A stretch of 64,000 nucleotides of DNA, taken from Alphaproteobacteria bacterium (lineage in GTDB: Bacteria; Pseudomonadota; Alphaproteobacteria; SHVV01). This document shows, piece after piece, positions 1 through 64,000 of this stretch. The first letter of the stretch is position 1. Each line of letters starts with the position of its first letter. The stretch covers positions 608,001-672,000 of the forward strand of contig OZ253470.1 in the NCBI GenBank assembly GCA_965261735.1. The letters run 5' to 3'. Under the pieces are notes generated by a model that was given only the letters and a program-made list of their open reading frames with translations, did no database searches and was not told where the DNA came from. The position numbers and the translations under genes were made by a program.

Positions 1-2157
1 GTAGTCGTTGACGCTCTGGGTGCCGGTCACCAATGCGCCGCGGTATTTGCGGGCGCGCCGCGCCGCGCCTTCGAGGAACGCCTTGCTGTCCTCGCCCGAG
101 AGCAGGTCCCAGGCCTCGTCGATGACGATCGCCTTCGCCCTGGTGCGGGGGCCGTGATACATGCGCTGGGTGGCGAGGAAGACCACCAGCATCAGCACCA
201 CGCCCTGGACGTCGCCGCGCCCCTTGAGCTCGGCGAGCTCGAACACGGTGAGCGCGTTCTCCAGATCGGGCACATCGGTGCCGGCGAACAGCCGCCCCAT
301 GGCGCCGCCGGGGCACCAGGGGCCGAGCGCGGTGCCCATGTCCTTCGCCCGGCGGTCGTCGCGGGCTTCGAGATGCGTGCGCACCGTGCCGAGATCGGCG
401 CCGTTGCCGGCCTCGTCCCAAGCCGCCGCGATCGCGCCGTCGATCAGCGCCGCCTCGATATCGTCGATGGCGCCGCGGCGCCGGCACATGCGCCCGATCA
501 CGCCGGCCAGCATGGCGAAGCATTCCTCGCGGTAGTCGCCGTCGCGATTGGCGGTCCCGGCGTCGATCATCGCGAAGGGGTTGAGTGTCGCCGGGTCCTT
601 GCCGAAGGCGATGAAGGCGCCGCCGAGGGCTTCCGCCGTGTGCTGGAACGAACGCCCGTCGTCGATCACGACGGCCTCGCCGCCGGCGCCGATCAGCCCG
701 GTCACCAGCTCCTGCATCAGCACCGACTTGCCGGAGCCCGACTTCCCCGTGACCGCGACGTTGTAGTTGCCGGCCTCGTTGGCGAAGGGCGACCAGCAGG
801 CCGGCTGGCCGCGGCGCCCGATCAGGAAGAGGGCGGGCGGGTTGTCCGGGTTCATCGGCTGGCCGCGCCACTCGCCATGCACCGGCGCGAGGTTGACGGC
901 CGACGCGGTGAGCAGCGTCTTCATGCGGCCCATGCGTTCGAGATCGGCGTCGAGGCCTCCGGCGGACGCCATCGGCAGGCAGGCGAGCCAGGAGGGGAGC
1001 TGGACGTAGCGCTCGGCGTTCACCCGCCAGCCCTGGCCGTGATAGATCGCGCGCACCGCCTGCTCGGCCTCGTCGAGCGCATCGAGCGGCGCATAGACCG
1101 CGACCGTGTAGCAGGCCCGGACCAGCCGCTCGCCGTCCTTCAGCCGCTCGGTCACCGTCTGCCAGTCGCGCGCCTTCTCGGGCAGGCCGGGGAGGTAGCG
1201 CGCGATACCGGTGCCGGCCTGCTGAATCGCGCGCGCCGACTTGAGGAAGGCCTTCTCGCCCGCCGCCTCGTCGCCGGTCGTCACGGTCAGGGTCGTCAGC
1301 ACCGGGCAGCCCGGCTGGAGGAAGTCGCGGTGGAAATCGCCGATCAGCGCGTTGCCGCGCCAGCCCGGCCAGACCTCCGGGAACGCGACGGCCGACAGGA
1401 TCCGCACGGCGACGTCTTCCCCATCCGCGCCGTGGAAGGTGAGGCCGGTCGGCGCCACGGTGAGCGCGCGGCCGGGAGCGATGCACTGCTCATGGATCGG
1501 ATCGCGCGGCGACCAGCGCCTCACCGGGCGCCGCGTCCCCCCGTCGCGTTCTCCATGGATGTCGGGGACGGTGAGCTCGGCCGCGAGCGACAGCAGCGCG
1601 TCCGGCTCCAGCCGCCGCGCATGGGCGCCGGCCGAGGCGAGCGTGCCTTCGAGCGCCCGGCGGAAGGCCCCGAGAGACGTCTCGGCGGCCGGGCCGGGAC
1701 CGCCCGCGAGGCAGGCAGTGACGAACACCCGGTAGTCGCTGAGCGTGAAGGGCGGCCCGCCGCCATGCAGCTTGCGCCAGCCGCCGCGGCTGAGAAGCTC
1801 GCCGCGCCGCGCGCCCATCCGCGCGAGCGCGCCGCCGGCGCCGGCGCGCGGCTCGGCCCAGGCGTCGCAGGCCGCGCCGAAGCGCGGGCTCGCCCAGTGG
1901 ATCACCTGCACCGTGCAGCGCTCGGGCGCGGCATCGGCGAGCGTGCCCGACAATGCCCCCAAGGTCTCGGCGTCGATGCCCGCGAAGGGCGGCAGTTCGA
2001 CGACGAAGCCGGTGCTGGCGGCGTTGACGTAGAGCTCGCTCGATTCGTCCCATGCGCGCCAGGGCAGCAGGGAATGGAGCGCCGCCGGCATCGCGGGCGG
2101 CATCCAGGGACCGGGCGCCTCCGGCCCCTCGAACAGCTCCAGCAGCCGGCCGATCAC
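1..2157 (-). CDS. traC: F-type T4SS ATPase TraC (VirB4 family), 3' end runs off the window
   Basis: Translated by hand: GTG start overlaps the traV stop (GTGA), N-terminus MIGRLLELF...LLPWRAWDESSELYVN, Walker A TGKSGSGKS (~722-750), Walker B-like AIVIDEAW (~109-132). Confidence 0.92.
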   Translation of the reverse strand, partial: MIGRLLELFEGPEAPGPWMPPAMPAALHSLLPWRAWDESSELYVNAASTGFVVELPPFAGIDAETLGALSGTLADAAPERCTVQVIHWASPRFGAACDAWAEPRAGAGGALARMGARRGELLSRGGWRKLHGGGPPFTLSDYRVFVTACLAGGPGPAAETSLGAFRRALEGTLASAGAHARRLEPDALLSLAAELTVPDIHGERDGGTRRPVRRWSPRDPIHEQCIAPGRALTVAPTGLTFHGADGEDVAVRILSAVAFPEVWPGWRGNALIGDFHRDFLQPGCPVLTTLTVTTGDEAAGEKAFLKSARAIQQAGTGIARYLPGLPEKARDWQTVTERLKDGERLVRACYTVAVYAPLDALDEAEQAVRAIYHGQGWRVNAERYVQLPSWLACLPMASAGGLDADLERMGRMKTLLTASAVNLAPVHGEWRGQPMNPDNPPALFLIGRRGQPACWSPFANEAGNYNVAVTGKSGSGKSVLMQELVTGLIGAGGEAVVIDDGRSFQHTAEALGGAFIAFGKDPATLNPFAMIDAGTANRDGDYREECFAMLAGVIGRMCRRRGAIDDIEAALIDGAIAAAWDEAGNGADLGTVRTHLEARDDRRAKDMGTALGPWCPGGAMGRLFAGTDVPDLENALTVFELAELKGRGDVQGVVLMLVVFLATQRMYHGPRTRAKAIVIDEAWDLLSGEDSKAFLEGAARRARKYRGALVTGTQSVNDY

Positions 2158-2759
2158 CGGAGCCTCCAGCCGGCCGGCTCCAGCACCGCGCGGACATGGA
2201 AGGCCTCGCGGTAGACGCCGTCGGCATCGACGAAGGGCGCGATCCAGATGCGCCCCACGACCTCGCCGGTGCGCAGATCGTCGTCGGCGGAATCGGCAGA
2301 GGCCGGAAGCGTGTCCGGTTCGGGCGGCAGGACCGGGGTTTGGGCGACGGGCGTCGCGGCGGCGGTGTCCGGAACCGGCGCCGGGGTCTCCGGAGCGGGG
2401 CCGGCATCCTCGTGCCGCGCCCCGTCATCGCCGCCACCGAACAGCCGCGCGAGCCAGGCGAAGGGATCGAACCCGCCGCATCCGGCGTCGCAGCGCCGCG
2501 CCGGCGGTGCCTCGGGCCGTTCCGCGCCGCGCACCTCGTAGAGGGGTTTGCGGCGCACGGGTTTCCGTGCCGCCGCGTCCGGCACGGCCGGATCGGCGGC
2601 GGCGACGCTGTCGCAGGACCCGCCCTGCGCCAGCGGGCACTGCCAGGACTCGCCGACATGGGTCGCCGAGCAGCCCGCCAGCGCGAAGGCGCCGAGAACG
2701 ATCGCGACCGAAGCCGCCGGGACCGGCACGATCCGGTTACCCAAGATTGAATCCGTCAT
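2154..2759 (-). CDS. traV: Conjugative transfer lipoprotein TraV
   Basis: Lipobox LAGC, Cys pair WQCPLAQGGSC, C-terminal RIWIAPFVDADG motif; lies between traB and traC. Confidence 0.88.
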   Translation of the reverse strand: MTDSILGNRIVPVPAASVAIVLGAFALAGCSATHVGESWQCPLAQGGSCDSVAAADPAVPDAAARKPVRRKPLYEVRGAERPEAPPARRCDAGCGGFDPFAWLARLFGGGDDGARHEDAGPAPETPAPVPDTAAATPVAQTPVLPPEPDTLPASADSADDDLRTGEVVGRIWIAPFVDADGVYREAFHVRAVLEPAGWRLR

Positions 2760-2760
2760 G

Positions 2761-4083
2761 TCACTTGTCTCCCTGGGTGGGTTGGGCGGCGCCGCCGTCG
2801 GACCGGGGCGTTCCCCCGATGCGGGCGCCTTCGAGGAACACCAGCGTCACCCGGGTCCCGGCCCGGAGCTGGATCACCGGCTGGTACTGCTCGGCGCGGC
2901 GGATCATGTAGTCGGCGACCTTCTGCCCGGCCGAGGACGCTCCGGCGCCGAGCCCGGCCCGGCCGATATCCCCGAGCCCGGTATTGGCGGCCGACGCCGC
3001 GCCGCCGGTGGCGACGGCCTGCGGCTGGAAGGCGCTCGCGACGCCCTGGCCGATGCCCGACACCATGCCGGCGAGGAACGCCTTCTCGACCAGCGCCCCC
3101 TCGCGGCTCACCACCGGGCCGCGCACCCCGGTCTTGCCGGAGCCCGCCACGAACCCCGCCACCTCGGTCTCGATCACCGAGCCGGGACGCTCCCCCGAGC
3201 CGGGCGCGGCGCAGGTCATGGTCCTGAGCCTCGCGTAGATCTTCTCCGAGGAGAGGTCGCCGTGCGCCGCCCCGGTCACGGTGCAGCCGGCGATGTCGAC
3301 GCTGAGCGCCGTCCCGTCCGCCGAACCGGATGGCGCCGCGGTCCAGGCCGGGCCGGTGATGCGGAACAGCACCGGGCGCGGATCGCCCTGCGACGAGACC
3401 CCGGCCGAGGCGTCGACGCCGGCCAGCACGATCGCCTCGGCATGGGCGCCCGCCGGCAGCCACGCGGCCACGGATTTCTCGAGCGCACCGGCGACGGTCT
3501 CCGCCCCCGAGCGCGGCCCGGCCCCCGAACTCCCGGGACCGCCCTCCAGCTCGAAGGTCTCGATCAGCGGCGCCGGCGCAACCGGCGCCGGGGCGCGCGC
3601 CGCGCCCGAGGGCGAGGTGCCCGGCCCCCGGAAGTACGGATCCGCGCCCGGCGCGGCGCCCGTCGCCCCCTCCGGCGGCAGGACCGCCCGCAGCCGCCGT
3701 TCCAGCTCGTCCATCGCCGCTTTCTGCCGGTCGATCACGCCGCGCGCGTTCTCGGCATCGCCGACGAGACGCTCGCGCAGCCGCTCGTTCTCGGCCCCGA
3801 GCCGCCGCGCCTCGCCCTGCATCTCGCGCAGCCTGGTCTCGATGGCGCCGATCCGCGCCTCCGAGCGCCGGGTCCAGACCTTCTCGGCGGTGTCCGGCCC
3901 GGCGAGCTCGGCATCGATGCCGCCGGCCGGCGCCGGACCCTTGCCGCCGCCTGCGCTCAGCCAGACCGCCAGCACGATCAGCACCGCCGCGGCGATGACG
4001 GAGAACAGCACCAGCTGGCGCCGCCGCACCGCCTGCGCATCGCCGTCGGCCGCGCCCGCGCGGTTTCGGCCGGCGGCGCTCAT
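2761..4083 (-). CDS. traB: TraB pilus assembly protein (VirB10-like)
   Basis: N-terminal TM, coiled coil, GCTVTGAAHGDLSSEK and YMIRRAEQYQPVI motifs; ATG at 4083 overlaps the traK stop. Confidence 0.9.
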   Translation of the reverse strand: MSAAGRNRAGAADGDAQAVRRRQLVLFSVIAAAVLIVLAVWLSAGGGKGPAPAGGIDAELAGPDTAEKVWTRRSEARIGAIETRLREMQGEARRLGAENERLRERLVGDAENARGVIDRQKAAMDELERRLRAVLPPEGATGAAPGADPYFRGPGTSPSGAARAPAPVAPAPLIETFELEGGPGSSGAGPRSGAETVAGALEKSVAAWLPAGAHAEAIVLAGVDASAGVSSQGDPRPVLFRITGPAWTAAPSGSADGTALSVDIAGCTVTGAAHGDLSSEKIYARLRTMTCAAPGSGERPGSVIETEVAGFVAGSGKTGVRGPVVSREGALVEKAFLAGMVSGIGQGVASAFQPQAVATGGAASAANTGLGDIGRAGLGAGASSAGQKVADYMIRRAEQYQPVIQLRAGTRVTLVFLEGARIGGTPRSDGGAAQPTQGDK

Positions 4084-4916
4084 CGCGGCTCTCCCGCCGC
4101 CGCGGCCGCCGATACGGCCTCGGTGACCAGGACGGCGAGCCGCCCGCCCGAGGGGCCGGTGCCGCGCGGCGCCAGCCACACCGCCGCGACACGCGCACGG
4201 CCTTCGCCGCCGAACCTGGTCCCGGCGAGGGCCGCCAGGTCACGCGCATCGGTACCCGTGGCCGGGCCGGTGCCCGCGTTCGGGCCGGTGCCCGCGCTCG
4301 GGTCGCTGCCGGCCTCGACCACATGCGCCGCGAAGCGCGGCCCCCGCCAGGTCTCGATGACCGCGCGGCCATCCGAAGCCTCTCCGCCCCCCGGAACGAT
4401 CTCGTATCCGGGCAGCACCTCGCGCCGCGCCACGGCGCGCACCAGCCGCACCAGCGCCGCCACCCGGGGATCGCTCGCCCCGGCCGCCCCTGTCCAGGGC
4501 GCCGCCGCAACGTCGGCGTTGCGGATCAGGATCTGCGCCGAGTCCCGCACCGTGGGGGTAAGGGTCAGCCGGTAGGTGAAGCCCCGCTCGGTGCCGATGA
4601 AGAGCGTGACGGGGCCGTATGCCGCCCCCGGCCCACCCGCCGGCGCCAGCGGCCTCAGATAGAGATCGCCGCTCTCGGGGTCGTGCTCGACGGCGAAGCC
4701 GCCGGGGCTGCGGATCACCCGCTTGATGCGGTCGCCGCCGAGCGCGATGCGGCTCACGTCCCGCGCCGAGATCTCGCCCGCCAGCTCGCCGTGGTCGGTC
4801 GCCTCCAGGATCTGCATCGCCCGCGCCGGCGGCACGGTAGTGGCGAGCGCGGCCGCACAGACCAGCAGTGCCAGCAGCGCGGCCGTGCCGGTGCGCCCGA
4901 TCGTGTTCCGTGTCAT
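4080..4916 (-). CDS. traK: TraK (F-type secretin-like)
   Basis: Signal peptide, ISARDVSRIALGGDRI...GDLYLRP...LFIGTERGFTY; operon position. Confidence 0.85.
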   Translation of the reverse strand: MTRNTIGRTGTAALLALLVCAAALATTVPPARAMQILEATDHGELAGEISARDVSRIALGGDRIKRVIRSPGGFAVEHDPESGDLYLRPLAPAGGPGAAYGPVTLFIGTERGFTYRLTLTPTVRDSAQILIRNADVAAAPWTGAAGASDPRVAALVRLVRAVARREVLPGYEIVPGGGEASDGRAVIETWRGPRFAAHVVEAGSDPSAGTGPNAGTGPATGTDARDLAALAGTRFGGEGRARVAAVWLAPRGTGPSGGRLAVLVTEAVSAAAAAGEPR

Positions 4917-4918
4917 CG

Positions 4919-5470
4919 TCAGTCCTCCAGTTGTTCGAAGCGCAGCAGCCCGATGCGCCCGCCGTCGATGCGGAAGACGAGCCGGTAGCGCCGGTCCTGG
5001 CGCCCGGCCTCCTCGCGCCCGATCCAGGTCACGAGCTCGCCCGCGATCTCGACCGTGAGCCGCTCGGTGTCGGCCTCGATGCTCGCGGGATAGAAGGCGG
5101 TCGCCAGGTCGCGCCCCGCCATGCGGCTCGCTTCCGCCTCGACCCAGGCGCCGATCGCGCCGCGCGCCGAGGCGTGGCTCATGCGGGCGGCGGCCACGCG
5201 CACATGGCCCGCGTTCTCGGGCGTGAGCGTCAGCAGCGTCACCGCAGCGGTGCGCGCCATGTCCTCCAGATACCGGGCGCTTGCGCGGCCATCGCCCACT
5301 TCCCAGACCGGCCCCGACACCGCGGGCAGCAGCACCGTCGACGCCTCGCGAACGCTGAGCCCGACGCTGAGCGCCAGGTTGGCCGCCATCGAGAGCCCCA
5401 GCAGGGCCGACAGCGCGACCCGGATGTCGCGGGCGCGGCGGATGCCGGTCTCCATGAGCGCGCGTCTCAC
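4919..5470 (-). CDS. traE: TraE pilus assembly protein
   Basis: N-terminal TM, YLEDMARTAAVTLLTLTPEN, GELVTWIG; operon position. Confidence 0.85.
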   Translation of the reverse strand: MRRALMETGIRRARDIRVALSALLGLSMAANLALSVGLSVREASTVLLPAVSGPVWEVGDGRASARYLEDMARTAAVTLLTLTPENAGHVRVAAARMSHASARGAIGAWVEAEASRMAGRDLATAFYPASIEADTERLTVEIAGELVTWIGREEAGRQDRRYRLVFRIDGGRIGLLRFEQLED

Positions 5471-5480
5471 CGGTCCCGCC

Positions 5481-5774
5481 TCAGCCGACGAAGCGCCGGA
5501 GATGGCTCGCCGGCGTCGCCTTGAGACGCAGCACGAAGTCCGGCAGGAACCAGTAGAGCGCGTAGCGCGCGATGTTGGCGCCGCCGCCGCGCTTGACCCG
5601 GCGCAGCAGCAGCCAGCCGCCGACGCCGGCGATCAGCCCCGGCACGAACTGGTTGGCGGCAAGCCCGAGCAGGCCCGGGCCCATCAGCGCCGCCGCCTCG
5701 TCGACGGTCCAGAACAGCCAGCGTTCCGGATCGTCGAGGCGGCGGGGGATGGTGTGGCGCGCGGTGTCGTTCAC
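5481..5774 (-). CDS. traL: TraL pilus assembly protein
   Basis: IPRRLDDPERWLFWTVDE and YALYWFLP motifs. Confidence 0.9.
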   Translation of the reverse strand: MNDTARHTIPRRLDDPERWLFWTVDEAAALMGPGLLGLAANQFVPGLIAGVGGWLLLRRVKRGGGANIARYALYWFLPDFVLRLKATPASHLRRFVG

Positions 5775-5795
5775 GGTCCTGAATCCCCCGGGGCC

Positions 5796-6119
5796 TCAGA
5801 CGATCGCCGTGCCGACCAGGCCGGTGACGATGCCGGTGCCGGCGCCCGCCGCGATGCCCACCCCCACCGCGCCCATCAGCTGCATGGCGTTGAAACGCAG
5901 CACCGAGCCGACCAGCGCCGCGCCGACGGCGAGCGCCGCGGCGAGCTGCCCGCCGGTGCCGCCGACGATGTCCTGCACCGTATCCAGCGGATCGCCGAAG
6001 GTGTCGTCGGTGGTCGCGAGTGCCAGGTCCGCGCTGGCCAGCACGGCCGCGGCGGCCACCGCCGCGATCCGCACCGCGCCCGCGAGGCGGGCGCGCCGTT
6101 CCGTTGCCGCGCCCCTCAT
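5796..6119 (-). CDS. traA: Conjugative pilin TraA
   Basis: Signal peptide followed by two hydrophobic Ala/Gly-rich helices; directly upstream of traL; ATGA overlap with the upstream gene. Confidence 0.75.
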   Translation of the reverse strand: MRGAATERRARLAGAVRIAAVAAAAVLASADLALATTDDTFGDPLDTVQDIVGGTGGQLAAALAVGAALVGSVLRFNAMQLMGAVGVGIAAGAGTGIVTGLVGTAIV

Positions 6120-6397
6120 CGGGCCGCTCCCGGAGGGCGCGCCTGGCCGGGGCGCCTGCGCGCCGGCGGGGGCTCCCCCGGACCGGGGCAATCGCCGGTG
6201 CCGTCGTCCGAGGTGGACGCGCGGCGCCGCGTCAACGCCCAGGCGTCGAGGTCGGCCCGCAGGTACCGCACGCGGCCGCCGAAGCGGTGGAACACCGGCC
6301 CGCCGCCCCTCACCCGGTAGCGGTCCAGCGTGCGCGGCGAGACGCCGAGATAGTCGGCCGCCTCCCGCGTCGAGAAATAGGTCCGTTCTTCGTTCAT
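6116..6397 (-). CDS. RdfS-like excisionase / winged HTH (HTH_17)
   Basis: MNEERTYFSTREAADYLGVSPRTLDRYRVRGGGPVFHRFGGRVRYLRADLDAWA; GAGGAG RBS upstream. Confidence 0.85.
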   Translation of the reverse strand: MNEERTYFSTREAADYLGVSPRTLDRYRVRGGGPVFHRFGGRVRYLRADLDAWALTRRRASTSDDGTGDCPGPGEPPPARRRPGQARPPGAAR

Positions 6398-6959
6398 GGT
6401 CGTCTCCTCAGGTCTCCTGCCCGTGGCCGCCGCCGGGCGGGCGCCCGGATCGCTCGGCGGTCCGGACGCGATTGAACCCAAGGAAGACGCCCGGGAGGGA
6501 GGACGAATCCGGCCTACCCCTGAATCCGTCCGCCTCTTTGCCGACAGACGGCGCCAGACGACGACACACATGCCCGGCGGACGCCGGCCCCCGGGCTTCG
6601 GAAACGCAGGAGAAGTGCGGCAATCGCCGCGCGGCCGCCCGCCCGGCGCCCCCGCCAACCCGAATCGCCCAATGCCGAATCGCCACGGCAGCCAGGCCAC
6701 GCCCCGGGCGCACCGTCCGGTCGGCGCGGGGCAAGGGGAACGGTGTCAATTGCGACTGAAAATTTCCCACTTTTGTCGATCGAAATATTTCTCACTTTGA
6801 GCGTTCGGTCGTACCCCCAGACGCGGTGTTTGGGGTGTCGGACTTGGTCGAGCTGTAGGTAACCGGGTTGGCGCAGCGACCGCCAAGAGTCTGGCGGCGA
6901 CAACCCGGTTATCCACAACGGGCGGGTGTCACCGCTCCTGTCTCCGTTTGAGCCGGCGA

Positions 6960-7757
6960 TCACGCGGCGGCTCTTTTCCTGCGTCGATCCGAGCCGGACT
7001 GCAGCAGGTTCTGATGCTCCTTCATCCGGTAGCTGTTGCCCCGGATGTTGACGATGTGGCAGTGGTGCACAAGGCGGTCGATGAGAGCCGCCGCCATGAC
7101 CTCGTCGCCGAGCACGCCACCCCAGTCCTCGAAACCCTTGTTCGACGTCAGCACAGTCGACGCCCTCTCGTGCCGGGCGTTGATGAGCTGGAAGAAGAGC
7201 ACGGCGCCGTCCTGGTTGACCGGCAGGTAGCCGATCTCGTCGACCACCAGCAGGGCCGGATGGGTGAGCACGCGCAGCCGCCGGGTCAGATTGCCGGCGG
7301 CCTTGGCCTCGGTGAGGGACTCGATCAGCGCCGCGAGCGTGCCGTAGTAGACGCGCCGGCCGGCCTCGGCCGCCGCGATCGCGAGGCTGATCGCCAAGTG
7401 CGTTTTCCCGACGCCTGGTGGGCCGAGCAGGATCACGTTCTCGCCGCGGTCCAGGAAGCCGAGCTCGTGCAAGCTCTCGATCTGCTCGCGCTTGATGCTG
7501 GGCTGGAAGGCGAAGTCGAACTGATCGAGCGTCTTCACAGCCGGCAGCCGCGAAGAGCGCATGGCGGTCTGGAGACGGCGGTTGTTGCGCAGCACGATCT
7601 GGGCGTTCAGCAACTGCTCGATGGCCTCGGCCGCCGAGATCGTGCCGCCGTCGGCGTCCGAGAGGATGCCGTCGACGGCCTCCAGCGCGCCCGGCATCTT
7701 GAGGTCCGCCAGCATTGCCCGCAGCCGGTCGCGCCGGGCCGGCGCCGGAGCGTTCAT
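6960..7757 (-). CDS. istB: IS21 ATPase IstB
   Basis: GPPGVGKT Walker A, VVDEIGYLP, AALIDRLVHH. Confidence 0.95.
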   Translation of the reverse strand: MNAPAPARRDRLRAMLADLKMPGALEAVDGILSDADGGTISAAEAIEQLLNAQIVLRNNRRLQTAMRSSRLPAVKTLDQFDFAFQPSIKREQIESLHELGFLDRGENVILLGPPGVGKTHLAISLAIAAAEAGRRVYYGTLAALIESLTEAKAAGNLTRRLRVLTHPALLVVDEIGYLPVNQDGAVLFFQLINARHERASTVLTSNKGFEDWGGVLGDEVMAAALIDRLVHHCHIVNIRGNSYRMKEHQNLLQSGSDRRRKRAAA

Positions 7758-8776
7758 TGCAGCGCCTCCGCATAGACACTAAGCGGTCGCTGCTCGACCT
7801 TCACGGTTGCCGGCAGTCGCCGCGGCGCGGGCTCCGGAGCATGCCGGACGCCGAGACGTCGATAGGGATGGTTCGCCAAGGGGAGAAGCACCGCTCGCTC
7901 GTCGCGCTCGAAGCGGTCGACAGGACGCTCCCCGGTCGTGGCATGCCGGCGGACGTTGGCTGTGCCCTCCAGCCAGCGCACGGCCTGCTCGTTGAGATCG
8001 TTGTCATTCGCAAACGAGCGGCCGTAGAAGAAGCTCTCGCGGATGTAGCGGATCGGGCGCTCCACTTTGCCCTTGGTCTGGGCCCGATAGGGTCGGCACG
8101 AGCGCGGCATGAACCCCCAGTGCGCGGCGAACCGCAGAAACTCCTCGTTCAGCACCAGGCCGCCGCCGGCCCCGCGGTCGTCGGACAGCACCACGGCGCG
8201 CATCTGGTCGAACAGCAGCTCCTCCGGAACCCCGCCGAACCGGTCGAAGGCGCTCTCCAGACCTTCCATCAGGACCGGCATGGTCTGCCGAGTATAGAAG
8301 TGCAGCCACAGCAGCCGGGAGTAGCCGAGGACGATCACCAGGGCATGGCGCCGGCCCCAGGGCAGCGTGAACGTACCGAAGTCCACCTGGCCCTGACGCC
8401 CCGCCGGCGTCTCGAACCGGACCAGCGATTCAACCGGTTCGCGCGGTCGCGTCGCCCGCACGTAGTCGTTCACGCGAGAGTAGCAGCCCGGGTAGTCCGC
8501 AGCGCGGACCTCATCGAAAAGCCGCTTCGCCGACAGCTTCGGGAACGCCTCAAGACGGGCGTCGATGATCGCCTTGTAGGGGTCCAGCTTGTGGGCCACC
8601 GGCGGACGGGGCGAATACCCTCGCGCACCGGCCGCCAGATCCCGGTCCAGTTGGCCGGTATCGACCCAATTGTGGATCGTCCGACGGTTCACCCCGAACC
8701 GCCTCGACAGCTCCGCCTTCGAGACACCCCGGTCCAGATAGTGCTTCAACAACATCCTGGTCTCCCATTTGTACAT
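7754..8776 (-). CDS. istA: IS21 transposase IstA
   Basis: N-terminal [29 protein letters not shown]. Confidence 0.95.
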   Translation of the reverse strand: MYKWETRMLLKHYLDRGVSKAELSRRFGVNRRTIHNWVDTGQLDRDLAAGARGYSPRPPVAHKLDPYKAIIDARLEAFPKLSAKRLFDEVRAADYPGCYSRVNDYVRATRPREPVESLVRFETPAGRQGQVDFGTFTLPWGRRHALVIVLGYSRLLWLHFYTRQTMPVLMEGLESAFDRFGGVPEELLFDQMRAVVLSDDRGAGGGLVLNEEFLRFAAHWGFMPRSCRPYRAQTKGKVERPIRYIRESFFYGRSFANDNDLNEQAVRWLEGTANVRRHATTGERPVDRFERDERAVLLPLANHPYRRLGVRHAPEPAPRRLPATVKVEQRPLSVYAEALQ

Positions 8777-9254
8777 CCGCGCACCGATCCCGCTCTGTTG
8801 GCAAAGCCAACAGAGCGGCCCGGGACGCCTTCAGCGACAAGCCCAAAGTGAGAAATTTTGGGTCGTTACAAATGGGAAATTTACGGTCGCTACCAACAAA
8901 CGGGCGCCAGGCGCGGCGCCGCCGCGTGAGAGGATGGGTGAATGGGTGCTATCCGGTGAGAACCGGTGACCGCGCCGGCCGGGAATCGCCGGCTGTATCG
9001 GCGAGACTCCGTTGGCGGGATCGCCCACGCATCCTCGCGCGCCGCCCCGGCGCCCGCCGGGGTCACGGCCCTGCGCACGCCGCAGGCCGGCCGGAACTCC
9101 CGGGCGGCGCACCGGATGCATCGGTCGCCGGTCTTCGACGAGCGGGATCTCGCGGGCCGTGCCGGGCCTGCCGGACGCGCCGGGGGGGTTGCAGGTAAGG
9201 GGGCCGCCGGGACGGATGCCGGCGACAGGGCGCCCTAGGACCGGGCGGCGCGCT

Positions 9255-9979
9255 CTACCATTGCGCGGCGAGCTTCAGATAGCCGCCCTCCATGAGATCG
9301 CGGGCGCGGTAGATGCGCCGGCGCACCGTGCCGCGCAGCGGACAGCCCCGGTACCACTCATCGGCGACCTTGTCGGCGCCCCAGATCTCCGCCGCGATCT
9401 CGCGCGCCTCCTTCCCGGCCTTGTCCCCGTCAAGCGCTATCAGAAGTTCCCTGTCCCCGTCCCCCGGCCCGCAAGAGGGGCCGGACCGCCGACCAGCCTC
9501 CACAGCTCGCGCGCACGGCCGTTGTGGCGCGGCCAGTCGGGCCCGAAGCTCAGGCTGGGAACGAAGCTCCCGCCATGCGGGTCGAACCCGTCGCCGTCGG
9601 CGAAGCGCAGCTGCCTCGCGCGCCCGGCGCGCTCGACCTTGAGGATCAGCGCGCCGTCGGCGAGCCTGAGCCCCGAGAGCGCCGCGCCGCTCGCGCGCGC
9701 CATCTCCGCCAGGCCGGGTCCGTCCGCCGGCGCCGGCGCCACCTCGATCATCGGCGCCACCGCCCAGATCGGCGAGCACGGCCCGTTTGCGGCGAGCGGG
9801 TCCTCCCAGCCCAGAAGCCCCCAGGGGCCCGCCTCGAGGTCGGCCCCGGTCTGCCGTCGGATCGGAAAGGGCGCGTCCAGGAACGCCGGCGCGGGGTCGC
9901 TCAGCGCCCGGCACGCCTCCGCGTAGGGGTCATTGCGCTTCAGGAACTGCCATCCGCGCGCACCGCCGCCCGTCGCCAT
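9255..9979 (-). CDS. FseA-like transcriptional activator (DUF6499 + DUF2285) split over two frames; needs a -1 shift near 9445-9475
   Basis: Frame A (9979-9440) has WQFLKRN..Y and WGLLGWEDP; frame B (to 9255) has LLIALDG..AG...EIAAEIWG...W...LRGTVRRRIYRARDLMEGGY, a DUF2285-like HTH. Confidence 0.75.
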
Positions 9980-10027
9980 GCCGCCACCAAGACCCCCGCC
10001 CGGATGCCGCACCGCCGCCCGCCGCGG

Positions 10028-13000
10028 TTACCAGCGGATGACGCCGCGGAGCGCGATGCCGTGCTCGGCGTCGTCGTTGGCGGCCTCGCTGCGGGTGCCT
10101 TCGAGGTTGATCTCGAAGCCGGGATCGCCGCGCCGCGCCGAGGTCAGGCGCCAGCCGAGCCGGTAGTCGCGCCCGGTCTCCGTGAGCCCGACGCCGAGAT
10201 GCGGCGTGCCGGTGAAGCCGCCGTCGAACATCGCGATGCCGTAGCCCAGCTCCGCCTCCAGACGGCCCGCGCTTGCGGTCGTGTCGCCGTTGTCGTTGGC
10301 GGCGAGGCCGGCCAGGGTCTCGCGGCCCAGCAGCGCCTCCATGCCGCCGGTCGGCGAGCCGCCCCAGGACTGGCGCAGCGTCAGCGCGAGCCCCCGGTCG
10401 GTCGACGGCCGCGGGTCCCAGGCGAGGGAGGCGCTCGCGCCCCATTCGCGGAAGCCCGGCGCCTCGTGCGCAACCAGCCCGCGCGCCTTCAGGTCGAGCG
10501 CGATACCCTGCTTCGGCGCCGCGAAGGCGAGCCCGCCGCCGAGGTCGACACCAAGGCCGGTCTCGGCGTCGCCGCCGTCCAGCCGCACGCCGATCTCGAA
10601 TGACGGCGTCAGCACCATCCCCGCGCCATCGCCGCCGGGCGCAAAGCGCCGCGAGCCCTCGATCCCGGTGCGCACCAGCCACACGTCGGCGGTCGCCGCC
10701 GCGAGGTTGCCGCCCTTGGCGTCCTTCGTTGCCTCCGACGCGGTGCGGGTGAAGCGCGCATCGCCCTTCAGCGCCAGCGCCAGCCCGCCCTCCGGCGGTG
10801 GCGTCAGCACCTCGCCCCGCATCCCGGCCGCGCCCATGGCCATCGTGAGGTCGGCCGTGAAGGGACTCTCGCCCCCGGGCGTCAGCTTGAGCTCGCCCGC
10901 GCCATAGCCGGCCGCCGCCCAGGCCGAGAGCCGGTCGGTCAGCCTCAGCCCGGCATAGGGCCAGACACCGGTCAGCGTCGCCTCGACCTCGCCCGAGCAG
11001 CGGCTGGGCCCGCGGTAGCCGTCGGCGTTGGTGTCGGTGGCGGTTGGGTCGCAGTTTCCGCCCTCGCGGTAGCCGCCCGTGCCGCGGGCATGGCCGATCG
11101 CCAGCCCCGCCGTCCAGCGCTCTGCCGCCCAGTCCGCGCCCATCAGCCCCGTGGTGACCTCGCCGTCGAGCGTGAGGTCGCCCTCGCGGCCGTCGAAGCG
11201 CGAGATCGCGCCCCGGCCCCACAGCGCGGCATAGCCGCCGGCCTCGGCCGAGCCGCCGGTCAGCGCGAACGACGTCCCGGTCAGGAAGTCGCGCCCGGTC
11301 AGCGCCCGCGACTGCACGAGGTCCGCGCGTTCCGGACCCTCGCCCGGAGCACGCCATTCGCCATCGGCCCCGGCATGCGCCATCCAGTCCCGGATCGCCG
11401 TCATCGCCTCCCGGTCCGAAGCGTCGGCGTTGTCGTCGGCAGCCGCCTTCGCGGTGTCGTTGGCGCCGTCCCAGGACGGCAGCGCCTGGCCCGCCAGCGT
11501 CGCCCGCGCGCCCGCCGTGCGCGGTGCCGTGAGCCGCGCCTCCACCGCCTCCAGCACCTGGTCCGTCACCGTGCGCCCGAAGCGCGCCAGCCACGCCGCC
11601 GGTATCAGGTCCGTGTTCTCGATGGTGCCCGTCGCGACCCCGTCCGCGATCACCGCACCCGTCGCCGCCGAGAGCCGCAGCGTCAGCGTCTCCTCGCCCT
11701 CGTCATGGGCGTCGTCGAGCACCGGCACCGAGACCGTCTTCGCCGTCTCGCCCGCGGCGAAGGTCAGCGTCCCGCTCGTGGCCGTGTAGTCCGAGCCCGC
11801 CGTCGCGCTGCCGTCGGCCGTCGCATAGGCCACCGCCACCGGCGCGCGCGACGCCCGGCTCAAGGTCACCGCAAAGTCCAGCGTCGCGTCCGACGCCTCG
11901 CGCACCCGCGCATCCGCCACCGAGAGCGCCACCGGTCCCAGCACCGTCGTCGAGATCGTCGCCGACAGTGCCCGCCCGTCGCCGGTGCACACCGCCCCGG
12001 CGGTGCCGCAGGCGCGCCCGCCCGCGAGCGTCACCCTCACGTCGCCAAGCGAACCCGGCTTGACCGTCACCTCCCACAGGTCGTGGCGACCGTCCACCCG
12101 CTTCGCCTTCTTCACGCTCCCCCCGGACACCGACAACGCCTGGTCGCGGAACCTCCGGAAGCCGATCGAGATGTCCTCGCTGAACGCGATCCTGAGCTTG
12201 AACGCCGTCTTCCCGTCATGCTCATGGGGCGCCTCCACGAAGCTCGCCGTCAGCGGCACGACCACCGGTTCGACCGCGGGGCCGGCCACCGTCGCCGCCG
12301 GCGTGTTGGCGAGCTGCCGCCGGTCCCCGTCCCGGGTGCAGATCGCCCCGGAGACCGCGCACTCGCGCCCCGCCGCCAGCGTGACCGTCACATCGCCCTC
12401 GCCGTCGGGCTCGACCGTGATCCGCCACAGGTCGTGGCGCCGGTCCACCCGGCGCGCCCCGGTCACGGCGCCCCCGTCCACCGTGAACGCATCGTCGCGC
12501 ATCGACCGGAAGCCGATCCCGATCTCTTCGCTGAACGCCATCCGGAAGTGGAATTCTTCCTCGCCGTCATGCGCCTCAGGCAGGCCCTCGAATGCCGCCG
12601 TCAGCGGCACCGGGTCCGGACCCTCGACCGTCGTCGCGATCCCTTCCGACAGCGAACGCCCGTCCTCCGTGCAGATCGCCCCCGGCTCGTCGCACGGACG
12701 CCCCCCCTCGATCCGCATCGTCAGGTCGTCGTCCGAGCCCGGCTCGATCTCGAACTCCCACACGCGCTCGCCGTCTTCCTGTCCGCCACTCGAACGGCCC
12801 GCCGCACCTCCGCCCGGCCGGTTGTCCACCTGGCGCACCGACGTCACCCGGCCGCCCTCGACCTTCACTCCGTGCTCGCCGACATTCTCCGGGCTCTCCT
12901 CGATCGCCTCGCTGAACGCCACCCGAACCTTGACCCGGCCCGAGCCGTCGTGGTGCTCCGGCGGCGACACGAACCGCGCCTTCAGCGGATCGTCCGAGCG

Positions 13001-16000
13001 GCCGGCGCCGCTCTCCAGCACCAGCACCGTCGCCGTCGGCAGCGGGTAGGCCTCGAAGTCGTAGTTCGACTGCTCGTTGCCCTCCGAATCCGTCGTCGTG
13101 CCCGATGCGTCGTGGGCGAGCTCCGCCGTTCCGGACGCTGAGAACACGACGACCACCGTCACCGTCTGGCGCCGGAACCAGTTCTCCTTGGTAAACCGCA
13201 GCGCCGCCGGCGTCGCGACCACCCCGGCCGTGTCGGAACTCACCTCTATCGTCAACGGGTTGTCGGCGGTGATCCTGAAGTCTGGCGCCGCCATCAGGCG
13301 CACCGGATAGGTCACGCTGTCCCCCGCCGCGACCTCCAGGGTCACCTCGCCCTCGCCGCCCGCCACCTGGAGCTTATGGCGGCCCACCTGGTCTATTCGC
13401 AGATTCGTCAGATTCGGCAGCGCCTCGAACTCGTCGTAGGGCAACGAGCTCAGCGACGGGTTCTTCTGTAGTTCCAGTGTCTTCAGAGAGTGCAGGTCAG
13501 CGAACACCCCGGCCGGCAGCGAACGAAGCCGGTTCCTGTCCAGCTCCAGCGTTTCCAGCGCCGCCAGCCCGTCGAACACCCCGGCCGGCAGCGAGCGAAG
13601 CCTGGTGTCCCTCAAGGACAGCCGCTCGAGGTTCACCAGCCCCTCGAAGTCGCCGCTCCGCAGGCTGATCGTGAACGCCGAATCCGTGCTCGGGTTGCGG
13701 CCCAGGTCGAGCGACTTCAGTTGCGCCAGATGCGTCTCGTTCACGTCGCCGCAGCGGCCCTCGAAGCTATGCCGGTGCTTCAGCAGCTCCAGGATGCGGC
13801 CGCGGACGTACACCGTGCGGTTGCAGATGCTGCTGATGCTGACCAGGTCGTTGTCGAGAATGGTCAGGGTCACGTCGCCGGGGTCCGTCACGCCCTCGAT
13901 GGACGCCGAGCCGGACACCGTCACCACCTGGTTCGACTCGGGGTCGCCGTCGTCGACCGGCGCGATCGTCACCGTCCCGCTGCTCGCGGTCGCGTTCGCG
14001 GCGAAGCGCAGCGCCCGGTTCGTACTCAGCTCGAAGTCGTCGTCCGTCGCCGGGGCCACCGGACTCGCCGACACCGTCACCGTGAAGGCGGTCGCCGAGG
14101 CCGGCGACACCGTCGCCGTCACCGTGACGGCGCCCGCGTCCTCCTCGACCTCGCCGTCCGCGTCGCCCAGATGCAGCGTCACCTCCGGCGGCTCGTCCGG
14201 CTCGACCGCGGACAGCGAGCCGTCCACCTTGTGGCCGGACTGCTGGCCGAGCGCGGCATGGGTGAGGTCCGCCTCCACGTCCGTGGTCTCGCGCGTGATC
14301 GTGCCGTTCTGGGGGTCCCCGTTGCGGTTGCCGACCAGCGTCCGGTCCTGGTCCCCGATCCAGATGCCGTTGTCGTCCTCGTCGGCGGCCAGCACGGTGT
14401 AGCCGAACACCAGCGTCGCCGTGCCCGACCCGCGCACCAGCGGCGCGCGCTTGCGGCCGGCCACGGACAGCACGAAGTCCGTGCCGGTCGTGGCGGTCAC
14501 CGCCTCGCTGAACGTCACCGAGACCTCGATCGTCTCGCCCGCCCCGTAGGTGTCCGTCGCCGCCGCCGGGGTGGAGGTCACCGCCACATCGTCGATCGTC
14601 GGCGCCGTGGCCGCCGTGGCCCGCGTCACCGTCACCGTGTAGGTCTCGGTGGTGATGGTGTCCGCAGCCGTCACCTTCACCTTGATGACGTTCTCGCCCT
14701 CAGCCAGCGTCACCTGGTGGCCGTTCACCCCGGTGTCCGCATCGTCGAGCGTCGCGTCGTCCCCGTCCAGATAGTCGATCATCGCGCCGGTGTCGTTCTT
14801 CGTCGCCGTCACCGTCACCTCGGTGACGGTGCTCGCCACCATCGCCGTGTAGGTGGTGGTGCCCGACACGAAGGTCACCAGGTCCGACCCGCCGCCGGTC
14901 ACCGTCAGCCCGCTCAGCGTCGCGTCCGACGACTGGGTCCCGGTGACGGTGGCGTCGTCGGGGTCGGAGGGCTCCGACGTGCCCGCGGCGTTGATCGCCG
15001 ACACCCGGTAGTGCCGCGTGTCGCCGACCGCCAGCCCGGTATGCGAATAGCTCGTGTCGGCGGTGTCGGTGTCGGCGACGCGGTCGCTCCAGCTCCCCGC
15101 GCTGCCGTCCGTCGAGACCTCGATCCTGTAGCCGGTCACCGCGCGCCCGCCGTCCGATGCCGGCGCGGTCCAGGCGAGGTCGATCTGCGTGCCGCTCGCC
15201 GTCGCCCTCAGCCCGGTCGGCGTGCCCGGCGCGGTGGCCCGCACCAGGCGCACCTCGACCGTGTCGCCGTGCGACCAGCCGGGGTTATTGACGCCGTCGA
15301 GCCTCAGGGTAGGGAGCACGGGGTCGTCGATCTCGAAGGTAACCGGGCCGAGATGCAGGTTGAAAAACCCGGTGCCGAGACTGGTGTCTAGAAGGAACAC
15401 CATTGACGTGACGCTCCCCCGGTAATAGAGCCCATCAACCTTGACGGTGGTCCCGTCGCCGGGGTCGAAGGTGGTCGGGGTGAGCGCGCCGAATGGAGTG
15501 CCTTCAATCAGGGCACGGTAGCCAATTAAAGTGTTTAGCGCCTCCGCCGTCATCTCTGCGCTCCACAGGACGGTCCCGTGGATGGTGGCCGGCACGGCGT
15601 GGTGGGCGGCGGTCCCGGTGGTGGCGCTGTCGGGCGCCGAGGCGGGCGACGTGCCGTTCACGTTGATCGCCGAGACCCGGTAGTGCCGGGTGTCGCCGCT
15701 GGACAGCCCGGAGTGGCGGTAGTCGGTGTTCGTGGACTCGGTGTCGGCGACGCGGTTGCTCCAGCTCCCCGTGCTGCCGTCCGTCGAGACCTCGATCTTG
15801 TAGCCGGTGATGGCGGAGCCGCCATTGTTGTCGGGCGCGGTCCAGGCGAGGTCGATGGCGGTCGCGCCGAACGCGGTCGCCGTGAGCGCCGTGGGCGCGC
15901 CCGGGGCCGCCACCGCCGTGGAATTGTTCACCACCGCGGGAACGCCGTCCTCGCCGGTGGTGAAGGAGGCGGCGTCGTTTCCGGCGGCGTCCTGGATGGC

Positions 16001-19000
16001 GGACGCGTCGTCGCCGGAGGTCGGGTCGGTGTAGATAACGGTGACGGTCTGACCCTGGTATATGAGGCGATCCAAGCTTTGCAACTGGACCCGATCCGGA
16101 GTGGCGCTCGTGATCGCAACGCTGCCCACCACGATGGACGCGCCGTCGGCGCTGACCGAGAAGGCGCTCGCGGGTGGCCTCGCTGCCGCCGACGTGTCCA
16201 GGTTCTCGCTAAAATTCAGTACGATTTCGTCGCCGGCGATGGCCGCGGTCGCACTGCTGGGCGTCGGCGGGGTGATGTCCACCTCGGAGTTGTTGACGAC
16301 CGCCGCGACGCTCTTTTCTCCGGTGGTGAAGTTGGCGACCAGTTTATTGCTGGTGGACCCGATGGCTTCGCTGCCGGCGTCGGACCGGTCGTAGCTGACG
16401 ATGACCGCCAGATTTTCCACGATCGGGTCCGACATCGTGAGTGTCGCGGTAATCCCGGAAACGGCGAAGTCCGTGGTCTGGCTCTCCGTGCCGTCGACGG
16501 TCACGGTGAACGCGCCTCGAATCACGGACGAGAAGGCCGTCGGGAAATCAAGATCGGCGCTGAACGTCAGCACGACGGTGGCTCCGTCCGCCGGCACCGC
16601 CGCCGCGCTCAGCTTGGGCAGCGTGACCAGCGAGTTGTTAATAACGGAGACGTTGGAGAAGGAACTCGCGTCGACCCCGTCGATGTTCTGGATCGCGTTG
16701 ATGTCGTTGCCGGTGGTGGGGTCTCTGTACGCCAGCCTGACGGTCTCATTGTCCCCGATCAGGGGGGAGAGACCGCGCAGTTCTATGGAGTCGCTTGAGA
16801 CGTGGTGTACGCTGCCGACAGTCACGGGCGATCCGCCGGCGGTGACGGTAAACGCGCTGGTCGGCGGAAGCATGGTGCTGACGTCCTCGCTGAAAGACAT
16901 ATATAACCTGGCGCCGTCGTTGCGAACCTGAGCGGTCTCGCGCGTGGGCCGCGGCGTCGTCAGGCTGCCGTTCACCTTGTGGCCGGACTGCTCGCCGCGC
17001 TGGCTATGGGTGAGGTCCGCCGCCACGCCCGTGGCCACGCTCGTGATCGTGCCGTTCTGGGGATCCCCGTTGCGGTTGCCGACCAGCGTCCGGCTCTGGT
17101 CCCCGATCCAGATGCCGTCGTCGTCGCTGTCCCCGGCCAGCACGGTGTAGCCGAACACCAGCGTCGCCGTGCCCGACCCGCGCACCAGCGGCGCGCGCTT
17201 GGCCCCGGCGACGGACAGCACGAAGTCCGTGCCGGTCGTGGCGGTCACCGCCTCGCTGAAGGTCACCGTGACCTCGATCGTCTCGCCCTCCCCGTAGGTG
17301 TCCGTCGCCGCCCGCGGGGTGGAGGTCACCGCCACCTCGGTAATCGTGGCCTGCGCCACCGCCGAATTGTTGTCCACCGCGGGCACCCCGTCCTCGCCGG
17401 TGGTGAAGGAGGCGACGGGCAGGGCTTCCGCGTCGTTCGTTGTTAGGCCGACGCTGTCCACGGGCTTCGCGTAGCTGAGGACCACCGCCTGGCCCGTGGC
17501 GATCGGCGACGGGAGAAGGAACCCGATGCTCTGGTCGCCGCCCCCGAACTGGAGGTTGCCCACGCCGTGTCCGACCCCGTCGACCGTGAGCGAGAACAGA
17601 GCCGCGAACCCAAGCGGGTTGTTGATCTGCTTGTCGAACTCGATGTTGAGGACAGTGCCGGACGCGTTCACCGTCGCGCTCGTGACCGTGGCCGGCGCCA
17701 CCGTCGAATTGTTGTCGACCGCGGGCACCCCGCTCGCGCCGGTGGTGAAGTCGACGACCTCGTTGCCGTCGGCGTCGTCGAGGGCATTCGTGCCGGCGGC
17801 GGACCGGTCGTAGCTGACGACGACGGCCTGGTCCTTCGCGATCTTGGACGACAGGTTGATCTGCAGGCCGCTGCTGCCGTCCTTCGCGAGGCCCGAAATC
17901 TCCACCGTGTCGCCGTCGGCGGTGACCGAGAAGGCATCCTTGAGCGCCGCCGGGATGGTCGCCGGAAGGTCGAGGTCCTCGCCGAAAGCGAGTACGATGG
18001 CATCGCCGGACGACGTCACCGTCGCGCCGGTGAGCTCGGGCGGGCTGGTGTCCACCTCGGAGTTGTTGACGACCGCCGGGACGCTGTTTTCTCCGGTGGT
18101 GAAGTTGGCGACCAATATCTTCCTGCCGGTCCCGAGGGCTTCGCGGCCGGCGGCGGACCGGTCGTAGCTGACGATGACCGCCCGATTTTCCCCGATCGTG
18201 TCCGACATCGTGAGTGTCGCGGTGGCCCCGGAAACGGCGAAGTCCGTGGTCTGCCTCTCCGTGCCGCCGACGGTCACGGTTAACGCATTTCGAATCGCGG
18301 ACGAGTAGGCCGGCTGGAAAATAAGAAGAGTCCGGTCGAACGTCAGCGCGACGGTGGCTCCGTCCGCCGGCACCGCGGCCGCGCTCAGCGTGGGCACCGT
18401 GACCACCGAATCGTTAACAACGACGTTGGAGAAGGAACTCGCGTCGGTCCCGCCGGTGTCCTGGATCGCGTTGGTGTCATCGCCGGTGGTGGGGTCGGTG
18501 TACTCCAACGTGACGGTCTGACCCTGTGCGATCACGGGGGAGAAATCGGTCAGATCCAGGCCCCGGAGGTTTGTCTGCAAGCTTATGCTGCCGATAGTCA
18601 CGGGCGATCCGGCGGCGGTGAGGGTAAACGCGCTGGTCGGCGGCAAGATGTCGCTGAGATCCTCGTTGACAAATAACCAGAGCGTGTTGCCGTCTCCGCG
18701 AACATTAAAGGCCGTGGGCGTGGGCCGGCCGGTGATCGCCTTGAGGGAGAGGCTGACGTCGGTGCCGGCAGACCAGCTGAGGCCGGTATTGGCCCAACCA
18801 ACGGACCGGTCGGTCGACGAAACCGTCCCGTTCGCCCAAACGAACTCGTCGGTGCCTACGACCAGTGTGAGATCGCTCACGGCCTCCGGCGGGATTGTCT
18901 TGTTCAGGGCGATGTGAAGGTCGCGGGTGCTGCCGCCTCTTGGCTGGGTGAATATTTCGTCGATGGTGTAATCGATACCGTCATGGGTAAAGGTACGGTC

Positions 19001-19417
19001 GGACAACGAACCAGTCCCCGCGGGCTGGCTGTACCCTTGGAGATTGAGGCTAAAATTCTCCGTTGTCATGTCGGCCGACCAGATTTGGGTCGTGGTCTGG
19101 GCCTGCGCGGGCGGCGCGAGGGCGAGGCCGGCCACCAGCACGATTGCCGTGAGCCCGGCGGCGGCGAGGACGGCGCGCCGTCCTGAGCGGACAAGGCCGC
19201 GCAGCCGGCCGGCGGCGGAATAGGTCTCTGCGGAAGGACGGCCGCCCCGGCGGGGCGGCAGGCGGTCAGGCGGCGATGGCGGGTCGGCTTGCTCCCGCGC
19301 CCGAGGCGCAGTCATGCGCTCGGCGCTCGGCGCTCGGCGCTCGGCGCTCGGCGCTCGGCGCTCTATATTAAGGGTCGCACAGACAACTTCCAACCACTTC
19401 GCACAATTCGTACCCAT
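10028..19417 (-). CDS. Giant modular autotransporter-like adhesin (3129 aa)
   Basis: Extended signal peptide (..LALAPPAQA|Q), SwmB-like repeats, 2 FN3, cadherin-like sandwich, LRRs (LRSLPAGVFDGL), 3 Cys-containing repeats, Calx-beta, C-terminal beta-barrel-like region ending in W. Confidence 0.88.
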   Translation of the reverse strand: MGTNCAKWLEVVCATLNIERRAPSAERRAPSAERMTAPRAREQADPPSPPDRLPPRRGGRPSAETYSAAGRLRGLVRSGRRAVLAAAGLTAIVLVAGLALAPPAQAQTTTQIWSADMTTENFSLNLQGYSQPAGTGSLSDRTFTHDGIDYTIDEIFTQPRGGSTRDLHIALNKTIPPEAVSDLTLVVGTDEFVWANGTVSSTDRSVGWANTGLSWSAGTDVSLSLKAITGRPTPTAFNVRGDGNTLWLFVNEDLSDILPPTSAFTLTAAGSPVTIGSISLQTNLRGLDLTDFSPVIAQGQTVTLEYTDPTTGDDTNAIQDTGGTDASSFSNVVVNDSVVTVPTLSAAAVPADGATVALTFDRTLLIFQPAYSSAIRNALTVTVGGTERQTTDFAVSGATATLTMSDTIGENRAVIVSYDRSAAGREALGTGRKILVANFTTGENSVPAVVNNSEVDTSPPELTGATVTSSGDAIVLAFGEDLDLPATIPAALKDAFSVTADGDTVEISGLAKDGSSGLQINLSSKIAKDQAVVVSYDRSAAGTNALDDADGNEVVDFTTGASGVPAVDNNSTVAPATVTSATVNASGTVLNIEFDKQINNPLGFAALFSLTVDGVGHGVGNLQFGGGDQSIGFLLPSPIATGQAVVLSYAKPVDSVGLTTNDAEALPVASFTTGEDGVPAVDNNSAVAQATITEVAVTSTPRAATDTYGEGETIEVTVTFSEAVTATTGTDFVLSVAGAKRAPLVRGSGTATLVFGYTVLAGDSDDDGIWIGDQSRTLVGNRNGDPQNGTITSVATGVAADLTHSQRGEQSGHKVNGSLTTPRPTRETAQVRNDGARLYMSFSEDVSTMLPPTSAFTVTAGGSPVTVGSVHHVSSDSIELRGLSPLIGDNETVRLAYRDPTTGNDINAIQNIDGVDASSFSNVSVINNSLVTLPKLSAAAVPADGATVVLTFSADLDFPTAFSSVIRGAFTVTVDGTESQTTDFAVSGITATLTMSDPIVENLAVIVSYDRSDAGSEAIGSTSNKLVANFTTGEKSVAAVVNNSEVDITPPTPSSATAAIAGDEIVLNFSENLDTSAAARPPASAFSVSADGASIVVGSVAITSATPDRVQLQSLDRLIYQGQTVTVIYTDPTSGDDASAIQDAAGNDAASFTTGEDGVPAVVNNSTAVAAPGAPTALTATAFGATAIDLAWTAPDNNGGSAITGYKIEVSTDGSTGSWSNRVADTESTNTDYRHSGLSSGDTRHYRVSAINVNGTSPASAPDSATTGTAAHHAVPATIHGTVLWSAEMTAEALNTLIGYRALIEGTPFGALTPTTFDPGDGTTVKVDGLYYRGSVTSMVFLLDTSLGTGFFNLHLGPVTFEIDDPVLPTLRLDGVNNPGWSHGDTVEVRLVRATAPGTPTGLRATASGTQIDLAWTAPASDGGRAVTGYRIEVSTDGSAGSWSDRVADTDTADTSYSHTGLAVGDTRHYRVSAINAAGTSEPSDPDDATVTGTQSSDATLSGLTVTGGGSDLVTFVSGTTTYTAMVASTVTEVTVTATKNDTGAMIDYLDGDDATLDDADTGVNGHQVTLAEGENVIKVKVTAADTITTETYTVTVTRATAATAPTIDDVAVTSTPAAATDTYGAGETIEVSVTFSEAVTATTGTDFVLSVAGRKRAPLVRGSGTATLVFGYTVLAADEDDNGIWIGDQDRTLVGNRNGDPQNGTITRETTDVEADLTHAALGQQSGHKVDGSLSAVEPDEPPEVTLHLGDADGEVEEDAGAVTVTATVSPASATAFTVTVSASPVAPATDDDFELSTNRALRFAANATASSGTVTIAPVDDGDPESNQVVTVSGSASIEGVTDPGDVTLTILDNDLVSISSICNRTVYVRGRILELLKHRHSFEGRCGDVNETHLAQLKSLDLGRNPSTDSAFTISLRSGDFEGLVNLERLSLRDTRLRSLPAGVFDGLAALETLELDRNRLRSLPAGVFADLHSLKTLELQKNPSLSSLPYDEFEALPNLTNLRIDQVGRHKLQVAGGEGEVTLEVAAGDSVTYPVRLMAAPDFRITADNPLTIEVSSDTAGVVATPAALRFTKENWFRRQTVTVVVVFSASGTAELAHDASGTTTDSEGNEQSNYDFEAYPLPTATVLVLESGAGRSDDPLKARFVSPPEHHDGSGRVKVRVAFSEAIEESPENVGEHGVKVEGGRVTSVRQVDNRPGGGAAGRSSGGQEDGERVWEFEIEPGSDDDLTMRIEGGRPCDEPGAICTEDGRSLSEGIATTVEGPDPVPLTAAFEGLPEAHDGEEEFHFRMAFSEEIGIGFRSMRDDAFTVDGGAVTGARRVDRRHDLWRITVEPDGEGDVTVTLAAGRECAVSGAICTRDGDRRQLANTPAATVAGPAVEPVVVPLTASFVEAPHEHDGKTAFKLRIAFSEDISIGFRRFRDQALSVSGGSVKKAKRVDGRHDLWEVTVKPGSLGDVRVTLAGGRACGTAGAVCTGDGRALSATISTTVLGPVALSVADARVREASDATLDFAVTLSRASRAPVAVAYATADGSATAGSDYTATSGTLTFAAGETAKTVSVPVLDDAHDEGEETLTLRLSAATGAVIADGVATGTIENTDLIPAAWLARFGRTVTDQVLEAVEARLTAPRTAGARATLAGQALPSWDGANDTAKAAADDNADASDREAMTAIRDWMAHAGADGEWRAPGEGPERADLVQSRALTGRDFLTGTSFALTGGSAEAGGYAALWGRGAISRFDGREGDLTLDGEVTTGLMGADWAAERWTAGLAIGHARGTGGYREGGNCDPTATDTNADGYRGPSRCSGEVEATLTGVWPYAGLRLTDRLSAWAAAGYGAGELKLTPGGESPFTADLTMAMGAAGMRGEVLTPPPEGGLALALKGDARFTRTASEATKDAKGGNLAAATADVWLVRTGIEGSRRFAPGGDGAGMVLTPSFEIGVRLDGGDAETGLGVDLGGGLAFAAPKQGIALDLKARGLVAHEAPGFREWGASASLAWDPRPSTDRGLALTLRQSWGGSPTGGMEALLGRETLAGLAANDNGDTTASAGRLEAELGYGIAMFDGGFTGTPHLGVGLTETGRDYRLGWRLTSARRGDPGFEINLEGTRSEAANDDAEHGIALRGVIRW
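19317..19363. repeat. Heptamer tandem repeat (CGCTCGG)6 + CGCTC in the adhesin 5' region
   Basis: Read directly; encodes ERRAPSAERRAPSAER on the minus strand. Confidence 0.97.
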
Positions 19418-19489
19418 TGCCGCGCCGCTCCCGGTTCGCGCCTCGTAACGTCAGCCGGTTCCATGGCACACCGCTGACAGGAACGAATC

Positions 19490-19680
19490 ATATCGGGCTT
19501 TCAAGCGATTGCAAGTATTGATGTTTTAGTCTATTGAATAAAAATATTTATATCAATGAACTCTCCCACTTTCCGCTTGGAAACCCCTTCGATCCTTACT
19601 CACAGGGGCAAACCGGCACTTCGGCGTCACTGTCCCGGAGGTCTTTTGAGAAAATTGTATTTGTGCAATTACGAAGTATC
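19490..19680. promoter_or_regulatory. AT-rich divergent promoter region between adhesin and LysR genes
   Basis: Sharp GC drop; inverted repeat ATTGA-N15-TCAAT at 19533-19557. Confidence 0.55.
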
Positions 19681-19723
19681 TGTTTGTCTGCCTCCAGTCC
19701 CACCGTTTCCCGCGCCCGAATCC

Positions 19724-20011
19724 GTGATATCCCTGCCGCCCCTCGACTGCCTGCGCTTCTTCGAAGCCGCCGCCCGGCACCGGAGCTTCGTCCGCGCCGC
19801 CGAGGAGCTCGGCGTCACCCCGCCCGCCGTCGCCCACCGCATCCGCATGCTGGAGAGCCATCTCGGCGCCGAGCTCTTCGGACGGAGGCGCCGCGGCGTG
19901 TACATCAACCGCAGGGGTCGCGCGTATTACGAGGAGGTCCGGCGCATCCTCCTCGACATCCACGAGACCACCGAGCTTCACGGCGACGGCAGGCGGTTCC
20001 GCGGCCGTTAG
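19724..20011 (+). CDS. HTH-only LysR-family protein (95 aa)
   Basis: LPPLDCLRFFEAAARHRSFVRAAEELGVTPPAVAHRIRMLE, then a stop shortly after the linker helix. Confidence 0.8.
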   Translation: MISLPPLDCLRFFEAAARHRSFVRAAEELGVTPPAVAHRIRMLESHLGAELFGRRRRGVYINRRGRAYYEEVRRILLDIHETTELHGDGRRFRGR

Positions 20012-20117
20012 GGCCGGGGTTTCGCCGCTCCGCCGCGGCGCCCCGGCTTGCCTGCGACGCGCGGATGTGAGATGACATAATCACGTTTTACCAACGGGCT
20101 CCCTCCGGACCGTCGCC

Positions 20118-21059
20118 GTGCTCCACCTGCCCCCGCTCGACAGCCTGCGCTTCTTCGAAGCCGCCGCCCGGCACCAGAGCTTCGTGATGGCCGGCAAGGA
20201 GCTCGGGGTCACCGCCGCCGCCGTCGCCCACCGCATCCGCACCCTGGAGAAGCATCTGGACGCCGAGCTGTTCGAGAGACGGCGCCGGAGCGTGCGCCTC
20301 AACGCCAAGGGCCGGGCCTATCTCAAGGAAGTGCAGCGCATCCTGGCCGAGGTCCACGGCGTCTCCGAGCAACAGCGCTCGACCCCCCGGCGCGTGCGCA
20401 TCGTCTCGGTCGAAGCGGTGGCCGAGAAGTGGCTGCTGCCGCGGCTCGCCTCGTTCAAGGCGGCCCATCCCGACATCGCCATCGAGCTCGAGACCAACCA
20501 CCGGAGCGTCGACCCGGCGCTGCGCGACTTCGACGCCTGGCTCGCCTATTCGGGCGAGACCTCCGCACCGCGCCCGCTGACCCGGCGCGAGGAGACGCTG
20601 CTGGAGGAGACCCTCTACGAGGAGGCGCTGCTGCCGGTGTGCAGCCCGGCACTGCTGGCCGCCCGCGGCCGGCCCCGCAGCCCGGCCCAGCTGCGCCACT
20701 GGCCGCTGCTTTACGATCTCGGCTGGAACGCCGACTGGTCCTACTGGTTCGCCCGCCAGGGCCAGCCCACCCCGGACCTCTCGCGGGCCTCGGGCTTCCG
20801 CCTCTACTCGATGCTGATCCAGGCGGCGGCGAGCGGGCTCGGCGCCGCCATCGGGCGCCCGATGCTGATCGCCCACGAGCTCGAACGCCGGATCCTGGTG
20901 CCGCTCTTCGAGCGCCAGCAGGAGGCGCCCGAGCGCTGCTGCCTGATCACCACCGCCGCCTCGCGGCAGCGGCCCGAGCTGCGGGCGTTCCGGAACTGGA
21001 TCCTGCAAGAGGCGCGGGCAGCACCGCCCGCCGCCCCGGGCGTTCTGCGCTACCCCTGA
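20118..21059 (+). CDS. LysR-family regulator (GcvA-like)
   Basis: LPPLDSLRFFEAAARHQSF HTH plus a full substrate-binding domain (WLLPRLASF, LLPVCSP). Confidence 0.92.
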   Translation: MLHLPPLDSLRFFEAAARHQSFVMAGKELGVTAAAVAHRIRTLEKHLDAELFERRRRSVRLNAKGRAYLKEVQRILAEVHGVSEQQRSTPRRVRIVSVEAVAEKWLLPRLASFKAAHPDIAIELETNHRSVDPALRDFDAWLAYSGETSAPRPLTRREETLLEETLYEEALLPVCSPALLAARGRPRSPAQLRHWPLLYDLGWNADWSYWFARQGQPTPDLSRASGFRLYSMLIQAAASGLGAAIGRPMLIAHELERRILVPLFERQQEAPERCCLITTAASRQRPELRAFRNWILQEARAAPPAAPGVLRYP

Positions 21060-21083
21060 CCCGGCGCCGGGCGCCGCGTCCCC

Positions 21084-22133
21084 TCAGCGCGCGGGTCCGT
21101 CCGGCGCTTCCGAGAGCCAGGACCCGAGGCTGTCGGCATAGGCGAAGAGCGCCGGCTGGCCGCCGGTGTGGACGAACAGCACCCGGCTGCCCGGAGCGAT
21201 CCGCCCCGAGCGCACATGGGCGATCAGACCCGCCATCGCCTTGCCCGTGTAGACCGGGTCCAGCAGCAGCCCCTCGTGCCGCGCCGCCATCTCCATCGCC
21301 TCGCGCACCGCCTCGTTGAGCCGCCCGTAGCCCGGCGCCAGCACCGCGTCGGAGACGTCGACGCCGCCCGCGTCGAACGTGTCCGGGCGCTCGATCATCG
21401 CGGCCAGCGCCGCCGCCACCCGCGCCACCCTGGCGCCCTGGCGGTCCGCATCGCGGCGCACGCAGATGCCGAGGACCGGCACTTGCTCGCCGAGCGCCCG
21501 CAGGCCCACCAGCATCCCGGCATGGGTGAGCGCGCTCCCCGAGGCGCAGACCGCGGCGTCGAAGCGCATGCCGGGTGTCTGCTCCACGATCTCTTCGGCG
21601 GCAAGCACGTAGCCAAGCCCGCCGAGCGGCGGATGGCCGGGGGCGGAGTGGATGACGTAGGGCCTGCGGCCCTCGGCTGCCAGCATCTCCGCGCGCCGCT
21701 CCATTGCCGCATCCGCCGCCGCCTCGTCCTCGCCCTCCGGGAACGGGTGCAGGGTTGCGCCCAGCACCCGGTCGAGCAACAGGTTGCCGGAGGTGCGGTA
21801 GAGCGCGCCCATGCCGTCCACCCGATCTTCGAGCTGGATGTGGACTGCCATCCCGAGTTTGCGCGCGGCCGCGGCGGCGATGCGCACCAGGTTCGACTGC
21901 ACCGCGCCGGTGACCAGCACCGTGTCGGCGCCCCTGGCGCGGGCCTCGCCGAAGTGGAACTCGAGCTGGCGCACCTTGTTGCCGCCGAAGGCGAGCCCGG
22001 TGCAGTCCTCGCGCTTGATCCGGAGATCGATGCCGAGCGCCGCGCCGAGATTCGGGGCGGGATCGAGCGGCGTCGGCGCATGGCCGAGCCGGACCCGCGG
22101 GAAGCGGGCTATGCCGGCAAGGGGGCTGGGCAT
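21084..22133 (-). CDS. D-cysteine desulfhydrase / ACC deaminase family PLP enzyme
   Basis: KREDCTGLAFGGNKVRQLEF, GAVQSN, LLDPVYTGKAMAG, FVHTGG. Confidence 0.9.
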   Translation of the reverse strand: MPSPLAGIARFPRVRLGHAPTPLDPAPNLGAALGIDLRIKREDCTGLAFGGNKVRQLEFHFGEARARGADTVLVTGAVQSNLVRIAAAAARKLGMAVHIQLEDRVDGMGALYRTSGNLLLDRVLGATLHPFPEGEDEAAADAAMERRAEMLAAEGRRPYVIHSAPGHPPLGGLGYVLAAEEIVEQTPGMRFDAAVCASGSALTHAGMLVGLRALGEQVPVLGICVRRDADRQGARVARVAAALAAMIERPDTFDAGGVDVSDAVLAPGYGRLNEAVREAMEMAARHEGLLLDPVYTGKAMAGLIAHVRSGRIAPGSRVLFVHTGGQPALFAYADSLGSWLSEAPDGPAR

Positions 22134-22309
22134 GACGGGGGTGGGCCTGGCTGATCTGGTTTGTCGATCGGGTCGAGTGTCTCTCGCTGCGCCGGGAGGG
22201 GTGCCGTCCAATGCCAGGGATTGCAAGCGGATTTTACCCTCGGCCGCGACAGCACGTTGTCGGTCCCCGGTATTGCCGGCACCGGTGGTCCCCCGATCGG
22301 CGCCGCCCC

Positions 22310-23611
22310 TCAGGCGGCGCGGGTCGGCCGCCCCCGAAACTGCGCCGGGAACGCGAGAACCGATCTCGCCGCCCCGCTGTCCGCCGCCCCGCCGCGGACG
22401 TCCTCCGGCGCCGTGCCCGGCCGCCCCGGATACCCCGTCAGGATATCGGCCGCGAGGCTCTCCGAGATGCGTATCGCACCCTCCCGGACCCAGTCCCGGT
22501 CGAGATGCGCATAGCGCTCCGTCGTCTGCTCCTCCGAATGTCCGAGCAGGCGCCCGATCATCGGCAGGTTCTCGCCAAGCGCCAGCGCACGGGACGCAAA
22601 ACTGTGGCGGCAGTCATGGATGCGCGCGTCCTCGATCCCGGCAAGCTCGCAGACCACCCCCCACGCCTCGTCGATATTGCGCATCGGCCGTCCCTCGACC
22701 ATGCCCGGAATCACCCATGGACTGTCCGGCAGACGCGGGATGCTCTCCAGCACCCTTACCGCTCGCGGGGAAAGCGAGACCGTCCGCGGGCCCGTCTTGG
22801 TCTCCGGCAGCCGCAACTCGGCCGCCTCGAGATCCACCTGCTCCCAGCGCAGGTGCAGGATCTCGCGCTTCCGGCATCCAGTCAGGATCAGCAACCGGAT
22901 CGCCGCCACCGAGTAGGGCGACACGCGCCTGCAACCCGTCACTTCCCTCAGCGCCCGCCCGAGGCGCTGGAACTCGTCCGGCGTCAGGAACCGCTCGCGC
23001 TTGCGCTCGCGGTTCTTGACCACCAGTCCGCACGGATTGCTCGCCTCCGGGATCAGCCCCTTGTCCTCGGCCGCGTTGTAGATCCGCGACAGGGTCTCGA
23101 CCACCTTGTTCGCCATCACCGGCTTGTCCCGCAGCGCATGATGCAGTTCCGTCACCCGGGCATGGTCGACCGCCAGCGCCGGCAGCTTGCCGAGCCTCGG
23201 GATGAGATACTTGTCGACCACCGTGCGGTAGAGCCCGGCGGTCGCCGGCCGGCAGCGCACCGCGACGTGGTCCTCGAGATAGCGCCGGGCGATGTCCGCC
23301 ACCGTCGGCCCTTTCGCGAGCGTCGCCGACAGGGGCTCCGGCACCGGCTCCTCGCCCGCTTTGATCCGAGAGACGATGAGCGCCGCGCGCCGCCGCGCCT
23401 CCTCGGGCGAGATCACCCCGTGCGGCGCGACCGTCACCCGCTGCGCCGCCTTGCCCTTCGCGCGGGCCTGCGCGATGTAGACCTTGCGCCCCGACGGATA
23501 CACCCGCACCCCGAACCCGGGGAGCTCCCGGTCCCAGAACACCGTGTCCTTCTCGACCTTCAGCGCCTCCACCGTGCGCCGCGAGATCGTCTTCGTCCTG
23601 AACCTCGCCAT
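22310..23611 (-). CDS. Tyrosine recombinase/integrase 1 with arm-binding N-terminus
   Basis: FWDRELPGFGVRV, TGCRKRE, KTG, HDCRH, LGH..TTERYAH. Confidence 0.93.
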   Translation of the reverse strand: MARFRTKTISRRTVEALKVEKDTVFWDRELPGFGVRVYPSGRKVYIAQARAKGKAAQRVTVAPHGVISPEEARRRAALIVSRIKAGEEPVPEPLSATLAKGPTVADIARRYLEDHVAVRCRPATAGLYRTVVDKYLIPRLGKLPALAVDHARVTELHHALRDKPVMANKVVETLSRIYNAAEDKGLIPEASNPCGLVVKNRERKRERFLTPDEFQRLGRALREVTGCRRVSPYSVAAIRLLILTGCRKREILHLRWEQVDLEAAELRLPETKTGPRTVSLSPRAVRVLESIPRLPDSPWVIPGMVEGRPMRNIDEAWGVVCELAGIEDARIHDCRHSFASRALALGENLPMIGRLLGHSEEQTTERYAHLDRDWVREGAIRISESLAADILTGYPGRPGTAPEDVRGGAADSGAARSVLAFPAQFRGRPTRAA

Positions 23612-23624
23612 TCCCGAATCGCTC

Positions 23625-24815
23625 CTATGCCGCCTCGCCCTCGTCCCATGCGAAGATGTCGTCACCGATGCTGTCGCCCACCTTCGCCGCCGACGCCCTC
23701 TCGCCGTCCCGCGCGAGGTGTGCATACCGCGCGGTCGTCGAGAACTTCCTGTGCCCGAGGACCTCGCTGATCAGCGGGATTGCTTCGCCGATCGCCAGCG
23801 CGCGGGACGCATACGAATGTCTGCAATCGTGAATCCGCACATCGTCGAGACCCGCCCGCTTTCGCAGCCGCAGCCAGATGGCGTCGAGGTTCTTGAGATG
23901 GTCTCCGGGATTCTTGCCGGCGATGACCCAGGGGTTGCCCTCGATGCGCGGTATGCGCTCCAGCAGCCATTCCATCGCCGGCGTCAATATCACCCGCCGC
24001 GCGCCGGTCTTCCCGTCCCGGAGCAGCAGCTCGCCCGCGGTGCGGTCGATGTCGTCCCACCAGAGCGTGACGACCTCGTTCTTGCGGCAGCCGGTCAGGA
24101 TCAGCAGGCGAATCGCCGGGATCGCCGTCGGGAACACCGACCCGTCGGCTTCCGCCTCGTCCAGCACGCGAGCCAGCCGCCGGTACTCGTCCGCGGAGAG
24201 GAACCGCTCGCGCCGATACTCCTTATATCTGCGAATCGAGAGCGCCGGATTGCGCCTGGGCGGCGTCATCCCCCACGCCGCCGCGAGCTTGAACATCTTC
24301 GCCAGCACGTCCCGCGTCTGGTTCGCCTGGTAGGGCTTGTCGCGCATCTTGTGATGCAGCGCCGCGACGTGGCCCCGCTCGACCGCCGAGAGCGGCATGT
24401 GGCCGAACTCGGGCAGAATGTAGAGCCGGAGGATTCGCCCGAAGGTCTCGACCGTCCCCGGCCGGCAGTTCACCTCCAGATGCGCCTCGACATAGCGCTC
24501 CGCCAGGTCGGCCACCGTCGGCTCGGGCGCGGGCGGCTCCGGAAACGCCTCCTCGCCCTTCTTCAGGCGGTCGATGACCTCCGCGGCCACACGCCGTGCA
24601 TCCTCGACGGTGATATCGACCTTCCGGCCGATCGCCGCGCGCTTCAGCGCGCCGCCCGGCGCCCGCGCGTGAACCACATAGACCTTGCGCCCGCTGGCAT
24701 GGACCCGCACACCGAACCCGGTGAGGTCGCGGTCGTAGAACACCCGGTCGCCCCGTTCGACCGCGAGCGCCTCGACCACGCGCCTGCTCAGCTTGAGAGT
24801 GCTCTTTCGAGGCAT
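23625..24815 (-). CDS. Tyrosine recombinase/integrase 2 with arm-binding N-terminus
   Basis: FYDRDLTGFGVRV, TGCRKNE, KTG, HDCRH, LGH..TTARYAH. Confidence 0.93.
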   Translation of the reverse strand: MPRKSTLKLSRRVVEALAVERGDRVFYDRDLTGFGVRVHASGRKVYVVHARAPGGALKRAAIGRKVDITVEDARRVAAEVIDRLKKGEEAFPEPPAPEPTVADLAERYVEAHLEVNCRPGTVETFGRILRLYILPEFGHMPLSAVERGHVAALHHKMRDKPYQANQTRDVLAKMFKLAAAWGMTPPRRNPALSIRRYKEYRRERFLSADEYRRLARVLDEAEADGSVFPTAIPAIRLLILTGCRKNEVVTLWWDDIDRTAGELLLRDGKTGARRVILTPAMEWLLERIPRIEGNPWVIAGKNPGDHLKNLDAIWLRLRKRAGLDDVRIHDCRHSYASRALAIGEAIPLISEVLGHRKFSTTARYAHLARDGERASAAKVGDSIGDDIFAWDEGEAA

Positions 24816-25068
24816 GCGCCGCTCTCCCATCCCCCCGTGACCGAACGGACCGCCGCCCGGGTTTTCCGTCCCGCCCGTCCGGGCGCTGGGAATTCCGTGA
24901 ACACCCAGATACCAAACGGTGTGCAATGCCAGTGTATGAGAGTCCATCCGTGACGCAAATGCAAGCCCTAAGTAGGCTTTCTCAACCTCCGTAACCTATT
25001 GTGAATGATAGTATTAGACTACCCGATGTAGCACGGAAGCATCCGAACCTATCACCCTTTCAGAGTGC

Positions 25069-25260
25069 CATGATCTACGCCACTCGTTCGCTTCCCGCGC
25101 GCTGGCGCTCGGCGAGGGCTTGCCGATGATCGGCAAATTGCTCGGACACACGCAGGTCCAGACGACCGCTCGGTACGCCCATCTTGCCCGTGACACCGTC
25201 AAGGCATCCGCCGCGCGCATCGGAGACAGCATCGACCGAGATCTCGATGCCGCGGAATAG
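25069..25260 (+). pseudogene. C-terminal fragment of a third tyrosine recombinase
   Basis: Hand translation HDLRHSFASRALALGEGLPMIGKLLGHTQVQTTARYAHLARD...*; no integrase-like sequence upstream. Confidence 0.88.
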
Positions 25261-25724
25261 CGCAGCATCCGAGACCCCACAGATCGGAATGGCCTTTATC
25301 CACCGACCCGAAAATCCAAGAAACCCGCCGGCGTCAAAATCGGAATATCGTTAAACGGAGACATCTCCAGGAGGTCCCGATCGCCCGTAACCAGACAATC
25401 CGCTTCTCCCATCAGCGCCGTCTCGAGCAGCTTGTCATCATCCGGATCGCGACATCCGAGCTTCGCGCCAGCGATCGAAACCCATTCCGAGACCGCTTCG
25501 AGTTGAGCCAGATAAACCGCTCTGACTTCCCGGCCAACGTATCGGTCGAACTTCGGGCGATGGAAACGGCTTCGAAGCTCCTCGAACGTCTCGTCGGAAA
25601 ACAGCAGCACACCGTTCGCCGACCGCACCGCATCCACAACCGATGGGGTGGACGCCCCTCCCGACGGCATCGCGATGTGCCAGGTTGGCGGTGTTGTTAA
25701 CGCCAAGCGAGGAAGGGGGCGTCC

Positions 25725-26747
25725 ATGGAACAGGTTCACATGATCGGGATCGATCTGGCGAAGAACAGCTTTCAGCTGCACGGTGCGCGGGCGGATGGGT
25801 CGGTTGCGTTCCGCAAGAAGCTGAGCCGGGCGAAGCTGTTGGACTTTGTGGCTGCGCAGCCACGCTGCACGGTGGCGATGGAGGCGTGCGGCGGCGCGCA
25901 CCATTGGGGCCGGGAGATCGGCAGTCTCGGCCATGCGGTGCGACTGGTCCCACCGATCTACGTCAAAGCGTACGTCAAGCGGCAAAAGAACGACGCGTCG
26001 GATGCGGAGGCGATCTGCGAGGCGTCGTCGCGGCCGACCATGCGCTTTGTGGCTGTGAAGACGGAGGAACAGCAGGCTCGGGGCATGCTGTTCCGGACGC
26101 GCGATCTTCTGGTGCGCCAGCGCACCCAGACGATTAATGCGCTGCGCGGCCATCTAGCGGAGTTCGGTGTCATTGCCCCGCAGGGGCCGGCTCATGTCGG
26201 CCGGCTGGCCTCGGCGCTTGGGGGACCGGCTTCGAGGTTGCCGGAAGCGGTCCGCGAGCTGGCCGGCCTTCTGCTTGAGCAGATCGCCGGCCTCGATGCG
26301 AAGATTGCGGGCCTGGAGAGGGAGGTCCACGTGAGAGCACGGCAGGATGAGGAGGCGAGGCGCCTGATGAGCGTGCCGGGGATCGGGCCGATCAGCGCGA
26401 TGGCAATCCAGGCCTTCGCACCGCCGATGGAGAGTTTCCGGCGCGGCCGCGACTTCTCCGCTTGGCTCGGCCTCGTGCCGCGCCAGCACACGACCGGCGG
26501 CAAGCCGAAGCTGGGCAAGATATCGAAGATGGGCCAGCGCGATCTGAGACGGCTGCTGATCACAGGCGCGATGACTGTGGTCCGCTGGGCGGTTCGGCGC
26601 GGCGTGACGACGGACCCCTGGCTGGCCGGGATGCTGGCGCGCAAGCCGAGGATGCTCGTCGCGGTGGCGCTGGCCAACAGGATGGCGCGCATCGTCTGGG
26701 TGCTACTGACGAAGAAGAAGAGCTACCGGGCTCCCGCCACCGCCTGA
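25725..26747 (+). CDS. IS110 recombinase (DEDD)
   Basis: IGIDLAK, MEAC, KNDASDAEAI, WLGLVPRQHTTGGK, VAVALANR. Confidence 0.95.
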   Translation: MEQVHMIGIDLAKNSFQLHGARADGSVAFRKKLSRAKLLDFVAAQPRCTVAMEACGGAHHWGREIGSLGHAVRLVPPIYVKAYVKRQKNDASDAEAICEASSRPTMRFVAVKTEEQQARGMLFRTRDLLVRQRTQTINALRGHLAEFGVIAPQGPAHVGRLASALGGPASRLPEAVRELAGLLLEQIAGLDAKIAGLEREVHVRARQDEEARRLMSVPGIGPISAMAIQAFAPPMESFRRGRDFSAWLGLVPRQHTTGGKPKLGKISKMGQRDLRRLLITGAMTVVRWAVRRGVTTDPWLAGMLARKPRMLVAVALANRMARIVWVLLTKKKSYRAPATA

Positions 26748-27014
26748 GAGAACGGCGAAGTGCGGGAAGCCGTCGGGGATGTGGGCAGGACGGAGGACAG
26801 GTAAGGGCAAAGGTCAACGAGACCGGGTTGGGAAAACCAGCATCCGAACGGAGAGCTTTCAAGCTCGCGTAACCGATTTGGACCCAATCCGCGTATCTCC
26901 ATACGGGCCCGCGGCGTGTCATCTGCCGCATAGAGAGGCCGGACACACGACAGCACCTGACCGCATGCACCGAGCCGACCAAAAACTGCTTGCATCAACG
27001 GGGGCGTCCACACA
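26748..27014 (+). ncRNA. Putative bridge/seekRNA region of IS110 copy 1
   Basis: Segments matching target (CCGAACGG 26844-26851; GTAACCG 26869-26875) and donor junction (CTCCAT 26897-26902; ACACACGA 26943-26950) flank two hairpins. Confidence 0.75.
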
Positions 27015-27081
27015 CGTTCGGGGCGGCCCGTCCAGGCGAAACACCGCGCTGATCAGGACATTGGTGTCAAGAACAACGCGC

Positions 27082-27333
27082 TCAGCTTTCATCCGCCAGA
27101 AGCGTCTCCAGCCCAGCCGCCGTCAAGCCGTTCGCAGAGGCTTCCTCACCCAAGGCGTCCATCGTCATTGTCAGACGCTCCCAGGCGGCGCCGCGAAGCC
27201 GCTCATAGTGTTGCATCGACATCATCACGCCGACCGCCCTGCCATTCTTGGTCACGTGCACGGGCGCGCTCTGCGCTGCATCGAGCAAGTAGCCGAAGCG
27301 GTTCTTGGCGTCCCTGGCGGCAATCTTTCTCAT
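27082..27333 (-). CDS. Phd/YefM antitoxin
   Basis: MRKIAARDAKNRFGYLLDAAQSAPVHVTKNGRAVGVMMS; overlaps the toxin start. Confidence 0.9.
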   Translation of the reverse strand: MRKIAARDAKNRFGYLLDAAQSAPVHVTKNGRAVGVMMSMQHYERLRGAAWERLTMTMDALGEEASANGLTAAGLETLLADES

Positions 27334-27336
27334 AAG

Positions 27337-27369
27337 AGCCATAATAGCTAACATGGCTTCATTTTACAA
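27337..27369 (-). promoter_or_regulatory. TA promoter with palindromic operator
   Basis: Minus strand TTGTAA-N17-TATTAT ending 7 nt before the ATG (leaderless-like); palindrome AGCCAT-N10-ATGGCT at 27337-27358. Confidence 0.65.
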
Positions 27370-27469
27370 TTGCACCTACATCCCAGCTTCGCGCCGGATA
27401 TCCTCGGTAGCAACGTTGTCAGAGTAAATCGGCCTGAAACACATGGCGAGGTCTCTTAGCCTTCAAGAA

Positions 27470-27600
27470 AGCATTATCAAGTAAACTGATTGTGGGCGGT
27501 TTTCGGCATTTCTCCATGAGGCTAAGCCATTGAAATTGCATAGAGCAGCCATCGAAAATCACCGAGATTTCGGAGTGAACCCGGTTAACTTGACAAAGCC
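27470..27600 (+). repeat. 131-bp MITE-like element, copy 1
   Basis: ~20-bp terminal IRs; diverged inverted copy at 42452-42582. Confidence 0.8.
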
Positions 27601-27610
27601 GTATTTCTAT

Positions 27611-28027
27611 TTAGCCCTCGCCGCCTCCACCGCCTCCGAAGCCGCCAGCCGCGTCGCTGCCGATCCCGTCGTAGCTGCCGCCCACGCCCCCGCCATGCGC
27701 GATCAGCGCGTAATCGCTCGCCGCGGCCCCTAGGACAAAGCCGCTCAACAGGGTCATGTCGGCGGCGTGCACCATGCGGCGCTGGCGCAAGATTCGTTCG
27801 GCGCGTTCGACCTCTTTCGGATCGTCGGACAGTTTCGCCGCTTCCGCCGCCGCCAACTCATGGAGCAACCGCTGGTACTTTCGCCATAGCCGATGAATGC
27901 GCCAGCCAGTGAAGACAATGACAGCCGCAATAGCCAGCCCGAGCGCCAACTGACCGGCGTCGAGCCGCACGATAAAAAACCAAGCCAGAATTGTTAACAC
28001 TGCCCCATCGATCAAACGACGTAGCAT
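27611..28027 (-). CDS. Hypothetical membrane protein with Gly-rich tail
   Basis: Two N-terminal TM helices; GAGGAGG RBS. Confidence 0.55.
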   Translation of the reverse strand: MLRRLIDGAVLTILAWFFIVRLDAGQLALGLAIAAVIVFTGWRIHRLWRKYQRLLHELAAAEAAKLSDDPKEVERAERILRQRRMVHAADMTLLSGFVLGAAASDYALIAHGGGVGGSYDGIGSDAAGGFGGGGGGEG

Positions 28028-28145
28028 GCATCCCTCCTCGCGTTGGTTGCTCTATCCAACATTTTCCAGACAGCCTCCAATTTGCAGCCAATCGTAGGTA
28101 AATCCTGCCACCGATGGAAAAGTTTTTCCCTTCGGCCCTCCGGCA

Positions 28146-28340
28146 GTGGTGTTAACCGATCTTGTCCAGGCGCACGTGTGGCTGAGCCTCGCCGCGGAAC
28201 GGGCCAGCAACGATACGAAACCGCTCGCCAAGCAGGCGATCGATGGCATCGAGCCGCTGTTGACGCCCGAGCAGCTCGACCAGGCGCGCCGCCGCGCGAG
28301 CCCCAATCCGTGGTTGAAGGTGCCGAGCTCTGGGGACTGA
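28146..28340 (+). pseudogene. Sel1-repeat protein C-terminal fragment
   Basis: DLVQAHVWLSLAA...LTPEQLDQARRRA. Confidence 0.5.
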
Positions 28341-28387
28341 AGCACTTCGACGGCAGGCGTCGTCCGCCGCGTGTTCGCCCGGCGCTC

Positions 28388-29223
28388 CTACTCCAGCCGC
28401 TCGCGTTCCAGAATCCGCCACCTCGAGAGCCTGGTCTCGGCGAACTGCACGAGCTGCGTCATCAACACGCCGACGAGGCCGATCACGAGAATCGGCACGA
28501 ACAGCTTGGCGGTAGCGAAGACGTTCGCGTACTTGATAATCAGGCCGCCGAGCCCGGTGATGGCGGTGAAGAACTCGGCCACGACCATGCCAATAATGGC
28601 AAGGCCGACCGACAGCCGGACTCCGGCCATGATGAAAGGCACCGCCGCCGGTAGCGTGATCTTGAAGAAGATCTCTCGTTCGGAGGCGCCGAAGGCCTTG
28701 CCGATCTCTAGGAAGGATCCGCGGACGTCTTTAATGCCGGCGTAGGTATTGATCATAACCGGGAAGATGGCGATCGAGACGAGGATCGTTACTTTTCCCG
28801 TCGTCTCCAGCCCCGCCCACAGGATCACAAGCGGAACGAGAGCGATACGCGGGATGGCATACAGCGCATTGATGAACGGATCGAGCGTGTACTCGAAAAA
28901 CCACCATTGACCGATCATCACGCCGATGATGATGCCGCCGACGATAGAGATGAACATGCCGAGGAAGAACGGAAACATGCTGGCGGCGAAGCCCTCGACG
29001 AGGTCGCCGTTGAGCAGAATCTCCCAAAACGCCGCGAAAATGGCGCTGGGGGGGGCCATGAACAGCGGGTTCGCCTGCCGGCCCGCGTACTCCCAGAAGA
29101 TGAAGAAGATGGCGACCGAGACCGTTCGGATCAGATTCGGCCTATCGCGCAAGTAAGCGATGATAGCTGAGGCCGTGCTCCGCCCTTGTTTGGCGGGGGT
29201 GACGAGCTTGGTCGTCTCGAGGC

Positions 29224-29227
<4 letters not shown>
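28388..29227 (-). CDS. ABC transporter permease (NitT/TauT family)
   Basis: Multiple TMs, GKAFGASEREIFFKITLPAAVP loop, GMVVAEF. Confidence 0.92.
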
Positions 29228-30057
<830 letters not shown>

Positions 30058-30133
30058 CGCTTCCCGCCGTTCAGGGCTGTACTGGCAATAGGATCGGGCA
30101 AACGCCCGAGTCCCCCCTTTTGACCCGGCTGCG

Positions 30134-30178
30134 TTACTGCAGCGTCTTCATGTGGCTCCATATATCATCGTACATGAG
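30134..30178 (-). pseudogene. C-terminal tip of a second heme-oxygenase-like oxidase
   Basis: LMYDDIWSHMKTLQ* matches LMYDDMYRLVKAIQ* of the gene at 33159-33857. Confidence 0.65.
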
Positions 30179-31172
30179 TAACGCCCATGACCGCTACATG
30201 TAGGGTGCCGCCACTCTCCCGAGTAAAGCTCGGCATAGGTTGGAGCAGAGGTGTCGCCCGCGATGCCGAGCAATGAGCGGAAGGCGTTGAACGGGTAGAA
30301 CCGCCTGTTGAAGCGGAAGGTGAACTCGTTGAGGTAGGCTTGTAGGTGCTGGTGGCTAACGCCGTGGTGGATACCGATCAGCCACGTCTTCAGGTTGGCG
30401 AAAACCAGATGGATGATCGGCAGGTATTGCTCGGCAACCTCTGGATCACCACACTCGGCAACAGCGAAGTGCTCATAGCCGCGCTTACCGAGGCCAGCAT
30501 AGCCGCTCCAATCGTCAGTAACGATCAGCGATCCCGGCGCGACGGTGCTCTCGACGAACCCACAGAGCGACTCGGCGCTACGGTCGAGCACGACGGCGAG
30601 CCGAACGCGTCCGGCATAGCGTCCGTCTTTCCGGTTGTCGAGCTTGGTGCCCGGCTTTCGATGACGCACCTCGATGGCACAGGAGACGGGAACCTTGTGG
30701 TGAACACCACGGCCTTCCCCACGCGTTCGCCCGCCAACCCAGGTTTCGTCCATCTCAACATGGTTCTTGGGCTGTCCACCGATCCTGTCTTGGTTGGGCC
30801 GCACCATGCCCGAGCGGAGCTTGTGGAGAATTTGAAAGGCCGTCTCGTAGCGCGAAAGACCAAGTTGCCGCTGAAACTGCACGGCGGACATGCCGGGCGT
30901 CTGACTGGCGACCAGATAAGCGGCCCAGAACCAGACGTTCAGCGGAGTGTGGCTACGCTCCATCACTGTTCCCACCGTCAGCCCGGTGTTCTGGCGGCAC
31001 TTGCGGCAGCGCAGGACGCCAGGGCGGTTTTCAAAGTGGAACGGCTCTCCCGCCGTGCCGCAGTGCGGGCAGGCAAAGCCGTCTCCCCCAGCGGGCTTTC
31101 TCCAGGTAGGCGGCGCAGGCCGCATCATCGGGGAAAAGTCGCTGGAACTCGGGTAGCGAATGCGGGAATGGG
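30179..31172 (-). mobile_element. IS1595-family element copy A, both ends missing, frameshifted
   Basis: Near-identical to the other copies; CPHC zinc ribbon, DETWVGG, TDDW, YLNEFTFRFNRR; no TIRs. Confidence 0.88.
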
Positions 31173-31322
31173 AACCACAACTACCATGGCCGGCTCTACA
31201 TCTCCTGTCCCGACCCGAAGTGGCGGGCCCGCATCGCGGAGGTGTGTTACGAGGAAGGCACCGGCCGCCTCCACGCGGGCGGCATCTCGCACAACGAGCT
31301 CTATCTGCGCTACGGCGAGGCT
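31173..31322 (+). pseudogene. Inverted internal fragment of a second heme-oxygenase-like oxidase
   Basis: NHNYHGRLYISCPDPKWRARIAEVCYEEGTGRLHAGGISHNELYLRYGEA, paralogous to 33159-33857. Confidence 0.85.
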
Positions 31323-31324
31323 CG

Positions 31325-32259
31325 GTGTAGTTGCGAAAGTCGGCACCCTCGTCGACGAAACGCCGGCCTTCGGCGTTGACCATGATGCCGAAGGGATAGC
31401 TGTGTTTCTGAAAGCCGTCGCCGACCGCAAGATCGCCGAATTCCGGGGCGTTCATGTCCCACCCTACCGAATGGCAGCCCGACCAGTTGCCGTAGGGCAT
31501 GGCCCCGGCCTCGAGCGCCATGCGCAGGCCGTCTCCGGTGTTGAACCGCGTCCCGCGTACCCGGGCGAGCTCCCAGCCGGGGCCGAGATAGCGTGTGCGC
31601 CATTCGGTGTTGGCCTCGAAGCCGCCGCACGACAGAACCACCGCCTTGGCCTCGAGGTCCTGGGTCGTGCTCTCGCTGCGCAGGCGCACGCCGTGGACGC
31701 CGCCATCGTTGCACAGCAGGGCCTGCGCCCGTCCTTCATACAAGATGCGAATGCCGCGCTTTTCAGCCTGCGCGTAGAGGGCCTCGATGAGCCCCGGGCC
31801 GCCACCCCACGCCTCGACGGTGAGGCCGCCCCAGAACTTGAAGCGACCGTCCACCTTGAACGCCTGGCGCCCATACATCGGCGCGAATCGCACGCCGTTT
31901 GCGCGCATCCATTTCAGGGTCGAGAGACTTCGCGTGACCAGCAGTTCGGTGAGATCGGGATCGCACCGGAATTGCGTCACCCTCGACATGTCGTCGTAAT
32001 ACTGGTCGCTGGTGTAGGCGCCGAAGTCCGAGTTCTTCTGCTCCTCCTCGGAGAGATCGGGCATCAGCGCGAGCAGGTCCTCCACCCCCTCGTAGACGAC
32101 CCGCATCGCGCCGGCGGTGAACCGGCTGTTACCGCCGCGCTCCTCTTCCGGCGCGCGCTCCAGCACAACCACCTCGGCGCCATGCTCGCGCGCAGCCAGG
32201 GCCGCGCAGAGGGCGGCGTTGCCGCCGCCAATGACCACGACGTCGCAGGCTTGAGACAT
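31325..32259 (-). pseudogene. FAD-dependent oxidoreductase, TcuA/CobZ-like, 3'-truncated
   Basis: DVVVIGGGNAALCAA, RGGNSRFT, GGFEAN, RGTRFNTGDG, GRRFVDEGADFRNYT, then a break. Confidence 0.85.
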
Positions 32260-32295
32260 GATGTGCTATGCGCCGGGGCGAGCGGCCGGCAGCGC

Positions 32296-33129
32296 CTACC
32301 GCGCGCGCTCGCGCTCGAGCGTGCGCCAGTGCGACAGCCTGCGTTCGATCCACCCCGTGACTTCCGTCAGCACGATGCCGATGAAGCCGATAATGACGAT
32401 CGCAATGTAGAGTTCCGCCATGTAGAAGGCATCGCCCGAATCGCGGATCATCCCCCCGAAACCGGTCGTCGCCGTGAAGAACTCGGCGACCACCATGCCG
32501 ATGATCGCCAGGCCCACGCACAGGCGGACGCCGGCCATGACGTAAGGAACCGCCCCCGGCAGCGTGATCTTGAAAAAGATCTGCGACTCGCTGGCACCGA
32601 ACACTCGTCCGATGTCGAGCATGGCGCCCCGCGTGTCTTTAATTCCCGTGTAGGTATTGATGATTACGGGGAAGATGGCGATGGAGACGAGGATCACCAC
32701 CTTGACCGTGGTCTCAAGGCCGAACCACATGATGAACAGAGGGATGAACGCGATACGCGGCATGACGTAGAACCCGTTGATGAACGGGTCCATCGTGTAC
32801 TCGAAGAACCACCACTGGCCGATCATCACGCCGATGGCGATGCCGCCGAAAATGGAAATCCCCAGGCCGATCAGGAAATGTTCCATGCTCTCGGCGAAGG
32901 CATTGCCCATCGCGCCCGTATTAAAGATGTCGACTCCGGCCCAAAACACGTCGATGGGGCCGACGAGGAACAACTGGTTGGCGTCCCTCGCGGAGATGTG
33001 CCAGAAGATGAAAAAAGCGATGACCGCGACGGTGCGGACCGTGTTGGGGACCGAGCGGACGGCGGCCATAGCGCGGCCGAAATCGTTCTTTTCTCCGCGT
33101 CCGCGTGCGCTGATTTGTTGCACGGCCAT
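32296..33129 (-). CDS. ABC transporter permease (NitT/TauT family), paralog of 28388-29227
   Basis: Same motifs (IGQWWFFEYT.DPFIN, GMVVAEFFTA). Confidence 0.92.
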   Translation of the reverse strand: MAVQQISARGRGEKNDFGRAMAAVRSVPNTVRTVAVIAFFIFWHISARDANQLFLVGPIDVFWAGVDIFNTGAMGNAFAESMEHFLIGLGISIFGGIAIGVMIGQWWFFEYTMDPFINGFYVMPRIAFIPLFIMWFGLETTVKVVILVSIAIFPVIINTYTGIKDTRGAMLDIGRVFGASESQIFFKITLPGAVPYVMAGVRLCVGLAIIGMVVAEFFTATTGFGGMIRDSGDAFYMAELYIAIVIIGFIGIVLTEVTGWIERRLSHWRTLERERAR

Positions 33130-33158
33130 CGGCGTAGCGTCGGGCTAGAGTCCGGCGT

Positions 33159-33857
33159 TCACTGGATCGCCTTAACCAGGCGATACATGTCGTCGTACAT
33201 GAGGAGCATCATGTCGATCGTCTCCTCGACGGTCCTGAGAACGCGCCGTACGTCGTCGTCGGTCTTGGCAAACTGGCCCAAGAGCTCCTCGCCGATGCCG
33301 GAGTGGTCCTTGTCGGCCGTTTGGTGGACCGTGAAGAAGCGCACGTCCTCGTCCGACAGTCCGTAATACTTGCGCAGCGCATCGGCGCGGCGGCTGCCGT
33401 GGGCCGGGACCGGTCCCTCGGCCGCCAGCATGTGGGCCGAGACGCCCTCGAGAAAATCGCGTCCGCAAACATCGCTGAAGTACGCCTTGAACGCCAGCGC
33501 GCCGGCGCAGTAATCGGCGTTCCACATCTCGTCGCGGCTGATGCCGAGCGCCTCGCCGTAGCGCAGATACAGTTCGTTGTGCCCGACTCCGTCCGCGTAG
33601 AGGCGACCTGTGGCCTCTTCGTAGCATACCTCGACAATGCGGGCGCGCCATTGCGGGTCCGGGCAGACCACGTAGAGCCGCCCGTGGAAGTTGTGGTTGT
33701 ACAGCGGAATGATGCCGTTCTGCTTGGCGAACGCCTTGACTTGCTCCTTGCTCAGCTCGCCGTCGCACAACTCGGTCCACAGGGAGTGCCCGAAGCGCGG
33801 CTTGCGCCGGTGAATCGCCTCGATCTCCTCAAGCACGCTTTCGGCAGAAATCGTCAT
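33159..33857 (-). CDS. Heme-oxygenase-like diiron oxidase (PqqC/CADD/TenA superfamily)
   Basis: YEE..GH, AAEG, HQTADKDH (E..H..E..HxxxDxxH ligand set). Confidence 0.82.
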   Translation of the reverse strand: MTISAESVLEEIEAIHRRKPRFGHSLWTELCDGELSKEQVKAFAKQNGIIPLYNHNFHGRLYVVCPDPQWRARIVEVCYEEATGRLYADGVGHNELYLRYGEALGISRDEMWNADYCAGALAFKAYFSDVCGRDFLEGVSAHMLAAEGPVPAHGSRRADALRKYYGLSDEDVRFFTVHQTADKDHSGIGEELLGQFAKTDDDVRRVLRTVEETIDMMLLMYDDMYRLVKAIQ

Positions 33858-33892
33858 CGTCAACCCCTCGAACGCTTGCGCAAAATGGAGAA

Positions 33893-33923
33893 GCGCGGAC
33901 CGCCCGATGGTGGCGGTCCGCGC
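33893..33923. other. Intergenic 12-bp perfect stem-loop after the substrate-binding protein gene
   Basis: GCGCGGACCGCC-N7-GGCGGTCCGCGC. Confidence 0.65.
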
Positions 33924-33936
33924 CTTCCGGGCTGAG

Positions 33937-34953
33937 CTAGAACGAGCCCAGTTCCTTGATGATCGGCTCCACGATCGAGGTGTCGAGCACCTGGTCGGTA
34001 GAGATCGCTTTCTTCAGTACGCCGTATTCGAGGTACCTGCTGGCCGTGAAATCGGTGACCTCGTTGGGAACGCCGCCGTCGACGCCCCATACCGGAATCG
34101 CATTGAGCTGGCCGACGACCGTCTTGATGAGGGCGAGGTCGATGTCGGGCGTGCGTTTGTGCATCGCCGCCGCCGCCTCGTCGGGATGCTGGATGGCGTA
34201 ACGCGCCCCCATGATCGAGCCCTTCATGAACTTGGTGAAGGCTTCGCGCTTGACCGGATCTTTCAGGTCTTCGGCCTTGACGGCAAGGTAGACATAACCC
34301 AGGGAGCCGAGTTCCTTGGCCACCGGGGTGATCCAGTTGATCTGGTCACTCGCCCTGGAGGCGGTTAGGGTATTGACCAGCGTGAAGTCCGCCTTGCCCG
34401 AGAGCACCGCCGCGATGCGATCGGCGTGGCCGCCCACGGGAAGGTATTTGAGCCGCTTTTGGACATGGCCGTGTTTCTTCAGGATCATCGTCGTCATGTG
34501 GTTGATCATGCCGACGCCGCCGCCGCCGGCCAACGTCTTGCCGAGCAGGTCTGCGATCTTGGTGATCTTGCCTTTCTTGCTGCTGATCAACTGGTAGTCC
34601 ACGCGCGGCTGCCACGAGCCGATGACCTTGATATCGGCGCCGCCGAGAATGCTAAGCATGGTCGTCGACGGGGCGAGAAGCGTGACGTCGCCGGTGCCCG
34701 AAACCATCGCGCGTATCGCGTTGGGGCTACTGGTCAGGTAAATGTCCTCGACCTCGAGGTCCATGTCCTTGAACCAGCCCTTGTCGGTGGCGATGTAGTA
34801 GGGGATGCCGTACGTCGTGGGCGCCGTCGAAAAGATCATCTTGAGCTTGGACATCGCCGCACCGGCCGGGGTCGCGCCAGCGAGCACGGACGCCGCAGCG
34901 AAAACCGCCGCGATGAAGAGCGTGTGGCATGAGGCTAGTAATGATTTATTCAC
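33937..34953 (-). CDS. ABC substrate-binding protein (SsuA/THI5/NMT1-like)
   Basis: Signal peptide, PYYIATDKGWFKDMDLEVE, GARYAIQHPDEAA; GGGAGGA RBS before the GTG. Confidence 0.88.
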   Translation of the reverse strand: MNKSLLASCHTLFIAAVFAAASVLAGATPAGAAMSKLKMIFSTAPTTYGIPYYIATDKGWFKDMDLEVEDIYLTSSPNAIRAMVSGTGDVTLLAPSTTMLSILGGADIKVIGSWQPRVDYQLISSKKGKITKIADLLGKTLAGGGGVGMINHMTTMILKKHGHVQKRLKYLPVGGHADRIAAVLSGKADFTLVNTLTASRASDQINWITPVAKELGSLGYVYLAVKAEDLKDPVKREAFTKFMKGSIMGARYAIQHPDEAAAAMHKRTPDIDLALIKTVVGQLNAIPVWGVDGGVPNEVTDFTASRYLEYGVLKKAISTDQVLDTSIVEPIIKELGSF

Positions 34954-35158
34954 CGGCAATTCCTCCCATTTTGATTGTATGACATTCGTCTTGTTTGCAT
35001 GACGTTGGTCGTTGCAATACCATCCCATACCATCTCTGCCTCGTCAACGCGCCGCAACCACAGCACATCCCCCCGCTCAGGCCGATTACGTTCGCAACCA
35101 AGCAGGCGAAAGCCGGAGCGCGGCTCGAATAGTCGTCGTCCAGCATCCCGGCGCCTGG

Positions 35159-36176
35159 GCGCCGATCTCCCATTCCCGCATTCGCTACCCGAGTTCCAGC
35201 GACTTTTCCCCGATGATGCGGCCTGCGCCGCCTACCTGGAGAAAGCCCGCTGGGGAGACGGCTTTGCCTGCCCGCACTGCGGCACGGCGGGAGAGCCGTT
35301 CCACTTTGAAAACCGCCCTGGCGTCCTGCGCTGCCGCAAGTGCCGCCAGAACACCGGGCTGACGGTGGGAACAGTGATGGAGCGTAGCCACACTCCGCTG
35401 AACGTCTGGTTCTGGGCCGCTTATCTGGTCGCCAGTCAGACGCCCGGCATGTCCGCCGTGCAGTTTCAGCGGCAACTTGGTCTTTCGCGCTACGAGACGG
35501 CCTTTCAAATTCTCCACAAGCTCCGCTCGGGCATGGTGCGGCCCAACCAAGACAGGATCGGTGGACAGCCCAAGAACCATGTTGAGGTGGACGAAACCTG
35601 GGTTGGCGGGCGAACGCGTGGGGAAGGCCGTGGTGTTCACCACAAGGTTCCCGTCTCCTGTGCCATCGAGGTGCGTCATCGAAAGCCGGGCACCAAGCTC
35701 GACAACCGGAAAGACGGACGCTATGCCGGACGCGTTCGGCTCGCCGTCGTGCTCGACCGTAGCGCCGAGTCGCTCTGTGGGTTCGTCGAGAGCACCGTCG
35801 CGCCGCGATCGCTGATCGTTACTGACGATTGGAGCGGCTATGCTGGCCTCGGGAAGCGCGGCTATGAGCACTTCGCTGTTGCCGAGTGTGGTGATCCAGA
35901 GGTTGCCGAGCAATACCTGCCGATCATCCATCTGGTTTTCGCCGACCTGAAGACGTGGCTGATCGGTATCTCACCACGGCGTTAGCCACCAGCACCTACA
36001 AGCCTACCTCAACGAGTTCACCTTCCGCTTCAACAGGCGGTTCTACCCGTTCAACGCCTTCCGCTCATTGCTCGGCATCGCGGGCGACACCTCTGCTCCA
36101 ACCTATGCCGAGCTTTACTCGGGAGAGTGGCGGCACCCTACATGTAGCGGTCATGGGCGTTAACCGGATAAGCAAG
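35159..36176 (+). mobile_element. IS1595-family element copy B, 5'-truncated, frameshifted near 35970
   Basis: Near-identical to the other copies; right TIR CCGGATAAGCAAG retained. Confidence 0.88.
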
Positions 36177-36395
36177 GGTTGGACGACTTGACTCTTCGCG
36201 CTGTGCGTACCGCCGACAGTCTCCGCCGCGTGGCACGAGGGGACGTTTGACCGCTCGAAAAGGTCCGTTTCTCGGACACCCACCGGAGGGGCCGGAATGA
36301 GGGGCAAGAACCGTCCTAAAACCCGTTCCGGAAAACAGCGCGATATTGCCCCCACGCGGCGGGTTTTCGGGCGGCATGACAGAGGAGGGTGCGTG

Positions 36396-36734
36396 ATGGC
36401 GCTTAACCGTTGGAGCCGATGGCGGTCTTTTCCGGATCCAAAGACAGGCGGCTACCTATCCGCCCCGTTTGGTCCGGGCGTGTACCAATTGCGCAATCGG
36501 AAGACCCGGGAATTAGTTCTGTTCGGAGAGAGCAAGAACGTAGCACACAGGATGTCTTCTCTCCTGCCGCAGCCTCATGATGCGTCTGGGCGGAACAACG
36601 AGCAAAAGAAGGAATACGTCCTGGTTAATCTCGACAACATCGTGTACCGCGCCAAAGCGTGCGGGTCGGAAGATGAAGCAAGGAACGAAGAGCGTTCCAT
36701 GCGCGTCAAAGGCTCCCATATTTTCAAAACATGA
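36396..36734 (+). CDS. Small GIY-YIG-like protein
   Basis: PGVYQLRN...VLFGESKNVAHRM; GAGGAGG RBS. Confidence 0.55.
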   Translation: MALNRWSRWRSFPDPKTGGYLSAPFGPGVYQLRNRKTRELVLFGESKNVAHRMSSLLPQPHDASGRNNEQKKEYVLVNLDNIVYRAKACGSEDEARNEERSMRVKGSHIFKT

Positions 36735-36791
36735 ACGCGCGTGATTGCCTGGTGCGGAGCGGCGTAAGGACGGGAAAAGGGACGGTGCGTA

Positions 36792-37345
36792 GTGGTCGGT
36801 AGCGGTAGATGGGCTACGCTGAGACATGAGATCGACGTGGTAAGAACCCGCTTGACGGCCGCCGAAGCCCGACCGAACAGGAGTATGTGCCGTCTTCTCG
36901 TGTTGGGCGAAGACCACAGAATTGCTCTTCATCCGGGTGCGGATCCGCTCGCGCTGTGCCGCGCAGCGTGGCGCACTTACGGCTGCGGGCGGCGGGAAGG
37001 CAGTTCCACGGTGGCGATGCAGTTGGTGATGATACTTACCGGCCGGTTCGAGAGGAGTTGGCGAAGGAAGGCGAACGAGATGATTCTCGCGATGCTCGTG
37101 ACCCGCCATGTGCCAAGTGGTGAATTACCTGCGCTCTACCTTTCGGTCGGTTACTACGGTTGGGGCATGAATGATTCGTCCATGCTTGTCGTCGGCTGTG
37201 TATCGATCCGGCATGCTGTTCGCTGCAGGAGTCAGCGATGGTGGTTGCGCGACTGAAGTACCCGGAGCCGCGAAGCTGCTCCGCAGAGAGGCGACTCCAG
37301 ATAGTTCGAAGGTCCGAATACCTCATGGCGCGGCTCAAGGATCAT
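36792..37345 (+). pseudogene. Stand-alone peptidoglycan transglycosylase (GT51)-like gene, frameshifted
   Basis: GEDHR..LHPGAD, GSSTVAMQL, RKANE, YLSVGYYG; continues ARLKYPEP in another frame. Confidence 0.65.
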
Positions 37346-37359
37346 GGCTGGCGGAATTA

Positions 37360-38752
37360 AGGTGGTGCGGAGCGACGAGACGTCGGCCGTCTACGAGCGC
37401 AAGGTTCAACCGAGGCCGAAGCTGGGACCGTGGATCGGGGAACTGGACCGTCGTCTGGAGGCCAACGAGAAGAAGCCGCGCCGGGATCGTCTGTCGATGA
37501 TGCAGATCTACGAGGATCTGGCGTCGCTGGGCTACGCCGGCGGTTACGACGCGGTGCGCCGCTATGCCGGGGCGTGGCGCCGCCGGCGGCGTAGGCCTAT
37601 ATGCCGCTGAGCTTCGATCCCGGCGAGGCCTACCAGTTCGACTGGAGCCAGGAATACGCGATCCTGTCGGGCACGACGAGCACGGTCAAGGCGGCGCACA
37701 TGCGGCTCTGCTACAGCCGCATGCAGCTGGTTCAGCTCTTCCCGCGCGAGAGCCAGGAGATGGTGTTCGAGGCGCACGAGCGTGCCTTCCGCTTCTTCGG
37801 CGGGGTCTGCCGGCGGGGGCATCTACGACAACATGAAGACGGCGGTGAGCACGGTGTTCGTCGGCAAGGAGCGTGCCTACAACCGCCGCTTCCAGGAGAT
37901 GTGTTCGCACCATCTGGGGGAGCCGGGGGCGTGCACCCCGGTGGCGGCATGGGAGAAGGGCCAGGTCGAGAAGCAAGTGGGTGACGTCCGCGGCCGCCTG
38001 TTCGTGCCCCGGCCGCGGGGCCGCTCCTACGCCGAGTTCAACGCGTGCCTGATGGATTGGTGCATCGAGGATGCCAAGAAGCGGCCGCATCCGACGATCA
38101 AGGGCAAGACGGTGTGGCAGGTGTTCGAGGAAGAACAGCCTTTCCTGATGGCGTATCGAGGGGGCCGTTCGACGGTTTCCATGCGGTCGAGGCGGCGGTC
38201 TCGAAGGCCTTCCTGGTGCGCTTCGACAACAACCAGTACAGCGTCGCGGCGTGCACCGTCGGACGGCCGGTCGACGTGCGGGCCTATGCCGAGAGGATCG
38301 TCATCCGCCAGGACGGCGAGACCGTCGCCGAGCACCCCCGGCGCTTCGCGCGCGGCGAGATCGCCTACGATCCCTCGCACTATGTGCCGATCCTGGCGCG
38401 AAATCCCGGCGCGCTGAGGAACGGCGCGCCCTTCAAGGACTGGCAGCTGCCCGGTGCGCTCGGCCGCATGCGGGCCCGGCTGTCGGACCGCGACGACGGC
38501 GACCGGCAGATCGTCAAGGTGTTCACGGCGGTGCAGGAGGACGGCCTGGAGGCGGTCGAGGCGGCTTGCGCCGAAGCCCTCGCCCATGGCGCCTGCAGCG
38601 CCGATGTCGTGCTCAACATCCTCGCCCGGCAGCGCCAGCCGGCGCCGGCGGCGGCGATCCCGACCCCGGAAGGCCTGCAGCTCCGCCACTTGCCGACGGT
38701 CGACTGCCGCCGCTACGACCGCCTGAGGGAGGCCGACCATGGAGCGTCATGA
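37360..38752 (+). pseudogene. istA: IstA transposase with several frameshifts
   Basis: PLSFDPGEAYQFDW, IYDNMKTAV, WEKGQVE, LARNPGALRNGAPF spread over several frames. Confidence 0.85.
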
Positions 38753-39470
38753 AGTGCTGGCGATGATGACCGCGCTGAAGCTCGCAGGCATGCGCGCCGC
38801 CTATGACGACATCCTCGCCGACGGGATCAAGCGCCGTCATCCGGTGCACCGGATCGTCGGCGCACTGCTGCAGGCCGAGATCGCCGACAAGACGGCGCGC
38901 TCGATCAAATACCAGATGATGAGCGACAAGCTGCCGATGGCCAAGGAACTGGCCGACCTCGACTTCTCCGCCTCCCCGGTCAACGAACCCCTGATCCGCA
39001 ACCTGGCGGCCGGCGGATTCCTCGAAGGCAAGCGCAACCTCGTGCTGGTCAGCGGCACCGGCACCGGCAAGACCCATCTCGCCGTCGCCATCATGCGCGC
39101 CTGCATCCGAAACGGCGCCCGCGGCCGCTGCCACAACTTCGTCGAGCTGGTCAACCTCCTCGAGGCCGAACTCCGGTCCGGCCGTCAGGGTCGCACCGCC
39201 GATGTAGCACACCCGGCGCGACTTCTCATCCTGCTCGACGAACTCGGCTACCTGCCCTTCGCCCAGGCCGGCGGCCAGCTGCTGTTCCACCTGATGAGCC
39301 GGCTCTACGAGCGCACCTCGATCATCGTCACCTCCAACCTCGTCTTCGGCGAATGGCCCTCCGTCTTTGGCGACCCCAAGATGACCACGGCGCTGCTCGA
39401 CCGCCTGACCCATCATTGCGAGATCGTCGAAACCGGCAACGAAAGCTGGCGCTTCAAGCACCGCTCGTAA
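38739..39470 (+). CDS. istB: IS21 ATPase IstB
   Basis: [29 protein letters not shown]. Confidence 0.88.
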
Positions 39471-39574
39471 TCCGGCGCCGACCGAGCCTGCGGCCCGGTT
39501 GACCCGGTGGGTCAACAGGCACCCCCCCCTGTGGACTACCAGGATAACCTCCATCCAGCCTCCTGAAGGGGTCA

Positions 39575-39846
39575 TCTGTGGACGCCTCCGTTGATGCAAG
39601 CATTTCTTTGAACGTCTTGGGGCATGTGGTCAGGTGCGGTCATCTGTCCGGCCTCATGATGCGGCTGGTTTGACGCCGCAGGCCCCTATGGAGATGTGCA
39701 GACCGGGTCCAAGATCAATTTTGCGGGCTTGAAAGCCCCTTGACCCACCGCTGGTTTTCCCGATCCCGTCTCGATTGACCGTTTGCCCTTACTCGTCCTC
39801 CGACCTGCTCACACCCCCGACGTCATTCCGCGAGGCTGCCGCCGTG
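39575..39846 (-). ncRNA. Putative bridge/seekRNA region of the variant IS110
   Basis: RNA-strand GGGTCAA (39746-39740) and CAAAATTGA (39723-39715) match its target; ACAGATGA (39647-39640) and CTCCAT (39693-39688) match its donor junction. Confidence 0.78.
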
Positions 39847-40875
39847 TCAGGCAGCAGCCGGCGCGAAACCTCGGTAGGTCTCCTTGCGTGTCATGAGCGC
39901 CCAGACGATGCGCGCCATCTTGTTGGCCAGCGCCACCGCGACAAGCATTCGCGGCTTGCGCGCCAGCATCCTGGCCAGCCAGGGGTCGTTCGTTTCGCCG
40001 CGACGAACCGCCGAGCTGACGACAGCCATGGCGCCGATGATCAAGAGGCGCCTCAGATCGCGTTGGCCCATCTTCGATATCCTGCCCAGCCGTGGCTTGC
40101 CGCCGGTCGTGTGCTGTCGCGGCACGAGGCCCAGCCAGGCAGAGAAGTCGCGGCCGCGCCGAAAGCTCTCCATCGGCGGCGCGAAGGCCTGAAGCGCCAT
40201 CGCGTTGATCGGCCCGATCCCTGGGATGGTCATGAGCCGTGCCGCCTGCTCGTCCTGACGCGCGCAGGCGCGGAGCTCCTTTTCCAATCCGCCGATCTTC
40301 GCATCGAGGTCAGCGATCTGACCGAGCAGAACGCCACCCAGCGCGCGGACCGCTCCCGGTAGTCCCGAACCCGGATCCTCGAGTGCCGATGCCAGCCGAC
40401 CGACATGAGCCGGTCCCTGCGGCGCGATGACGCCGAACTCTGCCAGGTGGCCACGTAGCGCGTTGATCGTCTGCGTGCGCTGGCGCACCAGAAGATCGCG
40501 CGTGTGGAACAGCATCGCTCTTGCCTGTTGCTCTTCCCCCTTCACCGCCACGAAGCGCATGGTCGGGCGCTGCGCCGCCTCGCAGATCGCCTCCGCGTCC
40601 GCCGCGTCGTTCTTCTGCCGCTTCACGAACGGCTTCACGTAGATCGGTGGGACCAACCTCACTTCGTGGCCGAGCTTCAAAATCTCCCGGCCCCAGTAGT
40701 GGGCGCTCGCACAGGCCTCCATCGCCACCACGCATCGCTGCTGCGCGCCGAGAATGTACAGCAGCCTCTCCCGGCTCACCTTCCTGCGGAACGCGACCGA
40801 ACCGTCCGCCCGAGCACCGTGAAGTTGAAAGCTGCGCTTCGCCAGATCGATCCCGATGATGTTAACCTGTTCCAT
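39847..40875 (-). CDS. IS110 recombinase
   Basis: MEQVNIIGIDLAK, KNDAADAEAI, WLGLVPRQHTTGGK. Confidence 0.95.
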   Translation of the reverse strand: MEQVNIIGIDLAKRSFQLHGARADGSVAFRRKVSRERLLYILGAQQRCVVAMEACASAHYWGREILKLGHEVRLVPPIYVKPFVKRQKNDAADAEAICEAAQRPTMRFVAVKGEEQQARAMLFHTRDLLVRQRTQTINALRGHLAEFGVIAPQGPAHVGRLASALEDPGSGLPGAVRALGGVLLGQIADLDAKIGGLEKELRACARQDEQAARLMTIPGIGPINAMALQAFAPPMESFRRGRDFSAWLGLVPRQHTTGGKPRLGRISKMGQRDLRRLLIIGAMAVVSSAVRRGETNDPWLARMLARKPRMLVAVALANKMARIVWALMTRKETYRGFAPAAA

Positions 40876-40963
40876 GGACGCCTCCTCCTCCGGGGGTTGG
40901 TCACGCCACCACCTTGGCACACTGCGATGCCGTCGGGAGGAGGCGTCCACTCCATCAATTTTG

Positions 40964-41146
40964 GGGTCTGTCGCCGTCTCGATGATGTCAGCGGTTTATG
41001 GACGCCAGATGCCGGCGAACGGAGGCCAGATCGACAATCTGAGGGCCTTCCAGCGCCAGACTTTTGGGATGTGCCGATCTGGATGTGCTCAGAATCCGCC
41101 TCGTCGTGCTGTCCGAAGCCACCATCATCGAGATTGAGTCAGACCC
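40964..41146. mobile_element. 183-bp MITE
   Basis: TIRs GGGTCTG-N6-TCTCGATGATG at both ends; TSD AATTTTG at 40957-40963 and 41147-41153. Confidence 0.85.
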
Positions 41147-41167
41147 AATTTTGAACGCTGATTGACA

Positions 41168-41742
41168 CCCTCGCACCCGCGCATCAGGTCCTCTCGCGCG
41201 AAGCCATTGTCGCCGCGCAGCAGGATGTCGACGTTGGGCCATCGTTCGCCGATCATCCGGACGATGCGGCGGATCTGGTTGCGCGCGCCCCTGGCGCCCT
41301 CGATGTTGGCGGGTCGGAGCTGGGCGAGCAGGAGATGGCGGCCGCAGAAGACGTAGAGCGGCAGGAAGCAGCGGTGTTCGTAATAGCCGTGGAAGAAGGC
41401 GTTCTCCTGGCGCCCATGGGTCTCCACGTCGGTGGCGTCGACATCGAGGGTGATGCGCGCGGGCGGCGTCTGGTGGGCGTCGAGAAACAGGGTGCCGAAC
41501 AGGTTGGAGAGTTTCTTGAGGTTGGCAGAGATCTGATGGTACCGGCGATCGCCGGTGTCCCAGGCGTGCTCGATGCGGTTCAGCGTCGATTTGCCGGCCA
41601 ACGCCGGCGGGCCTTTACCGGTGGCCGGCGTCGGCTCGCCGCCGCAATCGGCGAGGAGCTTGCACGCCGGATCGTGGCGCAAGGCGTCGTGATCGTTGAT
41701 GTTTTCATAGCCCAGGGCGATGCCCGCGACCCGCTGGGCCTT
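41168..41742 (-). pseudogene. IS1380-family transposase internal fragment
   Basis: GYENINDHDALRHDP, LDVDATD..THGRQE..FFHGYY, LLRGDNGF. Confidence 0.85.
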
Positions 41743-42347
41743 GCAGAGCGACTCAGCGACGAAGCATTCGATGGATTTCTGGAAAAGTTGAAAACATTCC
41801 CGATACAGCACTCGCAGCGTCGAAATACGAGGACACCTTATCGGCAGCTGATAAGTGGAGCGACGTGTTCGAACACTTCTTTCCAATGCCCGACGAAGAA
41901 GGTCTTCAAGAAGTCGTTATAGGTTCCGCGCAACTTCCCGTGCCGGCATTCATACCTGAGGTGGACGTTCATGCGGTTGTAAAAGAAAATGCGCACCAAT
42001 ACTGGAAAGGCAGGAACAAAATAGGCCCGATTCCAAAGAATTTCGAGATTAGTTTTCGAATTGCCAATTCCGCGTTGCTCCCCGCTAACTCAACAATCAA
42101 ATGGATGGTCAGAAACGAAGGCGATGAGGCTGAGGCAATCAACGATCTTGGCCACAAGGCGGGAATTATGCTCACTGCCTCCGAACGTTCCGCCTATAGA
42201 GGTACCCACTACATGGACTGTGTTGTCCGTCAATATGGAGTTGTAATTGGAGTGCGTCGAATTCCGGTTTCAATTTCTGCAGCGGCTATGCCGAGGCGCA
42301 ATCCCGCAAGTCATCCTGCTTGGGTTCGACATCGTGGCAAAAAATGA
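41743..42347 (+). pseudogene. C-terminal remnant of a CBASS-type CD-NTase with AGS-C domain
   Basis: IKWMVRNEGDEAE..NDLGH...ERSAYRGTHYMDC resembles AGS-C; preceded by a helical ..AADKWSDVFEHFFP segment; lower GC. Confidence 0.65.
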
Positions 42348-42451
42348 TTCCCACGCCCTGCTACCCTTGCGACGCATTTATGGAACCACCCGTGCCTCAG
42401 TCAGTTTCGTAGTGTCCACTAAACGATGGTGGACATCATCGACCTCTGGAC

Positions 42452-42582
42452 GGCTTTGTCAAGTTAACTGGATTCACTCCGAAATTTGGTAAATTGTTGA
42501 TGGCTGCTCTACGCAATTTCAACGGCTTAGCCTTATGGAGAAATGCCGAAAACAGCCTACAATCATTTAACTTGACAATACC
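42452..42582 (-). repeat. 131-bp MITE-like element, copy 2
   Basis: GGCTTTGTCAAGTTAA...TTAACTTGACAATACC; inverted homolog of 27470-27600. Confidence 0.8.
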
Positions 42583-42592
42583 CACCCAGCGC

Positions 42593-42904
42593 CTATTCCT
42601 CACACGGGTAGACATTCGACAGCAGGAGCATGAAGGCCTTGTTGGACGCCTGTTGCTCAGCCACATGCGGGTGCCGCGATATGTAGGCCTTGATGTCCCG
42701 CTGGATTTTCTTTGGATCCACCGGCTCATCGACGCATACGACGGTGTCGACCTTGTAGACATCCCGCGCCGTGCTCTGGTGTCCTTGAATGAACCCCGAG
42801 AAGTATACCGGTGCGGAACTCAGGGCCACGAACTCCCCGATGGTCTGGGCATGGGCTGTGCAAGTCCATGCTACGAAAGCCGCAATCAGAGCAAGAAACT
42901 TCAT
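42593..42904 (-). CDS. Small secreted hypothetical protein (Rap1a/HdeA-like pattern)
   Basis: Signal peptide ending AHA, YISRHP...LSNVYPC; GGGAGG RBS. Confidence 0.55.
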   Translation of the reverse strand: MKFLALIAAFVAWTCTAHAQTIGEFVALSSAPVYFSGFIQGHQSTARDVYKVDTVVCVDEPVDPKKIQRDIKAYISRHPHVAEQQASNKAFMLLLSNVYPCEE

Positions 42905-43071
42905 ACTTCCCTCCCGGCTGTCTTGAAATAGAGGGCGGCCGTGCTGATCGGGATCCGCCTAGCTATGTTGACCAACGGAATTGGTGCGATTCCGGATGCT
43001 GGTTTTCCGACGCTGCTTAGCGGACCGCAGATATCACGTGTCACCCCTCAGAACATCCCGACAAATCCAGC

Positions 43072-45384
43072 GTGGTGCTGGCGCGCACACGGGCCGAAGT
43101 GCGGGCACTGTCCCACCTGATGCGGGAGCGCCGGTTCGCCGCGCTAACGGATGGGGAACGGCCCGATACGGACCGAGTGACGGTGATCGTAAGCCGGGGC
43201 ACGGAAGACGAGCGAACAACCTCGCCGCTGGAAATCGCGCGCGGCGATTGCTTGCGTATCGGCGCCACCCACTGGGAGAAGCAGCTGTTCAACGGCACCG
43301 TGGTCACGGTCGACGACTTCAAGGTCCAGAGAGGCGAAGCCGGTAAGGAGCCAAGTGTCCTGATATCGGCCCGCACCGAGGATGGGCGGGCCGTATCGTT
43401 CCATCACGACGAGATCCGCGACTGGTACGGCAATATCCGTCTCGATCACGGCTATGCCCTCACTATTACATCCGCCCAGGGGTTGACCGTGGACCGGACG
43501 TTCCTGCTAGCGGATGCAAGGCCCGCTCGTGAAACCATCTATCCCGCGGCGACACGCCATCGCGAGGGGCTCGACATCTACGTTAACCGAGCACCGCTCG
43601 TTCTCGATATCGCCGACAGGCGAGCGGACAACGACCGCGAAGTGGCGGTAACGGACACCGAGATCCGGGCCTATCTGGCCGACCGCAGGTCACGGTCTCA
43701 GCCCAAGGAGGCGGCGCTCGACTACATGGCCGATGGCATATGGCAAGACAGCCGAGAGAATGTCCGGGAGAACAATTCCCTGTCAATTCGAGAAACTCAG
43801 GGAGAACCTCTGGAACCCCGTCCGGCGGCGAACGATAACACGCTGGTCCGCATCGCGCGGGATGTCCGGCGCACCGCCTTCGGCTGGCGTCATGCCCAGG
43901 CGGTCTCCACCTTCGCCGCTGGCCACAGGCAAGTTCTGGCGGCATACGACGATTTGCGCGAGCGCACCCGCACGCAAGGCGATACCGTGGCGCTTGGGCC
44001 TGCTTACCAGGAGACGCTCACCCGTCACTCGGCACTGCTTAAACAGGCCGAGACCTTCCGCGCCCGGCCGGACGACTTCGCCTCCCTGCTGGCAGAACGC
44101 GGCGGCATCGGGCGCAAGGATCTCGACGCCTTCGAGGAACTCCATACACGGGCGCGACGCCACCGGCGCGCGGCCACGATGCGCTACGTGCATCGGATCA
44201 AGCGGGAGGCTGAACAGGGGCCGGAACAGCAACCTGGGCCGGCGTTGCGGCAAGGCGAGCTTCCTCTGGAGGACGATCATACCGCGCTGGACGGGCGTGC
44301 CGAAACGGTGGAGCGGACCGCGACGACAGCGCCATCCCGCAGTCCTGCCGCGACGACGGCCGATGCGGGGGCGCCCGCAACAGACGCGGAAACCGCAAAG
44401 CCCGACTGGCTGGAGCCCTACGAAGCCTTGCGGCGGGATTGGAACAGCCTGATCGAAAGGGTTCAACAAATCGGGGAGCCTATATTCTACGCCAAAGGGT
44501 ATGCGGACATGATGCCGCGCATGCAGGCGCTCGCGGATAACCGGGATATCCCGGCCGAGACACGGGTGCCCATGATCCGGGCGCGCGAAAATCACCAACG
44601 GGATCTCTCGGCGCGCAATTTCGTCGCGGACTATCTTGACGCGGCCGAACGGCACATGGGCAATCACGCCGCCCTTCAAAGCGCGGCGGAGAGCCTCGAT
44701 ATTCCGATCGCCGAGGTACCGGATCATCCGGATTGGAGACAGGAAGCGGACCGCCTGGTGGCGGCGGGTGAGGCTATCCTCTCCGATAAAGAGGCCTACG
44801 GTGTGCATCTCGATCACATCCTGATCGGCGATACACGCCTGAAATGGGCACTCTCCGACCTTCGCGAGGCGATCCGGCGGGACAGCGCCACCATCCGCGA
44901 GAACGCTGTAACAGTAACCCGGGAGCGGCCTTCCCCGGCGCAAACGCCCGAAGAGAGCGCCCGCAAAACCCAAAGCAAGGTCCACGAGTTCCGTCGGCTT
45001 CAGTCGGCCGCCTACCACGCATCGGGGGACGAGCGCAAAGCAGCACGGAAGGCGTTCGACGATTATCGAGAGCGCGAGTCCAAACACTACACCACGTCCG
45101 GGGAAGACCGCCGCCACGACGCCCGCGACATACATGAAGAGACCCAACAACGGCCCTCCTCGCCGCAAACGGACGAGGAGCGCAGGCGCGAAGCCCAAAG
45201 CAAGGCCCACGAGTTCCGCCGGCTTCAATCGGCCGCGTACAACGCAACGGGGGACGAGCGCATAGCGGCACAGAAGGCGTTCGACGACTATCGCGAGCGC
45301 GAGTTCAAAAAGAACGAGAAGCACGAGGAGAAAAAACGCCAGACCCGCAAGAAGTCCAAGGGCCTGAGAATGCGCCTGCAGTAA
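43072..45384 (+). pseudogene. C-terminal part of a TraA-type relaxase-helicase
   Basis: LFNGTVVTV, DHGYALTITSAQGLTVD, YPAATRHR (RecD-like helicase motifs); relaxase domain and Walker A missing. Confidence 0.78.
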
Positions 45385-46342
45385 GCCGCGCGGTTGACTG
45401 GGCCGGCGCCCTCTCTCCTCGACCTCATGAGCAATGGCGCGCCCTCACGGCATCGAACGCGGCGAGAGACGCCATTTTGAGTGCCGGATTCTAATCTGGA
45501 GGCTCTCAACCGAACGGCAAACGGCCGATGCGGTGCCTGGTGGAAGGAACGTTCGGATCGGGACAGCCCTCAACACGCCGCACGATCTTGACAACCAGTG
45601 TTGTATGTTCATTTCTTGCCTATCCGGTTAACGCCCATGACCGCTACATGTAGGGTGCCGCCACTCTCCCGAGTAAAGCTCGGCATAGGTTGGAGCAGAG
45701 GTGTCGCCCGCGATGCCGAGCAATGAGCGGAAGGCGTTGAACGGGTAGAACCGCCTGTTGAAGCGGAAGGTGAACTCGTTGAGGTAGGCTTGTAGGTGCT
45801 GGTGGCTAACGCCGTGGTGGATACCGATCAGCCACGTCTTCAGGTTGGCGAAAACCAGATGGATGATCGGCAGGTATTGCTCGGCAACCTCTGGATCACC
45901 ACACTCGGCAACAGCGAAGTGCTCATAGCCGCGCTTCCCGAGGCCAGCATAGCCGCTCCAATCGTCAGTAACGATCAGCGATCGCGGCGCGACGGTGCTC
46001 TCGACGAACCCACAGAGCGACTCGGCGCTACGGTCGAGCACGACGGCGAGCCGAACGCGTCCGGCATAGCGTCCGTCTTTCCGGTTGTCGAGCTTGGTGC
46101 CCGGCTTTCGATGACGCACCTCGATGGCACAGGAGACGGGAACCTTGTGGTGAACACCACGGCCTTCCCCACGCGTTCGCCCGCCAACCCAGGTTTCGTC
46201 CACCTCAACATGGTTCTTGGGCTGTCCACCGATCCTGTCTTGGTTGGGCCGCACCATGCCCGAGCGGAGCTTGTGGAGAATTTGAAAGGCCGTCTCGTAG
46301 CGCGAAAGACCAAGTTGCCGCTGAAACTGCACGGCGGACATG

Positions 46343-47736
46343 GGTTGTGTCTCGAAAGTGGTGGAAATTGGTTTTGGCGCCTCTCCGAGCGGGTTGAGTT
46401 TTGCGGCGGTCAGGCTGCGCGGTCAAGGGTTTCGTCGGCGATTAGCTGATCGAGGGTTTCCCATCCATTGACTTTGCGCATCTGGATTTGGCCGGAAGCG
46501 AGGAGTGCCCAGAGGAGCATCGGCACTGTTTCGGGACACGGCAGCACGGTCTGTGTTTTGATCCGGCGCTTGAACTCCTCGTTGAGACGCTCAATGGCGT
46601 TGGTCGTTCGGGCTGATTTCCATTGGCTCTTGGACAGGCGCGTGAAGGTAAAGAGCTTGTCGCCCGCTTCTGCGAGGCTGTCCGCGACGGCCCTGCATTT
46701 CAGCCGCCACTTGCGGACAAACGCCTTGCGGCGGGTTTCCACCTCGGAGGCAGTGTCAGCATAGATCATATCGCGGTAATCTTCGCTCAGCTCGTCATGC
46801 ATGTGTTTGGGAGCATGACCCAGAAGGTTGCGGTGCTTGTGCACGGTGCAGCGTTGAACGGGAAGGTCATCGCCCCAAAGCGCCGACAGAGCCGCCTCCA
46901 GTCCCGGCGCGCCATCGACGATGACAAACCCGGGCCGTTTCAGTCCACGCGCATCAAGGTCGTCGAGGAACTGGCGCCACGCCGCCTGGCTTTCTCCGCC
47001 CATATTCCCGATCGAAAGCAAGACCTTCTGGCCATCCCGGCGCACCCCTATAGCCGCGAGAACCGAGATGTTGGTGGCCTTGCGGTCCAGTCGGGTCTTG
47101 ATCACAGTGCCGTCAAGGATCAGCCGAACGATATCCTCATCCGCGAGGCCACGGCTGCACCAGGCGTCCCAATCGACCTTCACCTTGCGCCACGCCCGGC
47201 TCACAACGTCCTTGCTCACAGCACCCCGGAAGAGCCCGAACAGCGCGCGTTTCACCCGCCGCGTGTTGGTTCCGGACAGATACACCGAAGCGATCAGCGC
47301 CTCGGCCTTTCTGGTCAGCCGCTGGTAGCGCGGCAGCGCCCGCGAACGCCATTCCGACGCCCGACCGTCTTCCTCAACGATCCGCGCACGCGGCACGCTC
47401 ACCCTCTCGGTCCCGAATGTCCCCGTCAGTTGCCGCTCCCGGTGCCCGTTCCGATACCCTTGCCGAAGCGCGTCCTCTCGACCGTATCGGCAGCGCCCGA
47501 GAAACTGCGCAAGTTCCTCCTCAAAAACGGCCTCGATCGTGGATCTGATGTTCTCCCGCAGCCGGTCCTCGATCGGATCATAGCCGGCGTCATTGGCCAG
47601 TAGCGAAAGCGCGGAAGTCTCGGTAGTGTTCTTCATGGCGTGATCTCCTTGGCGGTGCTAGCCGCCGATTGGGTGGTTGTCTTGTCACCCGGAGATTACG
47701 CCATCCTCAAATTTCCACCACTTTCGAGACACAGCC
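46343..47736 (-). mobile_element. IS256-family element copy 1
   Basis: TIRs GG(T/C)TGTGTCTCGAAAGTGGTGGAAATT; TSD CGGACATG. Confidence 0.95.
46410..47636 (-). CDS. IS256 transposase
   Basis: YRNGHRER, LILDG, VIVDGAPGL, QRCTVH, RTTNAIERLNEEFKRR. Confidence 0.95.
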   Translation of the reverse strand: MKNTTETSALSLLANDAGYDPIEDRLRENIRSTIEAVFEEELAQFLGRCRYGREDALRQGYRNGHRERQLTGTFGTERVSVPRARIVEEDGRASEWRSRALPRYQRLTRKAEALIASVYLSGTNTRRVKRALFGLFRGAVSKDVVSRAWRKVKVDWDAWCSRGLADEDIVRLILDGTVIKTRLDRKATNISVLAAIGVRRDGQKVLLSIGNMGGESQAAWRQFLDDLDARGLKRPGFVIVDGAPGLEAALSALWGDDLPVQRCTVHKHRNLLGHAPKHMHDELSEDYRDMIYADTASEVETRRKAFVRKWRLKCRAVADSLAEAGDKLFTFTRLSKSQWKSARTTNAIERLNEEFKRRIKTQTVLPCPETVPMLLWALLASGQIQMRKVNGWETLDQLIADETLDRAA

Positions 47737-48122
47737 CGGACATGCCGGGCGTCTGACTGGCGACCAGATAAGCGGCCCAGAACCAGACGTTCAGCGGAGT
47801 GTGGCTACGCTCCATCACTGTTCCCACCGTCAGCCCGGTGTTCTTGGCGGCACTTGCGGCAGCGCAGGACGCCAGGGCGGTTTTCAAAGTGGAACGGCTC
47901 TCCCGCCGTGCCGCAGTGCGGGCAGGCAAAGCCGTCTCCCCAGCGGGCTTTCTCCAGGTAGGCGGCGCAGGCCGCATCATCGGGGAAAAGTCGCTGGAAC
48001 TCGGGTAGCGAATGCGGGAATGGGAGATCGGCGCGGTCGAGAACATCCATGGCGCGCTCCCCTATATCCGGGTTGCGCCCATTCTAGCCCTAGTGGGTGT
48101 GGGTGTAAACCGGATAAGCAAG

Positions 48123-48137
48123 GTTCATTTTATGTTC
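48123..48137 (+). promoter_or_regulatory. Alphaproteobacterial LexA (SOS) box
   Basis: GTTC-ATTTTAT-GTTC upstream of a umuD-like remnant. Confidence 0.75.
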
Positions 48138-48361
48138 GTATAAACACTGAGGGTCGCCTCCTTGCAGCGTTTCACAGATCAGCCCACCGAACTCGCCCTG
48201 CCGCTCTACGGCTCCAGGGTACCCGCCGGATGTATCTGTTCGGCGAAGCTGTGGAATCGGCCGGCCCGCGGGAGAAGTGGGCGATCACAGCCGCCTCGTT
48301 TGTTGAAACAGCGCTCATTCCCTGCCTCCCCCCATTCGGACGTCCACGGTTTGAACGAACG

Positions 48362-48628
48362 TGTGTGGACGCCCCCGTTGATGCAAGCAGTTTTTGGTCG
48401 GCTCGGTGCATGCGGTCAGGTGCTGTCGTGTGTCCGGCCTCTCTATGCGGCAGATGACACGCCGCGGGCCCGTATGGAGATACGCGGATTGGGTCCAAAT
48501 CGGTTACGCGAGCTTGAAAGCTCTCCGTTCGGATGCTGGTTTTCCCAACCCGGTCTCGTTGACCTTTGCCCTTACCTGTCCTCCGTCCTGCCCACATCCC
48601 CGACGGCTTCCCGCACTTCGCCGTTCTC
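48362..48628 (-). ncRNA. Putative bridge/seekRNA region of IS110 copy 2
   Basis: Same sequence as 26748-27014. Confidence 0.75.
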
Positions 48629-49651
48629 TCAGGCGGTGGCGGGAGCCCGGTAGCTCTCCTTCTTCGTCAGTAGCGCCCAGACGATGCGCGCCATCCTGTT
48701 GGCCAGCGCCACCGCGACGAGCATCCTCGGCTTGCGCGCCAGCATCCCGGCCAGCCAGGGGTCCGTCGTCACGCCGCGCCGAACCGCCCAGCGGACCACA
48801 GTCATCGCGCCTGTGATCAGCAGCCGTCTCAGATCGCGCTGGCCCATCTTCGATATCTTGCCCAGCTTCGGCTTGCCGCCGGTCGTGTGCTGACGCGGCA
48901 CGAGGCCGAGCCAAGCGGAGAAGTCGCGGCCGCGCCGGAAACTCTCCATCGGCGGTGCGAAGGCCTGGATTGCCATCGCGCTGATCGGCCCGATCCCCGG
49001 CACGCTCATCAGGCGCCTCGCCTCCTCATCCTGCCGTGCTCTCACGTGGACCTCCCTCTCCAGGCCCGCAATCTTCGCATCGAGGCCGGCGATCTGCTCA
49101 AGCAGAAGGCCGGCCAGCTCGCGGACCGCTTCCGGCAACCTCGAAGCCGGTCCCCCAAGCGCCGAGGCCAGCCGGCCGACATGAGCCGGCCCCTGCGGGG
49201 CAATGACACCGAACTCCGCCAGATGGCCGCGCAGCGCATTAATCGTCTGGGTGCGCTGGCGCACCAGAAGATCGCGCGTCCGGAACAGCATGCCCCGAGC
49301 CTGCTGTTCCTCCGTCTTCACAGCCACAAAGCGCATGGTCGGCCGCGACGACGCCTCGCAGATCGCCTCCGCATCCGACGCGTCGTTCTTTTGCCGCTTG
49401 ACGTACGCTTTGACGTAGATCGGTGGGACCAGTCGCACCGCATGGCCGAGACTGCCGATCTCCCGGCCCCAATGGTGCGCGCCGCCGCACGCCTCCATCG
49501 CCACCGTGCAGCGTGGCTGCGCAGCCACAAAGTCCAACAGCTTCGCCCGGCTCAGCTTCTTGCGGAACGCAACCGACCCATCCGCCCGCGCACCGTGCAG
49601 CTGAAAGCTGTTCTTCGCCAGATCGATCCCGATCATGTGAACCTGTTCCAT
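48629..49651 (-). CDS. IS110 recombinase
   Basis: Near-identical to 25725-26747. Confidence 0.95.
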   Translation of the reverse strand: MEQVHMIGIDLAKNSFQLHGARADGSVAFRKKLSRAKLLDFVAAQPRCTVAMEACGGAHHWGREIGSLGHAVRLVPPIYVKAYVKRQKNDASDAEAICEASSRPTMRFVAVKTEEQQARGMLFRTRDLLVRQRTQTINALRGHLAEFGVIAPQGPAHVGRLASALGGPASRLPEAVRELAGLLLEQIAGLDAKIAGLEREVHVRARQDEEARRLMSVPGIGPISAMAIQAFAPPMESFRRGRDFSAWLGLVPRQHTTGGKPKLGKISKMGQRDLRRLLITGAMTVVRWAVRRGVTTDPWLAGMLARKPRMLVAVALANRMARIVWALLTKKESYRAPATA

Positions 49652-49813
49652 GGACGCCCCCTTCCTCGCTTGGCGTTAACAACACCGCCAACCTGGCACA
49701 TCGCGATGCCGTCGGGAGGGGCGTCCACCCCATCGGTTGCCGCCGGATTTCCAAGCCCCGCCGACGACCATATCGAGGGCAAGCTTGATCTCAATCTGCA
49801 TCTGATCCGCCCG

Positions 49814-50065
49814 CGCCACGTCCGTCGCCGCGAGGCCTGCCGCCCGCTCCGCATCCGCTGCCAGGGATGGATCGAGCAGATCGCGGTGCTCTACCGCCTG
49901 AACGAGGCGCGTCTGGAGCATTACGACCCCGGCCTTGAGCGCCAGACGCCAGCGTTCGATGCGGCGCAGGGCAGGCTGAAGGAGGCGCTCGGCGGCCTGT
50001 TCGCGGAGGCCGAACAGGAGCTCGCCGGCCTGCCCGACCAAGCGCGCGAGGGCAAGGCGCTGCCC
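49814..50065 (+). pseudogene. IS66-like transposase fragment
   Basis: WIEQIAVLYRLNEARL...REGKAL segment. Confidence 0.5.
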
Positions 50066-51105
50066 GCAACTGTCCGAGTAACGCTGAGGAGGAAATGGCA
50101 TCCGCAAACAATCAGGATGTCACGAAGGTCGCGGACCGACACCGGGAGCGGACCGCGAACCTTACTTCTGGGCAGGACCACGATCAGGCGCGAACGTCCC
50201 CTCGAAGGTGCTTTCGGGAGCGCCCCGACTGCCCTCGACGAGGACGACTGGATCGCGCGCTTTCCGGATGTTGTTCGGCGCGAGGGTTCGACGCTGATCA
50301 GGACGCCAACTTATTGCTTGCCTATCCGGTTAACGCCCATGACCGCTACATGTAGGGTGCCGCCACTCTCCCGAGTAAAGCTCGGCATAGGTTGGAGCAG
50401 AGGTGTCGCCCGCGATGCCGAGCAATGAGCGGAAGGCGTTGAACGGGTAGAACCGCCTGTTGAAGCGGAAGGTGAACTCGTTGAGGTAGGCTTGTAGGTG
50501 CTGGTGGCTAACGCCGTGGTGGATACCGATCAGCCACGTCTTCAGGTTGGCGAAAACCAGATGGATGATCGGCAGGTATTGCTCGGCAACCTCTGGATCA
50601 CCACACTCGGCAACAGCGAAGTGCTCATAGCCGCGCTTACCGAGGCCAGCATAGCCGCTCCAATCGTCAGTAACGATCAGCGATCGCGGCGCGACGGTGC
50701 TCTCGACGAACCCACAGAGCGACTCGGCGCTACGGTCGAGCACGACGGCGAGCCGAACGCGTCCGGCATAGCGTCCGTCTTTCCGGTTGTCGAGCTTGGT
50801 GCCCGGCTTTCGATGACGCACCTCGATGGCACAGGAGACGGGAACCTTGTGGTGAACACCACGGCCTTCCCCACGCGTTCGCCCGCCAACCCAGGTTTCG
50901 TCCACCTCAACATGGTTCTTGGGCTGTCCACCGATCCTGTCTTGGTTGGGCCGCACCATGCCCGAGCGGAGCTTGTGGAGAATTTGAAAGGCCGTCTCGT
51001 AGCGCGAAAGACCAAGTTGCCGCTGAAACTGCACGGCGGACATGCCGGGCGTCTGACTGGCGACCAGATAAGCGGCCCAGAACCAGACGTTCAGCGGAGT
51101 GTGGC

Positions 51106-52499
51106 GGCTGTGTCTCGAAAGTGGTGGAAATTTGAGGATGGCGTAATCTCCGGGTGACAAGACAACCACCCAATCGGCGGCTAGCACCGCCAAGGAGATC
51201 ACGCCATGAAGAACACTACCGAGACTTCCGCGCTTTCGCTACTGGCCAATGACGCCGGCTATGATCCGCTCGAGGACCGGCTGCGGGAGAACATCAGATC
51301 CACGATCGAGGCCGTTTTTGAGGAGGAACTTGCGCAGTTTCTCGGGCGCTGCCGATACGGTCGAGAGGACGCGCTTCGGCAAGGGTATCGGAACGGGCAC
51401 CGGGAGCGGCAACTGACGGGGACATTCGGGACCGAGAGGGTGAGCGTGCCGCGTGCGCGGATCGTTGAGGAAGACGGTCGGGCGTCGGAATGGCGTTCGC
51501 GGGCGCTGCCGCGCTACCAGCGGCTGACCAGAAAGGCCGAGGCGCTGATCGCTTCGGTGTATCTGTCCGGAACCAACACGCGGCGGGTGAAACGCGCGCT
51601 GTTCGGGCTCTTCCGGGGTGCTGTGAGCAAGGACGTTGTGAGCCGGGCGTGGCGCAAGGTGAAGGTCGATTGGGACGCCTGGTGCAGCCGTGGCCTCGCG
51701 GATGAGGATATCGTTCGGCTGATCCTTGACGGCACTGTGATCAAGACCCGACTGGACCGCAAGGCCACCAACATCTCGGTTCTCGCGGCTATAGGGGTGC
51801 GCCGGGATGGCCAGAAGGTCTTGCTTTCGATCGGGAATATGGGCGGAGAAAGCCAGGCGGCGTGGCGCCAGTTCCTCGACGACCTTGATGCGCGTGGACT
51901 GAAACGGCCCGGGTTTGTCATCGTCGATGGCGCGCCGGGACTGGAGGCGGCTCTGTCGGCGCTTTGGGGCGATGACCTTCCCGTTCAACGCTGCACCGTG
52001 CACAAGCACCGCAACCTTCTGGGTCATGCTCCCAAACACATGCATGACGAGCTGAGCGAAGATTACCGCGATATGATCTATGCCGACACTGCCTCCGAGG
52101 TGGAAACCCGCCGCAAGGCGTTTGTCCGCAAGTGGCGGCTGAAATGCAGGGCCGTCGCGGACAGCCTCGCAGAAGCGGGCGACAAGCTCTTTACCTTCAC
52201 GCGCCTGTCCAAGAGCCAATGGAAATCAGCCCGAACGACCAACGCCATTGAGCGTCTCAACGAGGAGTTCAAGCGCCGGATCAAAACACAGACCGTGCTG
52301 CCGTGTCCCGAAACAGTGCCGATGCTCCTCTGGGCACTCCTCGCTTCCGGCCAAATCCAGATGCGCAAAGTCGATGGATGGGAAACCCTCGATCAGCTAA
52401 TCGCCGACGAAACCCTTGACCGCGCAGCCTGACCGCCGCAAAACTCAACCCGCTCGGAGAGGCGCCAAAACCAATTTCCACCACTTTCGAGACACAACC
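51106..52499 (+). mobile_element. IS256-family element copy 2
   Basis: Same 1394-bp element in opposite orientation; TSD GAGTGTGGC. Confidence 0.95.
51206..52432 (+). CDS. IS256 transposase
   Basis: Near-identical to 46410-47636. Confidence 0.95.
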   Translation: MKNTTETSALSLLANDAGYDPLEDRLRENIRSTIEAVFEEELAQFLGRCRYGREDALRQGYRNGHRERQLTGTFGTERVSVPRARIVEEDGRASEWRSRALPRYQRLTRKAEALIASVYLSGTNTRRVKRALFGLFRGAVSKDVVSRAWRKVKVDWDAWCSRGLADEDIVRLILDGTVIKTRLDRKATNISVLAAIGVRRDGQKVLLSIGNMGGESQAAWRQFLDDLDARGLKRPGFVIVDGAPGLEAALSALWGDDLPVQRCTVHKHRNLLGHAPKHMHDELSEDYRDMIYADTASEVETRRKAFVRKWRLKCRAVADSLAEAGDKLFTFTRLSKSQWKSARTTNAIERLNEEFKRRIKTQTVLPCPETVPMLLWALLASGQIQMRKVDGWETLDQLIADETLDRAA

Positions 52500-52882
52500 G
52501 AGTGTGGCTACGCTCCATCACTGTTCCCACCGTCAGCCCGGTGTTCTGGCGGCACTTGCGGCAGCGCAGGACGCCAGGGCGGTTTTCAAAGTGGAACGGC
52601 TCTCCCGCCGTGCCGCAGTGCGGGCAGGCAAAGCCGTCTCCCCAGTGGGCTTTCTCCAGGTAGGCGGCGCAGGCCGCATCATCGGGGAAAAGTCGCTGGA
52701 ACTCGGGTAGCGAATGCGGGAATGGGAGATCGGCGCGGTCGAGAACATCCATGGCGCGCTCCCCTATATCCGGGTTGCGCCCATTCTAGCCCTAGTGGGT
52801 GTGGGTGTAAACCGGATAGGAAAGACTTATTGAACCCGTTTTACTATGAAGGCTCAATCTCCCGCGCCGAACAACACTCTGG

Positions 52883-54121
52883 TTAGTGGACCAGCCTTGC
52901 CTCGGCGAGGCTCGGGGTTCCGCGCTTGCGACCTTTTCCGGCAATCTTCCGCCGCGGGCGACCGCGCGCGGGGCGAAAGGGTGCCGGGGCGGGGCCGTCT
53001 CCGATCACGGTCAGCCGTTGCCGGATCAGAGACTCGATCTGGCCGAGCGAGTCCCGCTCGCCCGCATCGCAGAACGAATAGGCGATGCCGTCGGCTCCGG
53101 CCCGCGCCGTGCGCCCGATACGGTGGACGTAGCTTTCCGGAACGTTCGGCAGCTCGAAGTTGATGACGTGGCTGATATCGTCGATGTCGATGCCGCGCGC
53201 CGCAATGTCGGTCGCGACCAGAACGCGGGCCTCGCCCCGCCGGAAACGTTCGAGGGCCCGCTGCCGGGCGCCCTGGGACTTGTTGCCGTGCATCGCCTCG
53301 GCGGCGACACCGCCCTTCGCCAGCTGGGTCGCCACCCGGTTGGCGCGATGCTTGGTGCGGGCGAAGACCAGCACCCGCGAGAGCGCGGGGTCATCCAGAA
53401 TCTCGGCCAGCAGGCGCTGCTTGTCCCAGGACGAGACGTGGAAGACGCTTTGGCGGATCCGCTCCACCGGCGTCGCCTGCGGCATCTCCGCGACCCGAAC
53501 GGGATCGCGCAGGAAGTCGCCCGCCAGACGCGCCACATCGCGCGGCATGGTGGCGGAGAACAGCAACGACTGCCGCGGCGTCGGCAGGGCCACGAGGATG
53601 CGGCGCACGTCGCGAACGAAGCCCATGTCGAGCATGCGGTCCGCCTCGTCGAGGACGAGATGCTCGACCCGGTGGAGGTCGACGCGGCGCTGTCCCATCA
53701 GGTCCAGCAGGCGCCCGGGCGTGGCGACGAGGATGTCGACGCCACGCGCCAGCGTATCGACTTGGGGCCTCTGGCCGACGCCGCCGTAGATGACCGCAAG
53801 CCGCAGCTGCAGATGGGTGCCATAGGCGGAGAACTCGTTGGCGATCTGGATCGCCAGTTCCCGCGTCGGCGCGAGGACGAGGGCGCGCGGTGCGCGACCG
53901 CGACCGCCGCTATTCGTGCCGGCGAGCCGTTGCAGGATCGGCAACGCGAAGGCCGCCGTCTTGCCGGTGCCGGTCTGGGCGATGGCGAGAACGTCCCGCC
54001 CGGCCATAACCTCCGGGATGGCCCGCGCCTGGATCGGCGTCGGGGTCGTGTGTTCGCGCTCGGCCAGCGCACGTTGCAGGGTCTCGGCCAGGCCGAGTTC
54101 GGAAAACCTTTGGTTGGTCAC
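52883..54121 (-). CDS. DEAD-box RNA helicase (RhlE-like)
   Basis: [39 protein letters not shown]. Confidence 0.95.
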
Positions 54122-54831
54122 ATTGTTCCTTGATCGCCCGGCGCGGTCCGTCTTGTCGGGACGGCTGGTTTCGTGCGCACACGCCGGCCGCAGGAGCGGC
54201 CGGCCCGGGTGGGGTTGCTTGTTTCAGGGTCTGATCCGGCGCGAGCTCGTTGCGTCGCGGGGCCAGAAGACGATCTACATGAGTTACATGCGCTCTCGGT
54301 CCGCTAATGTCAATGCGCCCCACCGCCTACGCCAACTTCACCGAGGCGGCACTGGTCAACTTGCCCTTCTGGTCGACGCCTCGGCCGTGGCGGGCTGGAT
54401 CGAGGACCATTTCCGCTCCCCGATACGGGAAGGGCACCTCGAACCGCTGCCGCTATCTTGATTTCCCCAGCTCATGGCCGGCATACATGTGCTGACTCAG
54501 TGTGTCGCTAGCAAGTGGGTTTGGCCGGTTTTGGTAGCACATCATTTGTCCGCTTCTTGTTGTTGCGGTTGGCCCTGTTGAAACTGCCCCTCGTGCGGGA
54601 GATCAATGAGACCGCATCGCCATCTTGGCTATTCGTTCAACATCCGACTTCACATCTTCAACGGAGCTAGCCGCGCTTCGGATTCTGGACATGTGCTCTT
54701 CAATCGCGTTTCTTTTGATTTCGTCTGCGGTGTCACGCAACTCCTTGGAATCTCGTTAAGGTGCTGGTTGACAAGGCTGATGAACTCATCAAACAACTCA
54801 CATCGCCCCACGATCACCTGCTGCAATTCGG

Positions 54832-55251
54832 CTAGTTCTTGTTCCGCTTGCCGATATGAGTCAGAGTGGTTTTGAGCCACTCCACAACACCGTCGGCGAT
54901 CGCTTGGTCAACTTGGAGCGGCATTTCATCCACGTCGCTGACCAACTGATCGTAGGATTCATCAAAGTACGCCTTGAGTGCAAGTGCCAAGCGCCGCCGG
55001 TTCGTACGAGATGCCCATTTCTCTAAAAATATGGGTCGTAGCGCTCGCCGTACGTTTTCATTCTTCGCACCGGAAACCACGTACCCGAATGCCAAGACGA
55101 GGACAGTTGACAATGAGCCGACCAAAATTGCTTTAAACAGACGATCAGATAGCATTGACCAGAAGAGCGCAGATTGATTCGGCGCAAACTTGGAAAACAC
55201 GAACAACACACCCGAGAGCGAAATGGCAACCAAGGCAAAGCGACCGACCAA
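54832..55251 (-). CDS. Hypothetical lower-GC membrane protein, probably a fragment
   Basis: Two TM segments; overlapping downstream ORF 54650-54880 may be a frameshifted continuation. Confidence 0.3.
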   Translation of the reverse strand: MVGRFALVAISLSGVLFVFSKFAPNQSALFWSMLSDRLFKAILVGSLSTVLVLAFGYVVSGAKNENVRRALRPIFLEKWASRTNRRRLALALKAYFDESYDQLVSDVDEMPLQVDQAIADGVVEWLKTTLTHIGKRNKN

Positions 55252-55355
55252 GGTTGCCCTAGCGGATCGAATCTAACACTTGATGCCCTCGTTTGACGGC
55301 GGCGATGATTTTGCCTGGATCGGCGGTCCAGGTGAAGGGCTTTGGGTTGTCGTTG

Positions 55356-56444
55356 GGCTTTGGTGCATGGACCTGAGGATTAGTATACCTGGCTCCGCTT
55401 CCGTCTTTGAGAGTTTGTCATGCCTTTCAAGTTCCACGCATCGCGTCGCCACCATATCCCCAGAGCCAAGTACCGGGTCATGAACTGGCCGGATTATGAC
55501 CGTGGTTTGGTTCGGCGCGGCGACATTCGTTTCTGGATTGATGAGAGCGCCCTGGAGCAATGGGACGCAGCCAAGCGGCGAACTCCTGGTGGCCAGCGGC
55601 GGTTTTCAGAGTTGGCGATTTCCACGACACTGATGCTGGGGGTGGTCTTCAGATTGCCGCTGCGCCAGACGGAAGGCTTTGTGCGTTCCCTCGTGGACTT
55701 GATGGGGTGCGATCTGCCGGTGCCGGATCACACCACGCTGTCGCGGCGGCGGCGAACGGTGGATGTCGTTGTGGAAACCAGCACGAACAAGCGGTCTACG
55801 GATATCGTGCTGGATTCCACGGGCCTGAAATTCTTTGGCGCTGGCGAGTGGGCTCGCGCCAAGCACGGTGAAACGCGGCGCTCGTGGCGCAAGCTGCATA
55901 TCTCGGTTGACCCGGCCAGCAGCGAGATCCGGACGCATGAACTGACCGGTGACGACACGGCCGATGCGACGATGGCGGGACCGCTGGTCGCCGGTTCCGG
56001 TGGGATGATCCGGCGCGTGTTTGCCGACGGCGCCTATGACGGGGAGCCCGTGACAAAAGCGATCCGAGAAGCTCGGCCACCGAATTCACCACCTGAAATC
56101 ATCATCCCGCCACGCGCCACATCCATTCCTCCCCCGGACACGCCTCATGGCGGATCGGAACGGGAGCACCATGCGGCGGAGATCGCGTCGAAGGGAAGAA
56201 TGAACTGGCAGAAACGACAGGGCTACGGATTGAGAGCGCTTGGCGAAACAGCCATGGCTCGCGTCAAGAGGCTCAACGGCGGCAAAGCTCAACGCTCGCA
56301 CATTCCAATCCCAACAAACCGAAATCGCCATGCAGATCGACGCACTCAATCGCTCTATCCGTGCGGCGAAACCAAACACAATCAGGATCCGCTAACCAAC
56401 CGGGGAATGGGCGATCACACAAGTAGGACGGACAACTCATGCAC
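55356..56444 (+). mobile_element. IS5 family (IS903-like) element, frameshifted, right end cut
   Basis: Left TIR GGCTTTGGTGCATG; transposase 55420-56395 with YRVMNWPDYDRGL, LDSTGLK, WRKLH, ADGAYD; partial right TIR CATGCAC. Confidence 0.85.
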
Positions 56445-57241
56445 GGAAAGCGGCAGAACATCCAGCACTCGCTGGCCTTGGACCTAACCGGCCGGGGTGA
56501 ATCCCCGCTCGGCGGACACCAAGGGACCGAACCACCCGTGGCGAAGCCCGACCCCGAAAGCCCGGCCTTGGCGGAGCAGATCATGGAGGAGGTGTGCGAG
56601 CGGGAAAACTGTGAAACTACGTGGAAGCACGTTCGAAAGAACAAGGGCGGTCCCGGTGTCGATGGCATGACCATCGACGCCGTCAGGGACTACCTGCGGG
56701 AGCACTGGCCAAGCATCAGGTCTCAACTGCTCGACGGAACCTACCAGCCCCAGTCGATCAAGAGGGGCGAGATACCCAAGCCGGACGGCGGAGTCAGAAA
56801 ACTCGCCGTCCCCTGTGTCGTCGACAGACTGGTCCAGCAAGCCGTGCAGCAGGTACTTCAGGCGCAATGGGACCCGACGTTTTCCGAACACAGCTACGGG
56901 TTCCGTCCGGGGCGCTCGGTCCATCAGGCGGTGGCACAGGCACAGGCGTACATTGCCGAGGGCTACGGCATCGTGGTTGACATCGACCTCGAAAAATTCT
57001 TCAATCGTGTCAATCAGGACCGACTGATGGCTCGCGTCGCCGAACGGGCCTCCGAGAAACGGGTGCTCAAGCTGATTGGGGCCTTTTTCAAGGCCGGGGT
57101 AATGGAAGACGGGCTGGTCTACCCGGTGGACGAGGGGACCCCGCAAGGCGGTCCGCTTTCGCCTCTCTTGAGCGTCTCGTGCTCGATGAACTCGACAGGG
57201 AACTGACACGACGCGGCCACCGGTTCTGCCGGTACGCTGAC
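56445..57241 (+). pseudogene. Group II intron reverse transcriptase remnant
   Basis: NKGGPGVDG, IPKPDGGVRKL, SYGFRPGRS, DIDLEKFF, GTPQGGPLSPLL; frameshift near 57175; breaks at RYAD. Confidence 0.88.
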
Positions 57242-57546
57242 GTCAGGCAGTCATCGAAGCTCAGAAGACGTGTACTTTGGAAAATCGAGGATCGAGTAGA
57301 GCGACGGCAAACGGACCGCGATCATCCAGATCCCAATCGACGACGGCGGGCGCGCGCCCTGCCGGTTTCCTCTACTCTTGACGATCACATTGGTCGATGG
57401 TACAGGCGCCATCGAACGAACACTGGTTCCGAACGTCGATCGACGCCTGCACCTGCAGGACCGGACAAGGGAGAAAATGTAGTATTTCTCGGCGTTGAAT
57501 ATGAGGGCGCACAATTTGTTCGCCCGTGACAGATAGGGAGGTTCTT

Positions 57547-58029
57547 ATGGCCGTAAATGTTGGCGATCCCGTTCCAGATGTAACACTTGCTGTGATGGGT
57601 CGCTCCGGTCCCGAGCAAGTCTCAACCGATGACCTGTTCAAAGGTAAGAAGGTCGTGGCCTTTGCGGTGCCCGGTGCATTTACCCCGACATGTTCGGCCA
57701 AGCATCTGCCCGGCTTCGTCGCCAACGCCGATGCCATCAAGGCGAAGGGTGTGGACTCCATCGTGTGCCTGGCCGTGAACGATGTCTTTGTCATGGATGC
57801 TTGGGGCAAGGATCGGAACGTCGGTGAGAATGTGACGATGGTGGCGGACGGCAGTGGCGCCCTCGCCGAGGCCTTAGGGCTGGGACTGGATCTTACTGAG
57901 CGGGGTTTGGGCGTTCGCTCCCAACGGTATTCGATGATCGTCGATGACGCCATCGTGAGCGCTCTCAATGTGGACGAGAGCGGCACCTTTGAGGTATCCA
58001 GCGCCGAGAAGATCCTTGAACAGCTGTAG
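57547..58029 (+). CDS. Peroxiredoxin (Prx5 type)
   Basis: VPGAFTPTCS, VNDVFVM.AW, GLGVRSQRY. Confidence 0.93.
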   Translation: MAVNVGDPVPDVTLAVMGRSGPEQVSTDDLFKGKKVVAFAVPGAFTPTCSAKHLPGFVANADAIKAKGVDSIVCLAVNDVFVMDAWGKDRNVGENVTMVADGSGALAEALGLGLDLTERGLGVRSQRYSMIVDDAIVSALNVDESGTFEVSSAEKILEQL

Positions 58030-58160
58030 AAATTAACCGGCCGAGCAGGAGGGGGCCGTTACCGAACCTCTCCTACTCGGCCATTCGTTGAACTCGTTCA
58101 TACTATTCTGCCCATATACATTGCTTGCTCAGCAACCAGTTGGTTGTCCCGGTAGGCTGT

Positions 58161-58262
58161 TGTCAATCGGCGTGCAAAATCGACCCCATCTGAGCGGCAC
58201 GGCGGAAGTTGTCCCGGTAGCCAATAGGGGGGACGCACGTGGCTTCGTGTCGCGCCTTGCGC
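58161..58262 (+). mobile_element. Isolated IS21-type terminal repeat remnant
   Basis: TGTCAATCGGCGTGCAAAATCGACCCC resembles the reverse complement of the IS21 end at 41147-41167. Confidence 0.6.
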
Positions 58263-58265
58263 TAA

Positions 58266-59172
58266 GAGTCGGTTTCGAAAGTCATGGGGCTCGGGCCAAT
58301 TTGCGGACGAGGAGCATGACGGAGGCAGCGTAGAGGAAGGCGCGGGCCGAGGCGATGGTGGCCTCGAAATCCTTTGCCAGTCGCCGGTTGCGGTTGATCC
58401 AGGCGAAGAAGCGCTCCACGATCCAGCGGCGCGGTTGGACGGCGAAGCCGACCTGATCGGGGCTTTTGCGCACGATCTCGACGGCGATCACGGTGGCCGT
58501 GGCGACCTTCTCGCCGGCGTAGCCGCTGTCGGCAAAGACCTTCTCGATGAACGGAAACGAGCCGCGTGAGGCGCACAGCAGCGGCCCGCCACCATCGCGG
58601 TTCTGGATACTCGCCGGATGCGCCTCGAGCACGAGGCCGCGCCCGTCGGTGTCGACCAGCGCGTGGCGCTTGCGCCCCTTGATCTTCTTGCCCGCATCGT
58701 AGCCGCGGGGGCCACCAGCCTCGGTCGTCTTGACGCTCTGGCTGTCGATAATCGTGCCGCTCGGGCTGGCCTCGCGTCCGACCCGCTCGCGATCGGCCAT
58801 GACCAGAGAGTGATTGATCTTCTCAAGGAGGCCGTCGTCGCGGAACTTGGCGAACCAGCGATAGATCGTGCCCCACGGTGGCAAATCGCTTGGCAGCAAG
58901 CGCCAAGGGCAGCCAGCCCGCATCACGTAGAAAATGCCGTTGACGATCTCTCGCATCGGCCATGACCGGGGCCGTCCCGTGCCATGAGCCGGAGGCAAAT
59001 GAGGCTCGATCACAACCCACTCCGCATCGGTCAAATCAGTCTGATAACGCAGCGCCTTGCGGCTATGCTGCTCTCGGGTGGTCGGCGTCCACATGGCGGC
59101 TCCAAATCGGTCTCAACAACCTTCCTGGAATCACATCGACACCGGCCACTCAACCCCTTTCGAAACGGCCTC
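58266..59172 (-). mobile_element. IS5 family (IS1031-like) element, intact
   Basis: TIRs GAGTCGGTTTCGAAA / TTTCGAAACGGCCTC; TAA flanks. Confidence 0.9.
58282..59094 (-). CDS. IS5-family transposase
   Basis: YQTDLTDAEW, GCPWRLLP, IIDSQSVK, FADSGY, RWIVERFFAW. Confidence 0.93.
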   Translation of the reverse strand: MWTPTTREQHSRKALRYQTDLTDAEWVVIEPHLPPAHGTGRPRSWPMREIVNGIFYVMRAGCPWRLLPSDLPPWGTIYRWFAKFRDDGLLEKINHSLVMADRERVGREASPSGTIIDSQSVKTTEAGGPRGYDAGKKIKGRKRHALVDTDGRGLVLEAHPASIQNRDGGGPLLCASRGSFPFIEKVFADSGYAGEKVATATVIAVEIVRKSPDQVGFAVQPRRWIVERFFAWINRNRRLAKDFEATIASARAFLYAASVMLLVRKLARAP

Positions 59173-59251
59173 TAACGCGGAGCGAAGCCGCGTGGGGGGT
59201 TCTCTGTTGATTCACTGCGGCACCCGGGGCGCAGGCACGGCCGGCGTCCGG

Positions 59252-60170
59252 TCAGGAGCGGTTCTTGAAGCGCCAGCTTTCGTTGCCGGTCTCGATGATC
59301 TCGCAATGATGGGTGAGGCGATCGAGTACCGCCGTGGTCATCTTGGGGTCGCCGAAGACGGAGGGCCATTCGCCGAAGGCGAGGTTGGTGGTGATGACGA
59401 TCGAGGTGCGCTCGTAGAGCCGGCTCATGAGGTGGAACAGGAGCTGCCCGCCGGCCTGGGCGAAGGGCAGATAGCCAAGTTCGTCGAGGATGACGAAGTC
59501 GCGTCGGATGAGCTGGTCTGCGGTGCGGCCCTGGCGTTCGGCACGGAGTTCGGCCTCGAGATGGTTGACCAGGTCGACGACGTTGTAGAAGCGGCCGCGT
59601 GCGGCCTTGCGGATGCAGGGCGCCGGCCCCAGGGCAGCGTGAACGTACCGAAGTCCACCTGGCCCTGACGCCCCGCCGGCGTCTCGAACCGGACCAGCGA
59701 TTCAACCGGTTCGCGCGGTCGCGTCGCCCGCACGTAGTCGTTCACGCGAGAGTAGCAGCCCGGGTAGTCCGCAGCGCGGACCTCATCGAAAAGCCGCTTC
59801 GCCGACAGCTTCGGGAACGCCTCAAGACGGGCGTCGATGATCGCCTTGTAGGGGTCCAGCTTGTGGGCCACAGGCGGACGGGGCGAATACCCTCGCGCAC
59901 CGGCCGCCAGATCCCGGTCCAGTTGGCCGGTATCGACCCAATTGTGGATCGTCCGACGGTTCACCCCGAACCGCCTCGACAGCTCCGCCTTCGAGACACC
60001 CCGGTCCAGATAGTGCTTCAACAACATCCTGGTCTCCCATTTGTACATCCGCGCACCGATCCCGCTCTGTTGGCAAAGCCAACAGAGCGGCCCGGGACGC
60101 CTTCAGCGACAAGCCCAAAGTGAGAAATTTTGGGTCGTTACAAATGGGAAATTTACGGTCGCTACCAACA
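59252..60170 (-). mobile_element. Chimeric IS21 remnant: left end and istA 5' part of element 1 fused to the istB 3' part of a type-2 element
   Basis: 59620-60170 is essentially identical to ~8348-8898; 59252-59618 encodes [17 protein letters not shown]. Confidence 0.85.
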
Positions 60171-60171
60171 C

Positions 60172-60374
60172 TACAACACAACGCCCGTGCTCATCGAGAC
60201 CTTCGTCGAAAAGCCGCGATACACCGGCGCCGTCTACAAGGCCTCCGGATGGATCCATCTCGGAACCACCCAGGGGCGCGGGCGCTATGATCGGGACAAG
60301 CTGTACGACAAACCCCCAAGGACATCTGGCTCCGACCCCTGCGAAAAGACTGGAAACGCGCCCTCAATCGCTAG
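60172..60374 (+). pseudogene. DUF4338 (DruA-like domain) C-terminal fragment
   Basis: PVLIETFVE.PRYTGAVYKASGWIHLGTTQGRGRYD. Confidence 0.7.
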
Positions 60375-60540
60375 AATTTGCGGGATCGGATAAGCTCATC
60401 ACGGGCTGACGGAACATTTACACTCCTCCAGCGCCGCGCTGAACTTTCGCCTTTCACCCTGCGCAAGGCTGCGCACAACTTGGAAATAAAACGGTGCCTA
60501 TGTGGTACCTGGACAAGAACAGGGAGCTGTACTAGAAATA

Positions 60541-60578
60541 AAAAACCACGTTATCCTATTGGAATAACGTGGGTTTTT
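60541..60578 (-). terminator. Rho-independent terminator-like hairpin
   Basis: AAAAACCACGTTAT-loop-ATAACGTGGGTTTTT directly 3' of the tRNA fragment. Confidence 0.7.
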
Positions 60579-60622
60579 GGTTGCGAGGGTTGGATTTGAA
60601 CTAACGACCTTCAGGTTATGAG
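60578..60622 (-). other. Degenerate 3' half of tRNA-Met (CAT), likely island att site
   Basis: Reverse complement CTCATAACCTGAAGGTCGTTAGTTCAAATCCAACCCTCGCAACCA; 5' half absent. Confidence 0.8.
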
Positions 60623-60726
60623 TTTGCGTAAGAGTGAAGACGACAATTGCAGTCATACGTGCGCACGGACGCGCTGATGCGTGATAATTGGCTATTTTAC
60701 AAAGGCTTTGTGGGCGGTGCAAAAGC

Positions 60727-60924
60727 CCCGATCAGGCCGGCTTCGCCGTCCAACCGCGCCGCTGGGTCGTGGAGCGCTTCTTCGCCTGGATCAACCGCAA
60801 CCAGCGACTGGCAAAGGACTTCGAGGCCACCATCGCCTCGGCCCGCGCCTTCCTCTACGCCGCCTCCGTCATGTTCCTCGTCCGCAGATTGGCCCGAGCC
60901 GCATGACTTTCGAAACCGACTCTT
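60727..60924 (+). mobile_element. IS5 (IS1031-like) right-end remnant
   Basis: Homologous to 58266-58460; ends TTTCGAAACCGACTC. Confidence 0.8.
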
Positions 60925-61085
60925 AACGTCGACCGTCTCCAATGGGTTACCATGCCGATTTGCTTCGAACGCTAGGGAAGCATTCTTACTCGGGCGCGAG
61001 GGGCTGTGTCAGTCGAACGAAAACTACGTGAAGGCACACGCGGAGTTACCTGAAGACGGTGCTCCGGGACGAGGAAAAGGCCTGA

Positions 61086-62453
61086 ATGAACAGCGATTTG
61101 AGTGATCTGGTCGAGAATCTCCGCGAGGACTTAAGCATCGAGTGCAAGGGATGGCTCGACCTTGCTGACAATCTCCAAAGAGCGAAAATTGCCCGGTATC
61201 TTGCCGCCCTGGCTAACCACGGTGGTGGCTACTTGCTTCTTGGGTTCAGCGACGACCTGACTCCTGACCAACACCGGCCCACGGATGTCAGGATCTACAA
61301 CCGGGATGTATTTTCGGACATTGTCCGTCGCTACTTGACACCCCGGTTTCAGTGCGAGGTCACCCAAGTGACTGCTGCCAATGGCGATGATTTCCCCATT
61401 GTCAGAGTACCTAGACACGGAAGTGTCCCGATCGCCGTCAAAGCGGATGGACCAAAGGGCAGGTCTGGAGGACCGCAGGGCATCAGAGCCGGTGTCTATT
61501 ACATACGGAAACCGGGACCTGAAAGCGCGCCCATCATTGGTGCCGAGGAATGGGCACCCCTGATCAGAAGGTGTGTCTTGAACGATCGTGACGGATTGCT
61601 GCGAGATTTTTCAACCCTGATGCACCAGCGTGACCAATCGATTCTGGACGGCGGGAGACAGTTAGCTAAGTGGCATCGGAATGGCGAACTGCGGTTTCTC
61701 GAGTTGTTGCCCGATGACATCGCGTCTCGATGGCCCGTTTCGATCAACGAAACCCGATACCAGTTGAGTTACCTGATTTCGACCGAAGAAGAAGAGGCGC
61801 TACAGGTCGGGGAACTCGCGCGGATACTGGAAGAGATCAATGTTGAAGTCCGTGCCACCGTTTGGACGGGTTGGAGCATGTTCCACCCGTTTACCAGGCC
61901 TGACATTGCGCCCAAACTGTACCCCGAGAATGTGGATGGACCTGGTGGCGATGTACTGGAGTGCAATTTGCTGGTCGACGGGGAATTCGATATCTCCCTT
62001 CCCGATTATTGGCGTTTGGCGCCAGACGGGCGAGTGACGCTGGTTCGAGCTTACCGGGAGGATCGAGCGCGAAGTGCGACAAGTCTTCAGCGTACGAGCG
62101 GCACGTGGCTGTCACCGGAAACGGTGGTACGCGAAACAACGGAGCTGGTCACCCATGCGAGGCTACTGGCGAGATACTTCGAGGAACCGACGCGGATTTC
62201 CTTTCGATGTACCTGGCTCGGCCTGCGAGGACGGCAGTTCGCGGATTTCGATCCCGCAATCTACTGGGGCCAAGGTCATATCGCATCTGCCGATCGGCGC
62301 ACCACGGAAGGAGAGTGGCCAGTAGCCATGATGGCAGCGTCGTGGAGCAGAATCGTCTCGGAACTCTGCTGTCCAGTCCTCAATCTCTTTGGTTTCACAC
62401 GGTGCAGTGCGGAATTCGTGGAGGGATTGGCCCCCAGGTTTGTGAAATTGTGA
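61086..62453 (+). CDS. Schlafen/AlbA_2-domain protein with unrecognised C-terminal domain
   Basis: EDLSIECK...LAALANHGGGYLLLGFSD, YYIRKPGPES; lower GC. Confidence 0.8.
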   Translation: MNSDLSDLVENLREDLSIECKGWLDLADNLQRAKIARYLAALANHGGGYLLLGFSDDLTPDQHRPTDVRIYNRDVFSDIVRRYLTPRFQCEVTQVTAANGDDFPIVRVPRHGSVPIAVKADGPKGRSGGPQGIRAGVYYIRKPGPESAPIIGAEEWAPLIRRCVLNDRDGLLRDFSTLMHQRDQSILDGGRQLAKWHRNGELRFLELLPDDIASRWPVSINETRYQLSYLISTEEEEALQVGELARILEEINVEVRATVWTGWSMFHPFTRPDIAPKLYPENVDGPGGDVLECNLLVDGEFDISLPDYWRLAPDGRVTLVRAYREDRARSATSLQRTSGTWLSPETVVRETTELVTHARLLARYFEEPTRISFRCTWLGLRGRQFADFDPAIYWGQGHIASADRRTTEGEWPVAMMAASWSRIVSELCCPVLNLFGFTRCSAEFVEGLAPRFVKL

Positions 62454-62459
62454 GGCACC

Positions 62460-63254
62460 ACATGCGCCATGGTGCACATGGGGTGTTGTATGGACGCCTC
62501 CCGGAACGCAAGGACCGATTTGGGTATGACGGGCAGGCAGATTGCAGTTTTGTATCCGGCCTTTGTGCGCGGTGCGATGACCGCTGGCCCTGATGAAGTC
62601 CGCACACCAGGTCCCTCTCAGATCACCGGGCTCGAGCGCCCAGACAAGACTTCGGGTTTCCGGAAAGGCCGTGGCGCCGGTTTGCGCGCGGCGAGACGGC
62701 CCGGATCGTCATGCGCAACGACACCGCCTTCCCGCACGGCATCCACCTGCACGGCCACCATTTCCACGAGTTCCGGGAAGACAACTCCCCCGGCCAATAC
62801 CGGGACCCGAAGGATGAGCGCCGTCCCGACCGAGGTCTGCCAGACGAGGCCCAGCATCTCGGGGGCAGTCATGCCGGAGGCCTCGACCGTCATGGCGGCG
62901 CCCTTGAGGGCGAAGCCGATCCCAGAAGGCCGCAATGACCGTCGTCCATCGCCTCGGTGAGCGCTTGGAAAATACCCGCGCGAACCTGGATCATGGCCGT
63001 CTTTTCGATGCCGAGCTTCATGGCGATCGCGTCGGCGGTCTTGAACCCGATGCCGCGAATGTCGTCTGCGAGGACCGTCTGGTCGCGGACATGATCGAAC
63101 TGCCCGCCCGGCTCCGCTACGCTCCGCCCGTCCCCCAGCGTGGTGGAGATACCGGCAATGCACTAATATTCAACTTGGACCACCCGATGGGGGCTGGTCA
63201 CCACGCGCACGCGCTTCAGTCTGGGAGATGGAAGACTGGGTGGAGGTCGGATGA
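62460..63254 (+). pseudogene. Fragmented multicopper oxidase with foreign inserts
   Basis: MRNDTAFPHGIHLHGHHF copper motif; terminal ..WVEVG* overlaps the cytochrome start. Confidence 0.55.
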
Positions 63255-63685
63255 AGCGCTTCCTGTTCGCTCTCGCGTTTCTGTTCCCGAACCCCGTGCT
63301 GGCCGGACATGAGCTGGAGAATCGCGGCCTTCGGAAAGGGGAGGCCCTGTACAAGGAGCACTGTGCCTCCTGTCACGGAGCAAAGCTCGAAGGCCAGCCA
63401 AATTGGCGGCAGATCGGCAAGGATGGGCTGCTCCCTGCACCGCCGCACGATAGGACCGGCCATACTTGGCATCACGACAACATGCTCCTGTTCGACTACA
63501 CGAAGTTGGGCGGAAAGGCCCTGATGGAAGCGCGGGGCATCAGCGGGCTCAAGAGCGGCATGCAGGGTTTCGGGGACGTTCTGACCGACGACGAAATATG
63601 GGACATACTAGCCTACATCCGCTCGACATGGCCGCAGCGCATCAAGAGGATACAGGCCAGCCGGAACCCTCCTCATGACCGGTAG
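63251..63685 (+). CDS. Cytochrome c (copper-resistance-cluster type)
   Basis: Signal peptide, CASCHG, LPAPPHDRTGHTWHH, LAYIRSTWP. Confidence 0.9.
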   Translation: MKRFLFALAFLFPNPVLAGHELENRGLRKGEALYKEHCASCHGAKLEGQPNWRQIGKDGLLPAPPHDRTGHTWHHDNMLLFDYTKLGGKALMEARGISGLKSGMQGFGDVLTDDEIWDILAYIRSTWPQRIKRIQASRNPPHDR

Positions 63686-64000
63686 CAAGTATGCAAAGCG
63701 GCGTGTTGTTCGGCGCGCAGGTTCGGCGCCGATCGGCGCGCTAACTCTTTGAGATCCCTTGATTCTAGGGGGGTTAAATTTCCGCGCTGAATAACAGGCG
63801 GTCGAGGACGGCGTCCGCGATCATGGGTTGGCCTGTGCTGCCGGACCGGCTTCATCGCCCGGCGGTCCGCTAAGGACCTGGCGCCGTTCCGGGGACGTGG
63901 CAGTATGGAGCCGGGCGTCGCATGCGGCGTCCTGGGGCGGCGGCTCATGTGACCGAAGCATTCCCCCCAGGTGGAGCTTCCTAAAACGGGTGCCAGCCCG

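Follow-up and report, generated by a model that had tools for sequence, protein, structure and literature searches.

What does an ICE recognize when its edge falls within the active-site codons of another integrase gene? The 64,000-nucleotide stretch of alphaproteobacterial DNA analyzed here (the window) raises this question, as it contains two co-oriented integrases, an att-like segment, and a third, oppositely oriented integrase fragment that begins exactly at an HDLRH motif. A preliminary description of this DNA proposed that the element targets a conserved active-site sequence in related integrase genes and that its own genes, which differ at that site, avoid self-insertion.

An F-type ICE with tandem integrases at its right edge

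Window positions 1-25068 are the right part of an F-type ICE of ~85.5 kb. The whole element occupies genome positions 547,540-633,085, and its left end therefore lies ~60.5 kb outside the window. The features relevant to the junction are the following.

1..25068, no strand assigned: right-hand part of the ICE, delimited from Pfam matches, blastn of the split gene and junction sequences
22310-23611, minus strand: IntA, a 433-aa tyrosine integrase with HDCRH at aa 332 and with TGCR, LGH and RYAHL
23625-24815, minus strand: IntB, a 396-aa tyrosine integrase beside the att site, with HDCRH at aa 329
24816..25068, plus strand: P arm of attR, the AT-richer, non-coding ICE end with three TCCGTRA copies
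25069..25085, plus strand: core of attR, an HDLRH-like 15-mer (CATGATCTACGCCAC) followed by TC
25069..25260, plus strand: displaced C-terminal part of the target integrase, 63 codons and a stop, including the catalytic Tyr stretch ARYAHL

The part of the ICE inside the window encodes the transfer proteins TraV, TraB/TrbI, TraE and TraL, along with an IS21 (istA/istB), a 3129-aa surface protein, a LysR regulator, a PLP-dependent enzyme and the two integrases. Across the complete element, Pfam identifies a relaxase (TrwC, E 4.6e-83, with AAA_30 and UvrD_C_2 domains), a coupling protein (TrwB_AAD_bind, E 1.2e-141), a mating-pair ATPase (TraC_F_IV, E 2e-82) together with TraV, and a further F-type transfer set comprising TraG_N, TraH, TraN, TraU, TrbI/TraB, TraE and TraL. 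An SSB, a Toprim protein and a strawberry-notch-type helicase are also encoded between the ends. The relaxase and coupling protein, the F-type mating-pair set, and an integrase at the edge of an element whose boundaries, attL and attR, have a core in common justify the ICE label used in the preliminary description. Judged from its sequence, the element may still be mobile or, given the group II intron and IS insertions inside it, may have lost mobility; a search of the source genome (G000) found no second copy of the right arm.

IntA and IntB, both on the minus strand and both bearing HDCRH as originally described, are 46% identical and share Arm-DNA-bind_3 (PF13356) and Phage_integrase (PF00589) domains. 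Each has the full set of catalytic residues expected of a tyrosine integrase, in that TGCR, HDCRH, LGH and RYAHL are present, which we take from family motifs to be the catalytic Arg, His-x-x-Arg, His and Tyr. The 396-aa IntB homologues share the same start Met, and an IntA orthologue lies directly behind IntB in 7/7 relatives with readable DNA at that position. Tandem layout alone does not imply the target discussed below, since two other tandem pairs in G000 (starting at genome positions 3380215 and 3243182), both with HDLRH, were found to lack an upstream integrase fragment. No such fragment was present within 480 nt of two further IntB-like genes (L055 and L056, 59% identity). Metagenome contigs yielded just five distant relatives of IntB (42-49% identity) and thus no new junctions, and a plasmid collection contained no match above 47% identity, so that no extrachromosomal attP was found.

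The non-coding DNA next to IntB is as AT-rich and repeat-bearing as the preliminary description held. Its GC content is 56.9% over 24816-25068 and 47.9% over 24900-25068, compared with 65.7% for the window. A motif search places TCCGTRA at 24894, 24947 and 24988, all on the plus strand; these three copies in 95 bp form a local cluster, and across the window the motif is not enriched (8 found vs 12.8 expected from shuffles). Locus L019, whose IntB is only 79% identical and whose intergenic DNA has otherwise diverged, retains copies at two of these positions, -190 and -137 relative to the junction. One TCCGTGT occurs in the P' arm. We consider the TCCGTRA repeats candidate arm-type integrase binding sites.

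A target integrase gene split at its HDLRH codons

At the right edge of the ICE the sequence reads ...CACCCTTTCAGAGTGC|CATGATCTACGCCAC..., and from 25069 a plus-strand frame (HDLRHSFASRAL...) runs 63 codons to a TAG at 25258-25260, in agreement with the intact fragment first noticed there. The frame aligns with the last part of the Phage_integrase profile (positions 130-169 of 172, E 5.6e-8). The remainder of the gene was predicted to lie at the far end of the element, left of the window, and was found there: the N-terminal/middle part of the target (genome 547051-547537, plus strand) ends in HDLRH codons and abuts the left end of the ICE. By blastn, genome 547051-547536 matches positions 810-1295 of an intact paralogue (90.3%), and window 25069-25256 matches positions 1282-1469 of the same paralogue (90.4%). 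The two pieces share a strand, are separated by 85.5 kb and have in common solely the HDLRH codons, a 15-nt block kept at both junctions. Translated into the ICE, the upstream part ends in ...HDLRH-SCASLSYSLAA-stop. The best intact matches of the two parts are discordant (L008, 95.3%, for the N-part; L014, 94.2%, for the C-part), so a more complex history is possible. Intact, unoccupied homologues exist in G002, G001 and G000.

We also overlaid contigs from four sequencing runs on the junction. The paralogues fragment them into short pieces, none of which spans the junction region from end to end; among the loose ends listed, the usable ones were an X2 end at 25078 and an X12 piece ending at 25083. 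The lack of a circle joint among these pieces carries no weight. Contigs of run X2 leave the window exactly before 25078 and continue as unbroken integrase sequence, with ...CGTGCGCATTCACGACCTC directly before window 25078. This is the same as the left-flank sequence, over 19 nt only, and so looks like an empty site.

That the ICE is flanked by the two halves of a single integrase gene recalls an alternative raised in the preliminary description, namely that the element's own integrase gene holds attP, as in SSV1, and is split on integration and rebuilt on excision. The anatomy argues otherwise. The N-part, situated in the flank, reads into the ICE, and the C-part leads away from the ICE, so that the halves lie outside the element in the orientation of a target rather than inside its ends. 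The inside ends are integrase-like for only 15 nt and ~12 nt, with stop codons around, IntA and IntB are intact, and near-identical ends occur in different integrase genes. On these grounds we reject the SSV1-like explanation, the chance of which we put close to nil.

The same junction in independent target genes

Right ends were compared among IntB-clade loci of at least 66% identity with readable upstream DNA (n=11). In 8/11 (the window, L018, L019, L020, L021, L022, L030 and L052), the arm is followed by an HDLRH-like 15-mer and then by an integrase tail. The other three do not adjoin integrase codons: L051 is cut by an IS, L026 has an IS-end-like stretch further on, and L025 is ambiguous. 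At the left end, 6/8 distinct copies adjoin part of an integrase gene that terminates in HDLR(H), and two (L036 and L041) are not beside integrase codons. One of the six retains a complete N-part (L037, aa 7-342); most left-end N-parts are 5'-truncated. At least six distinct target genes are represented, as the preliminary description's proposal of targeting within related integrase genes would have it.

The arms of these elements are more alike than the genes they adjoin. Arm and tail identities are 94% and 74% between G000 and L020, and 92% and 67% between L021 and L022. The P arm is 98% identical in G002, whose flank is less alike: the right arm there has 6 mismatches in 253 nt and the integrase tail 14 in 187 nt (Fisher p 0.018). 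Homology to G002 stops 12 nt past the tail stop codon, and the left end in that genome also adjoins an integrase part. We ruled out that G002 carries the same ICE, as the relaxase between its ends is only 34% identical; what the two genomes have in common is the integration module, not the whole element.

Neither a tRNA- or guaA-type site at the far end nor a prevalence of homologous junctions outside integrase genes, the outcomes that would have spoken against this target, was encountered, and no tRNA gene lies within 1.5 kb at the 18 integrase loci scanned. A 34-nt repeat upstream of IntC-type genes corresponds to the 3' half of tRNA-Met, with 1/12 copies located in a real tRNA-Met.

Recurrence also bears on whether the fragment is simple debris, that is, an integrase truncated by unrelated events in an IS-ridden genome, with the ICE end adjoining it by chance. 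Hundreds of IS1595-family end copies occur among the matches listed, other integrase tail fragments in G000 have other breakpoints (aa 12, 18 and 25), and other DNA has also truncated the N-part of the target on its 5' side, all of which such a scenario would accommodate. However, the corresponding N-part breaks off at these codons too, in the same orientation and at a distance of 85.5 kb, and the same junction is found in seven further loci, in other genomes and different targets. Its recurrence with different flanks is more than chance, and tail identities of 67-80% argue against copies of one ancestral junction. Debris is thus an explanation we find very hard to credit.

Comparison of attL and attR in G000 and G002 places the likely crossover in the last 8 nt of the attR core, 25078-25085 (CGCCACTC). 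In G002, a perfect 8-bp repeat, CGCCATTC, spanning the Arg-His codons, is common to attL and attR, and the sequence on both sides of it is unlike. In G000, attL has CGTCACAG where attR has CGCCACTC; three of the eight positions differ, indicating either that heterology is tolerated or that a later change occurred. The short core that the preliminary description anticipated around GTGCCA is not the one shared; the core instead lies inside the HDLRH codons, as CGNCAY plus two bases. Crossover would accordingly take place within the ~8 bp CGNCAYNN, comprising the Arg and His codons and two bases, although the exact cleavage positions proposed here are provisional. The corresponding attP is predicted to read ...CAGAGTGC CAT GAT CTA CGN CAY NN TTGTGCATCTCT..., which would make it a short integrase-like relic differing from attB mainly at third codon positions. 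L026 contains an attP-type joint, CATGATCTACGGCAC TC TTGTGCA, that matches this prediction over 24 nt. By eye, the core half-sites CAYGAYCTN and NTTYGC look asymmetric, an arrangement that would suit two different subunits.

An attP that is integrase-like over ~27 nt could in principle serve RecA-type homologous recombination or gene conversion between integrase paralogues, with the ICE ends merely carrying an integrase relic. The genome offers ~13 full-length integrase paralogues and many fragments as partners, and chimeric integrases exist: P0012 switches partner at ~aa 271, and IntB of L020 is truncated at the same point. Yet the likeness between attP and attB extends over just those ~27 nt, mismatches included, targets of 67-80% identity are broken at precisely the same base, and the perfect 8-bp repeat of G002 is bordered by unlike sequence on both sides. 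The AT-rich arms with conserved short repeats are, moreover, as found at integrase att sites. We judge homologous recombination to be improbable.

We therefore favor, at a probability of roughly 85%, the reading that the window contains the right end of an ICE whose IntB/IntA and AT-rich arms recombine site-specifically with the HxLRH codons of P4-type integrase genes belonging to other elements. The integration module would comprise the att arms and two arm-binding tyrosine integrases encoded in tandem, IntB and IntA, one or both of which presumably perform the cutting. Insertion parts the catalytic Tyr of the target integrase from the rest of the protein, so that the integrase of the resident island is disabled while the ICE is in place. 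The anatomy, its recurrence, the independence of the targets and the codon pattern described below are established directly, all by comparison of sequences, in which no excised circle or integration event was seen.

Apparent recoding of the motif in the element's own integrases

The own integrases of these elements have largely lost the Leu of the targeted motif. Among the best 120 matches to IntB, HDCRH occurs in 78, HDARH in 18, HDGRH in 5, HDVRH in 2, HDYRH in 1 and HDLRH in 12, with no motif in 4; among 116 further matches to IntA, the counts are 96 HDCRH, 9 HDARH, 1 HDVRH and 3 HDLRH, with none in 7. Leu is thus replaced by Cys, Ala, Gly, Val or Tyr in 104/116 IntB homologues and 106/109 IntA homologues, and is present at 22/26 other integrase-like sites in G000. 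A quick-search tree of all non-Cys rows and every fifth Cys row separates the IntA and IntB clades, each with Leu-bearing basal rows and neighbors, and requires at least 20 state changes at the motif position. At the DNA level, position 8 of the core is T in 6/6 B arms and 9/9 P arms and G or C in 11/11 own genes.

The claim that the element's own genes differ at the target site is sustained by these non-Leu codons and by the loss of the T found in all att arms. Since the recoded Leu codon (TGC or GCC here; Gly, Val or Tyr codons in relatives) lacks a T that both att arms invariably carry, it most likely protects the IntA and IntB genes. Self-avoidance through a recoded codon gains comparative support from this pattern, and a degree of self-immunity may follow from it. 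Strict self-immunity is argued against by the 12 IntB-clade and 3 IntA-clade proteins that keep Leu and by L029, in which an IntB-like gene has been cut at this position.

The missing Leu could instead be an inherited or functional feature of the proteins, for example one that tunes catalysis or DNA contacts, and no guard against self-insertion at the DNA level. Some tyrosine recombinases work without Leu at this position (the equivalent residue of Cre is Ala), Cys predominates in both clades, as protein-level selection could bring about, and the cut gene of L029 fits this explanation too. Against it stand the occurrence of five different residues, a tree on which the state switches at least 20 times, the loss of Leu in two separate clades that each have Leu-bearing basal rows and neighbors, and the fact that the changes always drop the T of core position 8, which is invariant in 15/15 att arms. 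We hold a protein-level origin to be a live but tentative possibility.

Returning to protection at the DNA level, we speculate, at about even odds, that this two-integrase module is a widespread alphaproteobacterial "integrase hunter." It would use the catalytic HxLRH codons, the best-conserved part of the genes for its own enzyme family, as a ubiquitous, host-neutral landing site, switch off the integrases of rival islands, and escape self-destruction by recoding Leu in both of its own genes; the exchange of Cys, Ala, Gly, Val and Tyr for one another would reflect a single-codon arms race in an active site.

Comparison with known systems

Site-specific elements are known to choose tRNA genes, the ends of housekeeping genes and, in a few cases, genes of mobile elements. 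P4/SXT-type arm-binding (heterobivalent) integrases, for instance, insert at tRNA 3' ends or in prfC, guaA or dusA. They resemble IntA and IntB in their Arm-DNA-bind_3 and Phage_integrase make-up, and their elements resemble this ICE in having an integrase gene at the edge beside an AT-rich arm with short repeats and a short identity block common to attL and attR; distant IntB relatives (L023, L024 and L054, 47-55% identity) adjoin tRNA 3' ends. The ICE differs in landing in the codons for the catalytic motif of other integrase genes instead of in tRNA or housekeeping genes, in disrupting the gene it enters and not rebuilding it, and in having two paralogous integrases in tandem, both of which have lost the motif Leu codon.

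In SSV1-type archaeal integrases, attP lies inside the element's own gene and the halves of the provirus gene are inside the element ends. An integrase gene in two parts at two element ends is common to both cases; here, the split gene is that of the target and its halves are outside. Two-recombinase systems include XerC/XerD and TnpA/TnpB of Tn554, in which, as with IntA and IntB, two paralogous tyrosine recombinases are encoded by neighboring genes whose adjacency is conserved. Unlike those pairs, IntA and IntB both have arm-binding domains, and it is by analogy that they may act jointly.

Tn916 and CTnDOT choose their targets loosely, whereas the site around the crossover is highly specific here and the overlap in G002 is identical. 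The integrases of Tn916 and CTnDOT are reported to tolerate unlike overlap sequences (PMC2817482). The 3/8 attL-attR crossover differences in G000 would be expected under such tolerance, each junction keeping one parent strand.

The closest parallels in target choice are elements that enter other mobile elements. As far as the accessible parts of these papers describe, helper-embedded PICIs insert in prophage late genes (PMC10111431), streptococcal IME_oriT inserts in the nic site of ICE oriT (PMC5704250, which also records tandem-recombinase IMEs), and ICEs with serine-integrase triplets insert in traG of another ICE (PMC4701971). As portrayed there, all share with this ICE site-specific entry at a conserved site on which the function of another mobile element depends, that function staying blocked until excision; an integrase gene is not named as a target in those parts, and our literature searches, within the text they returned, found no description of insertion into integrase genes. 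A target from the ICE's own enzyme family creates a self-targeting problem, to which an apparent solution is visible in the sequences, and the recoding of the own genes would offer a rare case of DNA-level self/non-self discrimination within a catalytic motif. Such a target is conserved by protein function, multi-copy, moved between hosts by mobile elements and dispensable to the cell, and its use would provide a ready means of locking resident islands in place and of assembling nested composite islands. Integrase tail fragments at island borders can accordingly be att sites and not mere decay, a caution for annotation. Beside the tRNA, housekeeping and mobile-element genes chosen by known elements, landing in integrase active-site codons would add a new class of target.

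The right end of the element and the gene it divides

The window covers genome coordinates 608,001-672,000 on a single 5.03-Mb contig. A preliminary description of the sequence had reported two integrases with HDCRH, an AT-richer att-like segment and an oppositely oriented integrase fragment running from HDLRH to its stop, and all three were recovered at the same places.

Features at and beyond the right end of the ICE (window coordinates)
22310-23611, minus strand: IntA, 433 aa, Arm-DNA-bind_3 and Phage_integrase domains; HDCRH in place of the family's usual HDLRH
23625-24815, minus strand: IntB, 396 aa, same domains and same HDCRH substitution
24816-25068: non-coding AT-richer segment upstream of IntB (last 169 nt 47.9% GC, versus 65.7% window-wide)
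24894, 24947 and 24988: TCCGTRA repeats within this segment (motif search)
from 25069, plus strand: integrase fragment, 63 codons from HDLRH and then a stop, matching the end of the integrase profile
25296-25700, minus strand: C-part of a gene for a PIN-domain (VapC-like) toxin, interrupted by an IS110-family element
25725-26747, plus strand: IS110-family transposase, between the toxin gene parts
26919-27092, minus strand: N-part of the toxin gene
27082-27354: intact Phd/YefM antitoxin gene, partner of the split toxin
47989-48123 and 52691-52824: examples of IS1595-family end copies

The other end of the ICE, predicted to lie beyond the window's left edge next to the matching integrase part, was found there, adjoining an integrase part that ends in the HDLRH codons. 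The genome containing the window (G000) carries approximately 13 full-length integrase paralogues and many fragments (tblastn of three integrase queries against the genome). The closest relative of the fragment is an intact gene (4,430,787-4,431,959), positions 810-1295 of which match genome 547,051-547,536 at 90.3% and positions 1282-1469 window 25069-25256 at 90.4%, both on the plus strand. Because these same-strand matches cover adjoining stretches of an intact paralogue, the two pieces are successive portions of a single gene, separated by 85.5 kb and sharing the HDLRH codons only. The left junction is ...ATT CAC GAC CTC CGT CAC AG|TTGTGCATCTCT... and the right junction ...CAGAGTGC|CAT GAT CTA CGC CAC TC|GTTCGC....

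The DNA between the junctions is, by its predicted gene content, an ICE. It encodes a TrwC relaxase, a TrwB-type coupling protein, TraC, TraG_N, TraH, TraN, TraU, TraV, TraB/TrbI, TraE and TraL, along with other genes typical of ICEs (SSB, a Toprim protein, RadC and a strawberry-notch-type helicase). Insertions within it include IS21, further IS copies and, beyond the window at genome 547774-549701, a group II intron encoding a reverse transcriptase. The intron lies 237 bp inside the left end and has a 99.9% identical counterpart at 2,989,567-2,991,494. The ICE also contains a 3129-aa ORF with internal repeats (window 10028-19417), the C-terminal part of which by eye resembles an outer-membrane autotransporter barrel.

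The split gene's N-part has also lost its own 5' end, close to an IS1595-family element whose end is present in at least hundreds of near-identical copies in G000 (e.g., genome 546700-546836), marking an extreme IS expansion. Elsewhere in the window, a 703-aa ORF (30148-32259) has an apparent flavoprotein oxidoreductase start and a later part that by eye resembles IS1595-type transposases; an IS copy has probably inserted into a gene here. G000 also holds further integrase tail fragments that break at different points. The case for integrase targeting from this genome alone would have been weak.

Recurrence at related loci

An IntB scan of one genome per species plus 400 sampled genomes of the class yielded 11 loci of the IntB clade (identity of 66% or more, readable upstream DNA). 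At eight of these right ends (the window, L018, L019, L020, L021, L022, L030 and L052), the arm is followed by an HDLRH-like 15-mer and an integrase tail. Of the other three, the right end of L051 is cut by an IS, that of L026 reads as an attP-type joint (CATGATCTACGGCAC TC TTGTGCA) and that of L025 is ambiguous. The targets comprise at least six different genes, and arms are more alike than tails: 94% versus 74% identity between G000 and L020, and 92% versus 67% between L021 and L022.

In G002, a genome of the same family and a different genus, the right arm differs from that of G000 at 6 of 253 nt and the integrase tail at 14 of 187 nt (arm versus tail, Fisher p 0.018), with homology ending 12 nt past the tail's stop codon. 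The left end in G002 likewise adjoins an integrase part, and both junctions contain an identical 8-bp CGCCATTC, flanked on each side by dissimilar sequence. The relaxase between these ends is only 34% identical to that of the ICE; the unit common to both genomes is the integration module rather than the backbone.

Left ends were recovered as eight distinct copies from four genomes. Six adjoin integrase sequence that terminates in the HDLR(H) codons, one of them with a complete N-part (aa 7-342), and two adjoin other DNA. Another of the six belongs to a second, decayed element in G000 itself (4,354,565; left end 82% identical over 237 nt), next to an integrase remnant of 20 codons, the last of them encoding HDLRH. 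This remnant and 9 nt of the ICE end are duplicated 125 kb away (4,479,970), with other DNA beyond. Intact, unoccupied homologues of the split gene occur in G002, G001 and G000. In contig run X2, contigs matching the window from 25078 on are preceded by the left-flank sequence CGTGCGCATTCACGACCTC, a join that reads as an empty site would, over only 19 nt.

Attachment site and origin of the targets

The attB site is ...CAY GAY CTN CGN CAY (TC or AG) NTTYGC..., and the predicted attP ...CAT GAT CTA CGN CAY NN TTGTGCATCTCT.... The latter is integrase-like over approximately 27 nt, and most of its differences from attB fall at third codon positions, suggesting descent of attP from an integrase gene. 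Crossover most likely occurs within CGNCAYNN. In G000, attL and attR differ at 3 of these 8 positions, which fits recombination across unlike overlaps, each junction retaining one parent's strand; they could alternatively reflect a more complex history, since the intact gene that best matches the N-part of the split gene is not the one that best matches the C-part.

Intact homologues of the split gene lie approximately 220 bp from a 34-nt tRNA-Met 3' half, which identifies them as integrases of tRNA-Met-type islands. More distant relatives of IntB (47-55% identity) also adjoin tRNA ends. With both the target integrases and these relatives tRNA-associated, integrase targeting looks to be derived from tRNA targeting. 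Of the 12 genomic occurrences of the tRNA-Met 34-mer, only one is a whole tRNA-Met; window 60588-60727 carries the 3' half with approximately 106 nt of the usual IntC-type upstream DNA, without an integrase.

The elements' own integrases and known systems

Motif residues among homologues
IntB, best 120 hits: HDCRH 78, HDARH 18, HDGRH 5, HDVRH 2, HDYRH 1, HDLRH 12, none 4
IntA, 116 further hits: HDCRH 96, HDARH 9, HDGRH 0, HDVRH 1, HDYRH 0, HDLRH 3, none 7

Leu is found at 22 of 26 integrase-like sites in G000; Cys occupies three, in IntA, IntB and the paralogue nearest to IntA. In a maximum-likelihood tree from a quick search (98 rows: every non-Cys row, one in five Cys rows, the G000 paralogues and three locus proteins), the IntA and IntB clades separate, each with Leu-bearing basal rows and neighbours, and at least 20 changes of state are required at the motif residue. 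Core position 8, in the Leu-codon region, is T in all att arms (6/6 B, target-side; 9/9 P, ICE-side) and G or C in all 11 own genes. This is the codon pattern expected if elements are selected not to carry the site that they target. The rule would not be strict: some members of the IntA and IntB clades keep Leu, and an IntB-like gene at locus L029 is itself cut at the motif.

At L029 3985-4025, a perfect 30-bp palindrome (GGCGATTATTCCGGATTCGGAATAATCGCC) separates two integrase tails in head-to-head orientation; one is the tail of this cut gene, behind which lies an intact IntA orthologue. A homologous protein, P0012, is chimeric, IntB-like to approximately aa 271 and from there on like another paralogue, the tail of which is the same as the L020 target tail. 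IntB of L020 (4001-4813) is truncated at the point of this switch. Together these suggest homologous exchange between integrase paralogues, besides site-specific events.

Our literature searches found no report of integration into integrase genes or of the recoded motif; target lists from TIGER (2020) could bear on this. Targeting of other elements is described for satellites that integrate into late genes of prophages (PMC10111431), IMEs at the nic site of an ICE oriT (PMC5704250) and ICEs in traG of another ICE (PMC4701971). The ICE itself is an ordinary member of the known F-type ICEs, and its enzymes are ordinary arm-binding tyrosine integrases.

What the first reader, a model, noticed from the sequence alone, without database searches (positions are those of the whole stretch)
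25641..49735. Naturally reprogrammed bridge/seekRNAs: two IS110 variants whose guides co-vary with their targets
Seen: copies at 25641 and 48360 sit in unrelated genes yet share the empty-site sequence CAAC-CG-TTCG. Their 3' non-coding end has CCGAACGG (bottom-strand match) and GTAACCG (top-strand match allowing G:U/G:T wobble) either side of hairpin GAGC-TTTCAA-GCTC, and ACACACGA/CTCCAT matching the donor junction around a GGCC..GGCC stem. The variant at 39573-40957 keeps the scaffold with compensatory changes (GGGC-TTTCAA-GCCC). Its guides are GGGTCAA and CAAAATTGA, exact matches to its own target CAAAAT-TG-ACCC, and its donor guide ACAGATGA matches its own ends and TG core. Established: IS110/IS1111 RNA-guided recombination is a known class. 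What this window adds is a related pair with different cores (CG vs TG) and in-window target validation, i.e. candidate orthogonal programmable recombinases.
Basis: partly seen in the sequence, partly recalled or inferred. Interest (0 to 1): 0.82.

Follow-up and report, generated by a model that had tools for sequence, protein, structure and literature searches.

The report
RNA-guided IS1111-type insertion sequences, several variants
The three repeats are intact IS1111-type (IS110-family) insertion sequences whose 3' non-coding ends carry a guide RNA gene matching each element's own insertion site and own ends: a clear natural example of an already described mechanism, not a new one.

Summary
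A01 (25641-27016, +) and A02 (48360-49735, -) are 99.7% identical. C01 (39573-40957, -) is 81% identical to them. All three encode DEDD_Tnp_IS110 + Transposase_20 recombinases, with 11-12 bp subterminal inverted repeats and a long 3' non-coding region.

That region folds into a conserved two-loop scaffold. 9 of its 23 pairs carry compensatory changes. Its variable segments match the element's own target flanks plus core, and its own ends.

- The genome holds 14 A copies, and all have A at -3 and C at -1 of the left flank.
- A third variant (D, 4 copies) has guides that match its own site exactly.
- Two further variants (E, F) do likewise.
- Across 39 distinct guide pairs from 61 related loci, the longest guide-target match averages 6.9 and 6.7 nt, against 3.2 and 3.3 in mismatched pairings.
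- RNA-library contigs from two studies contain A01's empty site with a single CG.

Caveats: the right arm of type A matches fully at only 6 of 15 junction pairs. "Orthogonal recombinases" is untested. Insertion "in genes" is not shown.

The mechanism was published in 2024 (seekRNA and bridge RNA papers), so these are new members of a known kind.

The parts
25641..27016 (+). Element A01, 1376 bp counting the CG core at both ends
   Evidence: Empty-site contigs join 25640 to 27015, skipping 1374 nt with 2 nt ambiguous, in X1, X3 and X5.
25725..26747 (+). A01 recombinase gene (340 aa): DEDD_Tnp_IS110 + Transposase_20
   Evidence: E 1.9e-15 and 3.7e-22. NF033542 scores 318 bits against a cut-off of 140. 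D10, E53, D90, D93 and the GLxPxQH[TS]TGG motif are invariant in 12 of 12 sequences.
25647..25658 (+). A01 left subterminal inverted repeat (GGTGGACGCCCC)
   Evidence: It is the reverse complement of 27001-27011 over 11 nt.
27001..27011 (+). A01 right subterminal inverted repeat (GGGGCGTCCAC)
26823..26890 (+). A01 target-binding loop domain: closing stem 26823-26831 / 26884-26890, guide 1 at 26844-26851, hairpin 26853-26866, guide 2 at 26869-26877
   Evidence: Helices 1-3 contain 8 pairs with compensatory changes.
26844..26851 (+). A01 guide 1 (CCGAACGG). It is complementary to the top strand of C-CG-TTCGG (right-target-guide-like).
26869..26877 (+). A01 guide 2 (GTAACCGAT). It has the same sense as the top strand GTAAC-CG, so it is complementary to the bottom strand (left-target-guide-like). 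The trailing AT equals the first bases of the left end.
26897..26950 (+). A01 donor-binding domain: CTCCAT 26897-26902, GGCC stem with inner GCGGC hairpin 26906-26940, ACACACGA 26943-26950
48360..49735 (-). Element A02, 4 differences from A01, same guides. ORF 48629-49651. Guide 1 at 48525-48532, hairpin 48510-48523, guide 2 at 48499-48507, donor guide 48426-48433.
39573..40957 (-). Element C01, 1385 bp counting the TG core at both ends. ORF 39847-40875 (342 aa from ATG).
39700..39769 (-). C01 target-binding loop domain: guide 1 GGGTCAA at 39740-39746, hairpin 39725-39738, guide 2 CAAAATTGAT at 39714-39723
39640..39693 (-). C01 donor-binding domain: CTCCAT 39688-39693, stem 39650-39684, ACAGATGA 39640-39647
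62490..62690 (-). Remnant of the 3' non-coding end of a more distant IS1111-type element.
   Evidence: nhmmer hit at genome 670545-670659, which is window 62545-62659. Sequence read.

Best explanation
A01, A02 and C01 are intact insertion sequences of the IS1111 group of the IS110 family.

Each encodes a DEDD/serine-type recombinase of about 340 aa. Downstream of it lies a non-coding RNA gene of about 130-150 nt, called a seekRNA or bridge RNA.

The RNA has two programmable regions on a conserved scaffold:
[quoted passage not shown] - In the second region, CTCCAT pairs with the start of the left end. A 7-8 nt guide copies the last bases of the right end plus the core.

The recombinase-RNA complex brings the excised circular element (right end-core-left end) together with a target that has the same core. 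It recombines them at the core, so one core copy ends up at each junction and there is no other duplication.

Variants differ in guides, core (CG or TG) and terminal bases, all in a coordinated way. That is why sister elements in one genome use different sites.

Shown here: the anatomy, the co-variation of guides with targets and with ends, the conserved structure, the precise empty site, and near-identical multi-copy spread.

Inferred from published work on relatives: that the region acts as RNA bound by the recombinase, and the chemistry of the reaction.
For: Family and anatomy:
- Pfam PF01548 + PF02371 in 3 of 3 proteins.
- NCBIfam 'IS110 family RNA-guided transposase': 318 and 324 bits against a cut-off of 140.
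- PDB sequence hits to ISCro4 (E 7e-13) and IS621 (E 6e-10) recombinases.
- 11-nt subterminal inverted repeats. The non-coding region is 269 nt at the 3' end against 84 nt at the 5' end.
- GL-P----TG motif, as described for IS1111 transposases (PMC11187229, section 6).

Genome-wide test of sites:
- 14 A, 1 C and 4 D full copies.
- All 14 A copies carry identical guides, and 13 of 14 have an intact 340-aa ORF.
- Among 15 type-A junction pairs (14 distinct left flanks): -5 G 13/15, -4 T or C 12/15, -3 A 15/15, -2 A 13/15, -1 C 15/15, +2 T 13/15, +4 G 11/15. The genome is 66% G+C.
- Variant D has guides GTGGTACA and CAAAAATG, which match its site CAAAAA-TG-TACCAC exactly.
- Variants E and F also match their right flanks.

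Family-wide test:
- 39 distinct guide pairs were taken from 61 of 80 related loci plus A, C and D.
- The longest exact match is 7 nt or more in 27 of 39 (left guide) and 23 of 39 (right guide). In mismatched pairings it is 5 of 1430 and 4 of 1430.
- The donor guide equals the last 7 nt of the right end in 33 of 36 rows as counted, across 9 different 7-mers. One further row was a truncation of my own making.

Structure: 23 pairs, 98.5% of cells paired, 9 pairs with compensatory change. 0 of 500 shuffles reach the observed value on four of the five measures and 1 of 500 on the fifth (further pair types). Slid controls give 20-45% paired.

Empty site: contigs in 3 RNA-library runs from 2 studies join 25640 to 27015 with 2 ambiguous nt.

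Published mechanism: PMC11187229 (abstract, sections 6, 9, 13), PMC11208160 (passages of sections 6 and 12), PMC11208158 (passages of section 11).
Against: - No direct evidence that the region is made as a discrete RNA. The RNA-library data are contigs, which show no ends, strand or level, and DNA carry-over cannot be excluded.
- No sigma-70-like promoter was found in 25500-27150.
- Single-sequence folds are not more stable than shuffles (z -0.95 and -0.61).
- No Rfam family matches.
- No circle junction was seen in the four runs laid.
- The right arm of type A is fully matched (TTCG) at only 6 of 15 junction pairs, and 3 copies share a left flank ending GAGC rather than TAAC/CAAC.
- Among the 39 family representatives, the match is 4 nt or less for 4 left guides and 7 right guides.
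- C01 is a single full copy, so its current activity is not shown.
Confidence: 0.9

Rival explanations
1. The guide segments act as DNA rather than RNA. Single-stranded transposon-end DNA would pair with the target, as in IS200/IS605 elements.
For: Nothing here shows a discrete transcript. Contigs from RNA libraries cannot prove transcription, and no promoter-like site was found. Co-variation alone does not tell RNA from DNA.
Against: The guides lie 140-170 nt inside the right end, within a scaffold whose helices show compensatory changes typical of a structured RNA. Relatives with the same layout were shown to need, and to co-purify with, an RNA from this region (PMC11187229, abstract and section 9). 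The protein family model is named 'RNA-guided transposase'.
Confidence: 0.04
2. Site choice is mostly set by the protein or by one arm only. The second arm's complementarity would be a by-product and not needed.
For: Type A right flanks are TTCG at only 6 of 15 junction pairs, while the left arm is nearly invariant. Type E shows the opposite: 9 of 10 right flanks are within one mismatch, while left flanks match 1-5 of 6 positions (read by eye). One-arm ('half-match') recombination has been reported for IS621 (preprint 10.64898/2026.08.31.748434, abstract and section 8).
Against: Both arms co-vary with targets across the family. Right-guide matches of 7 nt or more occur in 23 of 39, against 4 of 1430 in controls. 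Variants C and D match on both arms. Proteins 70-98% identical use quite different sites.
Confidence: 0.05
3. The matches are coincidental or an artefact of mis-set element boundaries, with target bases counted as element.
For: The type A guide 8-mer is not rare in this GC-rich window.
Against: The boundaries are fixed independently by empty-site contigs. CAAAATTGA occurs only at the guide and at the junction, with 0.18 expected. Permuted pairings give means of 3.2 and 3.3 against 6.9 and 6.7 observed.
Confidence: 0.01

Closest known systems
IS1111-family elements with a seekRNA: ISEc11, ISKpn4, ISPa11, ISPst6 (Siddiquee et al. 2024, PMC11187229)
   Same: A DEDD transposase of 330-350 aa with a GL-P----S(t)G motif. 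Subterminal inverted repeats. A long non-coding region downstream of tnp. [quoted passage not shown] Closely related elements choose different sites.
   Different: The sequences differ. Identity of the window's proteins to those named elements was not measured here. The nearest annotated plasmid-borne relatives are 64-69% identical. The targets differ (YAAC-CG-TTCG and CAAAAT-TG-ACCC). No experiment exists for these elements.
IS621 / ISCro4 (IS622) bridge recombinases of the IS110 group (PMC11208160, PMC11208158; PDB 8wt6, 9t56)
   Same: A two-loop RNA that reads target and donor, a shared 2-nt core, and the same protein domains. The acidic residues D10/E53/D90/D93 correspond in order to D11/E60/D102/D105 of IS621 (PMC11208158 section 11 passage).
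   Different: The RNA is in the right end rather than the left end. The order of guides in each loop is reversed. The inverted repeats are long. Sequence similarity is detectable only in the C-terminal part. The donor-binding bases sit around a stem-loop junction rather than in a simple internal loop, as PMC11208160 section 12 notes for many IS1111 elements.
IS4321/IS5075 and other IS1111 members that home into other mobile elements or repeats (cited in PMC11208160 references 10 and 24; only the citations were seen)
   Same: Site-specific insertion into repeated or mobile DNA. Variant D sits in a small repeat. The L002-type relative sits inside a sibling element.
   Different: The targets differ. 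No link to Tn21 ends or attC sites was seen.

Membership tests
IS110 family (DEDD recombinase) | N-terminal DEDD/RuvC-like domain plus C-terminal Transposase_20 domain | tested here: met
   PF01548 and PF02371 score above their cut-offs in 3 of 3 proteins. NF033542 scores 318 and 324 bits against 140.
IS110 family (DEDD recombinase) | Conserved catalytic acidic residues and a Ser/Thr-Gly motif | tested here: met
   D10, E53, D90, D93, T257 and G258 are invariant in 12 of 12 aligned family members. Their catalytic role is inferred from IS621 (PMC11208158 section 11 passage).
IS1111 group | Subterminal inverted repeats of 7-17 bp with short terminal extensions | tested here: met
   An 11-nt perfect repeat GTGGACGCCCC lies 6-7 nt from the left end and 5 nt from the right end in A. 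A 12-nt repeat is present in C.
IS1111 group | The longer non-coding region lies downstream of tnp | tested here: met
   In A, 84 nt upstream against 269 nt downstream.
IS1111 group | GL-P----S(t)G motif and a transposase of 330-350 aa | tested here: met
   GLVPRQHTTG, with proteins of 340 and 342 aa. The criterion comes from PMC11187229 section 6.
seekRNA / bridge RNA system | Guide segments complementary to both strands of the target around a shared core, co-varying with the target across relatives | tested here: met
seekRNA / bridge RNA system | Guide segments matching the element's own ends (donor) | tested here: met
   The 7-nt guide equals the right-end terminus in 33 of 36 rows as counted, across 9 different 7-mers. 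The CCAT part of CTCCAT is invariant, opposite the ATGG with which nearly all left ends begin, so this arm shows little variation with which to test co-variation.
seekRNA / bridge RNA system | Conserved RNA secondary structure | tested here: met
   9 of 23 pairs carry compensatory changes. 0 of 500 shuffles reach the observed value on four of five measures and 1 of 500 on the fifth. Single-sequence stability is not significant.
seekRNA / bridge RNA system | Insertion at the core without further duplication; precise empty site | tested here: met
   For A01 only: the joint 25640 to 27015 skips 1374 of 1376 nt, seen in 3 runs.
seekRNA / bridge RNA system | The RNA is made, binds the recombinase and is needed for transposition | not testable with these tools
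   Only contigs from RNA libraries cover 26675-26962. They give no ends, strand or level.
Rfam RNA families | Match to a curated covariance model | tested here: not met
   0 matches at gathering score over the window. 0 matches at E up to 10 over 26700-27060. This shows only that no curated model matched this RNA.

The most novel reading that the evidence does not exclude
This genome and its relatives may record two things not yet described for IS1111-type elements in nature.

1. Spread through one-arm ('half-match') sites may be routine.
- Type A keeps the left arm plus core at every site, but matches the right arm fully at only 6 of 15.
- 3 of 15 right flanks start with AT, like the element's own left end.
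- Type E shows the mirror image.

2. A sister variant 96% identical in protein to A (L002 type) carries guides aimed at GCAAA-CG-GTCAA. This is a near-invariant stretch just upstream of the guide RNA gene of sibling elements. The variant sits inside such a sibling. Its own lineage (A01, L002, L003) lacks the C of that core through a 1-nt gap, which would make it immune. That would be competition between insertion sequences carried out by re-aiming a guide.
Probability: 0.3. Interest if true: 0.55.

Novelty: new member of a known kind. Interest (0 to 1): 0.3.

Why it matters
The mechanism is established, so the value is as material.

One conserved scaffold with recombinases 66-98% identical carries at least 39 natural guide pairs and two cores. 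Five variants (A, C, D, E, F) share a single genome. Single-base guide and target co-changes occur (CAAAAT to CAATAT).

Such a series shows which scaffold positions tolerate change. It offers ready-made guide sets for testing cross-talk between RNAs and proteins in IS1111-type systems. It also gives a natural record of how faithfully each arm is read.

It does not change what is known about how these elements work.

Tried and rejected
1. Genes at the insertion sites. In a script I joined the flanks of the three sites and looked for frames across the junction. The six fragments gave 0 Pfam hits. In a 66% G+C genome such frames may be spurious, so 'inserted in genes' stays open.

2. Promoter scan of 25500-27150: 0 sigma-70-like sites. 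A conserved GCTTGCAT lies 21 nt from the right end. It could be the -35 of a promoter formed across the circle junction (-10 candidates CACGAT and GATGAT, 3 of 6). This is my reading only and is weak.

3. Single-sequence folding gave no significant stability. The case for structure rests on co-variation.

4. Rfam: nothing.

5. Metagenome contigs searched with the 34-nt type A loop: 0 matches. I did not use the second scan that was allowed.

6. A class-wide pattern search for more L002-type loops found 1 of 401 genomes, the instance already known. The sibling-targeting idea therefore rests on one case.

7. RNA runs.
- Contigs in X1, X2 and X3 (one study) all stop at 26962, but loose ends occur nearby. 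This is at most a weak hint of an RNA end.
- No joint of the circle-junction kind was listed.
- Depth figures were not used.

8. Of the 80 related loci, my end-finding patterns failed on 16, which were not examined. I dropped 3 more (L008, L029, L038) because an end was mis-detected or misaligned.

9. For alignment A2 I gave 36 sequences: 33 of 37 distinct locus tails, leaving out L015, L022, L023 and L077 as near-duplicates, plus A01, C01 and D01. My C01 range was 2 nt short at the right end. This lowers one row.

11. Supplementary files of PMC11187229 and PMC11208160 were not open. They may list related elements or predicted bridge RNAs that bear on whether these particular elements are already catalogued. 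ISfinder is not on hand. I make no claim that they are unpublished.

Full report
**What is there**

A self-comparison of the window shows two copies of a 1376-bp element: A01 at 25641-27016 (+) and A02 at 48360-49735 (-), 99.7% identical. A third element, C01 at 39573-40957 (-), is about 81% identical to them.

Read directly, A01 and A02 begin and end with CG. They lie between ..CAAC and TTCG.., and the flanks beyond those bases are unrelated. C01 begins and ends with TG and lies between ..CAAAAT and ACCC...

Each element has one long ORF with DEDD_Tnp_IS110 and Transposase_20 domains. NCBIfam files the proteins under 'IS110 family RNA-guided transposase', well above the cut-off. Sequence similarity to the solved ISCro4 and IS621 recombinases is detectable in the C-terminal part only.

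The elements have 11-12 nt subterminal inverted repeats. Their short 5' non-coding region is 84 nt and their long 3' one is 269 nt. They carry the GL-P----TG motif. These are the features that define the IS1111 group in PMC11187229 (section 6) and PMC11208160 (section 12 passage).

**The 3' non-coding region**

I aligned 36 tails: A01, C01, the third variant D, and 33 relatives from other genomes. The alignment shows a conserved scaffold with hypervariable segments. RNAalifold predicts these parts:
- a closing stem;
- a large internal loop holding guide 1, a short hairpin and guide 2;
- then CTCCAT, a GGCC stem with an inner hairpin, and a second guide.

On 23 pairs, 98.5% of cells are paired and 9 pairs carry compensatory changes. 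No shuffle of 500 reaches the observed value on four of the five measures, and 1 of 500 does on the fifth (further pair types). Slid controls fall to 20-45% paired.

Single sequences are not unusually stable. No Rfam model matches.

**Do guides match targets?**

In the window:
- Type A's CCGAACGG is the complement of C-CG-TTCGG.
- Type A's GTAACCG has the sense of the left flank plus core. At the two in-window sites this holds with wobble.
- Type C's GGGTCAA and CAAAATTGA match CAAAAT-TG-ACCC exactly.
- CAAAATTGA occurs nowhere else in the 64 kb.
- The type A 8-mer is not rare by itself.

The genome (one 5.03-Mb contig) holds 14 full A copies, one C and four copies of a third variant, D.

All 14 A copies have identical guides, and 13 have an intact ORF. 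I tabulated 15 junction pairs: 13 from this genome and 2 from a relative. They have 14 distinct left flanks.

| Position | Base | Count |
|---|---|---|
| -5 | G | 13/15 |
| -4 | T or C | 12/15 |
| -3 | A | 15/15 |
| -2 | A | 13/15 |
| -1 | C | 15/15 |
| +1 | T | 7/15 |
| +2 | T | 13/15 |
| +3 | C | 7/15 |
| +4 | G | 11/15 |

The left arm therefore follows the guide, in a genome where A is 17%. The right arm is looser, and the full TTCG is present at 6 of 15.

Variant D has guides GTGGTACA and CAAAAATG. It sits at CAAAAA-TG-TACCAC in all four copies. This is a third, independent co-varying case.

A profile scan finds 38 scaffold copies in the genome. They include a 1356-bp variant E with about 10 copies and core TG. 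Its guide is the complement of G-ACAATGCC. Its right flank is ACAATGCC exactly in 5 of 10 copies, has one mismatch in 4 of 10, and is unrelated in 1 of 10. The scan also finds a variant F.

**Family-wide test**

A protein-guided scan of one genome per species returned 80 loci at 66-98% identity. The record titles assign the metagenome-assembled genomes to several phyla. For 61 of these loci, plus A, C and D, I could set both ends. They give 39 distinct guide pairs.

| Measure | Left guide | Right guide |
|---|---|---|
| Mean longest exact match, observed | 6.9 nt | 6.7 nt |
| Mean longest exact match, 1430 mismatched pairings | 3.2 nt | 3.3 nt |
| Matches of 7 nt or more, observed | 27 of 39 | 23 of 39 |
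| Matches of 7 nt or more, mismatched pairings | 5 of 1430 | 4 of 1430 |

Weak cases exist: 4 left guides and 7 right guides match over 4 nt or less.

The donor guide equals the last 7 nt of the right end in 33 of 36 rows, across 9 different 7-mers. One of the three misses comes from my own truncated range. Cores CG and TG change together in both target guides, in the donor guide and at both ends.

**Independent check of the boundaries**

Contigs from three RNA-library runs of two studies join 25640 directly to 27015, with 2 ambiguous bases. That is the unoccupied site with a single CG.

Other contigs in those runs carry the element next to different flanks:
- Two left flanks end GTAAC.
- Two end GTAAG, which fits the relative L003, whose guide reads GTAAGCG.
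- Three right flanks start TTCG.

Because flanks were located by where similarity to A01 stops, this is supportive but not a fair count. Contigs from RNA libraries cover the non-coding region (26675-26962 and others). They cannot show that it is transcribed, nor where an RNA starts or ends.

**Mechanism**

The layout agrees point by point with published IS1111 seekRNAs. The segment complementary to the top strand lies 5' of the one complementary to the bottom strand (PMC11187229 section 9). The donor-binding bases sit around a stem junction (PMC11208160 section 12 passage).

I therefore read these as RNA-guided recombinases. Their RNA pairs with both strands of the target and of the circular donor at a shared 2-nt core. 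The RNA step and the chemistry are inferred from relatives. The rest is shown above.

- 'Orthogonal recombinases' is untested and doubtful, for three reasons. The proteins are 81% identical on a near-identical scaffold. C and D share the same donor guide and ends. And seekRNAs are reported to work with diverged transposases (PMC11187229 section 9).
- 'In unrelated genes' is not shown.
- The surroundings are a stretch dense in insertion sequences beside an integrase gene.

**Novelty**

All of the following are in print:
- natural co-variation of loops with targets and donors;
- bridge RNAs in the right end of IS1111 elements;
- reprogramming.

Sources: PMC11208160 sections 6 and 12 (passages), and PMC11187229 abstract and sections 9 and 13. 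These elements are new members of a known kind.

Two points go a little further:
- The uneven use of the two arms recalls the half-match recombination reported for IS621 (preprint 10.64898/2026.08.31.748434, abstract and section 8).
- A single relative is aimed at its siblings' guide RNA locus.

Noticed in passing
L002 1860-2130; the same place as L098 and L112 (G002:C4, about 1629207-1630592): A relative 96% identical in protein to A is inserted inside a sibling element, at ..GGGCAAA-CG-GTCAATCGAG... This is a near-invariant stretch just upstream of the sibling's guide RNA stem. Its own guides (GCAAACG and the complement of CGGTCAA) match that site over 7 + 7 nt. A01, L002 and L003 themselves read GCAAA-GGTCAA, without the C of the core. 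Only one instance is known: 1 of 401 genomes searched.
   Followed up: partly
genome C1: 439466-440845, 3421879-3423258, 4173237-4174616, 4347336-4348715 (L081 holds the first): Variant D (86% identical to C) has 4 copies. Each sits in the same short repeat, with flank similarity of about 51-55 nt on the left and 81-112 nt on the right. No unoccupied copy of its 14-nt site exists in the genome.
   Followed up: partly
genome C1, e.g. 1965014-1965140, 3148755-3148881, 416920-417046: Variant E: 1356 bp, core TG, about 10 copies. Its right arm is well matched (ACAATGCC) but its left arm only loosely (1-5 of 6 positions). This is the reverse of type A.
   Followed up: partly
genome C1: 1967424-1967557 and 2960524-2960658: Two diverged copies of a variant F differ by one base in guide 1 (..ATGAGACG against ..ACGAGACG). 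Their right flanks differ at the matching base (CG-TCTCAT against CG-TCTCGT). The flanks are themselves homologous, so this could reflect two insertions into paralogous targets or an old duplication.
   Followed up: no
genome C1: 4368702-4370055 and 3228353-3228605; L019, L023: A C-like variant has guide 2 reading CAATAT-TG instead of CAAAAT-TG. Left flanks ending CAATAT are seen at a 5' fragment in this genome and at L019 and L023. This is a single-base co-change of guide and target.
   Followed up: partly
window 62490-62690 (-): Solo remnant of the 3' non-coding end of a more distant IS1111-type element (..GGAGGCGTCCATACAAC..). No recombinase gene lies beside it.
   Followed up: no
window 23625-52831: A stretch dense in mobile elements: a tyrosine integrase (23625-24947), IS1595-type transposases (30148-32259, 45628-46341, 50330-51202), IS21 (38045-39470), a DDE_Tnp_1_4 fragment (41125-41886) and an IS256/Mutator type (46410-47636). 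They lie among ABC transporter genes. The ORF 30148-32259 carries both FAD-binding and IS1595 transposase domains, probably a read-through of an insertion.
   Followed up: partly
window 45611-48129 and 50313-52831: Segments repeated at the same 4702-nt spacing on both sides of A02, at 98-100% identity. This suggests a duplication of about 2.5 kb flanking it.
   Followed up: no
genome C1: 3602209-3603583 (A08); 3617001-3618376 (A07); 3634573-3635948 (A04): A08 has a 1-nt deletion that breaks the ORF. A07 and A08 share both flanks in opposite orientation. A04 shares only their left flank (..GGAGC). This suggests rearrangement among copies within about 35 kb.
   Followed up: no
L001-L080: Recombinases 66-98% identical, on the same RNA scaffold, occur in assemblies labelled Alphaproteobacteria, Binatia, Longimicrobiales/Gemmatimonadetes, Acidobacteria/Vicinamibacterales, Nitrospinota, Chloroflexota and Gammaproteobacteria. 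Several are on contigs of megabase size. This points to transfer across phyla.
   Followed up: no
window 26990-26995, 48381-48386, 39594-39599: GCTTGCAT is nearly invariant, 21 nt from the right end. It may be the -35 box of a promoter completed across the circle junction.
   Followed up: no
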